This document shows, piece by piece, positions 1-63,924 of a stretch of 63,924 bases of DNA. The stretch is taken from assembly GCF_001194135.2 (NCBI RefSeq), contig NC_068985.1:57084866-57148789 (forward strand), written 5' to 3'. Numbering within the stretch: position 1 is the first letter of the stretch; each line of letters begins with the position of its first letter. The notes beneath the pieces are model-generated. The model was given only the letters and a program-made list of their open reading frames with translations. It ran no database searches and had not been told where the DNA came from. The DNA is from Octopus bimaculoides. Taxonomy: Eukaryota. A program made the position numbers and the translations under genes.

Positions 1-1951
<1,951 letters not shown>

Positions 1952-4310
1952 TACACACACACACACACATATATATATGTATATATATGTATNNNNNNNN
2001 NNNNNNNNNNNNNNNNNNNNNNNNNNNNNNNNNNNNNNNNNNNNNNNNNNNNNNNNNNNNNNNNNNNNNNNNNNNNNNNNNNNNNNNNNNNNNNNNNNNN
2101 NNNNNNNNNNNNNNNNNNNNNNNNNNNNNNNNNNNNNNNNNNNNNNNNNNNNNNNNNNNNNNNNNNNNNNNNNNNNNNNNNNNNNNNNNNNNNNNNNNNN
2201 NNNNNNNNNNNNNNNNNNNNNNNNNNNNNNNNNNNNNNNNNNNNNNNNNNNNNNNNNNNNNNNNNNNNNNNNNNNNNNNNNNNNNNNNNNNNNNNNNNNN
2301 NNNNNNNNNNNNNNNNNNNNNNNNNNNNNNNNNNNNNNNNNNNNNNNNNNNNNNNNNNNNNNNNNNNNNNNNNNNNNNNNNNNNNNNNNNNNNNNNNNNN
2401 NNNNNNNNNNNNNNNNNNNNNNNNNNNNNNNNNNNNNNNNNNNNNNNNNNNNNNNNNNNNNNNNNNNNNNNNNNNNNNNNNNNNNNNNNNNNNNNNNNNN
2501 NNNNNNNNNNNNNNNNNNNNNNNNNNNNNNNNNNNNNNNNNNNNNNNNNNNNNNNNNNNNNNNNNNNNNNNNNNNNNNNNNNNNNNNNNNNNNNNNNNNN
2601 NNNNNNNNNNNNNNNNNNNNNNNNNNNNNNNNNNNNNNNNNNNNNNNNNNNNNNNNNNNNNNNNNNNNNNNNNNNNNNNNNNNNNNNNNNNNNNNNNNNN
2701 NNNNNNNNNNNNNNNNNNNNNNNNNNNNNNNNNNNNNNNNNNNNNNNNNNNNNNNNNNNNNNNNNNNNNNNNNNNNNNNNNNNNNNNNNNNNNNNNNNNN
2801 NNNNNNNNNNNNNNNNNNNNNNNNNNNNNNNNNNNNNNNNNNNNNNNNNNNNNNNNNNNNNNNNNNNNNNNNNNNNNNNNNNNNNNNNNNNNNNNNNNNN
2901 NNNNNNNNNNNNNNNNNNNNNNNNNNNNNNNNNNNNNNNNNNNNATATATATATACATATATATATATATATGCCTATACATACAAAATGATTGAAAGAT
3001 AACTTCTGATAAGTTATCTTCTGATAAGATTGGTCACGAATTTAAAAAAAAAATCAGATATATAACGAATCATTTGTAAGTATTAATTCAAACACCGTTA
3101 TAGTATGTCGAACAATGCTAGTCATAAGGATGGCAATAATTGAATTTCTTACTTCAGGGTGTTCTGTCACTTAGAAACCGGTGATCAAACAGTAATATCT
3201 CTAATTTAAAAAAAAAAGATTATTTATTATTTGAAATCGCAATCTGTAATAATTACAGTTTGAATATTCAATATTTAATTACATGTACACATACATATTT
3301 CATTTCAGTGTTTAGATTTCCTCATAATTTGTAATAATATGCAACGTCAAAAGTGGATGCATATTTCCTATACTTGAGTGTTCTTAAAATATTGAACAAT
3401 CTACGCTTAGATTATACAATGGTTAAACGTTATACATGTTTGTTAGTTTGTATAGTGTATTTTAAGTACACATGCATAAATANNNNNNNNNNNNNNNNNN
3501 NNNNNNNNNNNNNNNNNNNNNNNNNNNNNNNNNNNNNNNNNNNNNNNNNNNNNNNNNNNNNNNNNNNNNNNNNNNNNNNNNNNNNNNNNNNNNNNNNNNN
3601 NNNNNNNNNNNNNNNNNNNNNNNNNNNNNNNNNNNNNNNNNNNNNNNNNNNNNNNNNNNNNNNNNNNNNNNNNNNNNNNNNNNNNNNNNNNNNNNNNNNN
3701 NNNNNNNNNNNNNNNNNNNNNNNNNNNNNNNNNNNNNNNNNNNNNNNNNNNNNNNNNNNNNNNNNNNNNNNNNNNNNNNNNNNNNNNNNNNNNNNNNNNN
3801 NNNNNNNNNNNNNNNNNNNNTGTCTGTGTGTGTGTGTGTATACACGTACATCAGAGTTATTGAATATATATTTGTAGTCGCAGGAATGGCTCTGTAATTA
3901 AAAAGATCTCTTTACAATCCCGAGGTTTCAGTCCTGACATACACGAAGGTTGCGTCAAAAGTAGTGCAAAAGGTAAAGTGAGCATAAGTATTTTTTTTTC
4001 AATGACTCATGCTCTTGTTGGTAGAGTAACTTAATTTGTATAAGAAATATTCTTTCTGTTCTTCAATGCAGGCACACGCTGTGTCAAACGTGAGGCAGCT
4101 ATATTGTTTTGAGATATGTTTTTGTCCAATATGGTAGCTTGTGATGTTTTGATACCTTCTTGCATTAAATTAGATGCTAGATCGTTTTGGTATAATGGTT
4201 ATCACGGTCAATCTGTAATTTGTAGATTCGTGGTTGAATTTGAGTTAGCACTGTTATCCATTGTTTTACAAGTTTTATATTGTCGTTGTACCTAAATATC
4301 AACGTACAAT

Positions 4311-4380
4311 ACATACATACATACATACATACATACATACATACATACATACATACATGCATGCATACATACATACATAC
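4311..4380. repeat. (TACA)n microsatellite
   Basis: Tetranucleotide run. Confidence 0.95.
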
Positions 4381-4435
4381 ATATTTACACGCACCGGCTG
4401 TCTGTCTGTCTCTCTCACATACACACACATAAATG

Positions 4436-5130
4436 TACAGGGTAACCCAAGACATGTATACTCATTTTAACAGCTGATAGCTCACTTAAATTTCATTGTT
4501 GTTTTTAAGTTTAACACGTTAGAAATTATGGAGAAAGTAAACTTTCGAAAATTAAACTTTGAAGAAAAGAAATTATTCCCAAATTGCTACTACACATTTT
4601 GAATCATAAGTGCAAAGACGATATTAGAATGAATTTCAATGGGATCTGGCAACGCAACTTAGCATCGCTTGAATAAGGTTGAAGTTGATGGAATTATCCA
4701 GAGTGTCCACAAAAGATATTCCAGAAGACAGTGGACATCGATTAGATCCACAAACAAAGAATGGCTACTGGAAAAATATTGCCAGAATTCAAGAAAATGT
4801 GTGCAGCAAATGAGTTGTGATATAAGAATGCCAAAATCAAAAGTCTGTCACATTTTTAAGTGGTATTGGAAAAGTCACATGCCAGGCATATTTCATGCTC
4901 TCGATGAAAATGATCCAAAATTGAGAGTGGAATTTTGAAAGTGGTACTTGGCAATATGTGGCGATATTTGTACAATATCAGCACATATTCCAATAAAGAT
5001 TGTTTAGAATGGTGATACTACATTTAAATTAAATGGTTGAATTAATTGTCAAAATTGCATCTACTGTGGACCCGAGAATCAAAAAATTTACATCCAAAAG
5101 GAATAACTTGACCATTCATTTTTGGTGTTG
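4436..5130 (+). mobile_element. Tc1/mariner-superfamily transposon fragment (TACAGGG-type end)
   Basis: Starts TACAGGGTAACCC. Degenerate transposase motifs HALDENDPKLRVEF and FKLNG*INCQNCIY match LHEDDPDRRLEFC and FHLNGxVNRHNCRYW of Tc1/mariner-like transposases. Confidence 0.6.
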
Positions 5131-6109
5131 GCTCGTTTCAATTACTTGAACTTGCAGCAACGATCTGACAAACGATCAGTAATTAGCAGTGTAAGGGACT
5201 ACCTGATCGATTGAACTAAGGGGTTCTGTAGAATCGGCTCCGCGTTCACTCCATTTCACAGCTCTCATCGTACACTTCTCGGGTTACATACTTCTACATA
5301 TCTCTTATACCCTTTTCCCCCTCTTTATACGATGTAAATTATGATAAAAAAAATTAACAAATCAACATTTATATCGAGTTTTAGCGTAGAATATTTTTTT
5401 CACGGCAGTTGTTGACGAGTCACGATTCCATAACTTTAATCTCGGATTAACATGGAAGATTTAATCGAAACAAAAAAGACAATACAGAGTTGTTAAAGAA
5501 TCTATAAATTTATGCAACAAATCAGATATCAGAACGTTTGTAAAACATACAATTTCCACGTGATGTGCTCATATGTAATTACGACACAACAAACAGTCAC
5601 CTTGTTATAGTTGTTACTGATATTTAACATACCAACTAGAACACAATATTATATATATATATTGTATAAAATATATATTCTAATACTCTAACTAAACAAA
5701 AGGACTTTAATATTAATAATTACTGGAGAGGAAACTGCATGCAAGTTCTTGCATGTCAAAAGAAACAAAAAAAAAAAGAAAAGAAAATCTACCGGGAAGA
5801 TATATAATTGATCATAGAATTGCGAGTATATCAGAATATTTCCAATGTGAATCTATGATTATCAATAATGGATGGAAAAGGATCAGAAAACATCTATACA
5901 CGTTGTCTATTTTATCTCAATTCATCATTTTAATTACAGCCTATAAATGTATATGTCAGCTGAGAGAAATGGTACGATTTATCATTGCAATTATGAGAGG
6001 AAGTATAATTTGTATTACTAAGATAATACAAAAGCATATCATATCTAAAGCAAAATGTAAGCATTCACTAGCTGTTTGATGTCATGCATGCGTATTTTTA
6101 TGTTTGTAT

Positions 6110-6111
<2 letters not shown>

Positions 6112-6169
<58 letters not shown>
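6112..6169. repeat. (CT)n microsatellite running into an assembly gap
   Basis: Dinucleotide run. Confidence 0.95.
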
Positions 6170-7088
6170 NNNNNNNNNNNNNNNNNNNNNNNNNNNNNNN
6201 NNNNNNNNNNNNNNNNNNNNNNNNNNNNNNNNNNNNNNNNNNNNNNNNNNNNNNNNNNNNNNNNNNNNNNNNNNNNNNNNNNNNNNNNNNNNNNNNNNNN
6301 NNNNNNNNNNNNNNNNNNNNNNNNNNNNNNNNNNNNNNNNNNNNNNNNNNNNNNNNNNNNNNNNNNNNNNNNNNNNNNNNNNNNNNNNNNNNNNNNNNNN
6401 NNNNNNNNNNNNNNNNNNNNNNNNNNNNNNNNNNNNNNNNNNNNNNNNNNNNNNNNNNNNNNNNNNNNNNNNNNNNNNNNNNNNNNNNNNNNNNNNNNNN
6501 NNNNNNNNNNNNNNNNNNNNNNNNNNNNNNNNNNNNNNNNNNNNNNNNNNNNNNNNNNNNNNNNNNNNNNNNNNNNNNNNNNNNNNNNNNNNNNNNNNNN
6601 NNNNNNNNNNNNNNNNNNNNNNNNNNNNNNNNNNNNNNNNNNNNNNNNNNNNNNNNNNNNNNNNNNNNNNNNNNNNNNNNNNNNNNNNNNNNNNNNNNNN
6701 NNNNNNNNNNNNNNNNNNNNNNNNNNNNNNNNNNNNNNNNNNNNNNNNNNNNNNNNNNNNNNNNNNNNNNNNNNNNNNNNNNNNNNNNNNNNNNNNNNNN
6801 NNNNNNNNNNNNNNNNNNNNNNNNNNNNNNNNNNNNNNNNNNNNNNNNNNNNNNNNNNNNNNNNNNNNNNNNNNNNNNNNNNNNNNNNNNNNNNNNNNNN
6901 NNNNNNNNNNNNNNNNNNNNNNNNNNNNNNNNNNNNNNNNNNNNNNNNNNNNNNNNNNNNNNNNNNNNNNNNNNNNNNNNNNNNNNNNNNNNNNNNNNNN
7001 NNNNNNNNNNNNNNNNNNNNNNNNNNNNNNNNNNNNNNNNNNNNNNNNNNNNNNNNNNNNNNNNNNNNNNNNNNNNNNNNNNNNNNNN

Positions 7089-7119
<31 letters not shown>

Positions 7120-7907
7120 GATACACATATACAATTAGTGTACATCTAAACACAAAAGAGGTGACCCTTGACATGCAGCCTTGTGTTAATGTATCTATAA
7201 GTATCTCTGCACTGGTGCAATGAAAGAGGTAATAGCTATAAGAATAAAACAAAAAAAAAAATTCAAAGTGTATACACATTTTCTAAAATAATATAACAAA
7301 TAACAAAAATAAACACAAAGTAGACGCTGTTAAAAGTATCAATAAATATCTAAGTCCTTATTTGAGATTCTAAGAAAATTCAATTTTTTCCTAACAGTCT
7401 TCTTGGTATCCAATCTTCACAGTTCAAAAATAGATATTATCCAATTTTGGAATTTCCGTATCTCTGTCCTCATTTTCTAAAACAAGATGCCAACTAGAAT
7501 ACATTAATAGATCCATTTAAATGATGTCACTAGATTAATCTCTTTTATACAATCGCTGTTATTTGCATTAACGTGTCCAATTGAATTGAGCAATTGGCAT
7601 GACACTTTTAATGCAATAAACTTGCCAAGTCTAATTGTGCATTTGTCACATTAAAAGTTCTTAGTGATTGCAATGTTTATCTGAATAAAACTTTTACGGG
7701 AATTGGACAAAACCTCCTTTGTTGCGCAATTATTTCGTACAGGATATGAATCAAGCGTCTCGTTCCTGAAGGAAAATAAGTGTATATTTAGCCGAATGTG
7801 TGCGCGCGTATGTGTGTGTGCATAGACACACACATACATACACACATACACACACACACACAGAAACTCACACATATATATATATATATGTGTATGTATG
7901 TATGTAG

Positions 7908-7942
<35 letters not shown>

Positions 7943-7968
7943 TGTATGTATATATATATATATATATA

Positions 7969-8062
7969 ATCATAAATATACAGGGATTAGCATGAGTTGC
8001 TTCTCCAACATACTGAAAATTTAGAAATAGCAGTCAAAGAACTACTGATTCCAAACTACAAA
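7969..8062 (-). mobile_element. Truncated copy of the 112-bp MITE-like element at 51379-51490
   Basis: Core agcatgagttgcttctccaacatactg...ccaaactaca is the reverse complement of the core at 51399-51470. Only one TIR (atcataaatatacagggatt) is present. Confidence 0.75.
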
Positions 8063-8146
8063 TTTTTTGTCTAACGGATGGCGATATTTATGGCACACAC
8101 AGAACAAAACCGAAGAGAAAACCAAAAACAAACCTGCTTTTAGTTA

Positions 8147-8208
8147 ATTGAGTACGACGTTTCACGGTTAAGAGTATGAAGGTACTCTATTCCGATCTTC
8201 AGCCCAAT
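8147..8208 (-). ncRNA. Minimal type I hammerhead ribozyme (family A)
   Basis: Minus strand: stem I ATTGGG/CTCAAT, CTGAAGA, stem II CGG..AGAGTA/TACTCT..CCG, GAAA, near-palindromic ACGTCGT, GUA cleavage triplet (site 8153/8152). U.U at the base of stem II. Confidence 0.8.
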
Positions 8209-8551
8209 ATTCGAATAAATTTGAAAGTGTCTATACAACTCATGGGAATTTTGACCATGCGACATCAAAAACAATACNNNNNNNNNNNNNNNNNNNNNNN
8301 NNNNNNNNNNNNNNNNNNNNNNNNNNNNNNNNNNNNNNNNNNNNNNNNNNNNNNNNNNNNNNNNNNNNNNNNNNNNNNNNNNNNNNNNNNNNNNNNNNNN
8401 NNNNNNNNNNNNNNNNNNNNNNNNNNNNNNNNNNNNNNNNNNNNNNNNNNNNNNNNNNNNNNNNNNNNNNNNNNNNNNNNNNNNNNNNNNNNNNNNNNNN
8501 NNNNNNNNNNNNNNNNNNNNNNNNNNNNNNNNNNNNNNNNNNNNNNNNNNN

Positions 8552-8780
8552 ATACATTGTTATTTCTTCCTGTGCATGTGAATCTTGTATGTAACCCGGC
8601 TGTAAGGCCTTATTTCCATATACGCCACTTAATTTTATTTGTCCAGTCGAAAGTCATCTGTTGCTATGTCCCGTTATTATTCCAACTGTATTTGTGTAAC
8701 ATTGTTCGTTTTTTCACGTCCTTGTTTTTGCATACATTCGCTGCTTTCTCCCAAGGAATCTAATGCTTTTAGCGTATATA
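8552..8780 (+). mobile_element. Dispersed repeat family X fragment (probably Penelope pLTR-like)
   Basis: Shares gtaaggc...gtcgaaag...ccaaggaatctaatgct motifs with 59420-59600. Confidence 0.5.
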
Positions 8781-8989
8781 CTTGTAAGTTTACGAAGCGT
8801 GGGTGGTGGCAAGGCTGAAGCAGGTGAAAATAGAGAAAACAAGTTAAATGGTAAGGAAAAATATAAAGAAAATTATGTAAATGACAATAAGGAACTAAAC
8901 GGAAGATATATTGTTGGTTTAATGTATAGTGAGGGTAGATACGAGGGAAATTTAATGAAGCTTAGTGGGAAGGCGGGATGGGGTAGTTG

Positions 8990-9410
8990 TTGTTTGTATT
9001 TTGAGAATAGATTTAGTGATCGATGTTTGCATGTAAAAATTATACTGCTACGTTTCAAGACAATCCGTGGATCACAAAATAGCAAAGACCACAGCTATTC
9101 AGAGATCACGCTCGTTATAGCTGCTGTATGGATTGGCGTGGGTTACTATGGACCACTAGGGAGTGTAAGGAGTTGAATCAATCTTTCGTTTGTTGATAAG
9201 CTGAGATAACAATGTATTATTGGATTTTGTTTGGGAATTGAAACTGGAGTAGTGGTTGTTCACTCGAGCTTTTTCCTTCTTTCAATCCTTCTTTCTGTCT
9301 ACATTTATATTCTCCTCTCCTACCGAGCTCTCTACATATTCTGATTGAGTCTTCCATGTGTTAACATGTACCTCCTTGCTGCAATATAAGCTTTCATTTA
9401 ATCAAGATAT
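8990..9410 (-). pseudogene. Penelope-like element ORF C-terminus (GIY-YIG endonuclease and terminal Cys/His motif), decayed
   Basis: Minus strand translates ESLYCSKEVHVNTWKTQSEYVESSVG..KARVNNHYSSFNSQTKSNNTLLSQLINKRK..TPYTP*WSIVTHANPYSSYNERDL*IAVVFAIL, then (shift) CDPRIVLKRSSIIFTCKHRSLNLFSKYK. This follows the typical PLE GIY-YIG C-terminal pattern. Confidence 0.75.
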
Positions 9411-9502
9411 CCTTGGCCTGAAGAGTAGCCTGTGGTATACACCTAGCTTGGATATTTACCACTTCTGATGTTCCGCCCGCTATGAAACATATGTAGCCCG
9501 GG
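9411..9502 (+). ncRNA. Minimal type I hammerhead ribozyme (family B)
   Basis: Stem I CCTTGGC/GCCCGGG, CTGAAGA (9418-9424), stem II GTAGC/GCTAT extended by GTGGTA/TACCAC, GAAA (9484-9487), palindrome ACATATGT, GUA cleavage after 9495. Confidence 0.8.
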
Positions 9503-10003
9503 TCTTATCTACTCCATTCCTTAATCGCACACCCGACAATCATGGTCGCCTATCGTGAAATATAAAATGAACTTTTTTCGGTTTATCGTAATTCGATACG
9601 AAAAGAATCCACAACCTTCCGTTTCAATAAACCACCATTGTTATATTTATATCTTCTAGCTCTGAGGCTATTGGTCTAAGAAAACTTATTTGTATGTCTG
9701 CTTGCTGTAATACCTAAGTTCAATAAAATATAGTACATATGCTTTTAGTTTTACTATAACTTTCATTTAGTTACCTTGTGCTACACATAGGCCAAAGTCT
9801 ATGCGATGTTTGCTTAATTCATAGACTGAAATATTAGAGATTATAGATCAGACGTTTATATGCACCCATGATGCTATTCCAGAAGCAAACAGCTCTATAG
9901 TCGGCATGAAAGTTGACAGTCATTTCTTCTATATACGTTCAAACAATCCAAGTGAATAATTTGCAATATTCGTAGTAGTCTTGGCAGCCTTTTTCAACCC
10001 AGT

Positions 10004-10036
<33 letters not shown>

Positions 10037-10247
10037 NNNNNNNNNNNNNNNNNNNNNNNNNNNNNNNNNNNNNNNNNNNNNNNNNNNNNNNNNNNNNNTA
10101 TATATATTTATTTTCTCTTAGTTAACAATTAAGTCCGACAAAATAAATTGGTTAATAGATACCAGAGTATGAAAGATCACAAAATGACTGTAATGTAACT
10201 CCTGTTTGTGAGGTAGACACTCACTGTTATTTTGGGTATTTGAGTTA

Positions 10248-10475
10248 ATATAAAATTTAATAAATGGAATAATGCCCATATGTTAAATGAATTCTTTAAT
10301 TTCCGACATATGTTTCGAAGATTACAAATGGTGTCTTCCAAAGGAATGAGTGATGTTGATAAAGATGTAATCTTCTCTTCAGGGAAATACATAAGATCCA
10401 ACTTAACCGAAACATATGTCGGAAATAATAGAATTCATTTAACATGCGTATTACTCCATTTATTAAATTTTATAT
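10248..10475. repeat. Inverted repeat (10248-10317 vs 10408-10475) carrying a hammerhead and an inverted hammerhead 3' half
   Basis: The right arm cgaaacatatgtcggaaat...aaattttatat is the reverse complement of the left arm, with a few mismatches. Confidence 0.85.
10299..10388 (-). ncRNA. Intact minimal type I hammerhead ribozyme (family C)
   Basis: Minus strand: ATTTCC, CTGAAGA, GAAGATTACA..TGTAATCTTC (10-bp perfect stem II), GAAA, CATATG, TC, cut, GGAAAT. All core nucleotides are canonical, with a GUC site at 10305/10304. Confidence 0.92.
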
Positions 10476-10537
10476 ATATATATATGTATATTTATACACA
10501 CACACACGCGCGCGCGCGCGCACACACACAAACACAC

Positions 10538-10588
<51 letters not shown>

Positions 10589-10689
10589 GTTAAATTGTTA
10601 ATTCGAATGCAAATAATTCAGTATTTACATCCATTTATTCTCCATTTTGTTCTACTTGTTTTCTCCCTATAGATATAAATATATTCTTT

Positions 10690-11170
10690 GCTGTGTAGAT
10701 AAGTAGCTCACTTCCAAACAATGTAGCCTTGGGCACGTGCCTTTTTTGTGCAGCACCGAATCGGCCAAACATTGCGAATGTATTTGGTGCACAGAAACGG
10801 GCAGAATGAAAAGAAAGAGGTAAACTTTGTTGCAGTTTTAAAGAATTAATACTTCAGTAGATTTGTTTGACTAAACCCTTCAAGGAAGTAACACAGCGAG
10901 GGTTCAGTCAAATGACTAAAATAAGTTAAACAAAAATATAAAGATATGCATATATCTATGCCTTGTGATTTTGTTTGTACCGCAACACCAATTGATAACC
11001 TTTTTGGTTCGTTTAGATCCCCTTAACTTTGGTATTTAGCAAAGATAAGGATAGAATATTATTAGGTTTCTTAAACGATAAAATGTGGGGTGGAATTGTT
11101 TGACTAATACTTTCAAGGCGGTATCTCAGCATAGGTGTGTCCAGTGACTGAAATTAGGAAACGATACATA
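10690..11170 (+). mobile_element. Two degenerate SINE fragments
   Basis: Motifs ccttgggca, cagtcaaatgact and tcaaggcggt..cagcat..gactgaaa resemble the SINE copy at 59850-60066. Confidence 0.5.
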
Positions 11171-11799
11171 CATAGGTACATAAAAACACGCACACACACA
11201 GATACACATATATCCACACAGACACTCATAACAGGTAAATTGAAACGTATTTGAGCACGGAACTATTTCTTGTCATATTTAAACATCATTGTCCTCTATA
11301 AAAATACTTCCCATTGTTACTATTCAGTAATTATACACCAGACAAGCCGTTCACGTTTATCTGTGTTTCGCAAAGTGAGAATTTAAATAAGCAGTTGACA
11401 CGAGATATAGAGTTAGGATGTCCATTATCATGTGAGATTAATGTATTAAATCATCAAACGAAAAGCTTGGAAGAAGATAGTAAATTTGCATCGCATTATT
11501 TCAGGATTTAAAGCAACAGAATTTGTCTTTCTTAAGGAGCTTCGGAAATTCTGCTCTAAGAACTGATTAGAAACACAACCAGTTTTATTAAAGTTATTAT
11601 CAACGTAACAGATAAATAAATACTATAAAACTGTCTTTAGGAAAGCTTTCGTGGATAGATAGATGGGAATTTATTTTTCATTGTTCCTCTTTTTTTCTTT
11701 CGTTTTCTCTACATTTTAATTCTACTATATATTGTTTTCATGGTGATGATGATGGAGATATTGATGATCGACAAATCGTGGTGTTAATAATGATAATGG

Positions 11800-11998
11800 T
11801 GATTATAAAGACGACGACAGTGACGATGAGGGCGACAGCAAGAACGAGTACAACGACGATGACGACAATGATGATACTGCTACTGCTAATGCATAGATGA
11901 GGTAGCGATAGGGATGATGATGATGACCACCACCACCACCACCACCACCACCACCACCAAAACCATCACCAACACCACCACCACCACCACCATCATCG

Positions 11999-12058
<60 letters not shown>

Positions 12059-12060
12059 AC
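11800..12060. repeat. Compound trinucleotide microsatellite (GAC/GAT, CAC, CAT)
   Basis: Successive GAY, CAC and CAT runs. Confidence 0.9.
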
Positions 12061-12539
12061 GCATTATTATGACTATAAATTTTCTTCATTTTATGTCGTT
12101 GAGATGTTACTCATTTCCATTGGACGATATGAATTTATTTTTCTCAAAATATTTAACACCTATCGAACTACTGGGATGATTACTTACCGAGTAAACTGAC
12201 GTACAATGGTTTCGTATCGTGTGCTTATTACTGCTATGCTTTCAGAAACAATTCTCTCATGTTCACTGCACTGACCTACACTTACATTAACGCATTCGAA
12301 ATATCACATTTCTCTATGAATTTCATCGCAATTCTGTCGTGCTTCAAAATCATCCTTTGCTTTAAAAAATGCAACAGATTGGAACATATGGACAAAAATG
12401 TATTCCAGTATGCCAACGGCATCATATTTTCTCCGGCTACATAACTGGATTAATATCATGACATGTCAAACTCAGGTACTCAACTGCAGAATTGTTAGCA
12501 CCTTGGACACAAATTTAGCGGTATTTTTTCCGACTCCTT

Positions 12540-12700
12540 ATGTTCTGAGTTTAAATTCTCCCGAAGTGGACTTCAACTTTCATCCTTTGGTGGTGGATAA
12601 AATATGGACTAGTAAAGCAATCGGGTCTATGTAATAGATAACTTCCATCCAACTTAAATTGCTGTCCTTGTGCCAAAAATTGGAAGCATTAGAGTATGTC
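12540..12700 (+). mobile_element. SINE family 1 fragment
   Basis: ctgagtttaaattc..gacttc..tttcatccttt..gataaa and tgtccttgtgccaaaa match the other family-1 copies in the window. Confidence 0.6.
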
Positions 12701-13029
12701 AAACTAACTAACACTTCATTGCAATGTTTTAGTAGCTGGATGAGTCGCTTATACACTGACCTCGATATAACTAACAGATAACTGAAATCTAATGCAACTC
12801 CATGAGTAAACTCATCCATCTGTTGGTCCATCTATTTCAAAAACACTTTTAACTAAAAAAAATCTCTTATGATTTATACATTCATAGTTTGCAAGTGCGT
12901 TGCGTCTGTATCTGTTGCAGTGTTTTATCTTCTTTCGTTAACAACCTTTCCTCTCGTGGTGTGTTAAAATCCTCCGAGAAATGAATATGACATCAAACTT
13001 CCCGGATCTATAATACTGGATTTAAAATT

Positions 13030-13207
13030 TAGCAGAAGGTTAGTGAGTTCGGAGGAAGGGGCTAGTCGATTATATCCACCACATTGCTCTTAATTTTCGA
13101 TCCCAGAAGATGAAACGCAAAGCCGCCATCGACGGAATTTAAGCTCAGAATGTAAAGATGGACGAAATACCGCTAAGCATTTAGCCGGGTGCGGTGAAGA
13201 TTCTGCC
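13030..13207 (-). mobile_element. SINE family 1 fragment
   Basis: gtcgatta..gatga..ggaattt.agctcagaa..gaaataccgctaagcatt..gattctgcc is shared with 23118-23350 and 46515-46720. Confidence 0.7.
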
Positions 13208-13300
13208 TTCTCAGATCTATAATGTATCCCGGATTTATAATATTGTTATCGATCAAGTTTTACATCTAGCGAATGAAATCAGGACTTTGTGCTTGTTATG

Positions 13301-13688
13301 TGTGGAGGCGCAATGGCCCAGTGCTTAGGGCAGCGGACTCGCAGTCATAGGATCGTGGTTTCGATTCTCAGACCGGGTGTTGTGACTGTTTATTGAGCGA
13401 AAACACCTAAAAGCTCCACGAGGCTCCGGCAGGAGAGGATGGCGAACCCTGCTGTACTCTTCCACCACAACTTTCTCTCACTCTTACTTCCTGTTTCTGT
13501 TGTGCCTGTAATTCAAAGGGTCAGCCTTGTCACACTGTGTCACGCTGAATATCCCCGAGAACTATGTTAAGGGTACACGTGTCTGTGGAGTGCTCAGCCA
13601 CTTGCACGTTAATTTCACGAGTAGGCTGTTCCGTTGATCGGATCAACTGGAACCCTCGACGTAGTAAGCGACGGAGTACCAACAACAA
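13301..13688 (+). mobile_element. Full-length tRNA-derived SINE family 2 with (CAA)n tail and TSD cttgttat
   Basis: A-box TGGCCCAGTGCTTAG and B-box GTTTCGATTC. Direct repeat cttgttat at 13292-13299 and 13689-13696. Highly similar to 31541-31920. Confidence 0.9.
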
Positions 13689-15025
13689 CTTGTTATATAT
13701 CCATATATATTGATTTTATTTACCGTACGCCAAATAGTCACTCTTTTTTTCTAGACGAAGCTATGAAGAATATTCTACAAATACCTTTAACTTTATAGAA
13801 ATCGCTGCGATTTTCCCCCAATTCACAAATTACCGTGTTAGGAAAATGAAGGACATTTCAAATACTGTATTCAAAGATATGTACGAAAGGACAATATGGT
13901 TCACTTCATCAATGAAAGCACATCAGTATTTCTATACAAGTTTCCTCTAACAGAATATAACGCGTTATACCACGCGACAGTAAATCGTGTAAATCTGTGA
14001 TCACAGCAGAAGCGAATTCAGTAAATCATTTTCTTTCTTGAAACCTTCATGCAGGAACTCTACATTGTGGTAGTTACGTACCTTTAATTGACATGGTTAA
14101 CTGTAATTTCATCAATACAGTGTACAGCATTATATTTTTTGTTCCTATGATTATGGATGTATGAGAACAAAGGAGGTTTTACAAAAACTCGCTTCCTATA
14201 AGAGTTATCAAGGCAATCTTCTCTTAAACTACACACTACTGCCAGAAAATAGGAAGGGAAAATATTAAATAACTGTACCCATCATTCAAAAGTGTATATG
14301 AATTTTGTGCTGTACTTTCGATAGTTGTTTTAGTTGCCTATGTAAGTGTAGACAATCTCGGCCCTTGAATAAGTGAAATGCAAGGATATGAGAGTAGGAA
14401 GGAGAGAGGGAGCGCGACTAGTTCTGACACTCATCTTCAGCTTATTATTGTGAAACGTAAAAACAAGTGATTCCACAATGGCACAGAACGCAGTCCACTC
14501 CTTGAAACGAATTCCTGACTTTATGGTCGTCGCTCGAAACCCTAAACAGTAATCTATATGCCTTCACATAATATACCATGTTGTAATTAAAGACAGATTT
14601 TTTAGAGTTAGTTTTCATAAGATTAAAAGTAGAAAGAAAAACGCATATGGCTTGTTGAAGCCTTACTCAGACTGGTGAAATAGACAAGCAGTTTCTTCAA
14701 GTCGAAATCGGTAGATATCTGTAAATGGATGCCAGCGTTGATAAGAAAGACACGGCAATCTCAAAACGCGGAATCTGTTCCTCATAGAGAGCAGGATTAT
14801 TCAGCTATGATTAGTAGAAGGTTCATGTCATTTATCTGACACTACCAAAGCAATATACATTGTTACGGATCCTTGTGTAGGACTATAAATACCACCATTA
14901 CAGAATCGATAGATTATACACTGGCTCAGTATTGGAGAAATGTAATCCTGTGCTATCTCCATCAAATCAGTTAGAATTGCATTTAAGTTAATAATAATAA
15001 TAATAATGATAGTAATAATAATAAC

Positions 15026-15063
<38 letters not shown>

Positions 15064-15101
15064 TAATAATAATAATAATGATAATAATAATAATATTAAT
15101 T

Positions 15102-15370
15102 AGGCCGTGGCTCTCATGGCTTCTCATCTTAACTGATTGGAAGTGTTATCGTGTACGTTGTTTGTCATTTGCTAGTCAGTTGTTTGACAAGGGGTCCCAC
15201 CTGCAAGCTCATGTACTCTTTATCTTGATATAAGCTCACCATGTCGCGCAGTTATGGTTGAGATGCATGTGCCTGGTGTACACTTATCAGACTGGTAGTC
15301 ATGATGGGTATACTGGGCTTCGTATACTTTATACCAGTGTCACTTTGATGGCATGCTTTGCTCTCTTACC
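15102..15370 (+). mobile_element. Repeat family 3 (non-coding retroposon-like), internally deleted copy
   Basis: Matches 15445-15996 but jumps from gttgtttgac to ..cccacct. Flanked by (AAT)n and (AAC)n. Confidence 0.75.
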
Positions 15371-15381
15371 CAACAACAACC

Positions 15382-15430
<49 letters not shown>

Positions 15431-15444
15431 GAATATTAATAATA

Positions 15445-15996
15445 TGCATCATGCCTTGATGCAGTACCAGGCAATGGCTTTCATGTATTTTGATCTTAAC
15501 TGATTGGAAGTGTAAACATGTACATTGTTTTATCTTGGTATAAAAGATGGGCTACAACAAATATTCTGCTCAATACCACGATTTGCATGTCAGTTGTTTG
15601 CCTTTAACCAATTGAGCATGTCTCTTAGTGGCTGACGACATGTGCATCTCTGATCACGAGCAAAAGTAGTGGGGGTGCATCATAGCCATGCGTTGAGAGG
15701 AATTCTTTGGAGTTTGAATAATTCACCTCTGGAAACATGGGTGGTTTGTTCATCATCCTTAAACAAACTTTATTTAGGGACCTTTTGAGCAAGGTGAGCT
15801 ACTCAACCTGAAGAAAATCCTAACTGGGCCCCACCTGGTGGAAGATCATGCGCTGTTTATCTTGATATGAGATCACTATGCTGCGCACATATGGTTGCGA
15901 TGCGTGTGCCTGGTGTACCCTTATCAGACGGGTAGTCATTATGTGTACATTGGGCTTCGTATATTTTACCCCAGTGTCACTATGATGACATACGCT
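15445..15996 (+). mobile_element. Repeat family 3, long copy with (AAC)n tail
   Basis: Colinear with 24440-24897 and 15102-15370. Confidence 0.8.
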
Positions 15997-16049
15997 CAAC
16001 AACAACAACAACAACAACAACAATAACAGCAACTACAATAATGATAATA

Positions 16050-16721
16050 ATCCTTTATTAGCCACAAGGGTCGACAAAAATAAGAGTGGACATTTCAAAA
16101 CATCTAAGACAAAGTAGAGTTACGTAAAATGTCATGTAAAAAGTTGATAATGAAAAACATAACAAAGAAAATGCCTAAAAGAGGGAGGCTACACAGAGCT
16201 ACACATGGAGACCTCACGAAACATGTACAAGCTGCCCGACCACTAGGGCGAAAGCCCTCTCCCCATTTTTTTCTTTTTCTCTCAGTCTTGAAAACTCAAA
16301 AGCGCATGCTCAAAGTAGAGCCGTGGACACATACCATCTTCGCCATATTAACCCACATTTCAGCAAATTTGCGGGATGTCAGCGCTTCTTTCTCAACCTT
16401 AACTTTCCTTTTCAGATGGTATCTGAAAAAGTTGATGACGGGTAGGCCAAAGAGGAAAGTATCTGCGTTCAGCCCTTTCAGTCTAAACCACCACACAACC
16501 TCTTCCGCTTCAGCCACGAGATAGATGGAAATTGCCTCCCCTTGCCGGCCAAAGGAATGCGGCGGGGCAATCCCCATGATGGAATCAATCGACAAGCAGA
16601 CAGACACGCCCTATACGTGACAGCAGATGTTCGGAATAAACCAATATATCAGATATGCTCGGGCACTGGACGAGTGTGCGAAGAACGGTTTCGTCGCTTT
16701 GCGCACATCTCAGGCAGGTCC
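16050..16721 (-). mobile_element. L1-Tx1-clade LINE 3' end (zinc-knuckle ORF2 C-terminus, 3' UTR, AATAAA)
   Basis: Minus strand reads RCAQSDETVLRTLVQC..AEEVVWWFRLKGL..INFFRYHLKRKVKVEKEAL..FAEMWVNMAKM, then a UTR ending GCTAATAAAGGATTATT. Confidence 0.8.
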
Positions 16722-17615
16722 GACTCTTCTGATGTACTCTTTCTCAATTTTCGTTTTAATTTCTAAACTTGTTACCCTGTAATATTTTAATACTCCTTGA
16801 GACTTATAACTCTGTCTTCCTTTCAATGATTTTAATGCCTGACCATCTGGTAATTGGATGCCTTCGCTGTTGACTCCCTGTCCCCTTTTCAGGACTAATA
16901 TTGTACATCTATCTATGCCACATTCGATACGTATATCATAGCTGAAGAGTCTTACAGTCTGTATTAAGGAATTTGTTGGTGCCTTTTAATGCTGGCAATC
17001 TTTTTCTTACTTCTTTACTCTTTACTTCCTGCAACTCATCTAAAATCTTCTGACCTTCCTCACTTAAATCTCTTAAGTTGCTGATACCAGTTATCCCATC
17101 CTTATTGTTAGCGCTGTTGTTATTTGTCCTTTAGATTCTTCGTTGGTTTGAGCTATATCTCTTATGGAGTTGTTTGTCTTTCCTACTGCCTGGTCTTTCT
17201 TTTCCAGTTCTTTTGTGATCTCTTCTACCTCCAATTCTGTCATCCACTTTCTTCTAATAGCATTTGCTTGATCTACTAATCTCTGCTCAGTCACTTTATA
17301 TATAATCTTCTTTACCCAAAGTGTTATCATCCGTTTTCTATAGCCCATTCTGTTAGGTTTACTTGCTAAGTAGCACTGCATCACTATCTTATTTTCTTCG
17401 CTGGTCCACTCCCTCCTCGTTGCACTATTATCTGCTGATGCTCTATTAGGATAACAGCTGTGGTTAGTCTGCATCTTTACTGAACGACTGCCGAGCGAGA
17501 GGCCTTCTCTTAATGTCTCACCTTCATTTTCGCTGTTACAGTAAGAATTTCTTCGGAACCTCCTCTCTCTCATAAACTCAGATAAGGTAACGTTCGTCAC
17601 TATCTTCATCACCAC
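16722..17615 (-). mobile_element. R4/Dong-like RLE LINE: 5' part plus RT C-terminal piece, internally deleted
   Basis: WTSEENKIVMQCYLASKP..GYRKRM..VTEQRLVDQANAIRR (N-terminus) joins at ~16970 to LIQTVRLFSYDIRIECGIDRCTILVLKRG..GIQLPDG..KEYIRRV. Confidence 0.8.
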
Positions 17616-18542
17616 TGTTATTTTTCAACATCTGAAAGTTTCAAGCAATTATTTTTCTGTTGCATCATTTGTTGCATATTTGTACTAGTGGGGGGATGCG
17701 TGCTGCATCTTTTGTGGAGGGTGGGGGTGGAATTGCTTTACTATGTTTTGTTATGGGATTTGGTTTGAGTCTTCTCTTCTATTAGTTTTTGTATTGTGTT
17801 ATTTGTTGCGCAGTTTGTGTTTTTCTGTCGGACATCCGCTCTCCATGGCACATGTGGCTTTTGTACGTATTGTTAGGTATTTCCAGTGTGAGTTTTTCTT
17901 GTATATATTTTTCTGGATTGAGAGGTATTGCTTAATAGTGTGTGCAGATCATAGATCAGCTACTTCTTAGTATTTATGATTATCTGTCCGCTGTTCTTAC
18001 TCTTTCTTCGTTGCCTTTGTTATGGGTGCCGTTTTTACAGAGTTTAGTTTTTTTAACTGAACACTACAGATGGAGATGTATTGATGTTACTTTCGTAGTT
18101 ATAATTATTATTGATGCATCAGCGAGAGAACGAGAAGAAATAACAATATGCCTATATACAGAGTTCTTGTATAAATATGGATCTATTTGTAATTAAAATG
18201 TAAAATTTAAAATTTCCCTCACAAGTTTGCAGTTTTCGTATAGAAAGGTGTTTACATTTTTCCGCACATGTTTCTGTAGCATCTGGAGGAAGCTATGTTT
18301 TGTATGTATATATATATACTCCGTATAAGCAAGATCATTTAGTTTCCTGAGATGTCTTACATTTAGACATAGTTTTCTTTCATTGTTTTTGCAGATTATT
18401 AATTTCTGCTTCGTAATGCTTTCATATTTCAGCTATCTTTCCAACAGCTCGCTGTCACACTTCCATGCTGTTTGGTATTCGCTGCGGTTTAATAATAATA
18501 ATAATAATAATGATAATAATAATAATAATGGTAATAATAATA

Positions 18543-18835
18543 ATAGAGGTAACTCGAATGTGGAATCTAAAAACAGAAACAATTCCTATCATAGTAGGTG
18601 CCTTAGGTATAATACAAAATATTCAGACAAATACATAACAAAACATCAGGACTTACAAATATATATAACATACAGAAAATTGCACTACTGGGCACTGCAC
18701 ACATCCTACGCAAAACACTTTCAATACAGTAACAATAAGAGCAACACAGCAAACCACAGCACATACCCAAGGCGCACAGAGCCGCGCTTGGTAGTGAAGT
18801 GAAAGCACGCTATAAAAATAAAACTTCTGAACAAC
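18543..18835 (+). mobile_element. R4/Dong-like LINE extreme 3' end within (AAT)n
   Basis: IEVTRMWNLKTETIPIIVGALGII..NIQKIALLGTAHILRKTLSIQ*, then a short UTR, with (AAT)n on both sides. Confidence 0.85.
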
Positions 18836-18863
18836 AATAATAATAATAATAATAATAATAATA

Positions 18864-18865
<2 letters not shown>

Positions 18866-18905
<40 letters not shown>

Positions 18906-18949
18906 TAGTTTTATTTTTATAACGTGCTTTCACTTCACTACCGAGCGCA
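18866..18949 (-). mobile_element. Second copy of the same LINE 3' end, tail-to-tail
   Basis: cagtagttttatttttataacgtgctttcacttcactaccgagcgca is the reverse complement of 18784-18829 and continues into a gap. Confidence 0.85.
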
Positions 18950-19229
18950 NNNNNNNNNNNNNNNNNNNNNNNNNNNNNNNNNNNNNNNNNNNNNNNNNNN
19001 NNNNNNNNNNNNNNNNNNNNNNNNNNNNNNNNNNNNNNNNNNNNNNNNNNNNNNNNNNNNNNNNNNNNNNNNNNNNNNNNNNNNNNNNNNNNNNNNNNNN
19101 NNNNNNNNNNNNNNNNNNNNNNNNNNNNNNNNNNNNNNNNNNNNNNNNNNNNNNNNNNNNNNNNNNNNNNNNNNNNNNNNNNNNNNNNNNNNNNNNNNNN
19201 NNNNNNNNNNNNNNNNNNNNNATGTATTA

Positions 19230-19230
19230 T

Positions 19231-19303
<73 letters not shown>

Positions 19304-20552
19304 CATTGTTATTATTGTTGCCTTTGCACAGCTTCTAACGCTGGAGATGTACTACAGTGTCAGCAGTTCACTGCCAGTAAAATAGGCAACAACCTTTATT
19401 TTTCGAGCACCTTCCGGAGTATTCGAGCGGTCCCAAGCAGTGCTGTTTTCTGCAATTACTCCACCCTTATTGCAGCCCCTATTTGTTCCACGTACTTCTC
19501 GAGATTTTTGCTCCCAGGGCTCCGACGATTATTGTTACTACTGTGACCTTTTTCATCGAACAAAACTGCTTAAATTCCCAAGCTAACCTCTCATATCTCT
19601 CGACTTTTCTTTCTTCCTTATCGCATACCTTGTTGTGGGCTGGGCATGCTGTGTCTATGATCCAGCATAGTTAGTTTTCTTTCTCAATTAAGAGTATGTC
19701 CGGCTTCCTATTCTCAATCTCATGGTCGCACTGAATCATAAAATCCCATAGGATCTTTGCATTTCTATTTTCGACAATGCCTTCAGGTTTGTGCTCGTAC
19801 CAATTTTTTGTTCTGTCAAGTCCATACTTGTTGCAAAGTGTCCAGTGGACAAGCCTGACTATATTGTTCCTTCTGGGCTAATGGCGTACGTTGGCTGGTA
19901 ATATGTCACCGTTTTGTCCACAGACTCTTCACTTTTCACTTTCTGATGTGTTGTCTATTCTGTATATTATGTAGTTTGTTTTTAGTGCCTGCTCTTGGGC
20001 AGCACAGATGAGTGCCTCCGTTTCCGGTTTTAAATGACTTTTAGTCATCCACAGCCATCATTTTTCTCTGTCTGTCTTATCTTCAACATCCGTATGAAAT
20101 TGACCATGCATTTTTTCTTTACCCACCTATTTTCAGTTCATTCGTTTTCAATTTCTTGTATAGTGCTTTATCTTTGCACTCTTTCATCCTACACACGCCT
20201 GACTTTCCTACTTCTAATAATAGCGGTTGTGTGGCATTTTTTACATACCATGCTATGTTGTTTTCTTCTGCTCTAATGCTGTGTTCACATTCAATAAGTC
20301 CTCTTCACCATTTTTTCTTGGTAGATACTTTCTGTCTGTGTCACGTTTTGGGTGAAATGACCCATATCTAGCTAGCAACTTCCTTGTCATTCTGTCTAAG
20401 CTGTTTAGTTCGTCTGCTTTCAATGCGATTACCCCTGATCCATATCTAAGGAGTGAAACTGCCCAGGTGTTGATAGCTTCGATCTTATTCCTTCCGCTTA
20501 ATTTCGACTTTAGGATCAGTCTCAGTCTGCGTAAGTACTCCACCTTTACGTT
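19230..20552 (-). mobile_element. R4/Dong-like LINE, 5'-truncated, with RT thumb, CCHC zinc finger, restriction-like endonuclease and (AAT)n tail
   Basis: EYLRRLRLILKSKLSGRNKIEAINTWAV..HPKRDTDRKYLPRK, ETEALICAAQEQAL, KCRVCG, KILWDFMIQCDHEIENRKPDILLIEK..IID, IIVGALG. Confidence 0.9.
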
Positions 20553-22559
20553 CAATGTTCAAATTCCACCAAGGTCGGCTTTATTAATCTTGTCCCTCTC
20601 GCATGGGAGACACGTTGAATACAGATATATAGGATTGTCAACCTTTGAATGATTTTATATAAACCGATTAAAAACTCAAAACTATTACATCAAAAGACTC
20701 TAAGACATTTATTGAGCAAAAATACATGCCGGAATGTAGATTGAAAATGCATTTTATTAAATATATTTTAAAGAATTACAACTCTGTATTCTTCATTAAA
20801 TATATATATTTAATGCGACAATAATATAAAGAATTGCATCGTCATATAATTACCATGAGTAGCGTAGACGCTGCTTTCCAAGGGTTTGTATAACATGCGT
20901 TTCAGCATGATGCGTATCTGAAAATATAAGTTTACTTTGAGGTACTCAACCAAAATGATATAGTTAGATATTATACAGATGCACAACTGGTTAGTGTTTC
21001 ATGTATGAATTGTTGTTGGGATGATCATTAACGTTTGTATCTTGTCATTCTTCTATATATGGATATCACATTTATAATACGCCTAGCAAGCCAAGACGAT
21101 CAAGATACTAAAATAGCATACACCCACCATTCTTAAAAACAACCTGATATGTGGTGCATTGTCTGTAAATATGATGAGGCGACCATAGGCAAAAACCCTT
21201 GATAATAGGTGAACTTAACCGTAGTTGTTCTGTCACTGACCACAAATGAGAAGTTCCCTCCTATATATATATTTCAGGTAATTGTTATCACTGTCTCTAT
21301 CCTCTTAGTCCTCCTCCACTACAAAGTATACCATTCAATAATTTCTATTTAACCCAAGGCTTAACTTAATCAAACTGGCCGCTGTTCAACATTGCTGCAA
21401 CTATCCCCTATGTTATGATCTGCCAAAAGATATACACGTCAATCTGTTTTGTAAGAAAGTTGACTGCTATTTGAAGGACTTAAAACCTATATTTTTCTTT
21501 GATATTTAAACATAATTTTATATACTTAGTAATCAATCAAAGGAGTTATTTATTTTGTATATTTTATATTTTTCTCTGCTAAAGCTAGCATCCAGAGCGG
21601 CCACACGACTCTTCTAGTCTGTTAATGAAAACAAGGATCTCTTTCAGTGACTGACACCACATATATCACAGGAAATACATTTTTTTTTTCAATTTTGGGC
21701 TTCACTAGATTTCTGTCAAATCACATTGAACATTTATTCCTCTCAGACATTGATTTCTTCAGATCTTAGAACTATTATTTGTGTATTGTATTCTGTCATC
21801 TCGCATGCCATTCACAAATGGATAGAATTCATTCTTGTCAGAATGAAATAATGTCATTCTTTGTGAGAGCATGTTTTTTGGTTTTGTTTCTGCCATTTCC
21901 AAACATAAAATTATCGATGTCATAGCATGTTCTTCTATTCAATATGTCTTTCAGCATTATATCATTAGCTATTTTCAGTTTAGAGTAGCGTCGTCCATGC
22001 CAAACTCTCATTTCATTAAAACACAAAATAGCAGTTGTTTGTTCCTTATATCATTAGTTCCTACACAGAGTAGGCTGAAATTTTTTATTCATATCAAAAA
22101 CCGTAAAATGTTTCAAATAATTCTTCTGATTTTATACATAATTCCCGGAATGATAAAATATTAATAATTCCGCTCATTAATCGATCAATGAAAAATTTCC
22201 TTGAATAACAGCAACTGACTCTATTGACTTAGGGAAAATGAAGTGCAGATCCAACCGACGGTACTTGAATTCAGAGTGCTAAAGTCATTTAAAAATTTAG
22301 TCTACGTTTCTTTTACTTCTGTGAGACTTCTATATTATTGTCATTGATAAATACAACACATTGATAAATACCACACATATACGATGCATTAAAGGTAAAA
22401 GGAGCACCGGTTGTGTTTGAAAATTAAATATCCAGATCAACAAGTAAAAGATATTTTATATACCGCTTTTATCAGCCCTGAAAAGCACCCCCAAGACTCG
22501 TTTTCAGAGGCCAAGTTTATCCGACGCAGTATCTCCTCGTCGACACTCGGACTCCACAC

Positions 22560-22700
22560 AGTCTCTTCTGCGCTTGCAGATTGAGGCAATATTAACGTGT
22601 TTCAACCTGTCAGGTATAGTCGTCTCCTGCCAACAGAAGAGAAACAGGGTGAAGATTGGATGTGAGGTAATGTTCGTCATATCCAGCATGGCTGCAGCCC
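22560..22700 (-). mobile_element. RTE-clade LINE RT fragment
   Basis: LFLFCWQETTIPDRLKHVNIASICKRRRDC resembles the RT N-terminal motif LFxxCWxxxxIPxDLRDAxIVTIYKxKGD. Confidence 0.55.
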
Positions 22701-23117
22701 AATGATTGGAACAGTAAAAGGTAAAGGATTAAATTAAACGCGCTCCCGTATATAAATAAGCTAGAATTTCTCATAACAAACAACCATAAACTAGAGAATC
22801 TGTTATGAGCTGTACGCCAATACAAGAATTGTGAAATGATTTCTGGATCGTCAGAAGCTTACATTATTTTCCTTACTCAGATCAAACTCATCGATCGACT
22901 GCTTTGTTTTTTTTATTCAGTTAGTAATTGTCTACGGGATTGTGCAATAGGTTCGTAGTTCTCTATTCTAACAAAATAAAAGTTAATAAACACATCTGAA
23001 AATAAAGTTAGATTTAGATACCGAAATGAAAGAATTAGAACAGAATTTCACATACAAGTGCTTTGGAATAAATGCAATTCATGATATACAACAGAGAACG
23101 GAAAGAACTAGAAATAA

Positions 23118-23350
23118 CAGACTACTACACAACAGTTAAACTAACAATGTTATTAAATTTCGGCACAAGGCCGGCGATTATTGAGAGAGGTAGTTGATTA
23201 CATCAACCCCAGTACTTGACTAGCACTTATTACATCGACCCCACATATTTGAAGGCAAAGTCAACCTCAGAAGAATTTGAACTCAGAAGTAAAGATAGAT
23301 GAAGTTCCACTATGCATTTTGGCCGGTATGCTAACAATTCTGCCAGATAG
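23118..23350 (-). mobile_element. SINE family 1 copy
   Basis: ggcacaaggcc..ccccagta..gaaggcaaagtcaacctc..aatttgaactcagaa..gctaacaattctgcc. Confidence 0.75.
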
Positions 23351-23377
23351 CCACATTCAGTTAGTCAGATTAATAAT

Positions 23378-23501
23378 CCTTTTTACGATAGGCCGAAGGT
23401 TTCAAATTTGGGGGAGTGGAATAGTCGACTCCAGTATTTAACTGGTACTTAATTTATCGATCCCGAAAGGATGAAAGGCAAAGTCGACCTCGGTGGAAGT
23501 C
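23378..23501 (-). mobile_element. 5'-truncated SINE family 1 copy with 15-bp TSD
   Basis: agtcagattaataat at 23363-23377 and 23502-23516 flanks the copy. Confidence 0.8.
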
Positions 23502-24439
23502 AGTCAGATTAATAATGACGGACAAATCTGTGTATCTGAAATAATATTAAGTGCACTACTCATCATTTTATTCATAACCAGCAACTTCAGTATAATAATT
23601 GAAAAGTGAAATGAAATGCTTTGATTAGGAAACTAGAAAACCACTTACTGCATTTGGATCCGCCACCTTCAAACTGCTATACGTATGATACGCAATCATG
23701 TTTGGGCAGCGCCTTCATTGGTTTAACTGAATAAATAATCGCAGGTACATCTTTGTTTTTCAAGCCTGGTACGTTTTCTGTTCGTCTATATTGCCGAAAC
23801 GTTAGATTTCAGGGATGAAAACAAACCAGCACTGTTTATGAAGTGGTGGTCGTGACAAACACTAACAGAAACACACACACACACATCATATGTGTGTGTG
23901 TGTCCGTCGAGCTTCCACACACTTTCCGTGTACTTCACAGAAAAGAAGCGGTTGAGGTCTGATTCCAGTAGTTAACTATTACAAAATAAATAGTTTCAGA
24001 TAATGTTTTAAAAAGAATGAGAGAGATGTATGAAGTAAAATATTTATTCTATATATAAAGATCAATAGTTTTTATGCTTAGAGCTAAATACATCAAGGTA
24101 AGTCATGTGGAGGGAGACAAAACAAACAAGTAAAGATTATACAAAACAACTGAAGAAAGTTTCAAGAATATCGCAAAAGGCAAAAATGAAGCGAGAAAAA
24201 ATCTCTCCATTTGTAGACGAGTGTAAAAACTTGACAGAGAATGAATGAAGTAATATGAAATCAGGAATTCCATGATAGTTCCTGACCAAAGGCAAAATCG
24301 GAAGGTTTTGTTCGATGTAAAAGATCAATATTTAGGAAATATTATCATAGAACGAGAGGTTAACAATAATTACGTAATCAACAGCAAGACAAAATGGAAT
24401 ATACGATATCTAATTAGCTCATTCTATCAAAGATCGTCT

Positions 24440-24910
24440 ACAGCAAATATTTTCTTCAATACTACAGATTTGCTTGTCACTTGTTTGACCTTAACCAATT
24501 GAGCATGTCCCTTGGTGGATGACGATATGTGCATCTCTGATCATGAGCAGAAGTAGTGGGAGAGCATCATAGCCATGTGTTGAGAGGAATTCTTTGGGGT
24601 TTCAATAATTCACCTTTGGAAACATGGGTATTTTACTCAACATCTTTAAGCAAACCTTATTCAGGGACGTTTTGAGCGGGATGGGCGACTCGATCTGAAG
24701 GAAATTCTAACAACTGGGCCCCACCTGCAAGGTCATGCGCTGTTTATCTTGATATGAGATCACAATATCGCGCATATATAGTTGTAATGCATGTGCCTGG
24801 TGTACCCTTATCAAACGGGTAGTCATGATGGGTATATTGGGCTTCGTATATTTTACCCCAGTGTCACTTTGATGGCATGCACTGCTCTCTCACTCAATAA
24901 TAATAATAAT
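24440..24910 (+). mobile_element. Repeat family 3 copy with (AAT)n tail
   Basis: Colinear with 15560-15996. Confidence 0.8.
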
Positions 24911-24929
24911 ATTTTTTTTTTTTTTAAAG

Positions 24930-25085
24930 TTTCAGCTTAGAGCTGCGGCCATGCTGATGCACCACCGTGAATTTACGACAGGCTTCTTTCAGTTTCCGTC
25001 TACCAAATTCACTCACAAGGCTTTGGTCGGCCCGAGGCTATAGTAGAAGACACTTGCCCAAGATGCCACACAGCCACTCCTACGC
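24930..25085 (-). mobile_element. tRNA-derived SINE family 4 fragment
   Basis: ttctttcagtttccgtctaccaaat..caaggctttggtcggcc.gagg.tatagtagaag..cccaag is shared with 41625-41768. Confidence 0.8.
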
Positions 25086-25104
25086 CTATGTGTGTGTGTG
25101 TGTG

Positions 25105-25123
25105 TGATAATAATAATAACAAG

Positions 25124-25197
<74 letters not shown>
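25105..25197. repeat. (AAT)n microsatellite
   Basis: Trinucleotide run. Confidence 0.95.
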
Positions 25198-25198
<1 letters not shown>

Positions 25199-25734
25199 GC
25201 ATACGATGATACCACAGTCCTGGATATTAAAATTAATGGAAACCCTCTGCCGCCTACCTTTTTGGTAGGTATAGAGTGCCAGTAATATTTTTAGGCGATA
25301 TGCTTTGTGCATTATGAGCTGCTTTCTGTAACTTGACTTTTGTCCATTTTAGAAAAAGTGAAGTGTATTTTTATACTGCTATAATCCATGTAATTCTTAC
25401 CTTAATGATATTCCCTTCTTATAATTTTGTTGAGAGCGCCTTTCTAATTCTCGCCTTGTACTTTTTGAAATTGGAAATTTATGTCCGGTTCTCCTTCCCT
25501 TGTCTTATCCCCCGCTTCCTTGTCTTATCCCCTAGGTATTTGCAGCCGTCTTTATTCCAAAGCGATCTAATGCTGTCTAATGTTATGATCCATAGTTATT
25601 ACTGCGCACTTAACGTCAAATAATTTTAGCTGCAGTCAAATATTTTTCTTGAATACTCTTAGTTTGAATGAAAGAGTCGATGGCTTTTCTATTTTTGTAT
25701 ATAATTTTGAGGTCATTCATGTAAAGCAGTTATT

Positions 25735-25780
<46 letters not shown>

Positions 25781-26643
25781 CTATATGTATGTATGTATTA
25801 TATACATGTGTTTGTGTAATGTATATTATGTATATATTCGTGTGTATGAATGTATGTGTATATATGTTTAACATCAGTATGTAGGAGACGCTCCCTCAAG
25901 TTGCCAGGGACTGAACAGGGAACCTTGTGGATGAGAAGCAAACTTGTTACTATGCTAGCACCTCTCCCTCTCNNNNNNNNNNNNNNNNNNNNNNNNNNNN
26001 NNNNNNNNNNNNNNNNNNNNNNNNNNNNNNNNNNNNNNNNNNNNNNNNNNNNNNNNNNNNNNNNNNNNNNNNNNNNNNNNNNNNNNNNNNNNNNNNNNNN
26101 NNNNNNNNNNNNNNNNNNNNNNNNNNNNNNNNNNNNNNNNNNNNNNNNNNNNNNNNNNNNNNNNNNNNNNNNNNNNNNNNNNNNNNNNNNNNNNNNNNNN
26201 NNNNNNNNNNNNNNNNNNNNNNNNNNNNNNNNNNNNNNNNNNNNNNNNNNNNNNNNNNNNNNNNNNNNNNNNNNNNNNNNNNNNNNNNNNNNNNNNNNNN
26301 NNNNNNNNNNNNNNNNNNNNNNNNNNNNNNNNNNNNNNNNNNNNNNNNNNNNNNNNNNNNNNNNNNNNNNNNNNNNNNNNNNNNNNNNNNNNNNNNNNNN
26401 NNNNNNNNNNNNNNNNNNNNNNNNNNNNNNNNNNNNNNNNNNNNNNNNNNNNNNNNNNNNNNNNNNNNNNNNNNNNNNNNNNNNNNNNNNNNNNNNNNNN
26501 NNNNNNNNNNNNNNNNNNNNNNNNNNNNNNNNNNNNNNNNNNNNNNNNNNNNNNNNNNNNNNNNNNNNNNNNNNNNNNNNNNNNNNNNNNNNNNNNNNNN
26601 NNNNNNNNNNNNNNNNNNNNNNNNNNNNNNNNNNNNNNNNNNN

Positions 26644-26900
26644 CTACAGACAACGGAACGAACACATAGGAAAACGGAAAGCCACTTGGAATATCCCTTC
26701 ATCAGCTGTCTCTATTCTATCTAGACGTTTCGAAGACAAGACAGAACGTACTCTAGAATAGTCTCTTCCTGAGTAGTGGATCAACCCACTACACAGAGGA
26801 TTCCAAGGTGGCAAACACAAACCAAGAGAGGAAAAAATGGACAGTGAAAACAACATTCAAAAGCCGTACGGCCAAACGCAAATCTGAGGTAGAACGCTAG
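26644..26900 (-). mobile_element. Repeat family Y fragment (CTGATGAAGG-containing, probably Penelope pLTR-like)
   Basis: cagctgatgaaggga.. motif is shared with 56380-56400 and 57380-57395. A degenerate hammerhead-like fold lies at 26721-26778. Confidence 0.5.
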
Positions 26901-27909
26901 TAGTTCGTCTTGCCTTCACAGCGGCTGGAGTGAAAAGAAAGTTGACCACAGGTCACACGAGAGCAGAGAGGATGGTGTATATATATGTTTATACGCATAG
27001 ACGCACGCGCACACGTGCTTATTTTTAGAGATGGGGATGCAGAATGCAGAAGAAAATGCCTCAATCTCTTGTTTTATTTTATTATATTTATAAATTTCCA
27101 TCTTCACCTTTACTTCTTAAGCTTGGAATTTTGACTGAAATTTCAGACACTAGTTGTTTTTCCTATTCATTTTTTTTTTCATGAGAATCTAAACTATCTG
27201 TCTCTGCAGAACATTTCGTCTCTACAGCATAAAATCTCCCATTAGCTGCATTGAATTTTTCTCTTGTTCTAGTTAAATTGTCATTGTTTCTCAATAAATT
27301 GCCCCATCAGCTACCTTAATGCTTTTTGGGGGAGAAAAACATCTTAAATTCACGCCACCATACCTCTCATCTGCATATAATAGAGTCGACATATTTGCAA
27401 TTGTTTTAGAGCATTGTTCTATTATTGGCGACTAACAGTCATAATTCTTTTCTTCCAAATTTCTTTTCCCTCTCTCAGTTTCCCGTATCCTCTTCTATTT
27501 CGTCTTCCTCTTTCATCTTCTTCCAACTTCCCTTTGCTTTCCACTTCCTTTCCTCTCAAGCCATTTCGTTAAACACATTTACTCCCAGTTTCATACAAGT
27601 TTTACACCACATTCTTCATTATTTTATATAACGGATTTCATTTGTTACTTACGTCATTTAGTACAAAGAAAAAATTTCCAAACGAACTGGTCATTTGGTT
27701 AAAAATCGTCGAATATCATATTTCTACTCTTACGAAAGTGTGTTCTGAATATGTGATACCTTCCATAACATAATCAGGTTTATCACTCACTCACTCACTC
27801 GCTCACTCACAGATTCAATCAATCACACATTCAATCAATCACTCACTCACTATCTGTCTGTCCCTCTCTTCTTTCTCTTACAACACACTTACGCACACGC
27901 ATGCACCAT

Positions 27910-27958
<49 letters not shown>

Positions 27959-28974
27959 NNNNNNNNNNNNNNNNNNNNNNNNNNNNNNNNNNNNNNNNNN
28001 NNNNNNNNNNNNNNNNNNNNNNNNNNNNNNNNNNNNNNNNNNNNNNNNNNNNNNNNNNNNNNNNNNNNNNNNNNNNNNNNNNNNNNNNNNNNNNNNNNNN
28101 NNNNNNNNNNNNNNNNNNNNNNNNNNNNNNNNNNNNNNNNNNNNNNNNNNNNNNNNNNNNNNNNNNNNNNNNNNNNNNNNNNNNNNNNNNNNNNNNNNNN
28201 NNNNNNNNNNNNNNNNNNNNNNNNNNNNNNNNNNNNNNNNNNNNNNNNNNNNNNNNNNNNNNNNNNNNNNNNNNNNNNNNNNNNNNNNNNNNNNNNNNNN
28301 NNNNNNNNNNNNNNNNNNNNNNNNNNNNNNNNNNNNNNNNNNNNNNNNNNNNNNNNNNNNNNNNNNNNNNNNNNNNNNNNNNNNNNNNNNNNNNNNNNNN
28401 NNNNNNNNNNNNNNNNNNNNNNNNNNNNNNNNNNNNNNNNNNNNNNNNNNNNNNNNNNNNNNNNNNNNNNNNNNNNNNNNNNNNNNNNNNNNNNNNNNNN
28501 NNNNNNNNNNNNNNNNNNNNNNNNNNNNNNNNNNNNNNNNNNNNNNNNNNNNNNNNNNNNNNNNNNNNNNNNNNNNNNNNNNNNNNNNNNNNNNNNNNNN
28601 NNNNNNNNNNNNNNNNNNNNNNNNNNNNNNNNNNNNNNNNNNNNNNNNNNNNNNNNNNNNNNNNNNNNNNNNNNNNNNNNNNNNNNNNNNNNNNNNNNNN
28701 NNNNNNNNNNNNNNNNNNNNNNNNNNNNNNNNNNNNNNNNNNNNNNNNNNNNNNNNNNNNNNNNNNNNNNNNNNNNNNNNNNNNNNNNNNNNNNNNNNNN
28801 NNNNNNNNNNNNNNNNNNNNNNNNNNNNNNNNNNNNNNNNNNNNNNNNNNNNNNNNNNNNNNNNNNNNNNNNNNNNNNNNNNNNNNNNNNNNNNNNNNNN
28901 NNNNNNNNNNNNNNNNNNNNNNNNNNNNNNNNNNNNNNNNNNNNNNNNNNTGTGTGTGTGTGTGTGTGTGTTGT

Positions 28975-29330
28975 CCCTCCATGCTTTTTCTGTTTTTTTT
29001 TCATTTATTCCTTGTATAAATTTTTCTTTACACAATTTTCAGTTTTGATGGTGTCGGCCTTCTTTGTGTGTTTAAATAGTGGCTCCACGGCATTTGTTAT
29101 ATACCAATCTAGGCTGTTTTCCCCTGCTTCGATACAGTCCTGGCAACTGATCAAACGTCTCCCACCCTTTCTTCTGGACAAGTACAGCCTATCGGCGTCA
29201 CTCTCAGGGTGGAAGGCTCCGTGTACTGTCAACATATTTCAGGTCTTCGTATCCGTTTACTTCATTTCTCTCTTTTGCCAGTTCTCTGAGGCTGGCTCAC
29301 TTCATTTCACAGCAACATCTGATTGATGGT
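28975..29330 (-). mobile_element. R4/Dong-like LINE fragment
   Basis: MLTVHGAFHPESDADRLYLSRRKGGRRLISCQDCIEAGENSLDWY. Confidence 0.85.
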
Positions 29331-29369
29331 CGAAATAAAGAACTACCTATCGTAATTATTTAGCATCGT

Positions 29370-30015
29370 ATCGTACGTTCAGACCATCAAGGATGCCCAC
29401 TCTCCCGCTTCTGCATGTGCTGGCTATCGACCGAATGCTATGGAAGTTGGATATGTTTCGAGGGGCATCCCACGTGAACAAGGATGCAGAGGGTTCGTGT
29501 CGACTTATGCGGAAGATATCGCAGGAATATTGATGGGAATCTCTGAGATATAGGTGATCAACACTTCCCTAAAAGGAACACGAAGCGGTGACAGGCGCAA
29601 AGATTCGCTAGGATATGTCGGTTGACTAGCAGCTCGGGATCTGGAGAGGCAGGCCTGTGGCAACTGACAGGACTGGTGATATTGCGCGAGGTTTGGTTTC
29701 GTCTGGATATCCAGATGGACAAGTGTCGGGAGGAGGGAAAGAGCACGGTAACAAGCCTCATTCAGAAACGGGCAGAGTCAAAACTGTCTCTCAATGGTCG
29801 GACGGAAATGGATTATGCGTACATCACATCCGCCATCTTCTACCGCCTAACCGTTGTCCCATGCCTTGCTTCGTAGCTTACTAAGCTGGAGCGCTCTCTT
29901 TTCCACTTTCTGCGAATGAGATGTGTTCCATTCGTCAGACGATCCATACTCTATTGGCAGCCACTGAGTAGAGGAATGGACATGCCATTGCTAATCATGT
30001 GCAGAGGCTACAACA
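29370..30015 (+). mobile_element. L1-Tx1 LINE reverse-transcriptase fragment
   Basis: HQGCPLS..LLHVLAI..WKLDM..STYAEDI (YADD equivalent), AVTGAKI, SKLSLNGRTE..IFYRLTVVPC..LTKLERSLFHFL. Confidence 0.85.
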
Positions 30016-30059
30016 TCTTCAGCATTTCTTTAATGTATTTCGTCTGCGGCTACGTTCTG

Positions 30060-30193
30060 AGTGGTCGACTTTGCCTGTTGTCCTTTCGAGTTCGATAAAT
30101 CAAGTACCAGTTAAACACTGGGGTCGATTTAATCGACACATCACCTCACACAAAATTGCTGCCTCTTGGCAAAATTTGAAACCATTATTATCA

Positions 30194-30240
<47 letters not shown>

Positions 30241-30301
30241 GTTGTTGTTGTTGTTGTTACTGTTGCTGTTGTTATTGAAGGCGGCGAGCTGGCAGTAGTA
30301 A

Positions 30302-30347
<46 letters not shown>
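30060..30347 (+). mobile_element. SINE family 1 3' part followed by an (ATT)/(GTT)/(GTA) microsatellite
   Basis: gtcgactttgcc..gataaatcaagtaccagtt..ctggggtcgat, then the tail. Confidence 0.75.
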
Positions 30348-30348
<1 letters not shown>

Positions 30349-30734
30349 CCGAGCTAGCAGAATCTTTGGAGTATTGGAATAAAGGTCATGCAGCATTTGT
30401 TCCATGTATTGACTTCAAATCCCGCCGATATGGACTTTGCTGTACCTGTTTTAGATTCAATGATAGCGACTAATCCCCGACCACTACACACACAAAATTG
30501 GTGATCTTTTACCTACAACAGAATTTTTTGCTGTTGCTACAGTATTTATTACCAAATAGCTTTTTTTACTAAGCTGATACATCGCAGTTTGAAGACAAAA
30601 ATATTCTCAAATGTCAAAGTTCCTTATATTATTGTAAAGTACATAATAGCACTTTACTGTTCATGTCTCACGTGTAGTATGCTTTAACCTCATACGTGTC
30701 AGATTTAACAGTACTCTGTCAAGGCATGGACTCA

Positions 30735-31300
30735 TTGGAAAGTTGCCCAGGGACCGACCAGGTGTAGGGCCCCTATTCTCATCTCTTATGATTTAGTTTT
30801 CTTTCAATAAATATATATCATAGGGCCCACTGACTGATTGTCCGGTGGACTATAATACTGCTAAACCGGTTCTGCTATTCCGACTGCACCACTTCCCATA
30901 GAAATAATTTTCCCTCATGTGGCTCACAATCTCTTCATCCATATGCTTATATCTCGATATTTCTCAATCTCCTGTTTCCTGTTTTCTGGATATCCTCTTT
31001 ATTATTCATTGTTGCAAAGGCTATGATATTGTAATGATTGATATTTTTTTCGTCATAATTGGTTCAATGGAGAACATTATAAATTTTTTCAAGAAAGAAA
31101 TTAATAACATTTATGCGATCACCTCCCTAGAGATCATTAGGTTTGTCACTGATAATTCTTTCATATATTATATTTTCTACGTTATGTTTATTTGGGATTT
31201 TTTAGCACTTCTTCCGGAAGAGCTGGAAAAAAGGACAGTCACAAACATAGTAGTAACGAATAGAGTTTTAAAATATTTGAAAATCATACCGAATATTTTT
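30735..31300 (-). mobile_element. Possible hAT transposon 3' end remnant
   Basis: Minus-strand frames IFKYFKTLFVTTMFVTVLFSSSSGRS and IMFSIEPIMTKKIS..NIIAFATM loosely resemble the hAT dimerisation domain. GGGCCC motifs lie at ~30768 and ~30823. Confidence 0.4.
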
Positions 31301-31540
31301 CAAACAAAACAGATTCAAATAAAGAGAGATAAAACGCAATGATAACGGTTGAACTAGTATAATTATGTACACTGATTTCACAATTGAACAAATATACAAA
31401 TGAAAACTTTTTTACAGTATTAAAATAAATAATGACAAAACAGGTAAAAGGGTTGCAAATATTCCCAACCGTGGAGATTATGTGCATAACTTAACTCCAC
31501 GGAAGGAAGCAAATGCGGTAGCGCCTACTTGTTCGACATA

Positions 31541-31920
31541 TTGTTGTTGTTGGCACTCCGTCGCTTACGACGTCGACGGTTCCAGTTGATCCGATCAACG
31601 GAACAGCCTGCTCGTGAAATTAACGTGCAAATGGCTGAGCACTTCACGGACAAGTGTACCCTTAACGTAGTTCTCGAGGATATTCAGTGTGACAAGGCTG
31701 ACCCTTTGAATTACAGGCACAACAGAAACAGGAAATACGAGTGAGAGAAAGTTGTTGTGAAAGAGTACAGCAGGGTTCGCCACCATCCCCTGCCGGAGCC
31801 TCGTGGAGCTTTTAGGTGCTTTCGCTCAATAAACACTCACACCACCCGGTCTGGAAATCGAAACCGCGATCCTATGACCGCGAGTCCGCTGCCCTAACCA
31901 CTGGGCCATTGCACCTCCAC
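31541..31920 (-). mobile_element. Full-length SINE family 2 with 11-bp TSD tgttcgacata
   Basis: Reverse complement of 13301-13688. TSD at 31530-31540 and 31921-31931. Confidence 0.92.
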
Positions 31921-34867
31921 TGTTCGACATACACATCGTAGGAAACCTATCTTTTGAAAATGATCGACATGTGCTTCAGCTAGAAACGGGAAGATATCCC
32001 AATATCGTTACTGGACCATTGTGAGGAAGAACTCAAAGAGATTTTCACGATGTGTATAAACTATTGACTAAGGTAGATTATATGTAAAAATGTGTCTAGA
32101 CTGTAAAAAAAACAAACAAAATAAAACAGTAAAAAATAGGCATCAAGATTAAGGGAGAGGTTGAAAGTTACTGAACTCCAGGAAAAGGGGGGAGGGAAGC
32201 ATTGTGAAAGGATATTACAAAAGGTAGAGCCTCCTTGCTCGACGAACACTTCGCATAAAAGAATACCATGTGCCTTACCATAGAATAGAACTTCGATTTA
32301 CAGAGACGAAATATACGGGTTACAAGCAAGGGCATTGACGCAGACGTTTGCGGCAAAATAGTGCAGGTAATAAATGGTGGGAGTCAGACTCAATAACTCA
32401 TCTGCCAGGAAATTTCTCTCTGATTACGCAATTCCTTTCCATGACGAATGATGATAAAGCTATCCGGGGGTAGTGGTTTTCTATTGTTAGAACATGTAGG
32501 AATATGAGCAACTTAAGAGTGTTCCACACTATGAAGGAGAGTAAGAACAGAAAGTATAGTCATCAATAGATATGTGCATACAACAGCAACTCCCAGCTAT
32601 CTGGAGACAAAAGCCTCAAACATTCATCAGAATGTAATGTTTTGGTTTTACATCTGCACCGACTTGGCTGATTCATTGCTTTGATAGTTTAATCTACTTG
32701 GTCATTTTAAGACTTCTTATAATCACCTCTAAGAGTGTCTATGCGTGAGTATGCGTATATTTATATATCATAATGAGCGTCAAACGCACACAATCATATT
32801 TCATGTATGTATGTATGTATTATTGTGTGTGTACGTGTGTGTATATGTCTGTATGTGTATATATATATGTATATACGAGCCCAAATATTTCACTGGCGGT
32901 GCCCCAGCATGGCCACAGCCTCAAGGCTGAAACATATAAAAGAATAAAAGAATATGTATTGTTTGACTTCACTCTGCACTCACATATTACCATATGTTCG
33001 GAAACCGTTTGTAACACTTATGAATATATTACCACATGTCGCAAATCAATGAAAAAATTATTATCATTATTAAAATTGTTATTATTGTTATTGTTCTTGT
33101 TGCTGTTGCTGCCGTAGCTGCTGCAGCAGCTGTTGTTGTTGTTATTATTGTTGTTGTTACTTAAGCGTGATTCCGGTACAGCTGTGTGACTAATTAGTAA
33201 GAAATATTTTTGAAAGCAAAACGTGAAAAATTATTTCGAAAAAAAAAAAGAAGATGAAAATAGATCTTAATCACCGCAAATTCAGTGACGTCATTAACCT
33301 ATATTTCTAATATTCAAGAATGTTTACAAAAGAAATGAATTAAAAACGAAGGTAAAAATTTCTTCGTGTCTTGAAGAAAATATGAATATTTTATTTTTAT
33401 TTTCCTTTTTTATTCATTGTTAACATTTTGTTCACAATCATTTAACAGTGTCGTTCTTCCTAATGACTTGGAAGTTTATAAATATTTAAGAAAGACATTT
33501 CAGATACAACTGACGATAATGATACAGCACCACACTTCGTTAGTATATGGTGGTTTTTCCCTCTCTGTAGCCACTGCGTTCTTATACCATATTATTCATA
33601 TTTCAATAGTATATGCGTTTCACTTTCATTTATCTGAAATCAATGGAAGGAAATCGATAAAAATGCATTACTTCACAAGAACAAAAGCATTATGATTTTT
33701 ACAATATATTATTTTATATTTAGTTTTACTTTCAATTGAAATCGAAAGAGAGAAACAGAGAGGGAGAGAGAGTGAGAGAAAGAGAGTGAGAGAGAGAGAG
33801 TGAGAGAGAGAGAGGGGGAGAGAATATGTGTTGGAATGGGGTGGGTGGTGATAGAGAGTTATACTACGGCTTTTTTTTTGTGTCTCAATATCTGTTAAAA
33901 GAATTTCAATAAACGCAGAAATTTCTTGCAGTGAAAACAAAATATCTGATTAAAATCATTGAATTTTGTGTATATTTTGCTACCAAAATTCGCAGATTTA
34001 CTATTTTCAATGTGTTTGTAAACGTAATGTACCAAACAGATGATTGACTTCGCTTTATTATTCTTTTGCTTGTAGTTACATCTAGATTAAAAGAATTTGA
34101 TGACAGTTCAGATATTTGATAATGCTGTATTATGTTTAATAAATAATCTATTTGAGAACCTAAATTATTTGAAATGCTAATTTCTTGTAGATCACATCTC
34201 TGAAATATGCAAATATTCTTTAATAAAGAACGTATAAAATATTAAGAGAAACAGTTATATTGCGCCATGTTTTTAAAATTCAGTAAGAAACATTATATTA
34301 AAAATATTTTCTCATAGAAGAAAATTATTTTACATATAAATGATTAATAATACTAATACCTCCTTCGTTAAATATTAGTTTAATTTTTCTGGCTGTCCGA
34401 TAGATTAATATTTTTACAATATATTTGAAATAAATACGTAGGCACACTGGCACATCTGTGTTTTATTTTAAATTGGTGAGTGTCTTTTAGGGACACGAAT
34501 GAGATTGGTTAAGTTTAATAAGTAATTAAATACATTTCATACTAAGTCTTTATGAGTGATTCTCAAATCCCAAACTGAATAAACCACCGTGGATGAAACG
34601 TTTAGATATGTGCCAACAATCTAAGCAAAATATTAAACACTGCGTCTGTAGTGAGTCTTTCATGCTATTTTTCTCATTTCTAGTTATTTAAAAATACCTA
34701 TCTTTTTCATTGACTGAATATATANNNNNNNNNNCATTAACTGTGTAGTAATGCCTCACGCTTCGAGGGACTAAATGAGTCAAATACTACCCAAAAATAA
34801 GCAACATATTCACTGAAAGCGAGGGAATGCAGCTTTCAAAATTTATCTCTTAAAAACATTTTACTTA

Positions 34868-34945
34868 ACGGTAAACCACTGGTTTCTCAATCAAATACAG
34901 AAAAACTGTGATGTAACCTGTATTCTTTTGTTCATCAGTACACGT
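34868..34945 (-). ncRNA. Type I hammerhead ribozyme (family D, left arm)
   Basis: ACG(T)GTA, CTGATGA, A CAA..GAATACAG/CTGTATTT..TTG A, GAAA, CCAGTGG, TT, cut, TACCGT. GUU site at 34874/34873. Confidence 0.75.
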
Positions 34946-35555
34946 ATGGTCAAGATACATAAAAATAAACAAGAATCAACATACCACGATGTAGCCACCA
35001 CAACACGATGACTTCTGTTCAGAATTATATATCCATGAAAGAGATTTGAATTTATCCGGTTGCACCTCAGTAACATGTTCTTATACAGAATAATATTCAG
35101 CACTGAATATATTCTAATTATTTATAATATAATATAGGATAAATTCTTTATAAGAATTTATCAAGTAGTCAGCGTGAAAAAACCTCATAATGGAAAAATT
35201 AATGAAAAAAATTTCATAATGAAAAAAATCCATCATTTTTTCATAAATATATATAAATCATTTATATAAAGGGCATTAACTGTATAGTAATGCCTCACGC
35301 TTCGAGGGACTAAATAAGTCAAAAACTACAAAAAAATTCATAAATTCTTATAAGGAATTTATCCTATATTATATTATAAATAATTAGAATATATTCAGTG
35401 CTGAGTATTATTCTGTATAAGCACATGTTACTGAGATGCAACCGGATAAATTCAAATCTCTTTCATGGATATATAATTATGAACAGAAGTCATCGTGCTG
35501 TGGTGGTTACATCGTGGTATGTTGATTCTTGTTTATTTTTATGTATTTCGACCAT

Positions 35556-35633
35556 ACGTGTACTGATGAACAAAAGAATGCAGATTACTTCACAGTTTTT
35601 CTGTATTTGACTGAGAAATCAGTGGTTTACCGT
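35556..35633 (+). ncRNA. Type I hammerhead ribozyme (family D, right arm)
   Basis: CTGATGA 35563-35569, GAAA 35615-35618, ATCAGTGGT, GUU site after 35627, stem I 3' strand TACCGT. Confidence 0.7.
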
Positions 35634-36537
35634 TAAGTAAAATGTTTTTAAGAGATAAATTTTGAAAGCTGCATTCCCTCACTTTCAGTGAATATGTTGC
35701 TTATTTTTTGGTAGTTTTTTACTTATTTAGTCCCTCGAAGCGTGAGGCATTACTACACAGTTAATGCCCTTTATATAAATGATTTATTTATATTTATGAA
35801 AAAATGAATTTTTTTCATTATNNNNNNNNNNNNNNNNNNNNNNNNNNNNNNNNNNNNNNNNNNNNNNNNNNNNNNNNNNNNNNNNNNNNNNNNNNNNNNN
35901 NNNNNNNNNNNNNNNNNNNNNNNNNNNNNNNNNNNNNNNNNNNNNNNNNNNNNNNNNNNNNNNNNNNNNNNNNNNNNNNNNNNNNNNNNNNNNNNNNNNN
36001 NNNNNNNNNNNNNNNNNNNNNNNNNNNNNNNNNNNNNNNNNNNNNNNNNNNNNNNNNNNNNNNNNNNNNNNNNNNNNNNNNNNNNNNNNNNNNNNNNNNN
36101 NNNNNNNNNNNNNNNNNNNNNNNNNNNNNNNNNNNNNNNNNNNNNNNNNNNNNNNNNNNNNNNNNNNNNNNNNNNNNNNNNNNNNNNNNNNNNNNNNNNN
36201 NNNNNNNNNNNNNNNNNNNNNNNNNNNNNNNNNNNNNNNNNNNNNNNNNNNNNNNNNNNNNNNNNNNNNNNNNNNNNNNNNNNNNNNNNNNNNNNNNNNN
36301 NNNNNNNNNNNNNNNNNNNNNNNNNNNNNNNNNNNNNNNNNNNNNNNNNNNNNNNNNNNNNNNNNNNNNNNNNNNNNNNNNNNNNNNNNNNNNNNNNNNN
36401 NNNNNNNNNNNNNNNNNNNNNNNNNNNNNNNNNNNNNNNNNNNNNNNNNNNNNNNNNNNNNNNNNNNNNNNNNNNNNNNNNNNNNNNNNNNNNNNNNNNN
36501 NNNNNNNNNNNNNNNNNNNNNNNNNNNNNNNNNNNNN

Positions 36538-36575
<38 letters not shown>

Positions 36576-36743
36576 GTGTGTGTGTGTGTAATTTAAAGTT
36601 AAAGAATTAAGATTTAGAAAGTAGGCGTTAAATGCAGCTTCCAAACCTTGTCTCAGGATGCTTTGCATTCATCACTGGTTCTACGTTCAGAAATTCAAGG
36701 ATGCACATATGGTATTCTCCCTTAACCTATAAGATATGTATAT

Positions 36744-36774
<31 letters not shown>

Positions 36775-37128
36775 CGTGCGTGTGTGTGGGTATAGTTGCG
36801 AGTGTGAAATCAGTTTCACTCCCGTCATATTCCTTTAATTTTCATCGGCGTAAAACAGATCCTCATCTTTAGATTATCTGGTGTGTGTGCGAGTAGTATA
36901 CATTCCTGCATGCACACAAGCACACACACGCATACATACACATGCATGAATTTGCGTACGACAAACAATATTAAAATAACGATGTGTATAATATTTAAAC
37001 TGTATATACAAATAATGAACGGCATTAACGCTCATATTTCTCTGAGAAAATCTGTTTTTAAGACAAGTGTAAAACAGAATGTTATCGGCGAATCGTAGAA
37101 GACGGGATTTCGACATCATAATTGGTCT

Positions 37129-37182
37129 CCTCACTGAAGATCACATGTGGATATTCTAAGCATAACCGAAATATATGTTTGA
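37129..37182 (+). ncRNA. Degenerate hammerhead-like motif
   Basis: TCA CTGAAGA ... GAAA TATATG TT TGA. Stem III resembles families B/C, but stems I and II are weak. Confidence 0.3.
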
Positions 37183-38224
37183 ATATAGGATTCAGTATAC
37201 AGGACATCCAGTCATTTCTGCGAAAGTTGACCAGGCTAGAATTAAATTCACATATGCATTCGAAACATAATTAGATTAAAATAACGATGTCCATATGATA
37301 TATAATGGACATATAAATGTTGAACGATTATAAATGCAATACTTTGTCATAGAGAAACATCTGAAAAATAATTGTGTGTTCTTTAACACGTCTCCTTCAG
37401 AAGGTTTTCGGTGAATCTTTCTATACCTTATTTCGGGCTTAGATCCCTCATTCTAAAACTCTCCCAGATGATCCACCTTCGATGGTTTCAGGGATCCAAG
37501 TATTTTTGAGATACGCGTTTATCTAAGAATTTGCCGATACAAAATATTTGGTTTAACTCGTTGGTGTTTGCTCTGAGTTCAAATAGCGTAGAGGACAACT
37601 TCGTTTTCCTACTTTGGAGTGGATAAATCTATTTCTCTGAAAGGTAGATAGCATTAATGTAATTGCGACGATGTAGCAGGAGATACATTACATTACATTT
37701 TCCGTTTTTTGTTTTGTGTTCTGACGGAAACGCTAACAATCAAAATGGTACCAACTTGTGTACGACCTTGACTCTTCGCCTGGAATAACCAGTGGTTTGG
37801 TGAGGGACGAGCTGCGTATATCTCAGCCAACCTTTTGTAAGACAAAAAAATTCCTAGCTATGCAGCATGGGAATAAATACACACACGTATATACAAATAT
37901 ACGCACATATATATGCATATATACGCACATATATATATATGCATATATATGTATATATTCATATATATATGTATGTGTGTGTGTGTGTGTGTAAGTATAT
38001 ATACTTTCTCAATAAAGCTGCATAAACATCAGTAAAACTGTTACTCAGTGTTTCACGTTACCGTTCGTTGGACAGTTTTCCAGGAACGTAAAACCCTGAG
38101 CAACAGTTTCTGTAATGTCTTAGCAGCTCTATTGATAAAGCACAATACTCAAATTCCGGTAATCGAGGATTATTTTTTCCACCTTGTTTCATATTTATAT
38201 GCTTTCTCTTGGTATATATGTATA

Positions 38225-38272
<48 letters not shown>

Positions 38273-38426
38273 TGTCTGTCTGTCTGTCTTCATGTATGTA
38301 TGTATGAATGTATGTATGTATGTATGTATGTATAGACATGCTTTCTAACTCAAGGTTCTATTGCAGGCAACTTGCCACAGGTCACGTTTTTCGCTAATGA
38401 AGTAAATTTAAGGTTGTCTATGTTAT

Positions 38427-38534
38427 TTAATCTGTTTCTTTTTCTTTTCCTGCGTAAGCTCTGGGTCCTTGATTTTCGTATTCTACAATAGCGTCTTTCA
38501 ATTCACGAATAGAAGCATTCCGATTCCTTTCCAC
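38427..38534 (-). CDS. Possible terminal coding exon of an unidentified gene
   Basis: AG acceptor at 38535-38536, then an open frame VERNRNASIRELKDAIVEYENQGPRAYAGKEKETD* with protein-like composition. No partner exon identified. Confidence 0.3.
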   Translation of the reverse strand: MERNRNASIRELKDAIVEYENQGPRAYAGKEKETD

Positions 38535-39046
38535 CTAATTATTACGCAACAAGTGAGAACTTTTAAAAGATTTTGTTTATCATTATTTATCCATTTAACG
38601 ATAGCTTTTCCTTGTGAAAGGTGAGAACAAAAGATGTAGTATGCTTGCGAAGAGAGATGTAGAGAATGTAAACAGAAAGTTGTCGATCTGTTTCTTTTCC
38701 ACTGTCATAATTTGTTATTTGTTCAAAAACAGAACGAGAAAGGAGCGAAGTTAATTTAAAATTACGCCCAGACTAAGAACTCTCTAAACTATTCTCATCT
38801 TTCTATGGAGAATATCCGTGGCATGTATAATAGCCGGGCATGTATTGTAGGCCGTGTTCTACTTCTGTTAGTTATTAGACGAAGAGATTTGAATCTGCTA
38901 AATTTTAGTGAGGTACCTATTACTCGTGTTTCTTGCAGCATGGATACCAATTTACATAACTACACCTATATACACAAACAGTCATCTTATGCTAAAGTGC
39001 AGGGGCACAGATTCGACTGTATTTAAGTCACCATACATACATAGAT

Positions 39047-39144
39047 GCACACACTCACGTACACACACTCACGTACACACACTCACGTACACACACTCAC
39101 GTACACACACTCACGTACACACATTCACGTACACACACTCACGT
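39047..39144. repeat. Tandem repeat, ~7 x 14 bp (acacacactcacgt)
   Basis: Direct reading of the period-14 array. Confidence 0.9.
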
Positions 39145-39450
39145 ACACGCACACACACTAACGCCCACACACATATATATATATATGTCTGTATGGAGAG
39201 AGAGAAACAGAGAGAGAGAGAGAAAGAGAGGGTGGGAGAGAGATTTATAATAAAAGGAAGGAAAATCAGAGTAGTGTCATGAGGTAACATTTTTACGAAT
39301 ACTGGGCTATGAATTTCATATAAAAAAATGACATATCTTTAAGAAGAAAACTATCCACGCATGCTAAAATTTCGGGGAAGTATGAATCTCGCATGTTATA
39401 TTGAGTCAATTGTACCCACAGAATTTAAACTACACCATGAAATGGAGCCT

Positions 39451-39485
<35 letters not shown>

Positions 39486-39538
39486 NNNNNNNNNNNNNNN
39501 NNNNNNNNNNNNNNNNNNNNNNNNNNNNNNNNNNNNNN

Positions 39539-39580
<42 letters not shown>

Positions 39581-39583
39581 CCA

Positions 39584-39956
39584 AAACGTATATTTACCAA
39601 CTAAGTGTGGCTTCCTATACAGGACAGTGCCACTGATGTTTAGAGCCCCAGGAAGGCATCTTCGTCAGCTGGGTAACGACACACATTCTGTGTCCGATTA
39701 ATATTTGCAAGGGGAGGTCATCACTCCCATCTCTAGCTTTACGAGATACACACGGACTCGAGATTATGGGTGGTTACCCATCCTCATCGTGTTTTAATCA
39801 CCAGCTAGATGGGAGAGATGACCTCCCCTCGCATATAGTAATCGGACACAGAATGTGTATCGTTAGCTAGCAAGAGGATATGTCTTCCAGGGGCTATAAA
39901 CATCAGTAGCACTGTCCTGTAATATGATGCAACACTTAGTTGGCAAATGTATGTTC
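39584..39956. mobile_element. MITE-like fold-back (~155-bp imperfect arms, ~65-bp spacer)
   Basis: 39584-39737 is the reverse complement of 39804-39956 with scattered mismatches. Confidence 0.85.
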
Positions 39957-40189
39957 TTTGTAACAAGTTTCCGGTCACGTTATGGCAGCCAAATTTCACT
40001 GTCAATGATATATAGAATAACAACGTGTTTCCAATTGCTGGTGTTACAAACGGACAGTAATCTTATTTAGAAATACATATTGATGACGGGAACAAAATTA
40101 ATACCAAACTGCAATCTACATATCCAAATTAACGTGGATGTGTTGTCACAACGCCAAATACAGCGGTATTATCCTTGAGCTGTCCTCTC

Positions 40190-40400
40190 ACATAGATGCC
40201 TAATGCATGAAATCACAACCATATATCGCAGTTGACAAATATTGTACTGGTCCGGCGTCTGAAAAGCCAGATGACGTGATTCAGCGTACCGCGCGTTTTC
40301 TCAGTCAGATATCCGCTCACCGCATACCAGGAAAATCTTGCTAAAATGATAGCGTCTTTTCAGTATCTGATGTCGCAAGTAGTAGATGTTAGAGCGCGAC
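40190..40400. promoter_or_regulatory. CpG-enriched, promoter-like unique sequence
   Basis: Local CpG cluster in an AT-rich background, a TGACGT (CRE/ATF half-site-like) motif at ~40272 and AAAATG at 40343-40348. Confidence 0.25.
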
Positions 40401-41624
40401 AACTACGGTGTTTTGTGCTACATTTTGTATTAATAAATTCCTCCCGACCCCAATTCGGTAGCACTCTATGTAAATGTATATATGGTTGTCTCAGGCTCAC
40501 TAATGTAAATAAATTTTACTTATTTCCTAATATTGCTTCACCTTATATGTTAGTGACTGCAAGGCAGAAAAACAAAAGCAGTCGTTTGATAAAAAGCAAC
40601 TATTTTACGCGTATTTAAACATACGAAAATTAAAGAAATCGAGAAAATTAATGAAATTAATGAAACATTCGAATAGTAATGAAATCGAGAAAACGTATTT
40701 CTAAGATCTTTCCAAAGCAATTAACGGTAATGCCAGATATGAAGTTTGAAACAGTAGAATGTTCAATGAAATTGAAATATATTATCGATGAAACAAAAAT
40801 AACGAACTTGAGCCTAATAAGAATAGGATTATTTTGAATAGGAATCATTAGTAGAGATTATTGTGTTTTGTGTTCCATATACGTGTGTTTCTCTTCATAA
40901 TTCAGAGTTGAAAATAATGATTCTATATTCGCGAAGATTGATACGTAATCAAGCTCAATTAGTAATTCTAGCAAAATAATTTCATATTTCAAAGAAAATA
41001 ATGGTTTGCGTAGGAATGGCTGTGTTGTTAGGGAGAACGCTTTGCAACCATAGAAGTTATATATATATATATATATATATATATATNNNNNNNNNNNNNN
41101 NNNNNNNNNNNNNNNNNNNNNNNNNNNNNNNNNNNNNNNNNNNNNNNNNNNNNNNNNNNNNNNNNNNNNNNNNNNNNNNNNNNNNNNNNNNNNNNNNNNN
41201 NNNNNNNNNNNNNNNNNNNNNNNNNNNNNNNNNNNNNNNNNNNNNNNNNNNNNNNNNNNNNNNNNNNNNNNNNNNNNNNNNNNNNNNNNNNNNNNNNNNN
41301 NNNNNNNNNNNNNNNNNNNNNNNNNNNNNNNNNNNNNNNNNNNNNNNNNNNNNNNNNNNNNNNNNNNNNNNNNNNNNNNNNNNNNNNNNNNNNNNNNNNN
41401 NNNNNNNNNNNNNNNNNNNNNNNNNNNNNNNNNNNNNNNNNNNNNNNNNNNNNNNNNNNNNNNNNNNNNNNNNNNNNNNNNNNNNNNNNNNNNNNNNNNN
41501 NNNNNNNNNNNNNNNNNNNNNNNNNNNNNNNNNNNNNNNNNNNNNNNNNNNNNNNNNNNNNNNNNNNNNNNNNNNNNNNNNNNNNNNNNNNNNNNNNATA
41601 TATATATATATATATATACATATA

Positions 41625-41768
41625 TACGACGGACTTCTTTCAGTTTCCGTCTCCCAAATCCACACACAAGGCTTTCGTTGGCCTGAGGCCATAGTAGAAG
41701 CCCAAGGTGCCACGCAGTGAGACTGAACCCAGAACCATGTGGTAGGTAAGCAAGCTACTTATCACAGA
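41625..41768 (-). mobile_element. tRNA-derived SINE family 4
   Basis: B-box-like GGGTTCAGTC on the minus strand. Shared with 24930-25085. Confidence 0.8.
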
Positions 41769-41820
41769 ATGCGGGATACGTTTGGAAGGTAGTGTGAGAA
41801 AAAGTGGACTGATAAACAGA

Positions 41821-42180
41821 GGACTGAGAAAAAATTTTGTACTGAAATTGAAACCGGTTAAGTGTTCGGTGTATTTAAAAAAAAATATAAATGGTATATA
41901 AAGTATATAATACAGTTCGAGAAGCTTCACTTTCCACGGCCGTTTCTAGACCTCATGTCCTAGTAGAAAAATTAATAAATCTGACAAAAGGATTTTAAAA
42001 TTGTTCTACCAGAAAATGAGCACCAGAAACGGCCGTTGAAAGGGAACATCCTCGAACTGTATTATATACGTTATATACCATTTATATTTAAAAAAAAAAA
42101 ACACACCGAATTCTATCGATCTTTTAATTGAAACTCTTAACCGCTCTTAATTTCAGTACAAAAAAATTTTCTTCAGTTCT
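41821..42180. repeat. Long hairpin / MITE-like palindrome with a 7-nt loop
   Basis: 41821-41982 pairs with 41990-42180 (about 30 nt extra in the right arm). Loop gacaaaa at 41983-41989. Confidence 0.85.
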
Positions 42181-43023
42181 TCTTTTTTCTCATACTTTCT
42201 CCCATACGTATCCCAGATGGGTTTTATTGACATGTATCTTATGTATATTTATATTTTATAAGTATTTAAAAAAATATTCACGTGACAATATATATTAATA
42301 TATGTATACGCATTTTAAGTCGAATTTATAAACTTATGGGTATGATTGTCTAATTTGAATTTATATCTTAATTCTTATCTTTTGTCTCGGGTTCGGGCCG
42401 AGCACTTCTTTTTAGCAGATCTATATATTCCGTAAGAAAGAACTGTAATATAATCAAAATAAGCAACAAGGAACAATGCAATCATTACATCAATTTAAAT
42501 TAAATTCTATGTCTTTGTGCTGTTGGGGATGGCCCTGCATTTTAAATTGATGTAATGATTGCATTGTTCAATTAAATGCAGTTGCATGAAACGATCGTGC
42601 TGCATTAACTCTGGATATATTGTTGCTTATTTTGATTTTAATCACTACTTTGAAATTGTTTGGATAATATCGTAATAAATTAGATCGGANNNNNNNNNNN
42701 NNNNNNNNNNNNNNNNNNNNNNNNNNNNNNNNNNNNNNNNNNNNNNNNNNNNNNNNNNNNNNNNNNNNNNNNNNNNNNNNNNNNNNNNNNNNNNNNNNNN
42801 NNNNNNNNNNNNNNNNNNNNNNNNNNNNNNNNNNNNNNNNNNNNNNNNNNNNNNNNNNNNNNNNNNNNNNNNNNNNNNNNNNNNNNNNNNNNNNNNNNNN
42901 NNNNNNNNNNNNNNNNNNNNNNNNNNNNNNNNNNNNNNNNNNNNNNNNNNNNNNNNTCTCTATTATATATATATATCAATTTAAATAAGAGCTATAACAC
43001 AATCTATTGTAAAAACCTTTTAA

Positions 43024-43105
43024 TGATCTATGAGCATTTCGATGCAATATCCCGACTCAATCCTGTATGTTATAAAATATGGAATATTGCATTTCCTCAG
43101 GGTCA
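43024..43105 (-). ncRNA. Type I hammerhead ribozyme (family E, left arm)
   Basis: TGACC, CTGAGGA, A ATGCAATATTCC/GGGATATTGCAT C (12-bp stem II), GAAA, TGCTCA, TA, cut, GATCA. AUA site at 43029/43028. Confidence 0.75.
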
Positions 43106-43140
43106 GATTTGATTAATTCATAGCAGACAGTAAAAAACTT

Positions 43141-43345
43141 AAATACAAAAATAAGGTGTATTCTTTAGAATGGTCAATTATAGGAAAACAGCTTCCTTAT
43201 GACAAGGGCAAAGATTTTTATTCCCTCTGTAATTTGGAATTGTATTTCATACTTTTTTCTAAGGGTGACCTAGTTAACAAAATCGCATATAGAGCTTTCA
43301 GATGTCTACATATGAATAAACATACGTTTTTATTTTATTAATCTA
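43141..43345 (+). pseudogene. Penelope-like ORF extreme C-terminus
   Basis: YSLEWSIIGKQLPYDKGKDFYSLCNLELYFILFSKGDLVNKIAYRAFRCLHMNKH matches the post-GIY-YIG pattern WSI..PY....C.LC..E.YFIL....LLN......C.H.NK. Confidence 0.7.
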
Positions 43346-44695
43346 ATTTGGAGAGGTTAGTTAACTACATACCTTGATATTACTTTAATTTGGTTTAGCT
43401 TTAACTACATACCGGGATGTTATATTAAATTTGTTTAGCTTTAATTTAATATAACCTTTTCATATTTGTACAATGGTAAGTTTGGTTCCTATTTTATTAA
43501 AATTCCCCTTATAATTCTTTCTATAGATGACATCGAAATTTTGTTTGACTGCTTGCTTCATCGTTTTAATCAATTCATTTATTTAATCTTATTACTAAGT
43601 TAATGTATAATTAAGATTTCGATGGTTGCTATTTGAGAGTAACCTAATTTAGTTTTACTTTGTAATTTATAATTTATAATCTCTTATTTATCTTGATTAC
43701 ATATCCTTTATTGCTCTCTAAAATATTGAAATTTTAAAAATCAATATAACAATTTGATAGGATTAATAACATTGACTGATTAATTTAGATTCTAAAAATA
43801 TATATTATTTTGCCAGATTTACCTCTCTTTGACCATGGAGGAAAAACAATTCTTTTATGTTAATTTTAAATTTATTTTTATTATAATATATTGCAGATAA
43901 CATTTTTTAAGTGAGTTGGGTTTTTGTTCTCAAGTATCTAATAAATTATTTGATATAATGGTGTCGTTTTCAGCTACCTACTTTACATCATAATAGTTAC
44001 TTAATTTTTAATTTATATTTATATGTGAGATAGTAACGATTATATCGTAATATTTGATTACTTTTTGCGTTATCGATTAAATCCTTCCTTCTTTTGATAT
44101 TATTTTTAATATTATATTTGAACCCCATTACTACGTTAATTTATTATAATTTTTCTTAAACTTTGATAGCTGCAATGTGAATGTAACCTAATTTATTTTA
44201 CTTGTTATTATTCATTATTTACAATTGATATTCTCTAATTTATCTTGTTTACATAACCATAAAAAGTCTCATTACTGATCTAAACTTTAAATGAAATATA
44301 ATTATTTGATATGATTATGTACATTTGAGTAGATTATATTTTACATAGGTATTATTTACTAGATTTACCTCTCTTTGACCATTAACTTACAAAAATATTT
44401 TTTTAAATAATATATAGCAGTTTATTTTCTTTCATCGTTTTATTTACTTTCAAAAGTCCAACGGTTTTTATTGAAATTTACATCGTCCCTTACTCGTTCG
44501 CTACTTAACATCCTAGGTTAATATCCTAACTTAACAACACTACTTACTTACTTTACTATGTAACGGTTTTCTTAACCGATATTGTATGTAGTGGCAATAT
44601 GTTTCATGTCATTTCAACCTGTTTATACACATGTAATTTAAGGACAACTATTAATGTTGTCTGTTTTTTACTGTCTGCTATCAATTAATCAAATC

Positions 44696-44765
44696 TGACC
44701 CTGAGGAGATACAATATTCCATATTTTATAACATACAAGAGTGAGTCAGGATATTGCATATGAGA
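44696..44765 (+). ncRNA. Degenerate hammerhead (family E, right arm)
   Basis: CTGAGGA 44701-44707 and stem II are retained. GAAA is mutated to GAGA and stem III is lost. Confidence 0.55.
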
Positions 44766-44831
44766 ATTTTGCTACGTTGATAATAGGCACAATATTGTTA
44801 CCGAATTTTTGGTAGAGATCTATAAATACAA

Positions 44832-44917
<86 letters not shown>

Positions 44918-45120
44918 TAAATTTACATTTGTAAATCTCCCAACGAGAGACGTTCAATAACAGTACTCTAGAGTAAGGATTATTTACCAATATAACGTGG
45001 CAGTCGAATGTGAGGGTAATTTAGCCACAGGAAACATCGTTTCTCGCTGGCTATTCGACACATCTGTGTCCTTATATTTTCGATCAAGTGAGTTTAGCAT
45101 CCCCACTCAACACAAAACAA

Positions 45121-45169
45121 TATCTGTGTATCGTGATTTCGGATTATTTCCCTTCATCAGCTAAGAATA
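45121..45169 (-). ncRNA. Hammerhead family F, copy 1
   Basis: CTGATGA AGGGAAATAATCC GAAA TCACGATA CACAGATA. Stem I 5' strand partly mutated. Confidence 0.65.
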
Positions 45170-45435
45170 ACTTTTTCGTTAGAGGTGGGACTGCTGAATT
45201 CTTGTTCGAAATACATAGTTGCTGATCTAATTAATTGGTAAGTTTGTATTTGTAAATCTCTAAACGATAGACAGCCAGTAACAATACTCTAGAGTAGAGA
45301 TTATTTGCCAACACGACGTCGCAGTCGAATGCTACTGTTACTTAGTCCAAGGAGTCATCGTCTCAAGCTGGCTATACGCCACACTACCTATATTTTCGAA
45401 CAAGGGAGTTTAGCATCCCCACTTAGGACGAAACA

Positions 45436-45486
45436 ATATCTGTGCATCATGATATCTGAGTTATTTCCCTTCATCAGCATAGAATA
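45436..45486 (-). ncRNA. Hammerhead family F, copy 2 (core mutated)
   Basis: TATTCTATG CTGATGA AGGGAAATAACTCA GATA TCATGATG CACAGATA. GAAA is mutated to GATA and the triplet is ATG. Confidence 0.55.
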
Positions 45487-45702
45487 ACTGTTCGGCTAGC
45501 GATAGCGCTGCTAAATTCTTGTTCGAAATATATAGTTTTCAAAGGGGGGTTAGCATCTGTACTCAGTACTAATCAATATCTGTGTATCGCGATTTCTGGG
45601 TTAGATCAGCGTTAGATTGCTGGGTTAGATCAGTGACTGTGTGTCACTTTGAAAACTATATTTCGAACAAGAATGTGATTGCCCCACCTTTAGCCGAACA
45701 GG

Positions 45703-45751
45703 TATTCTGTGCTGATGAAGGGAGATACCCCAGAAATCGCGATAGACAGAT
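45703..45751 (+). ncRNA. Hammerhead family F, inverted copy
   Basis: TATTCTGTG CTGATGA (45712-45718) A GGG AGATA CCC A GAAA (45732-45735), palindrome ATCGCGAT, A, cut after 45743, GACAGATA. Confidence 0.75.
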
Positions 45752-45903
45752 ATTGTTTTGTGATGATTGGGAATGCTAAACTCCCTTGTTCGAAATTATA
45801 AGGACACAGATAGTTTGTCATATAACCGATTGGAGACGATGTTTCCTGTGGCTAAATAACAGTAACTTTCAACTGCCACGAATATTTGGCAAATAGTCTT
45901 TAC

Positions 45904-46034
45904 CATACATACATACATACATACATACATACATACAAACATACATACATACATACATACATACATACATACATACATACATACATGCATACATACATAC
46001 ATACATACATACGTACATACATACATACATACAT
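45904..46034. repeat. (TACA)n microsatellite
   Basis: Tetranucleotide run. Confidence 0.95.
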
Positions 46035-46514
46035 AGTATGCCAAGTTATAAGAATAATATTATATTCAACTGAAGGATTGCTTAAATTTTGTAAAGTATA
46101 TATTAATTACTTTTCATCAACCGTAATATTGGAAGGGACACTGATGTTTCGGCCTGGTTAGCTGTAATGGAACTGTATTTTATTGTTGTTCATCTTAGCT
46201 TTATATAGTATATATGGATGGGTAGAGCTTCATCGAAGGATAATTATGTTGTGGTTAAACTGTGATGGAATATTTTTGTTGAACATATTTGAGCTGCTTT
46301 ATTGTTCATAATTTAGTCATATATGTACAACTTTGTAGTCAAGCTTTTCGATTTCGTTGATGAAAATTTATAAACACACACACTCAAACACATACACACG
46401 TACGCACCGACACACATACACTCTCACAAACAACGACATATATATTTACAAACATAGGTTTCAAACTTTACCTTCTTGAAACACAAATATTACATTTTCT
46501 ACATAACTCTTACT

Positions 46515-46720
46515 ACTTTAGGCACAAGGTCTGAAATTTGGAGGAAGGGGATACTCGTTTACATAGATCTCAGTGTGTAACTGGTACTTAATTTATCGGA
46601 CCCGAAAGGATGAAAGGCAAAATCGATCTCGGTGGAATTTGAACTTAGAACGTAGCAACGGGCGAAATACCGCTTAACTTTTCGTCAGCGTGCTAACGAC
46701 GTTGCCGGCTTGTCGCCTAA
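46515..46720 (-). mobile_element. SINE family 1 copy
   Basis: aactggtacttaatttatcg.acccgaaaggatgaaaggcaaa..ctcggtggaatttgaac, as at 23378-23501. Confidence 0.8.
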
Positions 46721-47559
46721 TAAAGAAATAACATCTATCACAATTATCTCATGAGAAATCTGTCTACCACCTAAATGTTACACCTACCCATATTCTTTTG
46801 TCAACGTGGCAACACGAGATAACAAATTTAGATACTAACAACAGCGTAATCTAAAGTTGACAGATGTAAATCCACGCACCAAGTCATAGTGCTTTATGTA
46901 CTCACCTGATAACCTACATCTTGCGAAAAGAAACACGATAAATCCTAAATAACAGCCACAACAAGTAAAGAAATCTGCTACTCACGTGGCTTTTCTACCT
47001 ACTTACATTCTTTCTGTACCCTTAAAAACTCCATGACTTAAAACTTCCACACCTAAATAAACACACCTAATTACAAATGTTTAAATGGAGGTCTGAAATC
47101 TCAACAATCAAGTCCACATTCCCAAAGCAAACAAAATTTAAATCTCCAATCTCTGTCTAAATAAGATCAATGTCTAGATCTTGTCACACATCTGTTGACC
47201 AATTACCCTTTTTATATATCTACATTATTTCGTGAACGCTTCAAAAAGAAAACCAAAAGACCTGAAGCTGACAGACCTAAAATGACACACGTGATTACAA
47301 TTTTCTACATGAATGACTGCGTTCTGTACAGTAAAAAAAAAATTAAAAATTTAAGTAATAACCTCTTCCACCACAACATGTCCTATAAACAAGTTATCAT
47401 TCAGGAGATCTTCACCTACACCAAAATGTACTGCAGTGTACCAGAGTCTGACAATAGCTTACAAGGCAGAAGAGTCGAAGTCACAGTCAATACAGTTCCT
47501 GTTAAAAAAATATGTGTGTGTGTGCGTGTATGCGTTAGTGCGTATGTGTGTCTTTATTT

Positions 47560-47755
47560 TTGTCTCTGCTTCACAACTTGTGCTGGTGTGCTTACGAGCC
47601 CGTTATTAAGCGCTTCCGCAAAAGAAAACTGTCCAATGAAGACCAGGTTTTCCAAAAAGTAAGTACTACTGTCGATTTGATCGATGAAACCTTCAAGTCG
47701 ATTTTCTATCAAGATCCCAGTCCAGTGGCTGGAACAAATAAAAGATAAAAGAAGA
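47560..47755 (+). mobile_element. Degenerate SINE 3' part
   Basis: Resembles 59850-60066 (gtactactgtcgatttg..ctggaacaaataaaagataaaag). Confidence 0.5.
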
Positions 47756-50069
47756 TATATTTGCCTGTAAAATGGATAAAATTTCTTTACTCCTTTTGGT
47801 GAGAGCTCGAAAGAAATATGTTAGTGAAAACCATGACAAATGTCTTAGAAATGCTTTGTCGTCATAGAAACCTCTCTGAATTCGTTCTGTCTATATCACT
47901 GTAAGAATTTCGAAAATTTAAAATTTCAAATATCAGTCATTGAATTATTGTTTCTCAGGTGAGGAAATACGATGTACTATTCATGCAGTGTTAATTATAT
48001 TATTTAGAAATTACATTGAGATAACCCGTATGGTTTAAGGTCACTGTAACCTTTACTTTTGAGTAGTTAGTAACATTTTCTGACATTGGAATGATGTTAG
48101 AGATTATAAAATTGGAATGAAATAAATCGATTCTTCAATATCATTAATAGTATGGACGTATTTTTCTGATTTAGATTCAGAAACTGAAGTGCTAGAATAT
48201 TATATTGCAAAGCAGTTTGATCGGAACCTTAGTTTGATATCATTTGCCTCATTAATGAAGGGTCGTTCAATCTACCGAAACCAGTCAAAATTGCCCTCAA
48301 ACTACAGCCGCACTGCTAACTATTTCTTATTTCATTAAAGATTTTAACACAGAAATCTGGAAAGTAACCAACTACTATAGAATAATTTCAGGGCGGCACC
48401 AACATTCCTGCCAGAAAATTGTCCTAACAAAACATTAATTATGTAATGGATGAAATATGTATGAATTGTGCAGTTAACTAAATTACTTGCATTATTCCAC
48501 ATACACTTGATATTTGTTCCAGCTTCTATGCACTTTAGTAATGCTGCCCAATGCAATTAAAATTAGCTAACTAACATGTCCAGCTCCAGCGATTAAATGG
48601 ATCTCAGATACATGTAATGTAGTATATACCCTACATATTGATTTCTTCATTTAATGTGAAATTATGATTCATTTCCATTCAGAAGGATTCTTACATGACA
48701 TCATTTTTAATATTTCTTGATATAGACTTAGATATACTAGTTAGCGTCTAGAAGAAATGGCATTCAATTAAGAAGTGAATCATACTCATTGAGAATATGT
48801 AACAACAGTCACGTAATCGAGTTGAAGAATTTCTTGTTCTCTTCATTCAATAATAAAACAGTGCCTGCCAAATACCATATGGCTATGATATAATATAATT
48901 CTATAACGCATAAAGTTATTCGAATCGGTGAGTGTACGTTTCATGTGAGGATATCAGCTAGCTTTCTCTGATAATTTGTACTAAATTGTGCCGAGTTCTA
49001 TAAAATGTCATGTTTGCATTCCATCTACAAGTGTGTGTATATATATATATATATATATNNNNNNNNNNNNNNNNNNNNNNNNNNNNNNNNNNNNNNNNNN
49101 NNNNNNNNNNNNNNNNNNNNNNNNNNNNNNNNNNNNNNNNNNNNNNNNNNNNNNNNNNNNNNNNNNNNNNNNNNNNNNNNNNNNNNNNNNNNNNNNNNNN
49201 NNNNNNNNNNNNNNNNNNNNNNNNNNNNNNNNNNNNNNNNNNNNNNNNNNNNNNNNNNNNNNNNNNNNNNNNNNNNNNNNNNNNNNNNNNNNNNNNNNNN
49301 NNNNNNNNNNNNNNNNNNNNNNNNNNNNNNNNNNNNNNNNNNNNNNNNNNNNNNNNNNNNNNNNNNNNNNNNNNNNNNNNNNNNNNNNNNNNNNNNNNNN
49401 NNNNNNNNNNNNNNNNNNNNNNNNNNNNNNNNNNNNNNNNNNNNNNNNNNNNNNNNNNNNNNNNNNNNNNNNNNNNNNNNNNNNNNNNNNNNNNNNNNNN
49501 NNNNNNNNNNNNNNNNNNNNNNNNNNNNNNNNNNNNNNNNNNNNNNNNNNNNNNNNNNNNNNNNNNNNNNNNNNNNNNNNNNNNNNNNNNNNNNNNNNNN
49601 NNNNNNNNNNNNNNNNNNNNNNNNNNNNNNNNNNNNNNNNNNNNNNNNNNNNNNNNNNNNNNNNNNNNNNNNNNNNNNNNNNNNNNNNNNNNNNNNNNNN
49701 NNNNNNNNNNNNNNNNNNNNNNNNNNNNNNNNNNNNNNNNNNNNNNNNNNNNNNNNNNNNNNNNNNNNNNNNNNNNNNNNNNNNNNNNNNNNNNNNNNNN
49801 NNNNNNNNNNNNNNNNNNNNNNNNNNNNNNNNNNNNNNNNNNNNNNNNNNNNNNNNNNNNNNNNNNNATATATATACACATATATATATTTATGTATATA
49901 TATATATATAGCTTTTGGGAAAAGAACCAAGGTTCATGAACTCATCGATGAAAATCCAATGAACTGATCGCTGAAAATTCAATGTCACATATAGAAAAAT
50001 TAATTAGTAAAAGCACAATAAATAATTATAATATAATACAAAGTAAATATCATAAGATAACGAAAATAA

Positions 50070-50182
50070 CACCACTACACGTGTTTCATAACAAAATTTT
50101 CAAATAGGAAAAAATATTTAAATCGATTAAAACTATGGAAAATCAATTCTATTCAAAAATATAGCTAATCCTCAGGTCAAAA
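50070..50182 (-). ncRNA. Type I hammerhead (family G), weak stem I
   Basis: TTTTGAC CTGAGGA (50175-50169), stem II TAGC/GTTA extended by ATTTTTGAATAG/CTATTTGAAAAT, GAAA (50087-50084), perfect palindrome ACACGTGT, GUA site at 50076/50075. Confidence 0.6.
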
Positions 50183-51180
50183 TACAACAATAATAATAAT
50201 AAAATTATGTATATATCAACCGACAATGAATAACAAATGAATGTATATAAAATACGTATTATATTAAGATAGAAAAATATTATTAAAAACATCAAAATTA
50301 TAAACGTTCCATAATTAATTTTACGTTTATTATAATATAAACTAACAGGAATAGTATATGCAAACACTAATTTTAACGAATCTTTCGTTTAAAATACAAT
50401 TTAAACGAAGTTTTAGGATAAATTAATAACGATATAAGTAACACTTATCTAAACGCTGCTATAGTTTAAACTAAAATATTTTAGACTAAAACGTTTATAA
50501 GAAAGAAGTCTCGTTAAAATATTGCGTAAAGAGAAAGAATGGAATAAATAGATATAAAAACATGAATGAAAATTCTATTATGAATGGAAGGTTATACTTT
50601 ATATAACTTAAATCATAATAAAACAATTAGCTATAATGTATAATCAAAGAAATTAAATAAAATGACTACTTATTTATCCCATAAAACAAAAAGAAATATT
50701 AGACAGTATTAATGGAAAAAATTCAGCCCTAATCTAATCGAAGTCTTGTACTATCAGTTTATTGTTAAAAAATGTATCGACTAAAATTATCACAAAAAAT
50801 CATTTGAATTAATATAAAAGTACATATTTTTTTCAAACAATGATATAAAGTTATTTTAGTTTAAACTATAGCAGCGTTTAGATAAGTGTTACTTCTATCT
50901 TTATTATTTTAACCTAAAACTTCGTTTAAATTGTATTTTAAACGAAAGATTCGTTAAAATTAGTTTCTGCTTATAATATTCCTGTTAGCTTATATTATAA
51001 TAAACGTAAAGTTAATTATGGAACGTTTATAATTTTGCTATTTTTAAAAATATCTTTCTATCTTAATATAATTATAATAAGTATTTTATATACATTCATT
51101 TGTTATTTATTGTTGGTTGATATATACATAATTTTATTATTATTATTGATGTATTTTGACCTGAAGATTAGCTATATTTT
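50070..51180. mobile_element. Fold-back element with ~320-bp inverted arms (50156-50480 vs 50851-51180) and outward-facing hammerheads
   Basis: The arms are reverse complements, and the ORF track shows near-identical peptides at 50149-50367(-) and 51035-51280(+). Confidence 0.88.
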
Positions 51181-51207
51181 ATTACTAATTGACGATTCCC
51201 TGCCCTA

Positions 51208-51283
<76 letters not shown>

Positions 51284-51312
51284 CGTCAGGGAATCCTCAA
51301 TTAGTAATAAAA
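51177..51312. repeat. 26-bp inverted repeat enclosing (CT)n(AT)n
   Basis: ttttattactaattgacgattccctg vs cagggaatcctcaattagtaataaaa. Confidence 0.85.
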
Positions 51313-51378
51313 TTAATAATTAACAATTTTGCCGAATAGCTCAGTATGAAAAAACCTCTATCGGCAAAACCATTTATA

Positions 51379-51490
51379 ATCATAAATATACAGGGATTTG
51401 TAGTTTGGAATCAGTAGTTCTTTCACTGCTATTTCTGAATTCTCAGTATGTTGGAGAAGAAGCTCCTGCTAATCCCTGTATAGTTATGAT
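51379..51490. mobile_element. 112-bp MITE-like element with 20-bp TIRs
   Basis: atcataaatatacagggatt ... aatccctgtatagttatgat (1 mismatch). Second copy at 7969. Confidence 0.8.
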
Positions 51491-51670
51491 TATATATATA
51501 TATATATATATATAAATATATGCACATACATACACGATGCATAAAAACAGAATAACATTGCTCAACTACTGCTTACAGTTAATGAACAACATTTTAGAGG
51601 AAATGTGCCTTTACACATGATCACAGATCGCTATTTAGATGAAATACAAACTAGTCCATTACTGTGATAG

Positions 51671-51956
51671 ATTAATCTACTGTACCGAGCTTTCACTGAC
51701 GGTAAGTTTCAATATTTAATCTTAATTGATGCACTGTATAGCGCATCTAAGATAAATGTAATTAGCTAAGATCCAGTTTGTTTTAATATTTTGCTGAGCA
51801 ACATGAAATGTAATATAACAATTCATTTTTATTTTCATAGATAATGAAAGTGATCGTTGTAACATACATTCAGGATTAACAGATCACTGATCAGAGGATA
51901 GAAACTCCGCGTGATCCATTTTTCAGGACATAGCTGCAATAGCTACACAAATTCAG
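51671..51956 (+). other. Two possible spliced exons (51671-51701, 51841-51956), probably non-coding
   Basis: G/gtaagt donor at 51702, strong acceptor ttcatttttattttcatag at 51840, CAG/gtatag donor at 51957. Exon 2 has stops in all frames. Confidence 0.3.
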
Positions 51957-52612
51957 GTATAGTTATTAAATAATTAGTGAAAATTTAAGCCATTAAATCT
52001 AATGCCTGGTTTATGTTTTATGTAACTAGTGATTTACTATGATTTATAACGGTAAGTAAAAATGTGAGAAAGGCCATGTCATGTGATGAATGCTGTAGAA
52101 ACCGTAAAACATATCAAGACAATATATGTTTTTTATAAAGAACCCCNNNNNNNNNNNNNNNNNNNNNNNNNCCCCCCCCCCCCCAAAAAAAAGAATTACA
52201 TTTACTTAAACGGCAAAGGATTATGGTAACATCATTTAACTTCTTTAAATTTACAAATACTGTCATACAGACACAAACACACACGCAAATACACGCGCAC
52301 ACAACACACACACGTTTTCTAACCGACTATAAAATACAACTTCGGATATATGTTGTTTACTTCATCAATAATGTCTCAATTCGGTTTTACCAAGTAAGGT
52401 GGGAAGGTATTATTTATATAAAGATAACAAACATTAAATAAGTGAAGCACCTACTGACTAATTAGAAATGCATACTACTACAAATCCAAATATATCTTCT
52501 ACTGATATGTCACTTATATATTATTATTTATTTAATTTTTTTTTGTTTAAACGATAACTTCTTTGGAATATACATTTTCAGCCGATGAATATTCATATCG
52601 CTTGGTTCTTAC

Positions 52613-52703
52613 CGTGAAGGTGTACAAATTAGCATATATAGAATTGAAGTTGTTTTGCCAAGCAACTTGCAATACAATTATTGTGTTTTCGACTACCACA
52701 AAG
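52613..52703 (-). CDS. Possible 91-nt internal exon, product unknown
   Basis: Acceptor ttttctgacag and donor G/gtaaga. One open frame, FVVVENTIIVLQVAWQNNFNSIYANLYTFT. Confidence 0.25.
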
Positions 52704-53649
52704 CTGTCAGAAAACGATAACTTACATTAAATTAGTAAGAAAAATTCACATCACTTATACGATAAATTTTTGCGCAGTGTTGTTGTTTCTCGAGAAACAC
52801 GATAAGAAATTAATGTAAGATTTAAGACAGTTGGAGATTCAGAACCCAGTTTCACAGCATTGTTAATTTCTGATGGCTGAAAGATGTAAAGGAAGCGTTG
52901 GAGTTTCTAAGAGAGATTGCGGATAGAGAATGACTACTTTTTTGTCATTTTCAACGATGAGTATTCAATAGTTCATCAGTTGTATTAAATACTCATTGAA
53001 TTAGCTGTAAGAGGTTGAGATTTCCACAGATATTTGTATCGTTAAGTAATCGTTCGGCAGAATCAGTGTAAGTGTGTGACATGGCAGTGATTTTACAATT
53101 TAAGGCATGATCTATTCAATGAAATTCTAGAGAGATTCAGTCTATCCCGTTTCAATCAGAAAGTATAACTTTATAAAAAGCAAATAACATTTGCACAAAT
53201 CACACCGTGTTCGAAACGAAGATTTCCCCTTTAGAAAGTAGACTTCTTAACCATTCGGCCATATTTTGCAATAAGGAAATTTTATCATGAAATTATTACA
53301 TGCTATGAATAAATAAAAAGATTTCAATAATGGATTTTTTGGTGATTGGGAAAGGAAGGAGTGTAGAAATGAAAAGGCGTGGTTACATACAGGAAGTATT
53401 CAGAGAAACTAATTCCACTGGAGATGGGCTACTGGTATTTTTTATCTAGATCGATGATGTTCTAGCTGCTTAGGTTTAAACTTGAAACAAATCGCAGAAC
53501 ACTGAATGGTGAAATGCAATGATGATGCTTCATTTTGAATATATCAGAGTTGCGTTACACCGAAATAGAAAATCTATGTTTGAAAAATTTGTCCTTTCAA
53601 ATTTCTAATAATTTTGAATGGAGAAGTACTGTTTACAATGCAAAAGCCA

Positions 53650-53790
53650 GCACCTCTCTACTACTATTTATCAGGCAAGGAAAAGATGAAAGTCAAACTG
53701 GTCCACAGTGGGATTTGAACCAGGAACTTCAAGACCCCGAACAAATGTACAAAGCTCTTTTGACGAGACCGTAGCGATTCTGCTAACTAA
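53650..53790 (-). mobile_element. Degenerate SINE family 1 copy
   Basis: gatgaaag.caaa..ggatttgaac..gattctgc. Confidence 0.5.
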
Positions 53791-54246
53791 CAACCACAAT
53801 AAACTGCAGATATTGAAATAAAATTATATTACAGTTGCTGAAGTCTCGTTTTGTCTGGTAGGGAGATGCATGAGTGACTAGAGGACAAGTATGCTTCGAT
53901 GTGTATTCATGGAATATGCCCATTGGCCGTTAGTGTCAATACTATTAAGTATCACAGGAGAGTAATGTCTACGGAAGTCACCATAAACATCATCTGCGGA
54001 ACACAGAGGAGCTGGAGACTAGTACGTCCTGCGGATGTATGTGTGATGTGTGTGATATGTGTGTATGTGTGTGATGTGTGTGTGTGTGTGTGTGTATCTG
54101 TGTTTGTGTATGCTCATCATCATAATTGAACGTCCATATCCCATGCTGGCATCGGTGCAAACACATGCATATACATATATACATACATACATTCATACAT
54201 AAATATATACATGCATACATACATAAATACATGCATACATAAATAC

Positions 54247-54335
<89 letters not shown>

Positions 54336-55098
54336 GGCCGAGATCTTCTCAAGCACAGTTATTGTTAACTCGATACATGATTCAATGAAAAATGGAGTTC
54401 GGTCTGGTTATTGTTATATTTGTTTCATTGACTTGTATTTGCATATTTGTAAATCGATCCATAGTATATAACGAACAATCTTTCCCCCTTTTCCAATCAA
54501 TGTAAAAACTGTGTAAGTGAATAAAACACAATAATATTAAGTTCTCGATGGGCATGCATGAAGTCTTCCTATTATTACATGTGAAGTAACGTTAGCTGGA
54601 ACATCGTGAGAAATACACCCGGAGAAAGATAAAATGCCTATTCTATTCTCACTAATATATTCGATGTCATACTGCTGTAGAAAGAAATTTCCTTTACCTC
54701 CTCCTAAATGAATTGTAGCTAAATAGGGGAACAATTCGATTTCCATTCGAAAGAGAGATCGCTTACGAGAAAGTAAATTTCATTCAGCTGATTATTGTTA
54801 TTTTTATTATTATTATTGTTATTATTATTATTATTATTATTATGATATTACGTGCATCATTTTTCTATTTCCTGCGTTATATCTTCCTTTTTATTTCAAT
54901 TTCTCTTTCTTCCTTCTGTCTCTGTCTCAATCTCTCTCTCTGTGTATATACGCTTTTATACATGCATAAATACATATATACATACATACAAGCATACATA
55001 AATACATTTATCTGTATACACACGGACGTAACACGTGCTTACATCATGGTTATGCATTCAATAATACCAGGTATGTATGTCTGCGCGTGTGTACGTGT

Positions 55099-55180
<82 letters not shown>

Positions 55181-55879
55181 TCACGCGCGCGTGTGTGTGG
55201 CTGTGTCTGTGTCTGTGTCTGTGTCTCTGTGTGTTTTAATACATATCTGTACCCAATAATAATTCACTGTGTACAATGCTGGCAATCAATCCATACGATC
55301 TCTGAAAACAACCAGTGTATCGATGTATATGTGTCTATCTATTCTTACAGATCTAGTGTTACACATATTTACATATTAACTTCAGTACTAGTACTATATA
55401 TATATATATATATATATAGTACTGAAGATAATATGTAAATATGCACACATAAACGCAAATTTTCCTGCAGTTTGCTCTTAAGTCGAATTATGGTGTTAAG
55501 TTGTAACTGTAGGTGACTCTTGCATAATTATATCAGTATCAGCGAAAACAAGAAATACCTGCATTAGTATTGTTCCTTCGGGTCTGCTCACTGGGTGAAT
55601 TTCTTATTTTTCCAATCAGAATTTGTAGGTTCAAATGTCACAAGATGTAATTCATTTCAACACTGATACGATGTTGAACCTATTATCGATAAAATAATTG
55701 TTTGAGAGCTTCATATATTCCTAATTCTTCATCGACAAAGATACAGACGCAAATATTGCTCACTTGGTTGATATACTATTATGTGAAAATAAACGGATAG
55801 ACAGCAATAAATATAGAAATGTCATCTAGTTGAAGAACCCTGATGAATATATATAGCATTTGAATCGACATTACTATTC

Positions 55880-56890
55880 GATCGGCTTCCTGCGCGTGTA
55901 CCTGGTATATAGAAACCTATACCGATACGTATTCACAAAGAAGCCATGCACCCATAAATACAAATATGTGTTAATTTGAATTAGCTACACGAAGAATCCA
56001 CAGACATATGCATATCGTTGGTATCATGTTAAACTGTCGTATGTCCAAATACTTTCTTTTTCAATCATCATCTTTGCGTGGAATAGCTGGTTATTTTGGT
56101 AAACCTATCGTATCACAAGCTGCTTCAACTGCCAAGATATCGGAAATTGTCAAAGTGTAGGACAGTGGTATTGCTATATAATGGTGAAACTATTTTTTTC
56201 GTAATCTGAAAAGCAACAATATGGACTTACGACACTTTTGCATAATAGCAACGACTTATATATATACACCTTCATCTACATTTACATATAGGTACATATC
56301 TGGGTGCATGACGTTGCAAAAAAGACATGGACAAAATGATAAATAAGGTACAAAAAACAGGCAGGCCACATAGAGAACATATCCTTCATCAGCTGCCACC
56401 ATTAAAACACTGGCGTTTCCAAGAGTTAGGGCAGGATGCATCGTCAAAATGGTTCTTCCCACGAACACAAATTAAATTCGTTCCATGGAGGATAGTGGCG
56501 GACGGACAACAAGACAGGAAAACGAAACGGTGAAATAAAGAAACAAAAAGGCTGTACAACCAGCCGTGGAGAAGTGTGTGTATATTGAACGCTGTGAAGC
56601 ACGAACTGGAGAGGCGAAGTAGTGCGTGCGAAACTTAGGGAGTCCAAGACCGAAAAGAAATGCCAACTGGACACATGTGACCAGCGAGGGGTAGGGAGAA
56701 AGAGTGGCAGAGGGAGAAGAAGGGGAGAAAGTAGAATATAAGTGAGCAACGAGAGGTAGAGAGGGAGAGAGATAGTAGTAGTGACGGGGAGAGGCGAAGG
56801 ACGAGCAACGAGAGATAGAGAGAGAAGGAGAGAGAGATAGTAGTGACAGGGAAAGGCGAAGAACAGTAGAGAGAAGAATGAGAGGGGAAG
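55880..56890 (-). mobile_element. Repeat family Y copy
   Basis: cagctgatgaagg at ~56385-56397, preceded on the minus strand by aatttaatttg and a CT-rich tract, as at 57265-57720. Confidence 0.55.
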
Positions 56891-56899
56891 ATAGACATG

Positions 56900-56968
<69 letters not shown>

Positions 56969-57220
56969 NNNNNNNNNNNNNNNNNNNNNNNNNNNNNNNN
57001 NNNNNNNNNNNNNNNNNNNNNNNNNNNNNNNNNNNNNNNNNNNNNNNNNNNNNNNNNNNNNNNNNNNNNNNNNNNNNNNNNNNNNNNNNNNNNNNNNNNN
57101 NNNNNNNNNNNNNNNNNNNNNNNNNNNNNNNNNNNNNNNNNNNNNNNNNNNNNNNNNNNNNNNNNNNNNNNNNNNNNNNNNNNNNNNNNNNNNNNNNNNN
57201 NNNNNNNNNNNNNNNNNNNN

Positions 57221-57264
<44 letters not shown>

Positions 57265-57270
<6 letters not shown>

Positions 57271-57720
57271 TATATGGGTACAGGACATCGCAAAACGTAA
57301 ACAGCGTGAAATACGAAGGCAAGTTCTGTTATGCGAACAACGAGAGAAAAAATAGAAAACAAGACAAGCAACTAAAGAACAGCCCTTCATCTGTTGTCGG
57401 CTGTTCATCTACTCCACTTTTAAAAAACAGTTGCTCCCGCAAACCAAATTAAATTTCGGATTTTTGCGGAGGGTCAAAGTTAGTAACAAATACAGGACAG
57501 TGGAGACATACAACAAACCAAAAGAACACAAAAATGGAGGGCCGTTAGGCCAGACGAGTGAGGTAGCGAACGCTGGAGGAAAATTCTTTGAAAAGAGAAA
57601 AGATAGGAGAGGAGACAGATGAGAATGCGTCTGGTCTGTGTGACTGACTGAAGGAAAAGAAAGATGATCACGCGAGGAAAAGACAAATGGACGATATGTC
57701 ATGGTTGTGCAACGAGAGAG
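57265..57720 (-). mobile_element. Repeat family Y copy
   Basis: agatgaaggg..gatgtcctgtacccatatatgcat. Same layout as 55880-56890. Confidence 0.55.
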
Positions 57721-57971
57721 AGAGAGAGAGAGAGAGAGAGTAAAAGAGGAGGTGGGAGATGGAGTGAGAGACATACAGATAACTTTCTTTTATGCTCATA
57801 CGGATAGATAGAAAACGTTGAAGGGGAGAAAAAAGAATTAGAGAAAGGATGGGAGAGAAAAAACGAAAGGGGAAGAGAGAAAACAGCACAATGTAGAGTC
57901 ACATCAAAATTATTAAGATAAACTTACTTAGAAATGGATGCGTGGCGTTCAATCATATGATAATGTGTATG

Positions 57972-58005
<34 letters not shown>

Positions 58006-59099
58006 TATATATATAAATCCAAGTAAGTTAGGGGTTGTGAAAAGTCATGAAAAGTCTTTGTCCCATTTTCGGTAACTAGATGTCCTTTTTTAATTATTGA
58101 TATGACATAATATTTCGCATGTGCTTGTAAATTGTTATTTTTGTCCTCTTAGTTAACACATAAACAGGTAAATTGACACAATACAATGTCTACAAGTTGA
58201 TGAATACCTCATATTCCTTACCATTTTCTTATTGCTNNNNNNNNNNNNNNNNNNNNNNNNNNNNNNNNNNNNNNNNNNNNNNNNNNNNNNNNNNNNNNNN
58301 NNNNNNNNNNNNNNNNNNNNNNNNNNNNNNNNNNNNNNNNNNNNNNNNNNNNNNNNNNNNNNNNNNNNNNNNNNNNNNNNNNNNNNNNNNNNNNNNNNNN
58401 NNNNNNNNNNNNNNNNNNNNNNNNNNNNNNNNNNNNNNNNNNNNNNNNNNNNNNNNNNNNNNNNNNNNNNNNNNNNNNNNNNNNNNNNNNNNNNNNNNNN
58501 NNNNNNNNNNNNNNNNNNNNNNNNNNNNNNNNNNNNNNNNNNNNNNNNNNNNNNNNNNNNNNNNNNNNNNNNNNNNNNNNNNNNNNNNNNNNNNNNNNNN
58601 NNNNNNNNNNNNNNNNNNNNNNNNNNNNNNNNNNNNNNNNNNNNNNNNNNNNNNNNNNNNNNNNNNNNNNNNNNNNNNNNNNNNNNNNNNNNNNNNNNNN
58701 NNNNNNNNNNNNNNNNNNNNNNNNNNNNNNNNNNNNNNNNNNNNNNNNNNNNNNNNNNNNNNNNNNNNNNNNNNNNNNNNNNNNNNNNNNNNNNNNNNNN
58801 NNNNNNNNNNNNNNNNNNNNNNNNNNNNNNNNNNNNNNNNNNNNNNNNNNNNNNNNNNNNNNNNNNNNNNNNNNNNNNNNNNNNNNNNNNNNNNNNNNNN
58901 NNNNNNNNNNNNNNNNNNNNNNNNNNNNNNNNNNNNNNNNNNNNNNNNNNNNNNNNNNNNNNNNNNNNNNNNNNNNNNNNNNNNNNNNNNNNNNNNNNNN
59001 NNNNNNNNNNNNNNNNNNNNNNNNNNNNNNNNNNNNNNNNNNNNNNNNNNNNNNNNNNNNNNNNNNNNNNNNNNNNNNNNNNNNNNNNNATATATTCTG

Positions 59100-59790
59100 T
59101 ACGGGTATTACTCTTTCCTTTAGCTCCTTTCACGCTTCCTTCGTTCCTTCCACTTTTCTTTTTCTCGCTCCCACCGTCTCTCACATTTCTTGGCACACCC
59201 TTCATTCTCATCACTTTCCCTCGTCCTTTACCTCACTCTGTCCCTTTCCTGTTTTCTCTCTTTCTCGTCCCTCCCTAATTCTTCAATCTTTCTACCCACT
59301 ACCTCTCTTCTCTCCTTCCACGTGATCGGTGTGCAGCCAAGCCTGACCTCTGTTTCTTGGTTCGATTACCATTCGTGTAGCATCTCTTGTATTTCTTCCC
59401 ATGATCTTCATCTTCTACGTCCTTACCGTAAGGCTGCAATTCTACACACGCCGGTTTAATATAAATTCTTCCTTTGTCGAAAGACACATGTTAACGTCCT
59501 GTTGTTTGTATTTGTAACTGTGTACCATTTCTTCTTTGTTTTTTTTTTCATCCTTGTTTTCGTATCCATTCGCTTCCATTCTTCCAAAGAATCTAGTACT
59601 CGTAGGTCAGATTTTCTTGGGGCCGGCCAGATTAGTGAAGTCTCGAGAGTAACCGGGCGAAACTGCAAAGACGATCTGCTTCTCGACTGATGATTGAAAG
59701 CTCCAAATGACCCGTTCTTGTTTTTTCCTGTCCATTTTTGTATCATCTAACTGTCCGAATGTTTTGCTGTCACCTGTTATGTTCTTGTTC
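59100..59790 (+). mobile_element. Repeat family X copy with a CT-rich leader
   Basis: ccgtaaggc..gtcgaaagaca..ccaaagaatctagtact is homologous to 8552-8780. Confidence 0.5.
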
Positions 59791-59849
59791 TAATTTTTAT
59801 TTTGATTATATATATGTGTGTGTGCGTGTGTGTGTGTATGTTTGTGTGT

Positions 59850-60066
59850 TTGTGTGTGTCTGTGTTTGTCCCTCCAGGATCGCTTGACAACCGTTGTTGG
59901 TATGTTTACATCCCCGTAACTTAGTGGTTCGGCACAAGAACCGATAGAATAAGTACTAGGCTTACAAAGAATAAGTCCTTGGGTCGATTTGTTCTACTAA
60001 ATGTGGTGTTCCAGCATGGCCGCAGTCAAATGACTGAAACAAGTAAAAAAATAAAGAATAAAACAA
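59850..60066 (+). mobile_element. SINE 3' part (family 5)
   Basis: gtttacatccccgtaacttag..gatagaataagtactagg..ccagcatggccgcagtcaaatgactgaaacaagtaaaa. Related fragments at 23740-23880(-) and 32895-32950(+). Confidence 0.75.
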
Positions 60067-60117
60067 GTATATATATGTATATATANNNNNNNNNNNTATA
60101 TATATATATATATATAT

Positions 60118-60730
60118 CCAGTGTCTATAAAGCGTGTGCATTGTCTGCACTTCTTTATTCAAGTGAGAGATGTACCGCTTACAAGCGTCATATATATAAA
60201 TGCTTGAGAGATTTCATCGAAAGTTCCACAGACGTATCTTAAAAGTCGAGTGGGAATTTTTCATACCAGATACAGAGGTTTCTGTATGGCACACTGCAGC
60301 TCAGTTGAACAACTTGTTATCTTGGCCTGGACATGTTTTTAGAATGAAAGACGAGCGTCTCTTTTCATGGTGTGCTCAACTCTGGTAAGCGGCACAAAAG
60401 TGACTGGGAAAATGATACGGAGAGGTGTTGTTCGGACTGGTTGCAATGCCTGGGAGCAAAGAATGATTCAGCACTCTGAATATAAAAGGGCATGTCGCAA
60501 AAGAACAACTGAAACTGTAATCAACATTGAACATTGGATATGTATTATATGTGATCGTGTTCTGTTGTCAAAAGCAGGACACGTGACTAATATGAAGTCA
60601 CATGAAAATCGTAATGCCCATATTGATAATGATCTTGGGCACAAACCACCTCTTACAACTTGTGTCATATATCAAAAGACTTGTAAAACAATATCTGGAT
60701 TTAAAGACATACACTAGTTTACAAAAACGT
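60118..60730 (+). mobile_element. RTE-clade LINE 3' fragment
   Basis: VYKACALSALLYSSE..LERFHRKFHRRILKVEW..WPGHVFRMKDER and a C-terminal CIICDRVLLSKAGHVTNMKSH zinc-finger-like motif. Confidence 0.8.
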
Positions 60731-60961
60731 TCCTTCAGAATCAGATTCCAAAGAACAAAATGTGAAAGAAACTTGAATGATATCTGTCACTTGTGTTTTT
60801 AAACCCTGTCAGCCAGCAGCTGGTCTTAAAGTCATCTCAGGGTTCATCAATGGAGTGTTTGTGCTGTGCGATGGGTTGTGGTGTGTGTGTGTGTAATTAT
60901 GGGACAGCTATCGTCTTTCTCTCATGAAGCAATCATATATATATATATATATATATAAGGG

Positions 60962-61008
<47 letters not shown>
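60962..61008. repeat. (GATA)n microsatellite
   Basis: Tetranucleotide run. Confidence 0.95.
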
Positions 61009-61009
<1 letters not shown>

Positions 61010-61023
61010 CGAAGATATATGTA

Positions 61024-61650
61024 TACGAAGTATAGTCAAAAAGTATCCGACCTTGAATTTTGTACTCAAAATATTATTGCGTGAGCAAAATCAGCATGTG
61101 TTTTACGTGGCTGTGTCCTTCCTGACATGCGCAAAAAGTTTCATGTCTGTAGGTTGCGCCATTCGCTCGCAGTGACGTGTTGAGTACTGACGTGAAGAAT
61201 ATACTGTGCAATTTTCTTTTTTAGTCAAGATGACCAAGCGCATTCAGCAAAACTACAGTATCAAATTCTGCCAAAGCTTGATGATACGCAAGCCCAAACT
61301 ATCGATAAGATTCAGAAGACCTTTGGAGATAATGCCATGCGCAAAACGCAAATAAAGAAGTGGTAACACCGGTTCAAAGATGGCCGCACTTCAATGGACA
61401 GTGAGCCAAAAATATGTGCAACATGGTCAGACAGTTAAGAAAGGTGTTCTTCGTCGCTTTCTGAAGAAATGCGGCGAAAACGACTCGAACTGTGGGCAGC
61501 AAAGAACTGGAAACTCCACCATGACAACGCGCCCGCTCATTACTGATCAGACAAAACACAACACTCGTCCATGAGTCTTCCTACTCCCAGACTTGGCTCT
61601 GTGTGACGTTTGGCTATTCTTAAAGGTGCGTAGCGTATTTTGAGTCAATC
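61024..61650 (+). mobile_element. mariner transposon, internally deleted, 3' TIR missing
   Basis: End sequence TACGAAGTATAGTCAAAAAGTATCCG. ATG at 61230, IKFCQ..FGDNAMRKTQIKKW*HRFKDGRTS, LHHDNAPAH, YSPDLALCDVWLF. Confidence 0.9.
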
Positions 61651-61839
61651 CTTTTTAGAAAAACAAATATATAACAGAACACAGGTTTATAAATGAAAAC
61701 ATTTGTACCTATAGACATGATTATCTTCTGTATTATCTTATTCAATGTAGCCACCTTCATAATCACTTACTGCTTCTATGTGAGAATCTGAATCGTATAT
61801 AAGGCCGAATAGAATAGTCATATTTGATATAGGACATAA

Positions 61840-62260
61840 CTTTGACAACGGCATCTTTCAAATATGCTTGCTGTTATGGGAATGTTCATTAATCCCACTT
61901 TCCACGACGCTCCACACATAGTAGTCGAATGGGTTGAGATCTGGTGAGTTTGGAGATCAAATATTGGTGGTTATGTGACCATGAAAACTGTCAGCCAACC
62001 GTTCTTGGATTGCTAGAGCCTTATATGATTATGCAGTGGCTTGCTGAAACACGTACCTCGTTCTAATGCGTATTCTTTCTATCCAGGGTTTGACAACTCT
62101 TTGCAGGACCACAATATAGCCAACGGAGTCAAATCTAAGGCGTTGTGGAATTAAGTGAGGTATCATATGTCCTTCATTACTGACAGCTCTAAGGCTATGA
62201 CACTTATTTTGTGTGCATGACTGTTGGAACTTCAGTAGGGTATGAACAAAACCAGCTGTC
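61840..62260 (-). mobile_element. Tc1/mariner (maT/DD37D-like) transposase C-terminal fragment
   Basis: AVSNEGHMIPH..YIVVLQRVVKPWIE..YVFQQ..SPNSPDLNPFDYYVWSVVE. Confidence 0.8.
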
Positions 62261-62270
62261 ATTTTCTCCG

Positions 62271-62271
62271 T

Positions 62272-62330
<59 letters not shown>
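62271..62330. repeat. (TATC)n microsatellite
   Basis: Tetranucleotide run. Confidence 0.95.
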
Positions 62331-63924
62331 CACACACAAAATGGAGAATCGTCAGCGGCCAGCAACCCAGCCGAACCAAACAACAACACCACCAGTACCA
62401 CCAAGAACAGAATCAGCACCATCACCACTACCAGCAACAACAACAACAACCCCACAAGAAGAAGGGAACACGAAAAAGACTCCCACCCCACCCCCAAAAA
62501 CCCAAACACCACATCCCAACTGTCACGNNNNNNNNNNNNNNNNNNNNNNNNNNNNNNNNNNNNNNNNNNNNNNNNNNNNNNNNNNNNNNNNNNNNNNNNN
62601 NNNNNNNNNNNNNNNNNNNNNNNNNNNNGGCCACGGGGGGAAGAAGAAAAAAGAGGGGAAAAAGAACGGAAAAATAAACAAACAAAGCGGGGAGGTTTAC
62701 CAGCCCCGAAACCAACACATCCACAGAAAACAAAAACACCAACACAAACGCACCAACACAGAACCCCACAATAATTTTGACAGCGATAAACACAAACAAT
62801 CCGGACCTAATCAAATTCATTAGGTCAAACACTAACATAACAGAAAATGACACGAAAACAAGCAATCACCCACGCACAACACCACCACAACACATCAAAA
62901 TCATACACGTAACACGTAGCACATACAATACACTGAAATCTCTCTACCCGGATGCAGTAGGAAGATTCCAGAAATATTCATCTATAAAACTGTACAAAGC
63001 CCTTCTGATAGAATCATGCTCAAAATAGGCAGTATAAATGTAGGTGGCTTGGGATCGCCTTGCAAACAAGGGTATCTGTTAAACGACATCAAGTCACAAC
63101 ATCTGCACGTCATAGCCATCAGCAAGACCAGACTCCACAGCCCGCGGGCCCTCCAGCACATGTTCGGCGGACATTTCAACATTTATTTTTCTCCGTGTCT
63201 GCCGCGAATGGGTGGAGGAGGCACCGCGGTGCTTCTTCGGAAGAGTTTGGACCTCAAAGTAAAAGCAATTTTCCTAGGCTGGTCGTCTTGGATGTCGACG
63301 GCAGCAATGGGTGTGCTTTTCGACTGATAGCAGTTTATGCACCGTCTTTAACAGGCCGGCCAGATTTCTATCGACGTCTAGAGGTTTTCTTGGGAGCGTC
63401 TCGACCTTTACTTCTAGTGAGGGATTGAAACGCTACCCTGGACACGCATCTAGATTATGCAGGCAGCGATAACAATAGAAAGGGATGCAAAAGCCTCAAA
63501 GACCTGCTCAGACGTTTCCGACTGTCTGACAGGTACCGACTGGACCGCCCGAATGTCGGGTCGTCCAGATCGTACTTAGATAGGATATTCTGTAGGACAG
63601 TGGATAAAGATAGGTTGTCCACAATTCCACATAATCAGCTACACAGACCACAAATTTGTCACTTGTACGCTTGACTTAGATAAGACACATAGACAGTTAC
63701 TGGAAGCTGAACGCGTCGTTCACGGCACGCCAGGCTTACAGGGACCGGATTAGCACTTTAGTTAAGGGAGCATTAACGGGTGCCATCATCAACAACAGAT
63801 GGTGGTATGCCCTCAAAAAAGCAATCAAGTCAGAATCGGTTAGGTACAGTAAGGCCCTAGCGTTAGACCGAAATAGAATAGAGGGAGACCTAGTTAAGAA
63901 ATTAGAAGAGGCACTTAGTACTGG
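62331..63924 (+). mobile_element. L1-Tx1 LINE 5' part: A/C-rich ORF1-like region and ORF2 APE endonuclease (pseudogenised), running off the window end
   Basis: ORF2 ATG at 63016: MLKIGSINVGGL..VIAISKTR..GGTAVLL, RLIAVYAP, RD*NATLD, SYLDRIF, YTDHKFV, WKLNAS. Frameshifts and stops present. Confidence 0.88.

What the first reader, a model, noticed from the sequence alone, without database searches (positions are those of the whole stretch)
8147..51180. Hidden system: at least seven unrelated hammerhead-ribozyme families, mostly as outward-facing pairs in fold-back elements
Seen: complete or near-complete minimal type I hammerhead folds at 8147(-), 9411(+), 10299(-), 34868(-)/35556(+), 43024(-)/44696(+), 45121-45751 (four copies) and 50070(-)/51161(+, 5' half). 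Each full fold has a palindromic or near-palindromic stem III (ACGTCGT, ACATATGT, ACCAGTGGT, ATGCTCAT, ATCGCGAT, ACACGTGT). In five inverted-repeat structures (C, D, E, F, G) the ribozyme copies point away from the centre. Established: Penelope-like elements carry minimal hammerheads with palindromic loop 3 that cleave as dimers, and their terminal repeats can be inverted. Inference: this genome holds a diverse, largely non-autonomous Penelope/retrozyme ribozyme population that is usually annotated only as unknown repeats or MITEs. It could cut host pre-mRNAs or make self-processed RNAs. I know of no description for octopus but cannot check the literature.
Basis: partly seen in the sequence, partly recalled or inferred. 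Interest (0 to 1): 0.92.

Follow-up and report, generated by a model that had tools for sequence, protein, structure and literature searches.

The report
Dimeric hammerhead ribozymes in retroelement fragments
Six short repeat families in this 64-kb stretch carry real-looking self-cutting hammerhead RNA motifs, but these are of the kind already known from Penelope-like retrotransposons and retrozymes, so this is a new example of a known class and not a hidden new system.

Summary
The observation largely holds. Six of the seven motif families (A 8147-8208-, B 9411-9502+, B2 10299-10388-, C 34868-34945-/35556-33+, F 45123-45750, G-left 50070-50181-) have the full type I hammerhead layout: CUGANGA, GAAA, A15.1-U16.1, H17, three helices and a palindromic helix III. 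Chance does not explain this. A relaxed descriptor finds 6 hits against 0.08 per shuffled window. Of 540 scrambled-core decoys run on the real sequence, only the true core stands out. None of 107 metagenomic matches to the bare core of B/B2 has the stems. Family D is rejected because its 3' half lies in a target-site-duplication-like flank outside the inverted repeat. G is weak, and F1-F3 and C-right are decayed.

The elements have no ORFs. They sit in short tandem units (F 321 nt, C about 536 nt) and in head-to-head inverted copies. Their 3' ends abut microsatellites. This is the published anatomy of Penelope-like elements and non-LTR retrozymes, which are abundant in cephalopods.

Rfam models miss all of them, perhaps because helix II is long (inserts of 32-81 nt in five of six families) and helix III is minimal. 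No cleavage, transcription or genome-wide covariation could be tested. I rate it a new member of a known kind, of moderate interest.

The parts
8147..8208 (-). Hammerhead A. Stem I ATTGGG/CTCAAT (6 pairs, one G.U). Core CTGAAGA. Helix II: U.U, then CGG/CCG, an internal loop and AGAGTA/TACTCT (32-nt insert). GAA. Helix III ACGTCGT. H17 = A at 8153.
   Evidence: The minimum-free-energy fold reproduces stems I and II.
9411..9502 (+). Hammerhead B. Stem I GGC/GCC plus three further pairs after a mismatch. Core CTGAAGA. Helix II GTAGC/GCTAT (G.U at 10.1-11.1) with a 59-nt insert. GAA. Helix III ACATATGT (perfect palindrome). H17 = A at 9495.
10299..10388 (-). Hammerhead B2, the best copy. Stem I ATTTCC/GGAAAT. 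Core CTGAAGA. Helix II GAAGATTACA/TGTAATCTTC (10 bp, G10.1-C11.1, 59-nt insert). GAA. Helix III ACATATGT. Cleavage triplet GUC, C17 at 10305.
   Evidence: The predicted dimer forms an 8-bp intermolecular helix III, with ddG -10.2 kcal/mol.
10407..10475 (+). B2', an inverted 5'-truncated copy. It starts inside the ribozyme at GAAACATATGTC|GGAAAT and ends at a (TA)n run. With B2 it forms the 10248-10475 fold-back.
34735..35164 (-). C left copy, an arm of a 430-nt inverted repeat (95% identical). The hammerhead is at 34868-34945. Stem I GTA/TAC, a bulge, then ACG/CGT. Core CTGATGA. Helix II: A.A, 3 bp, a 2x2 loop, then 8 bp (45-nt insert). Helix III ACCAGTGGT. H17 = U at 34874. The 3' tail is cut by gap 34725-34734.
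35216..35337 (-). C tail-only copy. It matches the 3' tail (35703-35821) of the right copy. It lies 51 nt upstream, on the minus strand, of the left copy, giving a partial tandem with a unit of about 536 nt.
35337..35821 (+). C right copy. The hammerhead is at 35556-35633, H17 at 35627. Compared with the left copy, two stem changes keep pairing as G.U and one makes A.C in helix II. It ends at gap 35822.
44905..45225 (-). F1, a 321-nt unit. The hammerhead is at 45123-45166 (CTGATGA A GGG..UCC GAA ATCACGAT A); stem I is damaged. Its 3' end abuts (TA)n.
45226..45545 (-). F2, a tandem unit directly upstream of F1. The hammerhead relic is at 45439-45483; GAAA has become GATA and position 17 is G, so it is dead.
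45538..45650 (-). F3, a partial unit. Only the 3' half of the ribozyme is left, at 45579-45613 (GAAATCGCGATACACAGA).
45640..45910 (+). F4, an inverted copy. The hammerhead is at 45706-45750 (TCTGTG CTGATGA A GGG AGATAC CCC A GAA ATCGCGAT A GACAGA). There is a G.G at 2.1-1.1, and H17 is at 45744. Its 3' end abuts (ATAC)n. The family consensus folds into a rod of about 150 nt with the ribozyme at its tip.
   Evidence: (38 bits with my own model).
50070..50181 (-). G-left, a weak hammerhead. Core CTGAGGA. Helix II: U.U then TAGC/GTTA (81-nt insert). GAA. Helix III ACACGTGT. H17 = A at 50076. Stem I has only 4 pairs with one defect. By my hand count, the bases next to the core match B at 19 of 24 positions.
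50156..51180 (.). G inverted repeat (arms 50156-50478 and 50852-51180, 92% identical). Only the 5' half of the ribozyme (51155-51180, +) lies in the right arm. After it comes a 22-bp hairpin around a (CT)n(TA)n run.
43024..43107 (-). D, rejected as a ribozyme. CTGAGGA and a long hairpin lie inside the terminal inverted repeat (43042-43138 / 44663-44759). The GAAATGCTCAT half lies in the flank, which recurs as a direct repeat (43030-43041 ATGAGCATTTCG / 44760-44771 ATGAGAATTTTG).
   Evidence: It fails both descriptors.
7927..8063 (-). A tail of about 139 nt downstream of A. It recurs, 91% identical and in the same orientation, downstream of G-right (51396-51534, +). Both copies end in (TA)n(ATAC)n.

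Best explanation
The window holds copies of at least six sequence-unrelated families of short, non-coding retroelement pieces. Each carries a type I hammerhead ribozyme of the dimer-dependent class found in the terminal repeats of Penelope-like elements (PLEs) and in animal non-LTR retrozymes.

Shown here:
- The full catalytic core, three helices and a palindromic helix III are present in six families, far above chance.
- The copies have no ORFs.
- They are arranged as short tandem units (F 321 nt, C about 536 nt) and as head-to-head inverted, 5'-truncated copies.
- Their 3' ends abut microsatellites.
- No reverse transcriptase or GIY-YIG endonuclease is encoded in the window.

Inferred from the published families:
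- Sense transcripts that run through tandem units carry two ribozymes.
- The ribozymes pair through helix III into a double hammerhead. Each cuts 3' of H17 and leaves a 2',3'-cyclic phosphate and a 5'-OH.
- This releases unit-length RNA, which may be circularised and is copied and inserted in trans by a PLE reverse transcriptase/endonuclease encoded elsewhere.
- The outward-facing pairs are most simply explained by priming of reverse transcription on both cut DNA strands at one target. This puts both 3' ends next to the flanks and the truncated 5' ends in the middle.
- Ribozymes of an inverted pair are on opposite strands and cannot act together on one transcript.

Most copies here are old (76-95% identity between copies) and several are inactivated.
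For: - Motif statistics.
- Across the five best families, 85.5% of stem cells pair, against 25-46% when the partners are slid by 1-3 columns. Eight of 11 pairs change on both sides.
- The families share no sequence beyond the core.
- Minimum-free-energy folds of A and B2 give stems I and II. The B2 dimer forms the intermolecular helix III.
- Tandem and inverted layout.
- No YxDD or GIY-YIG motif in six frames.
- By the automatic test, 4 of 6 homology-defined 3' ends lie within 15 nt of a microsatellite, against 8.6% of the window. A fifth does so by eye.
- Published anatomy of PLE hammerheads and PLE insertions: PMC4209133, PMC8557442, PMC6765202.
- Retrozymes, and a natural U.U at the base of helix II: PMC7229834.
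- The PLE enzyme cleaves and extends both DNA strands: PMC11167929.
- Penelope elements are abundant and recently active in octopus: PMC13282606, PMC8967140.
Against: - No Rfam hammerhead model matches any copy, even at E<=10 on 0.75-2.4 kb sub-regions.
- Only B2 has the canonical G10.1-C11.1 pair. B has G.U, A and G have U.U, and C and F have A.A.
- Helix II inserts of 32-81 nt are longer than in the published PLE minimal hammerheads.
- No PLE coding sequence is in the window, so the link to PLEs rests on architecture alone.
- The covariation count is partly circular, because the sequences were selected by a pairing descriptor.
- No other copies of any family could be fetched, so within-family covariation is untested.
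- The published PLE ribozymes cleave poorly in vitro, and cleavage was not needed for insertion in the one reconstituted system.
- No expression or cleavage data are available.
Confidence: 0.75

Rival explanations
1. All copies are simply 5'-truncated or terminal-repeat-only debris of full-length autonomous Penelope-like elements, dead on arrival. They are not a separate non-autonomous retrozyme population, and the ribozyme has no role of its own in these pieces.
For: - B2, B2', A, B and G are short solo or truncated pieces.
- PLEs typically form partial tandems and inverted 5'-truncated copies.
- Octopus genomes hold many Penelope families.
- Many copies here are mutated.
Against: - F1 and F2 are complete 321-nt units that abut directly with no ORF between them.
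- The F consensus folds into a rod with the ribozyme at its tip. That is retrozyme anatomy.
- A 2026 preprint argues that retrozymes are PLE derivatives anyway, so the two readings overlap.
Confidence: 0.25
2. The inverted-repeat structures are DNA-level fold-back or MITE-type transposons, and the hammerhead-like strings in them are incidental.
For: - D is exactly this: 97-nt terminal inverted repeats, a 12-nt direct-repeat flank, and half of its 'ribozyme' in the flank.
- The window has other fold-backs without any hammerhead core, at 18784-18948, 39579-39962 and 41883-42089.
Against: - A and B are not in inverted repeats.
- F and C also contain tandem copies.
- The true core is a lone outlier among 540 decoy cores on the same real sequence.
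- Arms end at microsatellites with the ribozyme always reading towards the end, which fits retroelement 3' ends.
Confidence: 0.08
3. The motifs are chance matches in AT-rich, repeat-rich DNA, picked out by eye.
For: - The core is short. 22 CTGANGA...GAAA combinations occur in the window.
- Shuffles give 0.42 core-plus-palindrome loci per window.
- D, 363(-), 37128(+) and 41803(+) are such chance matches.
- Rfam finds nothing.
Against: - 6 hits observed against 0.08 expected. With a palindromic helix III it is 5 against 0.007.
- The decoy-core test singles out the true core.
- None of 107 metagenomic core-only matches has the stems.
Confidence: 0.03

Closest known systems
Minimal, dimer-dependent type I hammerheads in the terminal repeats of Penelope-like elements (Cervera & de la Pena 2014, PMC4209133; Lunse et al. 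2017, not held, cited from PMC6765202)
   Same: - Type I topology.
- Very short palindromic helix III that can only form fully between two copies.
- Long helix II and short helix I.
- Many sequence-unrelated families within one genome.
- Copies in tandem and inverted arrays.
- Unpaired base after A9 in A, C and F.
   Different: - No RT/EN ORF is attached in this window.
- Helix II carries inserts of 32-81 nt in five of six families.
- G10.1-C11.1 is present only in B2.
- Where there is an unpaired base after A9, there is also one before G12 (U.U or A.A).
Animal non-LTR retrozymes (Cervera & de la Pena 2020, PMC7229834)
   Same: - Non-coding, low-GC (0.27-0.39) short units, each with one type I hammerhead.
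- Tandem copies (F 321 nt x about 2.3; C about 536 nt x about 1.2).
- Rod-like self-complementarity around the ribozyme (F).
- The axolotl HHR_Amex2 has the same U.U at the base of helix II as A and G.
   Different: - Arrays here are very short and mixed with inverted copies.
- A and B are solitary.
- No loop 1-loop 2 tertiary contacts are recognisable.
- Circular RNA was not tested.
Newt/salamander satellite 2 and Schistosoma Sm-alpha hammerheads; Rfam Hammerhead_1 (RF00163)
   Same: Type I, a weak palindromic helix III, active as dimers, carried by repetitive DNA.
   Different: Those have a compact helix II (about 4 bp) and are recognised by Rfam. None of the copies here reaches even E<=10.
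L1 twin priming, and PLE cleavage and extension of both target strands (PMC11167929)
   Same: It would give head-to-head copies with the 3' ends outward and truncated 5' ends at the centre, as seen for B2, C, F3/F4 and G.
   Different: This is an analogy for how the fold-backs arose. It was not tested here.

Membership tests
Hammerhead ribozyme, type I | Catalytic core C3-U4-G5-A6-N7-G8-A9, G12-A13-A14, A15.1-U16.1, and H17 not G | tested here: met
   Exact in A, B, B2, C-left, C-right, F1, F4 and G-left. Lost in F2 and F3.
Hammerhead ribozyme, type I | Three helices around the core, with helix I open and helices II and III closed | tested here: met
   Descriptor hits. 85.5% of stem cells pair across five families. 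Stems I and II appear in the minimum-free-energy folds of A and B2.
Hammerhead ribozyme, type I | G10.1-C11.1 pair at the base of helix II | tested here: inconclusive
   G-C in B2, G.U in B, U.U in A and G, A.A in C and F. A natural U.U is documented in axolotl.
Hammerhead ribozyme, type I | Match to an Rfam hammerhead covariance model at its gathering score | tested here: not met
   No hammerhead hit at the gathering score or at E<=10, on the whole window or on sub-regions.
Hammerhead ribozyme, type I | Site-specific self-cleavage | not testable with these tools
   Needs in vitro transcription or mapping of RNA ends.
PLE-associated minimal/dimeric hammerhead | Helix III of 1-3 bp with a palindromic sequence that allows an intermolecular helix | tested here: met
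   ACGTCGT, ACATATGT (twice), ACCAGTGGT, ATCGCGAT, ACACGTGT. The B2 cofold forms the 8-bp intermolecular helix.
PLE-associated minimal/dimeric hammerhead | Extra nucleotide between A9 and 10.1, long helix II, short helix I | tested here: inconclusive
   Helix II is long in A, B, B2, C and G. The unpaired base after A9 in A, C and F is matched by one before G12. It is absent in B and B2.
PLE-associated minimal/dimeric hammerhead | Located in the terminal repeat of an element that encodes RT plus a GIY-YIG endonuclease | tested here: not met
   No YxDD or GIY-YIG motif in any frame of the window. No long ORF next to any copy. The copies are therefore non-autonomous or fragments.
PLE-associated minimal/dimeric hammerhead | Partial tandems plus an inverted 5'-truncated copy; insertion at microsatellites; assembly breaks | tested here: met
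   C is flanked by gaps on both sides. Published description.
Non-LTR retrozyme | Tandem non-coding units of a few hundred nt, each with one type I hammerhead | tested here: met
   Met for F (321-nt units F1, F2 and partial F3) and partly for C. Not met for A and B, which are solitary.
Non-LTR retrozyme | Expressed as unit-length circular RNA | not testable with these tools
   No transcript data.
TIR DNA transposon / MITE (for D only) | Terminal inverted repeats flanked by a direct target-site duplication | tested here: met
   97-nt arms, 94% identical. 12-nt flanks match at 10 of 12 positions.

The most novel reading that the evidence does not exclude
The source genome (said to be an octopus; not verified) carries a very large, uncatalogued population of dimer-dependent hammerheads that standard tools cannot see. 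They have unusually long helix II inserts (32-81 nt) and non-canonical 10.1-11.1 pairs, and they fall into many sequence-unrelated families. At about one family per 10 kb in this window, this could mean tens to hundreds of thousands of copies genome-wide. That is my own rough scaling from a single window and an assumed gigabase-scale genome. Some families might still be active retrozymes that yield abundant self-processed or circular RNAs in cephalopod tissues.
Probability: 0.3. Interest if true: 0.55.

Novelty: new member of a known kind. Interest (0 to 1): 0.35.

Why it matters
It shows that ribozyme-bearing retroelement fragments can be common in a genome and still be missed completely by Rfam-based annotation, so they end up labelled as unknown repeats or MITEs. 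If the density seen here holds genome-wide, cephalopod repeat catalogues would gain a class marker for Penelope-derived non-autonomous elements. The 2026 O. vulgaris annotation, for example, mentions no ribozymes. The long-helix-II variants would also extend the descriptors used to find hammerheads. It does not change what is known about how these ribozymes or elements work.

Tried and rejected
- Rfam cmscan on the whole window, at gathering score and at E<=10, and on sub-regions 8100-10480 and 45050-45800. No hammerhead model matched. The hits were microsatellite- or hairpin-driven miRNA and snoRNA false positives.
- My own covariance model, built from five trimmed ribozymes. It recovers F4 (38 bits), F2, A and F1. 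It handles the long helix II inserts poorly: B, B2 and C score only 9-16 bits. Its extra hit at 41803-41843 has A at the essential G8, and 37128-37185 has no helix II. Both are rejected.
- Metagenome scan for family C (GTGTACTGATGAACAAAAGAAT): no matches. No other copies of any family could be obtained, so within-family covariation was not testable.
- Metagenome scan for the B/B2 core pattern: 109 stretches found, and none of the 107 matches analysed has the stems. It served only as a null.
- Protein search with a retroelement-like ORF (17094-17624-) to identify the organism. It gave four unnamed ENA proteins. The one contig fetched (L001) shares only 66 nt at 83% with the window, so it is a different organism.
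- GAAA-palindrome sites at 41946(-)/42026(+) (ACGGCCGT) and 42588(+) (ACGATCGT) have no CUGANGA and G at position 17. They lie inside other fold-backs and are not ribozymes.
- The 363(-) descriptor hit is non-palindromic and lies beside a Pogo-like transposase remnant. It is treated as the expected chance hit.
- D is rejected, as explained above.
- A possible homology between the sequence after the microsatellite in G-right (GAATCGTCAG...CTCAATTAG) and the 3' half of A (GAAACGTCGTACTCAATTAAC) was considered. It is too short to judge.

Full report

The quoted helix III strings are all in the sequence.

Rfam gives no help. No hammerhead model matches at the gathering score or at E<=10, either on the whole window or on sub-regions of 0.75-2.4 kb. 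The Rfam hits are microsatellite- and hairpin-driven false positives.

I therefore wrote an explicit type I descriptor. It requires stem I, CUGANGA, helix II with an insert of up to 110 nt, GAA, A15.1...U16.1, H17 not G, and the return strand of stem I.

- The strict form finds A (8202-), B (9418+) and B2 (10382-). In 300 dinucleotide shuffles the mean is 0.16 hits per window, 0.017 with a palindromic helix III, and 0 of 300 at the stringency reached by B and B2.
- Allowing one defect in stem I adds C-left and F4. That gives 6 hits against 0.08 expected, and 5 palindromic hits against 0.007.
- Shuffling destroys real repeat structure, so I also ran 540 permutations of the core letters on the unshuffled window. 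The true core gives 6 hits (5 palindromic). 510 of the 539 decoys give none, and no decoy gives more than one palindromic hit.
- All six loci that have both core strands and a palindromic helix III also have both stems. Shuffles give 0.42 core-only loci per window, and 0.0125 at G-left's stem quality.
- As an outside null, none of 107 metagenomic matches to the bare pattern CTGAAGAG-N50-66-GAAACATATGT has the stems. Both window matches (B and B2) do.

The motif is therefore really enriched.

**2. Copy by copy**

- **B2** is textbook: stem I of 6 bp, helix II of 10 bp with G10.1-C11.1, helix III ACAUAUGU, and a GUC cleavage triplet.
- **A** has U.U at the base of helix II. A natural precedent exists in axolotl HHR_Amex2.
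- **B** has G.U at that position.
- **C and F** have A.A at that position.
- **Minimum-free-energy folds** of A and B2 reproduce stems I and II.
- **Dimer prediction:** the B2 dimer forms an 8-bp intermolecular helix III and swapped stems I, with ddG -10.2 kcal/mol.
- **G-left** has the whole layout but only four stem I pairs. G-right keeps only the 5' half.
- **F2, F3, F1 and C-right** carry inactivating or weakening changes.
- **D is rejected.** CTGAGGA and a hairpin lie inside a 97-nt terminal inverted repeat. GAAATGCTCAT lies in the flank, and that flank recurs as a direct repeat on the far side (ATGAGCATTTCG / ATGAGAATTTTG, 10 of 12 matches). D is an element of about 1.7 kb with terminal inverted repeats and a target-site-duplication-like flank, and its 'ribozyme' is an accident.

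**3. Relatedness of the families**

Apart from the two G arms, no pair of families shows sequence similarity beyond the core (z<4). Even so, 85.5% of stem cells pair, against 25-46% when the partners are slid by 1-3 columns. Eight of 11 pairs change on both sides. This count is partly circular, because the sequences were chosen by a pairing descriptor. The shuffle and decoy tests are the independent evidence. B, B2 and G share bases next to the core and may be distant relatives.

**4. Surroundings**

- **Coding capacity:** there is no ORF of note beside any copy. No YxDD or GIY-YIG motif occurs in any frame of the window.
- **Layout from self-BLAST**:
  - B2 (-) and a 5'-truncated B2' (+) sit head to head, at most 18 nt apart.
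  - C has a minus-strand tail-only copy, 51 nt of spacer and then a full copy. This is a partial tandem with a unit of about 536 nt. A plus-strand copy lies head to head with it, with arms 95% identical.
  - F has two complete 321-nt minus-strand units in direct tandem, a partial third unit, and an inverted plus-strand copy.
  - G is a 329-nt inverted repeat.
- **Orientation:** in every pair the ribozymes read outward.
- **3' ends:** four of six ends defined by homology lie within 15 nt of a microsatellite, against 8.6% of the window. A fifth does so by eye. By my own binomial arithmetic this is about 1 in 1000.
- **Rod structure:** the F consensus folds into a rod of about 150 nt with the ribozyme at its tip.
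- **Assembly gaps:** no motif or inverted repeat contains a gap, and the arms are 76-95% identical, so they are not assembly artefacts. C is bounded by gaps on both sides, and the spacing of the A-B-B2 cluster crosses two gaps.

**5. What it is**

This anatomy is the published one for Penelope-like elements and their non-autonomous relatives.

- PLE terminal repeats carry type I hammerheads with a minimal palindromic helix III, a long helix II and a short helix I. They occur in many variable families per genome and act as dimers.
- PLE insertions form partial tandems with an adjacent inverted 5'-truncated copy. They favour microsatellites and break short-read assemblies.
- Animal non-LTR retrozymes are short tandem non-coding units, each with one type I hammerhead. 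They have recently been argued to derive from PLE terminal repeats.
- Penelope elements are abundant in cephalopods and recently active in octopus.
- 235 Rfam Hammerhead_1 hits were reported for the giant squid.

**6. How it most likely works (inferred, not shown here)**

- Transcripts through tandem units carry two ribozymes. These pair through helix III, and each cuts 3' of H17. This releases unit-length RNA with 5'-OH and 2',3'-cyclic phosphate ends.
- That RNA may be circularised. It is copied and inserted by a PLE enzyme supplied in trans.
- The reconstituted anole PLE enzyme cleaves and extends both target strands. Priming on both strands would give exactly the head-to-head, 3'-ends-out, 5'-truncated pairs seen here.
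- The two ribozymes of such a pair are on opposite strands and cannot cooperate on one transcript. Read-through across a pair would instead make a long hairpin.
- Cleavage was dispensable for insertion in vitro in that system, so the ribozyme's role remains open even for the known families.

**7. Novelty**

This is a new member of a known kind. Three things are mildly unusual:

- helix II inserts of 32-81 nt in five of six families;
- non-canonical 10.1-11.1 pairs in most families;
- complete invisibility to Rfam.

I found no paper in the held library that describes hammerheads in octopus repeats. The 2026 O. vulgaris repeat annotation mentions no ribozymes. I could not verify that the window is from an octopus. 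The detection is sound and useful for annotation, but a specialist would not be surprised.

Noticed in passing
window 7927-8063 (-) and 51396-51534 (+): A segment of about 139 nt, 91% identical, lies downstream of hammerhead A and downstream of the G-right half-ribozyme. It has the same orientation relative to the ribozyme in both places, starts at the same base (ATTTGTAGTTTGG) and ends in (TA)n(ATAC)n. It could be a shared 3' module, or a separate small element that these insertions target.
   Followed up: partly
window 43030-44771: Element D is about 1.7 kb. It has 97-nt terminal inverted repeats (94% identical), a 12-nt direct-repeat flank (10 of 12 matches) and no ORF. It looks like a non-autonomous DNA transposon. 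The outer 51 nt of each repeat form a hairpin of their own.
   Followed up: partly
window 51181-51310 (+): Right after the G-right arm, a 22-bp inverted repeat (ATTACTAATTGACGATTCCCTG / CAGGGAATCCTCAATTAGTAAT, 21 of 22 matches) encloses a (CT)n(TA)n microsatellite.
   Followed up: no
window 454-1383 (-): Remnant of a Pogo/Tigger-type DNA transposase: Pfam DDE_1 (E 1.3e-7), HTH_Tnp_Tc5 (E 3.9e-4, just below the cutoff) and BrkDBD (E 2.2e-6) on three consecutive ORF pieces. The chance hammerhead-like hit at 363(-) lies just beside it.
   Followed up: partly
window about 61461-61560 (+): The DNA reads ...CATGACAACGCGCCCGCTCAT..., which translates to HDNARPH. From memory this is the signature of mariner transposases, so a mariner-like remnant probably lies here (sequence seen).
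   Followed up: no
window 18784-18948, 39579-39962, 41883-42089: Three further fold-back (palindromic) elements, with arms 93%, 78.5% and 81% identical, and no hammerhead core. The first encloses an (AAT)n/(ATT)n run. The window is generally rich in inverted-repeat elements.
   Followed up: partly
window 13302-13689 vs 31543-31920 (inverted, 91%); 15539-15991 vs 24425-24878 (direct, 85%); 15192-15373 vs 24716-24897: Other dispersed repeat families, of unknown type, each with two or three copies in the window.
   Followed up: no
window 16299-17624 (-), 20256-20558 (-), 29008-29238 (-), 62920-63922 (+): ORF fragments that look by eye like pieces of non-LTR retrotransposon proteins. None has a Pfam match at E<=0.01. 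The 177-aa piece finds only four unnamed ENA metagenome proteins.
   Followed up: partly
whole window: There are 19 assembly gaps (10-992 N) in 64 kb, and several directly abut microsatellites or repeat arms (for example 34725-34734, 35822-36537, 10037-10098). There are 39 (TA)n runs of at least 10 nt, and 8.6% of bases lie within 15 nt of a 2-4-mer microsatellite.
   Followed up: yes

What the first reader, a model, noticed from the sequence alone, without database searches (positions are those of the whole stretch)
44921..45903. Retrozyme-like ~320-nt tandem array with one hammerhead per unit, plus an inverted unit
Seen: two direct units about 320 nt apart, a partial third unit and an inverted unit. 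Each has the consensus TATTCTGTG CTGATGA AGGG..CCCA GAAA TCGCGAT A, cut, CACAGATA. The ribozyme is enclosed by a further inverted repeat (tcgaacaag..cttgttcga). No coding remnant is visible, and copies carry different inactivating mutations while the consensus is intact. Established: tandem repeats of a few hundred nt with minimal type I hammerheads (non-LTR retrozymes) yield linear and circular monomer RNAs in several animals. Inference: a cephalopod retrozyme family that may produce ~320-nt circular RNAs.
Basis: partly seen in the sequence, partly recalled or inferred. Interest (0 to 1): 0.85.

Follow-up and report, generated by a model that had tools for sequence, protein, structure and literature searches.

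The report
Decayed hammerhead-ribozyme retroelement cluster, Penelope type
A 1-kb non-coding cluster of four old copies of a ~315-nt repeat, each built around a minimal hammerhead ribozyme, looks like the product of Penelope-like retrotransposon machinery; this is a known kind of element and the locus is now inactive.

Summary
Bases 44917-45903 hold two full direct units (316 and 313 nt, minus strand), an internal fragment and an inverted unit, 76-79% identical to each other. Each carries a type I hammerhead of the minimal, dimer-dependent kind described for Penelope-like elements (PLEs). Every copy has a different lesion, and the majority consensus restores the core.

The layout is an irregular compound insertion, not a regular satellite. 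The copies lie head-to-head with their 3' ends facing outward. Four of five 3' ends abut TA/CA microsatellites. There are two alternative 3' termini. These are PLE signatures. I found three more pieces in the window: a 43-nt 3'-end fragment (44793-44835) and a diverged palindromic pair (39583-39956).

No PLE coding sequence exists anywhere in the window.

The best reading is a non-autonomous, retrozyme-like derivative moved by PLE enzymes. A truncated autonomous PLE cannot be excluded without the genome.

This locus cannot now release monomers, because one of the two tandem ribozymes is dead. Circular RNA, family copy number and cephalopod origin could not be tested. An apparent helix I covariation turned out to be an artefact of an inverted duplication, and I withdrew it.

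This is a new member of a known kind, of modest interest.

The parts
44793..44835 (+). F: isolated copy of the last ~45 nt (3' 'tail') of the unit. It ends at the (AC)n(AT)n microsatellite from the left, in the opposite orientation to unit A.
   Evidence: (I7), 79 and 80: local alignment score of 19 against 9.4 +/- 1.8 for shuffles (maximum 16 in 500).
44834..44916 (.). (AC)25(AT)16 microsatellite lying between the 3' ends of F and A. Probable insertion target.
44917..45232 (-). Unit A (316 nt including the 17-nt filler at 45221-45237). It has the long 3' end; the 55-nt tail is at 44917-44972.
45121..45169 (-). Hammerhead of unit A. The core is complete and there is no extra A before GAAA. Helix I has 2 mismatches. 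Loop 3 is UCACGA, no longer palindromic. The predicted cut is after A at 45129.
45233..45545 (-). Unit B (313 nt), with the long 3' end (tail at 45238-45293). Its 5' end, CTTTGAAAACTATAT, is identical to that of D.
   Evidence: (I11).
45437..45486 (-). Hammerhead of unit B, dead. GAAA is changed to GAUA, position 17 is G, helix II is broken, and loop 3 is UCAUGA.
45531..45610 (-). Fragment C. It covers the 3' half of a hammerhead (45577-45610, missing GAAGGGA) plus about 55 nt after the cleavage site, and then runs straight into B.
   Evidence: E = 4.5e-8.
45611..45646 (.). Head-to-head junction or filler between C and D. It contains one copy of a 24-nt-spaced direct duplication (45591-45609 / 45615-45633).
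   Evidence: D5; it also aligns as part of D's extended palindrome.
45647..45903 (+). Unit D, inverted relative to A and B. It has the short 3' end (no 55-nt tail), which meets (CATA)n directly.
45703..45752 (+). Hammerhead of unit D, the best preserved. The core is complete, loop 3 is UCGCGA, and the only lesion is C1.1 changed to G. The predicted cut is between 45744 and 45745.
45904..46035 (.). (CATA)33 microsatellite abutting the 3' end of D.
39583..39787 (-). E: a diverged copy (about 65-69% identical to A, B and D). It runs from the hammerhead core to the short 3' end, which meets (TA)n at 39555-39580. The core is dead (C3 changed to A, G12 changed to U). The hammerhead remnant is at 39748-39795.
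   Evidence: (score of 34 against 12.1 +/- 1.6 for shuffles).
39788..39956 (+). G: an inverted partner of E (79% identical to E's post-cleavage part). Together they form a ~375-nt palindrome. G's homology starts within 0-5 nt of the predicted cleavage site.
   Evidence: (E = 2.4e-28).

Best explanation
This is a decayed compound insertion of a short (about 260-316 nt), non-coding retroelement built around a hammerhead ribozyme. The family most likely depends on Penelope-like element (PLE) enzymes supplied in trans. That makes it a 'non-LTR retrozyme' in the sense of Cervera & de la Pena 2020 and Li et al. 2026.

How the family would work (inferred):
1. Source loci are transcribed through more than one unit.
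2. The ribozyme reads CUGAUGA-A-GGG..CCC-A-GAAA-UCGCGA-U-A, with the cut before CACAG. It has a 6-bp helix I, and its helix III is reduced to one A-U pair closing a palindromic loop. It should therefore be weak alone.
3. Two ribozymes pair through AUCGCGAU to form a double hammerhead and cut after A17. This leaves unit-length RNA with 5'-OH and 2',3'-cyclic phosphate ends, which a tRNA ligase could close into a circle.
4. PLE reverse transcriptase/endonuclease nicks TA/CA-rich microsatellite DNA on both strands and primes cDNA synthesis on both.
5. That yields head-to-head copies with their 3' ends facing outward. Template switching or multimeric templates give the tandem copies. Two start sites for reverse transcription give the long and the short 3' ends.

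What is shown here: the anatomy, the ribozyme motif, the junctions, the microsatellite contacts and the absence of coding sequence.

What is inferred: cleavage, circles, dependence on PLE enzymes and the order of events.

The locus itself is now dead. Copies differ by about 22%, and of the two tandem ribozymes, B's has lost A13 and carries G at position 17.
For: Ribozyme motif:
- The hammerhead core is complete in D and A and is restored in the majority consensus.
- It has features listed for metazoan PLE minimal hammerheads in PMC4209133: a base between A9 and 10.1, and a 1-bp helix III with a palindromic loop.
- The same general design came up when my own regex scan was run on two PLE loci fetched here. 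It sits 50-320 nt after the PLE ORF in L003 and L004.
- Two consensus ribozymes are predicted to co-fold at -31.9 kcal/mol, against 2 x -11.5 for monomers, with an 8-bp intermolecular helix III.

Architecture:
- The copies are arranged <-A<-B<-C | D->.
- The second locus, E|G, is also head-to-head.
- L003 and L004 show the same head-to-head habit for real PLEs.
- PMC8557442 describes tandem plus inverted 5'-truncated copies and a microsatellite bias ((CA)n, (TA)n) for PLEs.
- PMC11167929 shows that a PLE protein cleaves and extends both DNA strands, prefers AT-rich DNA, and starts reverse transcription at two internal sites. That explains an optional 3' tail.

3' ends:
- Four of five 3' ends (F, A, D, E) touch a TA/CA microsatellite. 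Each has roughly a 1% chance of doing so at random.
- The long (A, B, F) and short (D, E) 3' ends differ by 55 nt.

Non-autonomy:
- There is no PLE coding similarity in the window.
- B and D share an identical 15-nt 5' end, and A starts within about 10 nt of it. Random 5' truncation of a 3-kb element would not do this.
- Li et al. (10.64898/2026.07.22.740005) find vertebrate retrozymes to be relatives of PLE pseudo-LTRs.
Against: - No other family members could be retrieved, so copy number, a true consensus and any link to an autonomous PLE are unknown.
- The junctions between units are not alike, so a clean multimeric or circular template is not demonstrated.
- Four of five copies have an extra A between C11.1 and G12, which amounts to an A.A at the base of helix II. 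This departs from the published PLE consensus, and its effect on activity is unknown.
- The ribozyme region is not significantly better conserved than the rest of the unit (24% vs 35% variable columns, p = 0.18).
- The only covariation I found was an artefact of an inverted duplication.
- G's 3' end does not touch a microsatellite.
- The 55-nt 'tail' is longer than the 30-40 bp described for PLEs.
- By the operational definition of Li et al. (a TRF-called tandem with two consecutive complete hammerheads), this locus does not qualify.
Confidence: 0.6

Rival explanations
1. The units are 5'-truncated ends (untranslated region or pseudo-LTR with its hammerhead) of an ordinary autonomous PLE of the same genome. 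They were inserted repeatedly or in one complex event. No separate non-autonomous family exists.
For: - The ribozyme is the minimal type described for PLEs, and PMC4209133 states that most dispersed minimal hammerheads are probably truncated PLEs, sometimes as pairs 100-700 bp apart on opposite strands.
- L003 holds exactly such a 466-nt inverted truncated PLE copy carrying one hammerhead-like motif next to a full element.
- PLEs are reported as abundant in octopus genomes, with an old expansion (PMC13282606, PMC8967140), if the window is from an octopus.
Against: - B and D begin at the same base with an identical 15-mer, and A begins within about 10 nt of it.
- A and B have nearly equal lengths (316 and 313 nt).
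- There is no coding similarity upstream of the ribozyme or anywhere else in 64 kb. The upstream part is only about 70 nt, and PLE untranslated regions can be 300 nt long (L003), so this point is weak.
Confidence: 0.25
2. The cluster arose by DNA-level duplication (unequal crossing-over plus an inverted duplication) of a single old insertion. The repeat structure then says nothing about retrotransposition or RNA processing.
For: - All three pairwise identities are similar (76-79%), as expected if the copies arose together.
- The window is rich in microsatellites, which promote rearrangement.
- The E|G locus is a plain palindrome.
Against: - The junctions carry fillers and differ from each other.
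- Copies end at defined alternative 3' termini that meet microsatellites at four separate places, including a locus 5 kb away.
- A separate 43-nt 3'-end fragment (F) is hard to obtain by unequal crossing-over.
Confidence: 0.08
3. It is a SINE-like element with an internal RNA polymerase III promoter followed by a hammerhead, like Sm-alpha of schistosomes. It would be moved by LINE enzymes rather than by PLE enzymes, and the microsatellites would be its 3' tails.
For: - The 3' ends joined to simple repeats resemble LINE/SINE tails.
- The 3' arm contains GTTCGAA, the core of a B box.
- Octopus genomes are reported to be rich in SINEs (PMC13282606), if the window is from an octopus.
Against: - ARAGORN finds no tRNA-like sequence.
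- The best A-box and B-box matches have 2-3 mismatches, the same as random 300-nt pieces of the window.
- Head-to-head pairs and an optional tail point to PLE enzymes.
Confidence: 0.04
4. The hammerhead-like motif is a chance resemblance inside an ordinary repeat. No ribozyme was ever involved.
For: - No Rfam hit.
- No valid covariation.
- A relaxed descriptor finds about 3-4 chance candidates per window.
- There is an extra A next to G12.
Against: - All invariant core bases are present in two copies and in the consensus.
- The motif sits exactly where helix I is provided by the unit's palindrome.
- The extra base after A9 and the 8-nt palindrome AUCGCGAU match published PLE hammerhead traits that the descriptor did not ask for (PMC4209133).
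- Rfam also misses the hammerhead-like motifs located beside PLE ORFs.
Confidence: 0.03

Closest known systems
Minimal hammerheads of Penelope-like elements and their truncated genomic copies (Cervera & de la Pena 2014, PMC4209133; Lunse et al. 2016, cited in PMC6765202)
   Same: - Type I topology.
- An extra base between A9 and helix II.
- Helix III reduced to one pair with a palindromic loop, implying action as a dimer.
- Dispersed single copies, and pairs on opposite strands a few hundred bp apart.
- Head-to-head and tandem layouts.
- Contact with microsatellites.
   Different: - No PLE ORF within 64 kb.
- Helix II is short (3 bp, against the 6-8 bp described) and is flanked by unpaired A on both sides.
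- Loop 3 has 6 nt rather than 0-4.
- The core sits at the centre of a 50-90-nt imperfect palindrome.
Metazoan non-LTR retrozymes (Cervera & de la Pena 2020, PMC7229834; Li, Clavereau & Pollet 2026, 10.64898/2026.07.22.740005)
   Same: - Unit size falls within 150-450 bp.
- Non-coding, with low G+C.
- One type I hammerhead per unit, with head-to-tail copies.
- Predicted self-paired RNA (z = -4.4 and -2.7 for the D and A whole units; z = -3.4 for the 158-nt hammerhead domain of B).
- Proposed dependence on PLEs.
- The newt and axolotl ribozymes likewise have a 1-bp helix III with a palindromic loop and need dimers. HHR_Amex2 has a mismatch at the base of helix II.
   Different: - Only two full units plus fragments, with irregular junctions and an inverted copy.
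- No loop1-loop2 tertiary contacts.
- Invertebrate retrozymes described so far (coral, mussel) carry canonical ribozymes that work as single motifs, with efficient cleavage in coral (about 0.8 per min) and slower cleavage in mussel (about 0.1 per min).
- No RNA evidence here.
- The locus fails the 'two consecutive complete hammerheads' rule.
Sm-alpha / Sj-alpha SINE-like hammerhead elements of schistosomes (reviewed in PMC6765202)
   Same: Short, non-coding, repeated element with a hammerhead.
   Different: No polymerase III A or B boxes above background and no tRNA-like part.
Plant LTR retrozymes (PMC4918200)
   Same: Non-autonomous retroelements whose RNA is cut by hammerheads and circularised.
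   Different: Plant retrozymes have type III hammerheads in long terminal repeats, a primer-binding site, a polypurine tract and 4-bp target duplications. None of these is seen here.

Membership tests
Hammerhead ribozyme, type I | Invariant core CUGANGA ... GAAA ... with U16.1 and a non-G base at 17 | tested here: met
   The core is complete in D (45703-45752) and A (45121-45169). It is broken in B (A13 changed to U, G17), in C (deletion) and in E (C3 changed to A, G12 changed to U). The majority consensus is complete.
Hammerhead ribozyme, type I | Helix I formed by the sequences flanking the core (open end through helix I) | tested here: met
   UCUGUG/CACAGA gives 6 bp in the consensus, 5 of 6 in D and B, and 4 of 6 in A.
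Hammerhead ribozyme, type I | Helix II closing directly on the core with G10.1-C11.1 | tested here: inconclusive
   GGG/CCC pairs are present, but B, C, D and E have an extra A before G12 (an A.A at the base). Only copy A has CC directly followed by GAAA.
Hammerhead ribozyme, type I | Match to the Rfam hammerhead covariance models | tested here: not met
   No hit at the gathering threshold or at E <= 10. Control: the same models give no hit for the hammerhead-like motifs that my own regex scan located next to PLE ORFs in L003 and L004. The test is therefore uninformative for minimal variants.
Hammerhead ribozyme, type I | Self-cleavage at the predicted site | not testable with these tools
   This needs in vitro transcription of monomer and dimer constructs.
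PLE-type minimal hammerhead (PMC4209133) | A base between A9 and 10.1; helix III absent or 1-2 bp with palindromic positions, allowing a double hammerhead | tested here: met
   CUGAUGA-A-GGG is present. A15.1-UCGCGA-U16.1 gives the palindrome AUCGCGAU, intact in C and D. The co-fold of two copies forms an 8-bp helix III at -31.9 kcal/mol, against -23 for two monomers.
PLE-type minimal hammerhead (PMC4209133) | Long helix II (6-8 bp) | tested here: not met
   Helix II has 3 bp in A, B and D and 4 bp in E. L003 and L004 have 5-7 bp.
Metazoan non-LTR retrozyme | Head-to-tail repeats of 150-450 bp, each with a type I hammerhead; no ORF, LTR, PBS or PPT; G+C below 50% | tested here: met
   A and B are 316 and 313 nt, head to tail, and each carries a hammerhead. 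No ORF similarity was found. G+C is about 32% for 44001-46000. There are only two full units.
Metazoan non-LTR retrozyme | Operational rule of Li et al. 2026: a TRF-called tandem with at least two consecutive complete hammerheads | tested here: not met
   TRF reports no ~317-nt period even at score 30. The hammerhead of B is incomplete.
Metazoan non-LTR retrozyme | Expressed as unit-length linear and circular RNA | not testable with these tools
   No transcriptome data were available.
Metazoan non-LTR retrozyme | Many genomic copies; autonomous PLEs in the same genome | not testable with these tools
   The window holds seven pieces of the family (A-G). PLEs are reported in octopus genomes (PMC13282606, PMC8967140), but the organism is unverified.
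Penelope-like element (autonomous) or a truncated copy of one | ORF with a telomerase-like reverse transcriptase and a GIY-YIG endonuclease | tested here: not met
   TBLASTN with 120 PLE proteins against the whole window gives a best E of 0.1. The PLE profile against 2736 translated chunks does not place the units in the top 40.
Penelope-like element (autonomous) or a truncated copy of one | Partial tandems with an adjacent inverted 5'-truncated copy (head-to-head) | tested here: met
   The arrangement <-A<-B<-C | D-> and the E|G pair. L003 and L004 are comparators.
Penelope-like element (autonomous) or a truncated copy of one | Insertion bias for AT-rich DNA or (TA)n/(CA)n microsatellites | tested here: met
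   The 3' ends of F, A, D and E abut (AC)n(AT)n, (CATA)n or (TA)n. G's does not.
Penelope-like element (autonomous) or a truncated copy of one | Optional 30-40-bp 3' 'tail' present in only some copies | tested here: inconclusive
   A 55-nt extension is present in A, B and F and absent in D and E. The pattern matches, but the length is greater.
Penelope-like element (autonomous) or a truncated copy of one | Sequence continuity of the unit with the pseudo-LTR of a full PLE of the same genome | not testable with these tools
   No PLE from this genome could be retrieved. The PLE proteins found are from unnamed or other organisms.
Schistosome-type SINE-like hammerhead element | Internal polymerase III A and B boxes, or a tRNA-derived 5' part | tested here: not met
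   ARAGORN finds none. Box matches are no better than background.

The most novel reading that the evidence does not exclude
The host (possibly a cephalopod) carries a lineage-specific, still active family of PLE-dependent retrozymes with three properties. Its ribozyme is the dimer-dependent minimal type with an A.A at the base of helix II. Its unit was born from a head-to-head PLE-type insertion, which created helix I and the long hairpin around the core (the E|G locus would be such a structure caught in the making). It yields abundant ~260-320-nt linear and circular RNAs. G's 5' end at the predicted cleavage site would then be a genomic footprint of ribozyme cutting in vivo.
Probability: 0.15. 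Interest if true: 0.55.

Novelty: new member of a known kind. Interest (0 to 1): 0.3.

Why it matters
If the family proves abundant and expressed, it would extend hammerhead-based small circular RNAs to a group not mentioned for them in the papers I could search. It would also give an invertebrate example in which a retrozyme-like repeat carries the minimal PLE-type ribozyme. That supports the recent proposal that animal retrozymes are non-autonomous offshoots of PLE pseudo-LTRs.

The locus is also a compact illustration of PLE-style insertion: both strands primed, a microsatellite target, and two 3' ends.

As it stands, it is an old, dead insertion of a known kind. Its value is mainly for repeat annotation.

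Tried and rejected
1. Rfam at the gathering threshold and at E <= 10 gave no hammerhead hit. The only hits were spurious microRNA-like matches to (CATA)n and (AC)n. A control showed that the models also miss the hammerhead-like motifs located next to PLE ORFs.
2. TRF does not see the 317-nt period.
3. I searched the protein database with an alignment of the antisense ORF that is open in A, B, D and C (A2), hoping to catch spurious gene calls on other copies. No hits.
4. Exact-pattern scans:
   - Metagenome contigs gave 2 chance matches with no helices.
   - Viral contigs gave nothing.
   - Prokaryote genome contigs gave nothing.
5. Organism identification failed. An exact look-up of a window ORF found nothing. 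A homology search with a 177-aa ORF found 4 unnamed ENA proteins. Cephalopod origin is therefore not verified.
6. Faint TBLASTN matches of PLE N-terminal regions to unit D (E of 0.2-3) looked colinear. They overlap in different frames and run into the microsatellite. A PLE profile did not support them. Rejected as noise.
7. Helix I covariation in copy E and its very stable hairpin (z = -9.7) are withdrawn. nhmmer showed that the locus is an inverted duplication E|G, which produces the complementarity trivially.
8. A test for stronger conservation of the ribozyme than of the rest of the unit was not significant (p = 0.18).
9. A polymerase III promoter or tRNA origin is not supported.
10. No supplementary files were held for the two key PLE papers, and Lunse et al. 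2016 is not held.

Note on method: the PLE protein bait was a consensus-like sequence that I wrote from memory of PLE ORFs. It served only as a query. The 120 proteins it retrieved (up to 58% identity, E as low as 5.6e-160 for the best, with RVT_1, GIY-YIG and related Pfam hits) are real database entries.
Full report
**What is there**

The stretch 44917-45903 lies in an N-free piece of a draft, AT-rich, microsatellite-rich scaffold. There are 19 N gaps in the window, and the nearest are at 42690-42956 and 49059-49867.

Direct and inverted repeats are found by four methods:
- The repeat finder;
- BLASTN;
- MAFFT;
- nhmmer (E about 1e-79 for the three long copies).

Read in the sense of the ribozyme, the minus strand carries fragment C (45531-45610), unit B (45233-45545, 313 nt) and unit A (44917-45232, 316 nt) in that order. 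The plus strand carries unit D (45647-45903). The layout is therefore <-A<-B<-C | D->: head to head, with 3' ends facing outward. Pairwise identities are 76-79%. Copies that different cannot be an assembly duplication.

**The ribozyme**

In D it reads UAUUCUGUG CUGAUGA A GGGAGAUACCCC A GAAA UCGCGA U A | GACAGAUA. This is a type I hammerhead with these parts:
- a 6-bp helix I;
- an extra A after A9;
- a 3-bp helix II;
- a helix III reduced to the A15.1-U16.1 pair, closing the palindromic loop UCGCGA.

The extra base after A9 and the palindromic mini-helix III are traits that Cervera and de la Pena list for the minimal hammerheads of Penelope-like elements (PLEs) (PMC4209133). I saw the same general design 50-320 nt downstream of real PLE ORFs in two loci fetched for comparison. 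L003 has CUGAUGA-A-GGCAGCC..GGUUGCC-GAAA-CG-UC, and L004 is similar.

Two consensus ribozymes are predicted to co-fold into a double hammerhead with an 8-bp helix III (AUCGCGAU). The energy is -31.9 kcal/mol, against -11.5 for each monomer. This fits the dimer model of PMC4209133 and PMC7229834.

- A has two helix I mismatches and a loop that is no longer palindromic.
- B has A13 changed to U, G at position 17 and a broken helix II.
- C lacks seven bases.
- D has only C1.1 changed to G.

One correction is needed. B, C, D and the distant copy E carry an extra A between helix II and G12, so the family consensus has an A.A at the base of helix II. A U.U in that place is described for one axolotl retrozyme ribozyme (PMC7229834). 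The effect here is unknown.

Rfam gives no hammerhead hit, but it gives none for the PLE hammerhead motifs of L003 and L004 either.

**Further pieces of the family in the window**

- *F (44793-44835, plus strand).* This is a copy of the last ~45 nt of units A and B. It ends at the (AC)n(AT)n microsatellite from the left, while A ends at it from the right.
- *E (39787 to 39583, minus strand) and G (39788 to 39956, plus strand).* nhmmer with the unit profile showed that the 39.6-kb locus is a ~375-nt palindrome made of these two copies. Their post-cleavage parts are 79% identical, and one dead ribozyme core sits at the centre.

**How the copies end**

D and E stop at the same place (..UUGGYAAAUA..). 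A, B and F run 55 nt further.

Four of the five 3' ends (F, A, D, E) touch a TA/CA microsatellite directly. With 46 perfect arrays in 55.8 kb of non-N sequence, the chance for one end is about 1%. G's end does not touch one.

B and D start with the same 15 bases, and A starts about 10 nt further in, behind a 17-nt filler.

**What it is not**

There is no coding remnant:
- Stop-to-stop frames around the array look random.
- TBLASTN with 120 PLE proteins gives nothing better than E = 0.1 anywhere in the window.
- A PLE profile scored against 2736 translated chunks does not place the units among its top 40.
- Faint matches of PLE N-terminal regions to unit D overlap in different frames and run into the microsatellite. 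I treat them as noise.

There is no tRNA-like part and no polymerase III box above background.

**Mechanism**

The anatomy fits what is known of PLE insertion:
- Craig et al. describe partial tandems, an adjacent inverted 5'-truncated copy, an optional tail at one end and a bias for (CA)n and (TA)n (PMC8557442).
- Frangieh et al. show that a purified PLE protein nicks and extends both DNA strands, prefers AT-rich DNA, and starts reverse transcription at two internal sites, which explains the tail (PMC11167929).
- Priming on both strands gives exactly the head-to-head layout with outward 3' ends seen here and at E|G. L003 and L004 show it for full PLEs.

I therefore read the cluster as the product of PLE enzymes acting on a short hammerhead-bearing RNA at a TA/CA microsatellite.

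The shared 5' ends, the equal unit lengths and the lack of any ORF favour a defined, non-autonomous element. That is a retrozyme in the sense of PMC7229834 and of Li et al., who find vertebrate retrozymes to be relatives of PLE pseudo-LTRs (10.64898/2026.07.22.740005).

The alternative is that these are truncated ends of an autonomous PLE. It cannot be excluded, because I could not reach the host genome.

**State of the locus**

Pairwise divergence of about 22-24% corresponds to a Jukes-Cantor distance of about 0.26-0.29 between copies, or about 0.13-0.15 per copy if they were identical when inserted. If the host is an octopus, this falls within the range of the old TE expansions, including that of PLEs, reported there (PMC13282606). 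This is an inference with several assumptions.

Substitutions are spread evenly. The ribozyme is not significantly better kept than the rest of the unit.

Releasing a monomer needs two working ribozymes in the same orientation. B's is dead and A's has a weakened helix I. This locus should therefore not produce unit-length or circular RNA.

**A withdrawn result**

Copy E seemed to keep helix I through four double changes and to fold into a very stable hairpin (z = -9.7). Once G was found, both are explained by the inverted duplication itself, so they are not evidence of selection on RNA structure.

The same caution applies to the units of the array. In A, B and D the 5' half is an imperfect reverse complement of the post-cleavage half over 50-90 nt. 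This may reflect selection for a rod-like RNA, as in retrozymes, or descent from a head-to-head insertion like E|G. I cannot tell which.

**Limits**

No other family member was found by any route available:
- a protein search with translated unit ORFs;
- exact-pattern scans of metagenome, viral and prokaryote collections.

The organism was not identified. The papers I could search contain no report of hammerheads or retrozymes in cephalopods. That is an absence in that library only.

**Verdict**

This is a new member of a known kind (a PLE-type minimal hammerhead repeat, retrozyme-like), old and inactive at this locus, and of modest interest.

Noticed in passing
window 8147-8208, minus strand: A second, unrelated candidate minimal hammerhead: AUUGGG CUGAAGA U CGG..(long helix II, 3+6 bp)..CCG U GAAA CGUCG U A | CUCAAU. 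It has a 6-bp helix I and a U.U at the base of helix II. It lies next to an N gap (8278-8551). The relaxed descriptor that found it is expected to give about 3 chance hits per window, and Rfam gives no hit.
   Followed up: partly
window 39788 (5' end of copy G): G's homology to the family begins within 0-5 nt of the predicted ribozyme cleavage site (CGUGU). This could be the footprint of reverse transcription running off a ribozyme-cut RNA, or only microhomology at the E|G junction. It is a single case.
   Followed up: partly
window 45025-45222 (+), 45293-45484 (+), 45693-45851 (-): A reading frame antisense to the ribozyme is open for 53-66 codons in A, B and D (shared ..YIFEQGSLASPL.TKQYLCI.IS..). 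It has no homologue in the protein database and is probably chance.
   Followed up: yes
window 45591-45633: A 19-nt direct duplication with 24-nt spacing (GATTTCTGGGTTAGATCAG / GATTGCTGGGTTAGATCAG) at the head-to-head junction between C and D.
   Followed up: partly
window 835-1383, minus strand: Remnant of a pogo/Tc5-type transposase DNA-binding region (Pfam HTH_Tnp_Tc5 at E = 4e-4, which is 20.8 bits and just below its curated cutoff of 22.2; BrkDBD at E = 2e-6). Other ORF-like stretches looked by eye like LINE or mariner remnants (16.7-21 kb, 60.3-63.4 kb). Those I scanned (seven fragments within 4.7-63.4 kb) gave no Pfam hit, and the mariner-like stretch near 61.5 kb was not scanned.
   Followed up: partly
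window 45962-46048 and 44806-44936: Sub-threshold Rfam 'microRNA' and scaRNA matches (mir-297 at 54.7 bits against a gathering score of 90, and others) fall entirely on the (CATA)n and (AC)n(AT)n microsatellites. They are artefacts of simple sequence.
   Followed up: yes
L003 3521-6313 and L004 1895-6035 (ENA contigs of unnamed eukaryote assemblies): Young PLE insertions used as comparators. L003 has a full element with a 466-nt inverted truncated copy (99.6% identical). L004 is a 4.1-kb perfect head-to-head palindrome (99.5%). Each copy ends about 50 nt after its hammerhead cleavage site.
   Followed up: partly
whole window: There are 19 runs of N and 85 TRF rows, mostly di- to tetranucleotide repeats. 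It is a short-read draft scaffold, and the organism could not be identified with the tools at hand.
   Followed up: partly
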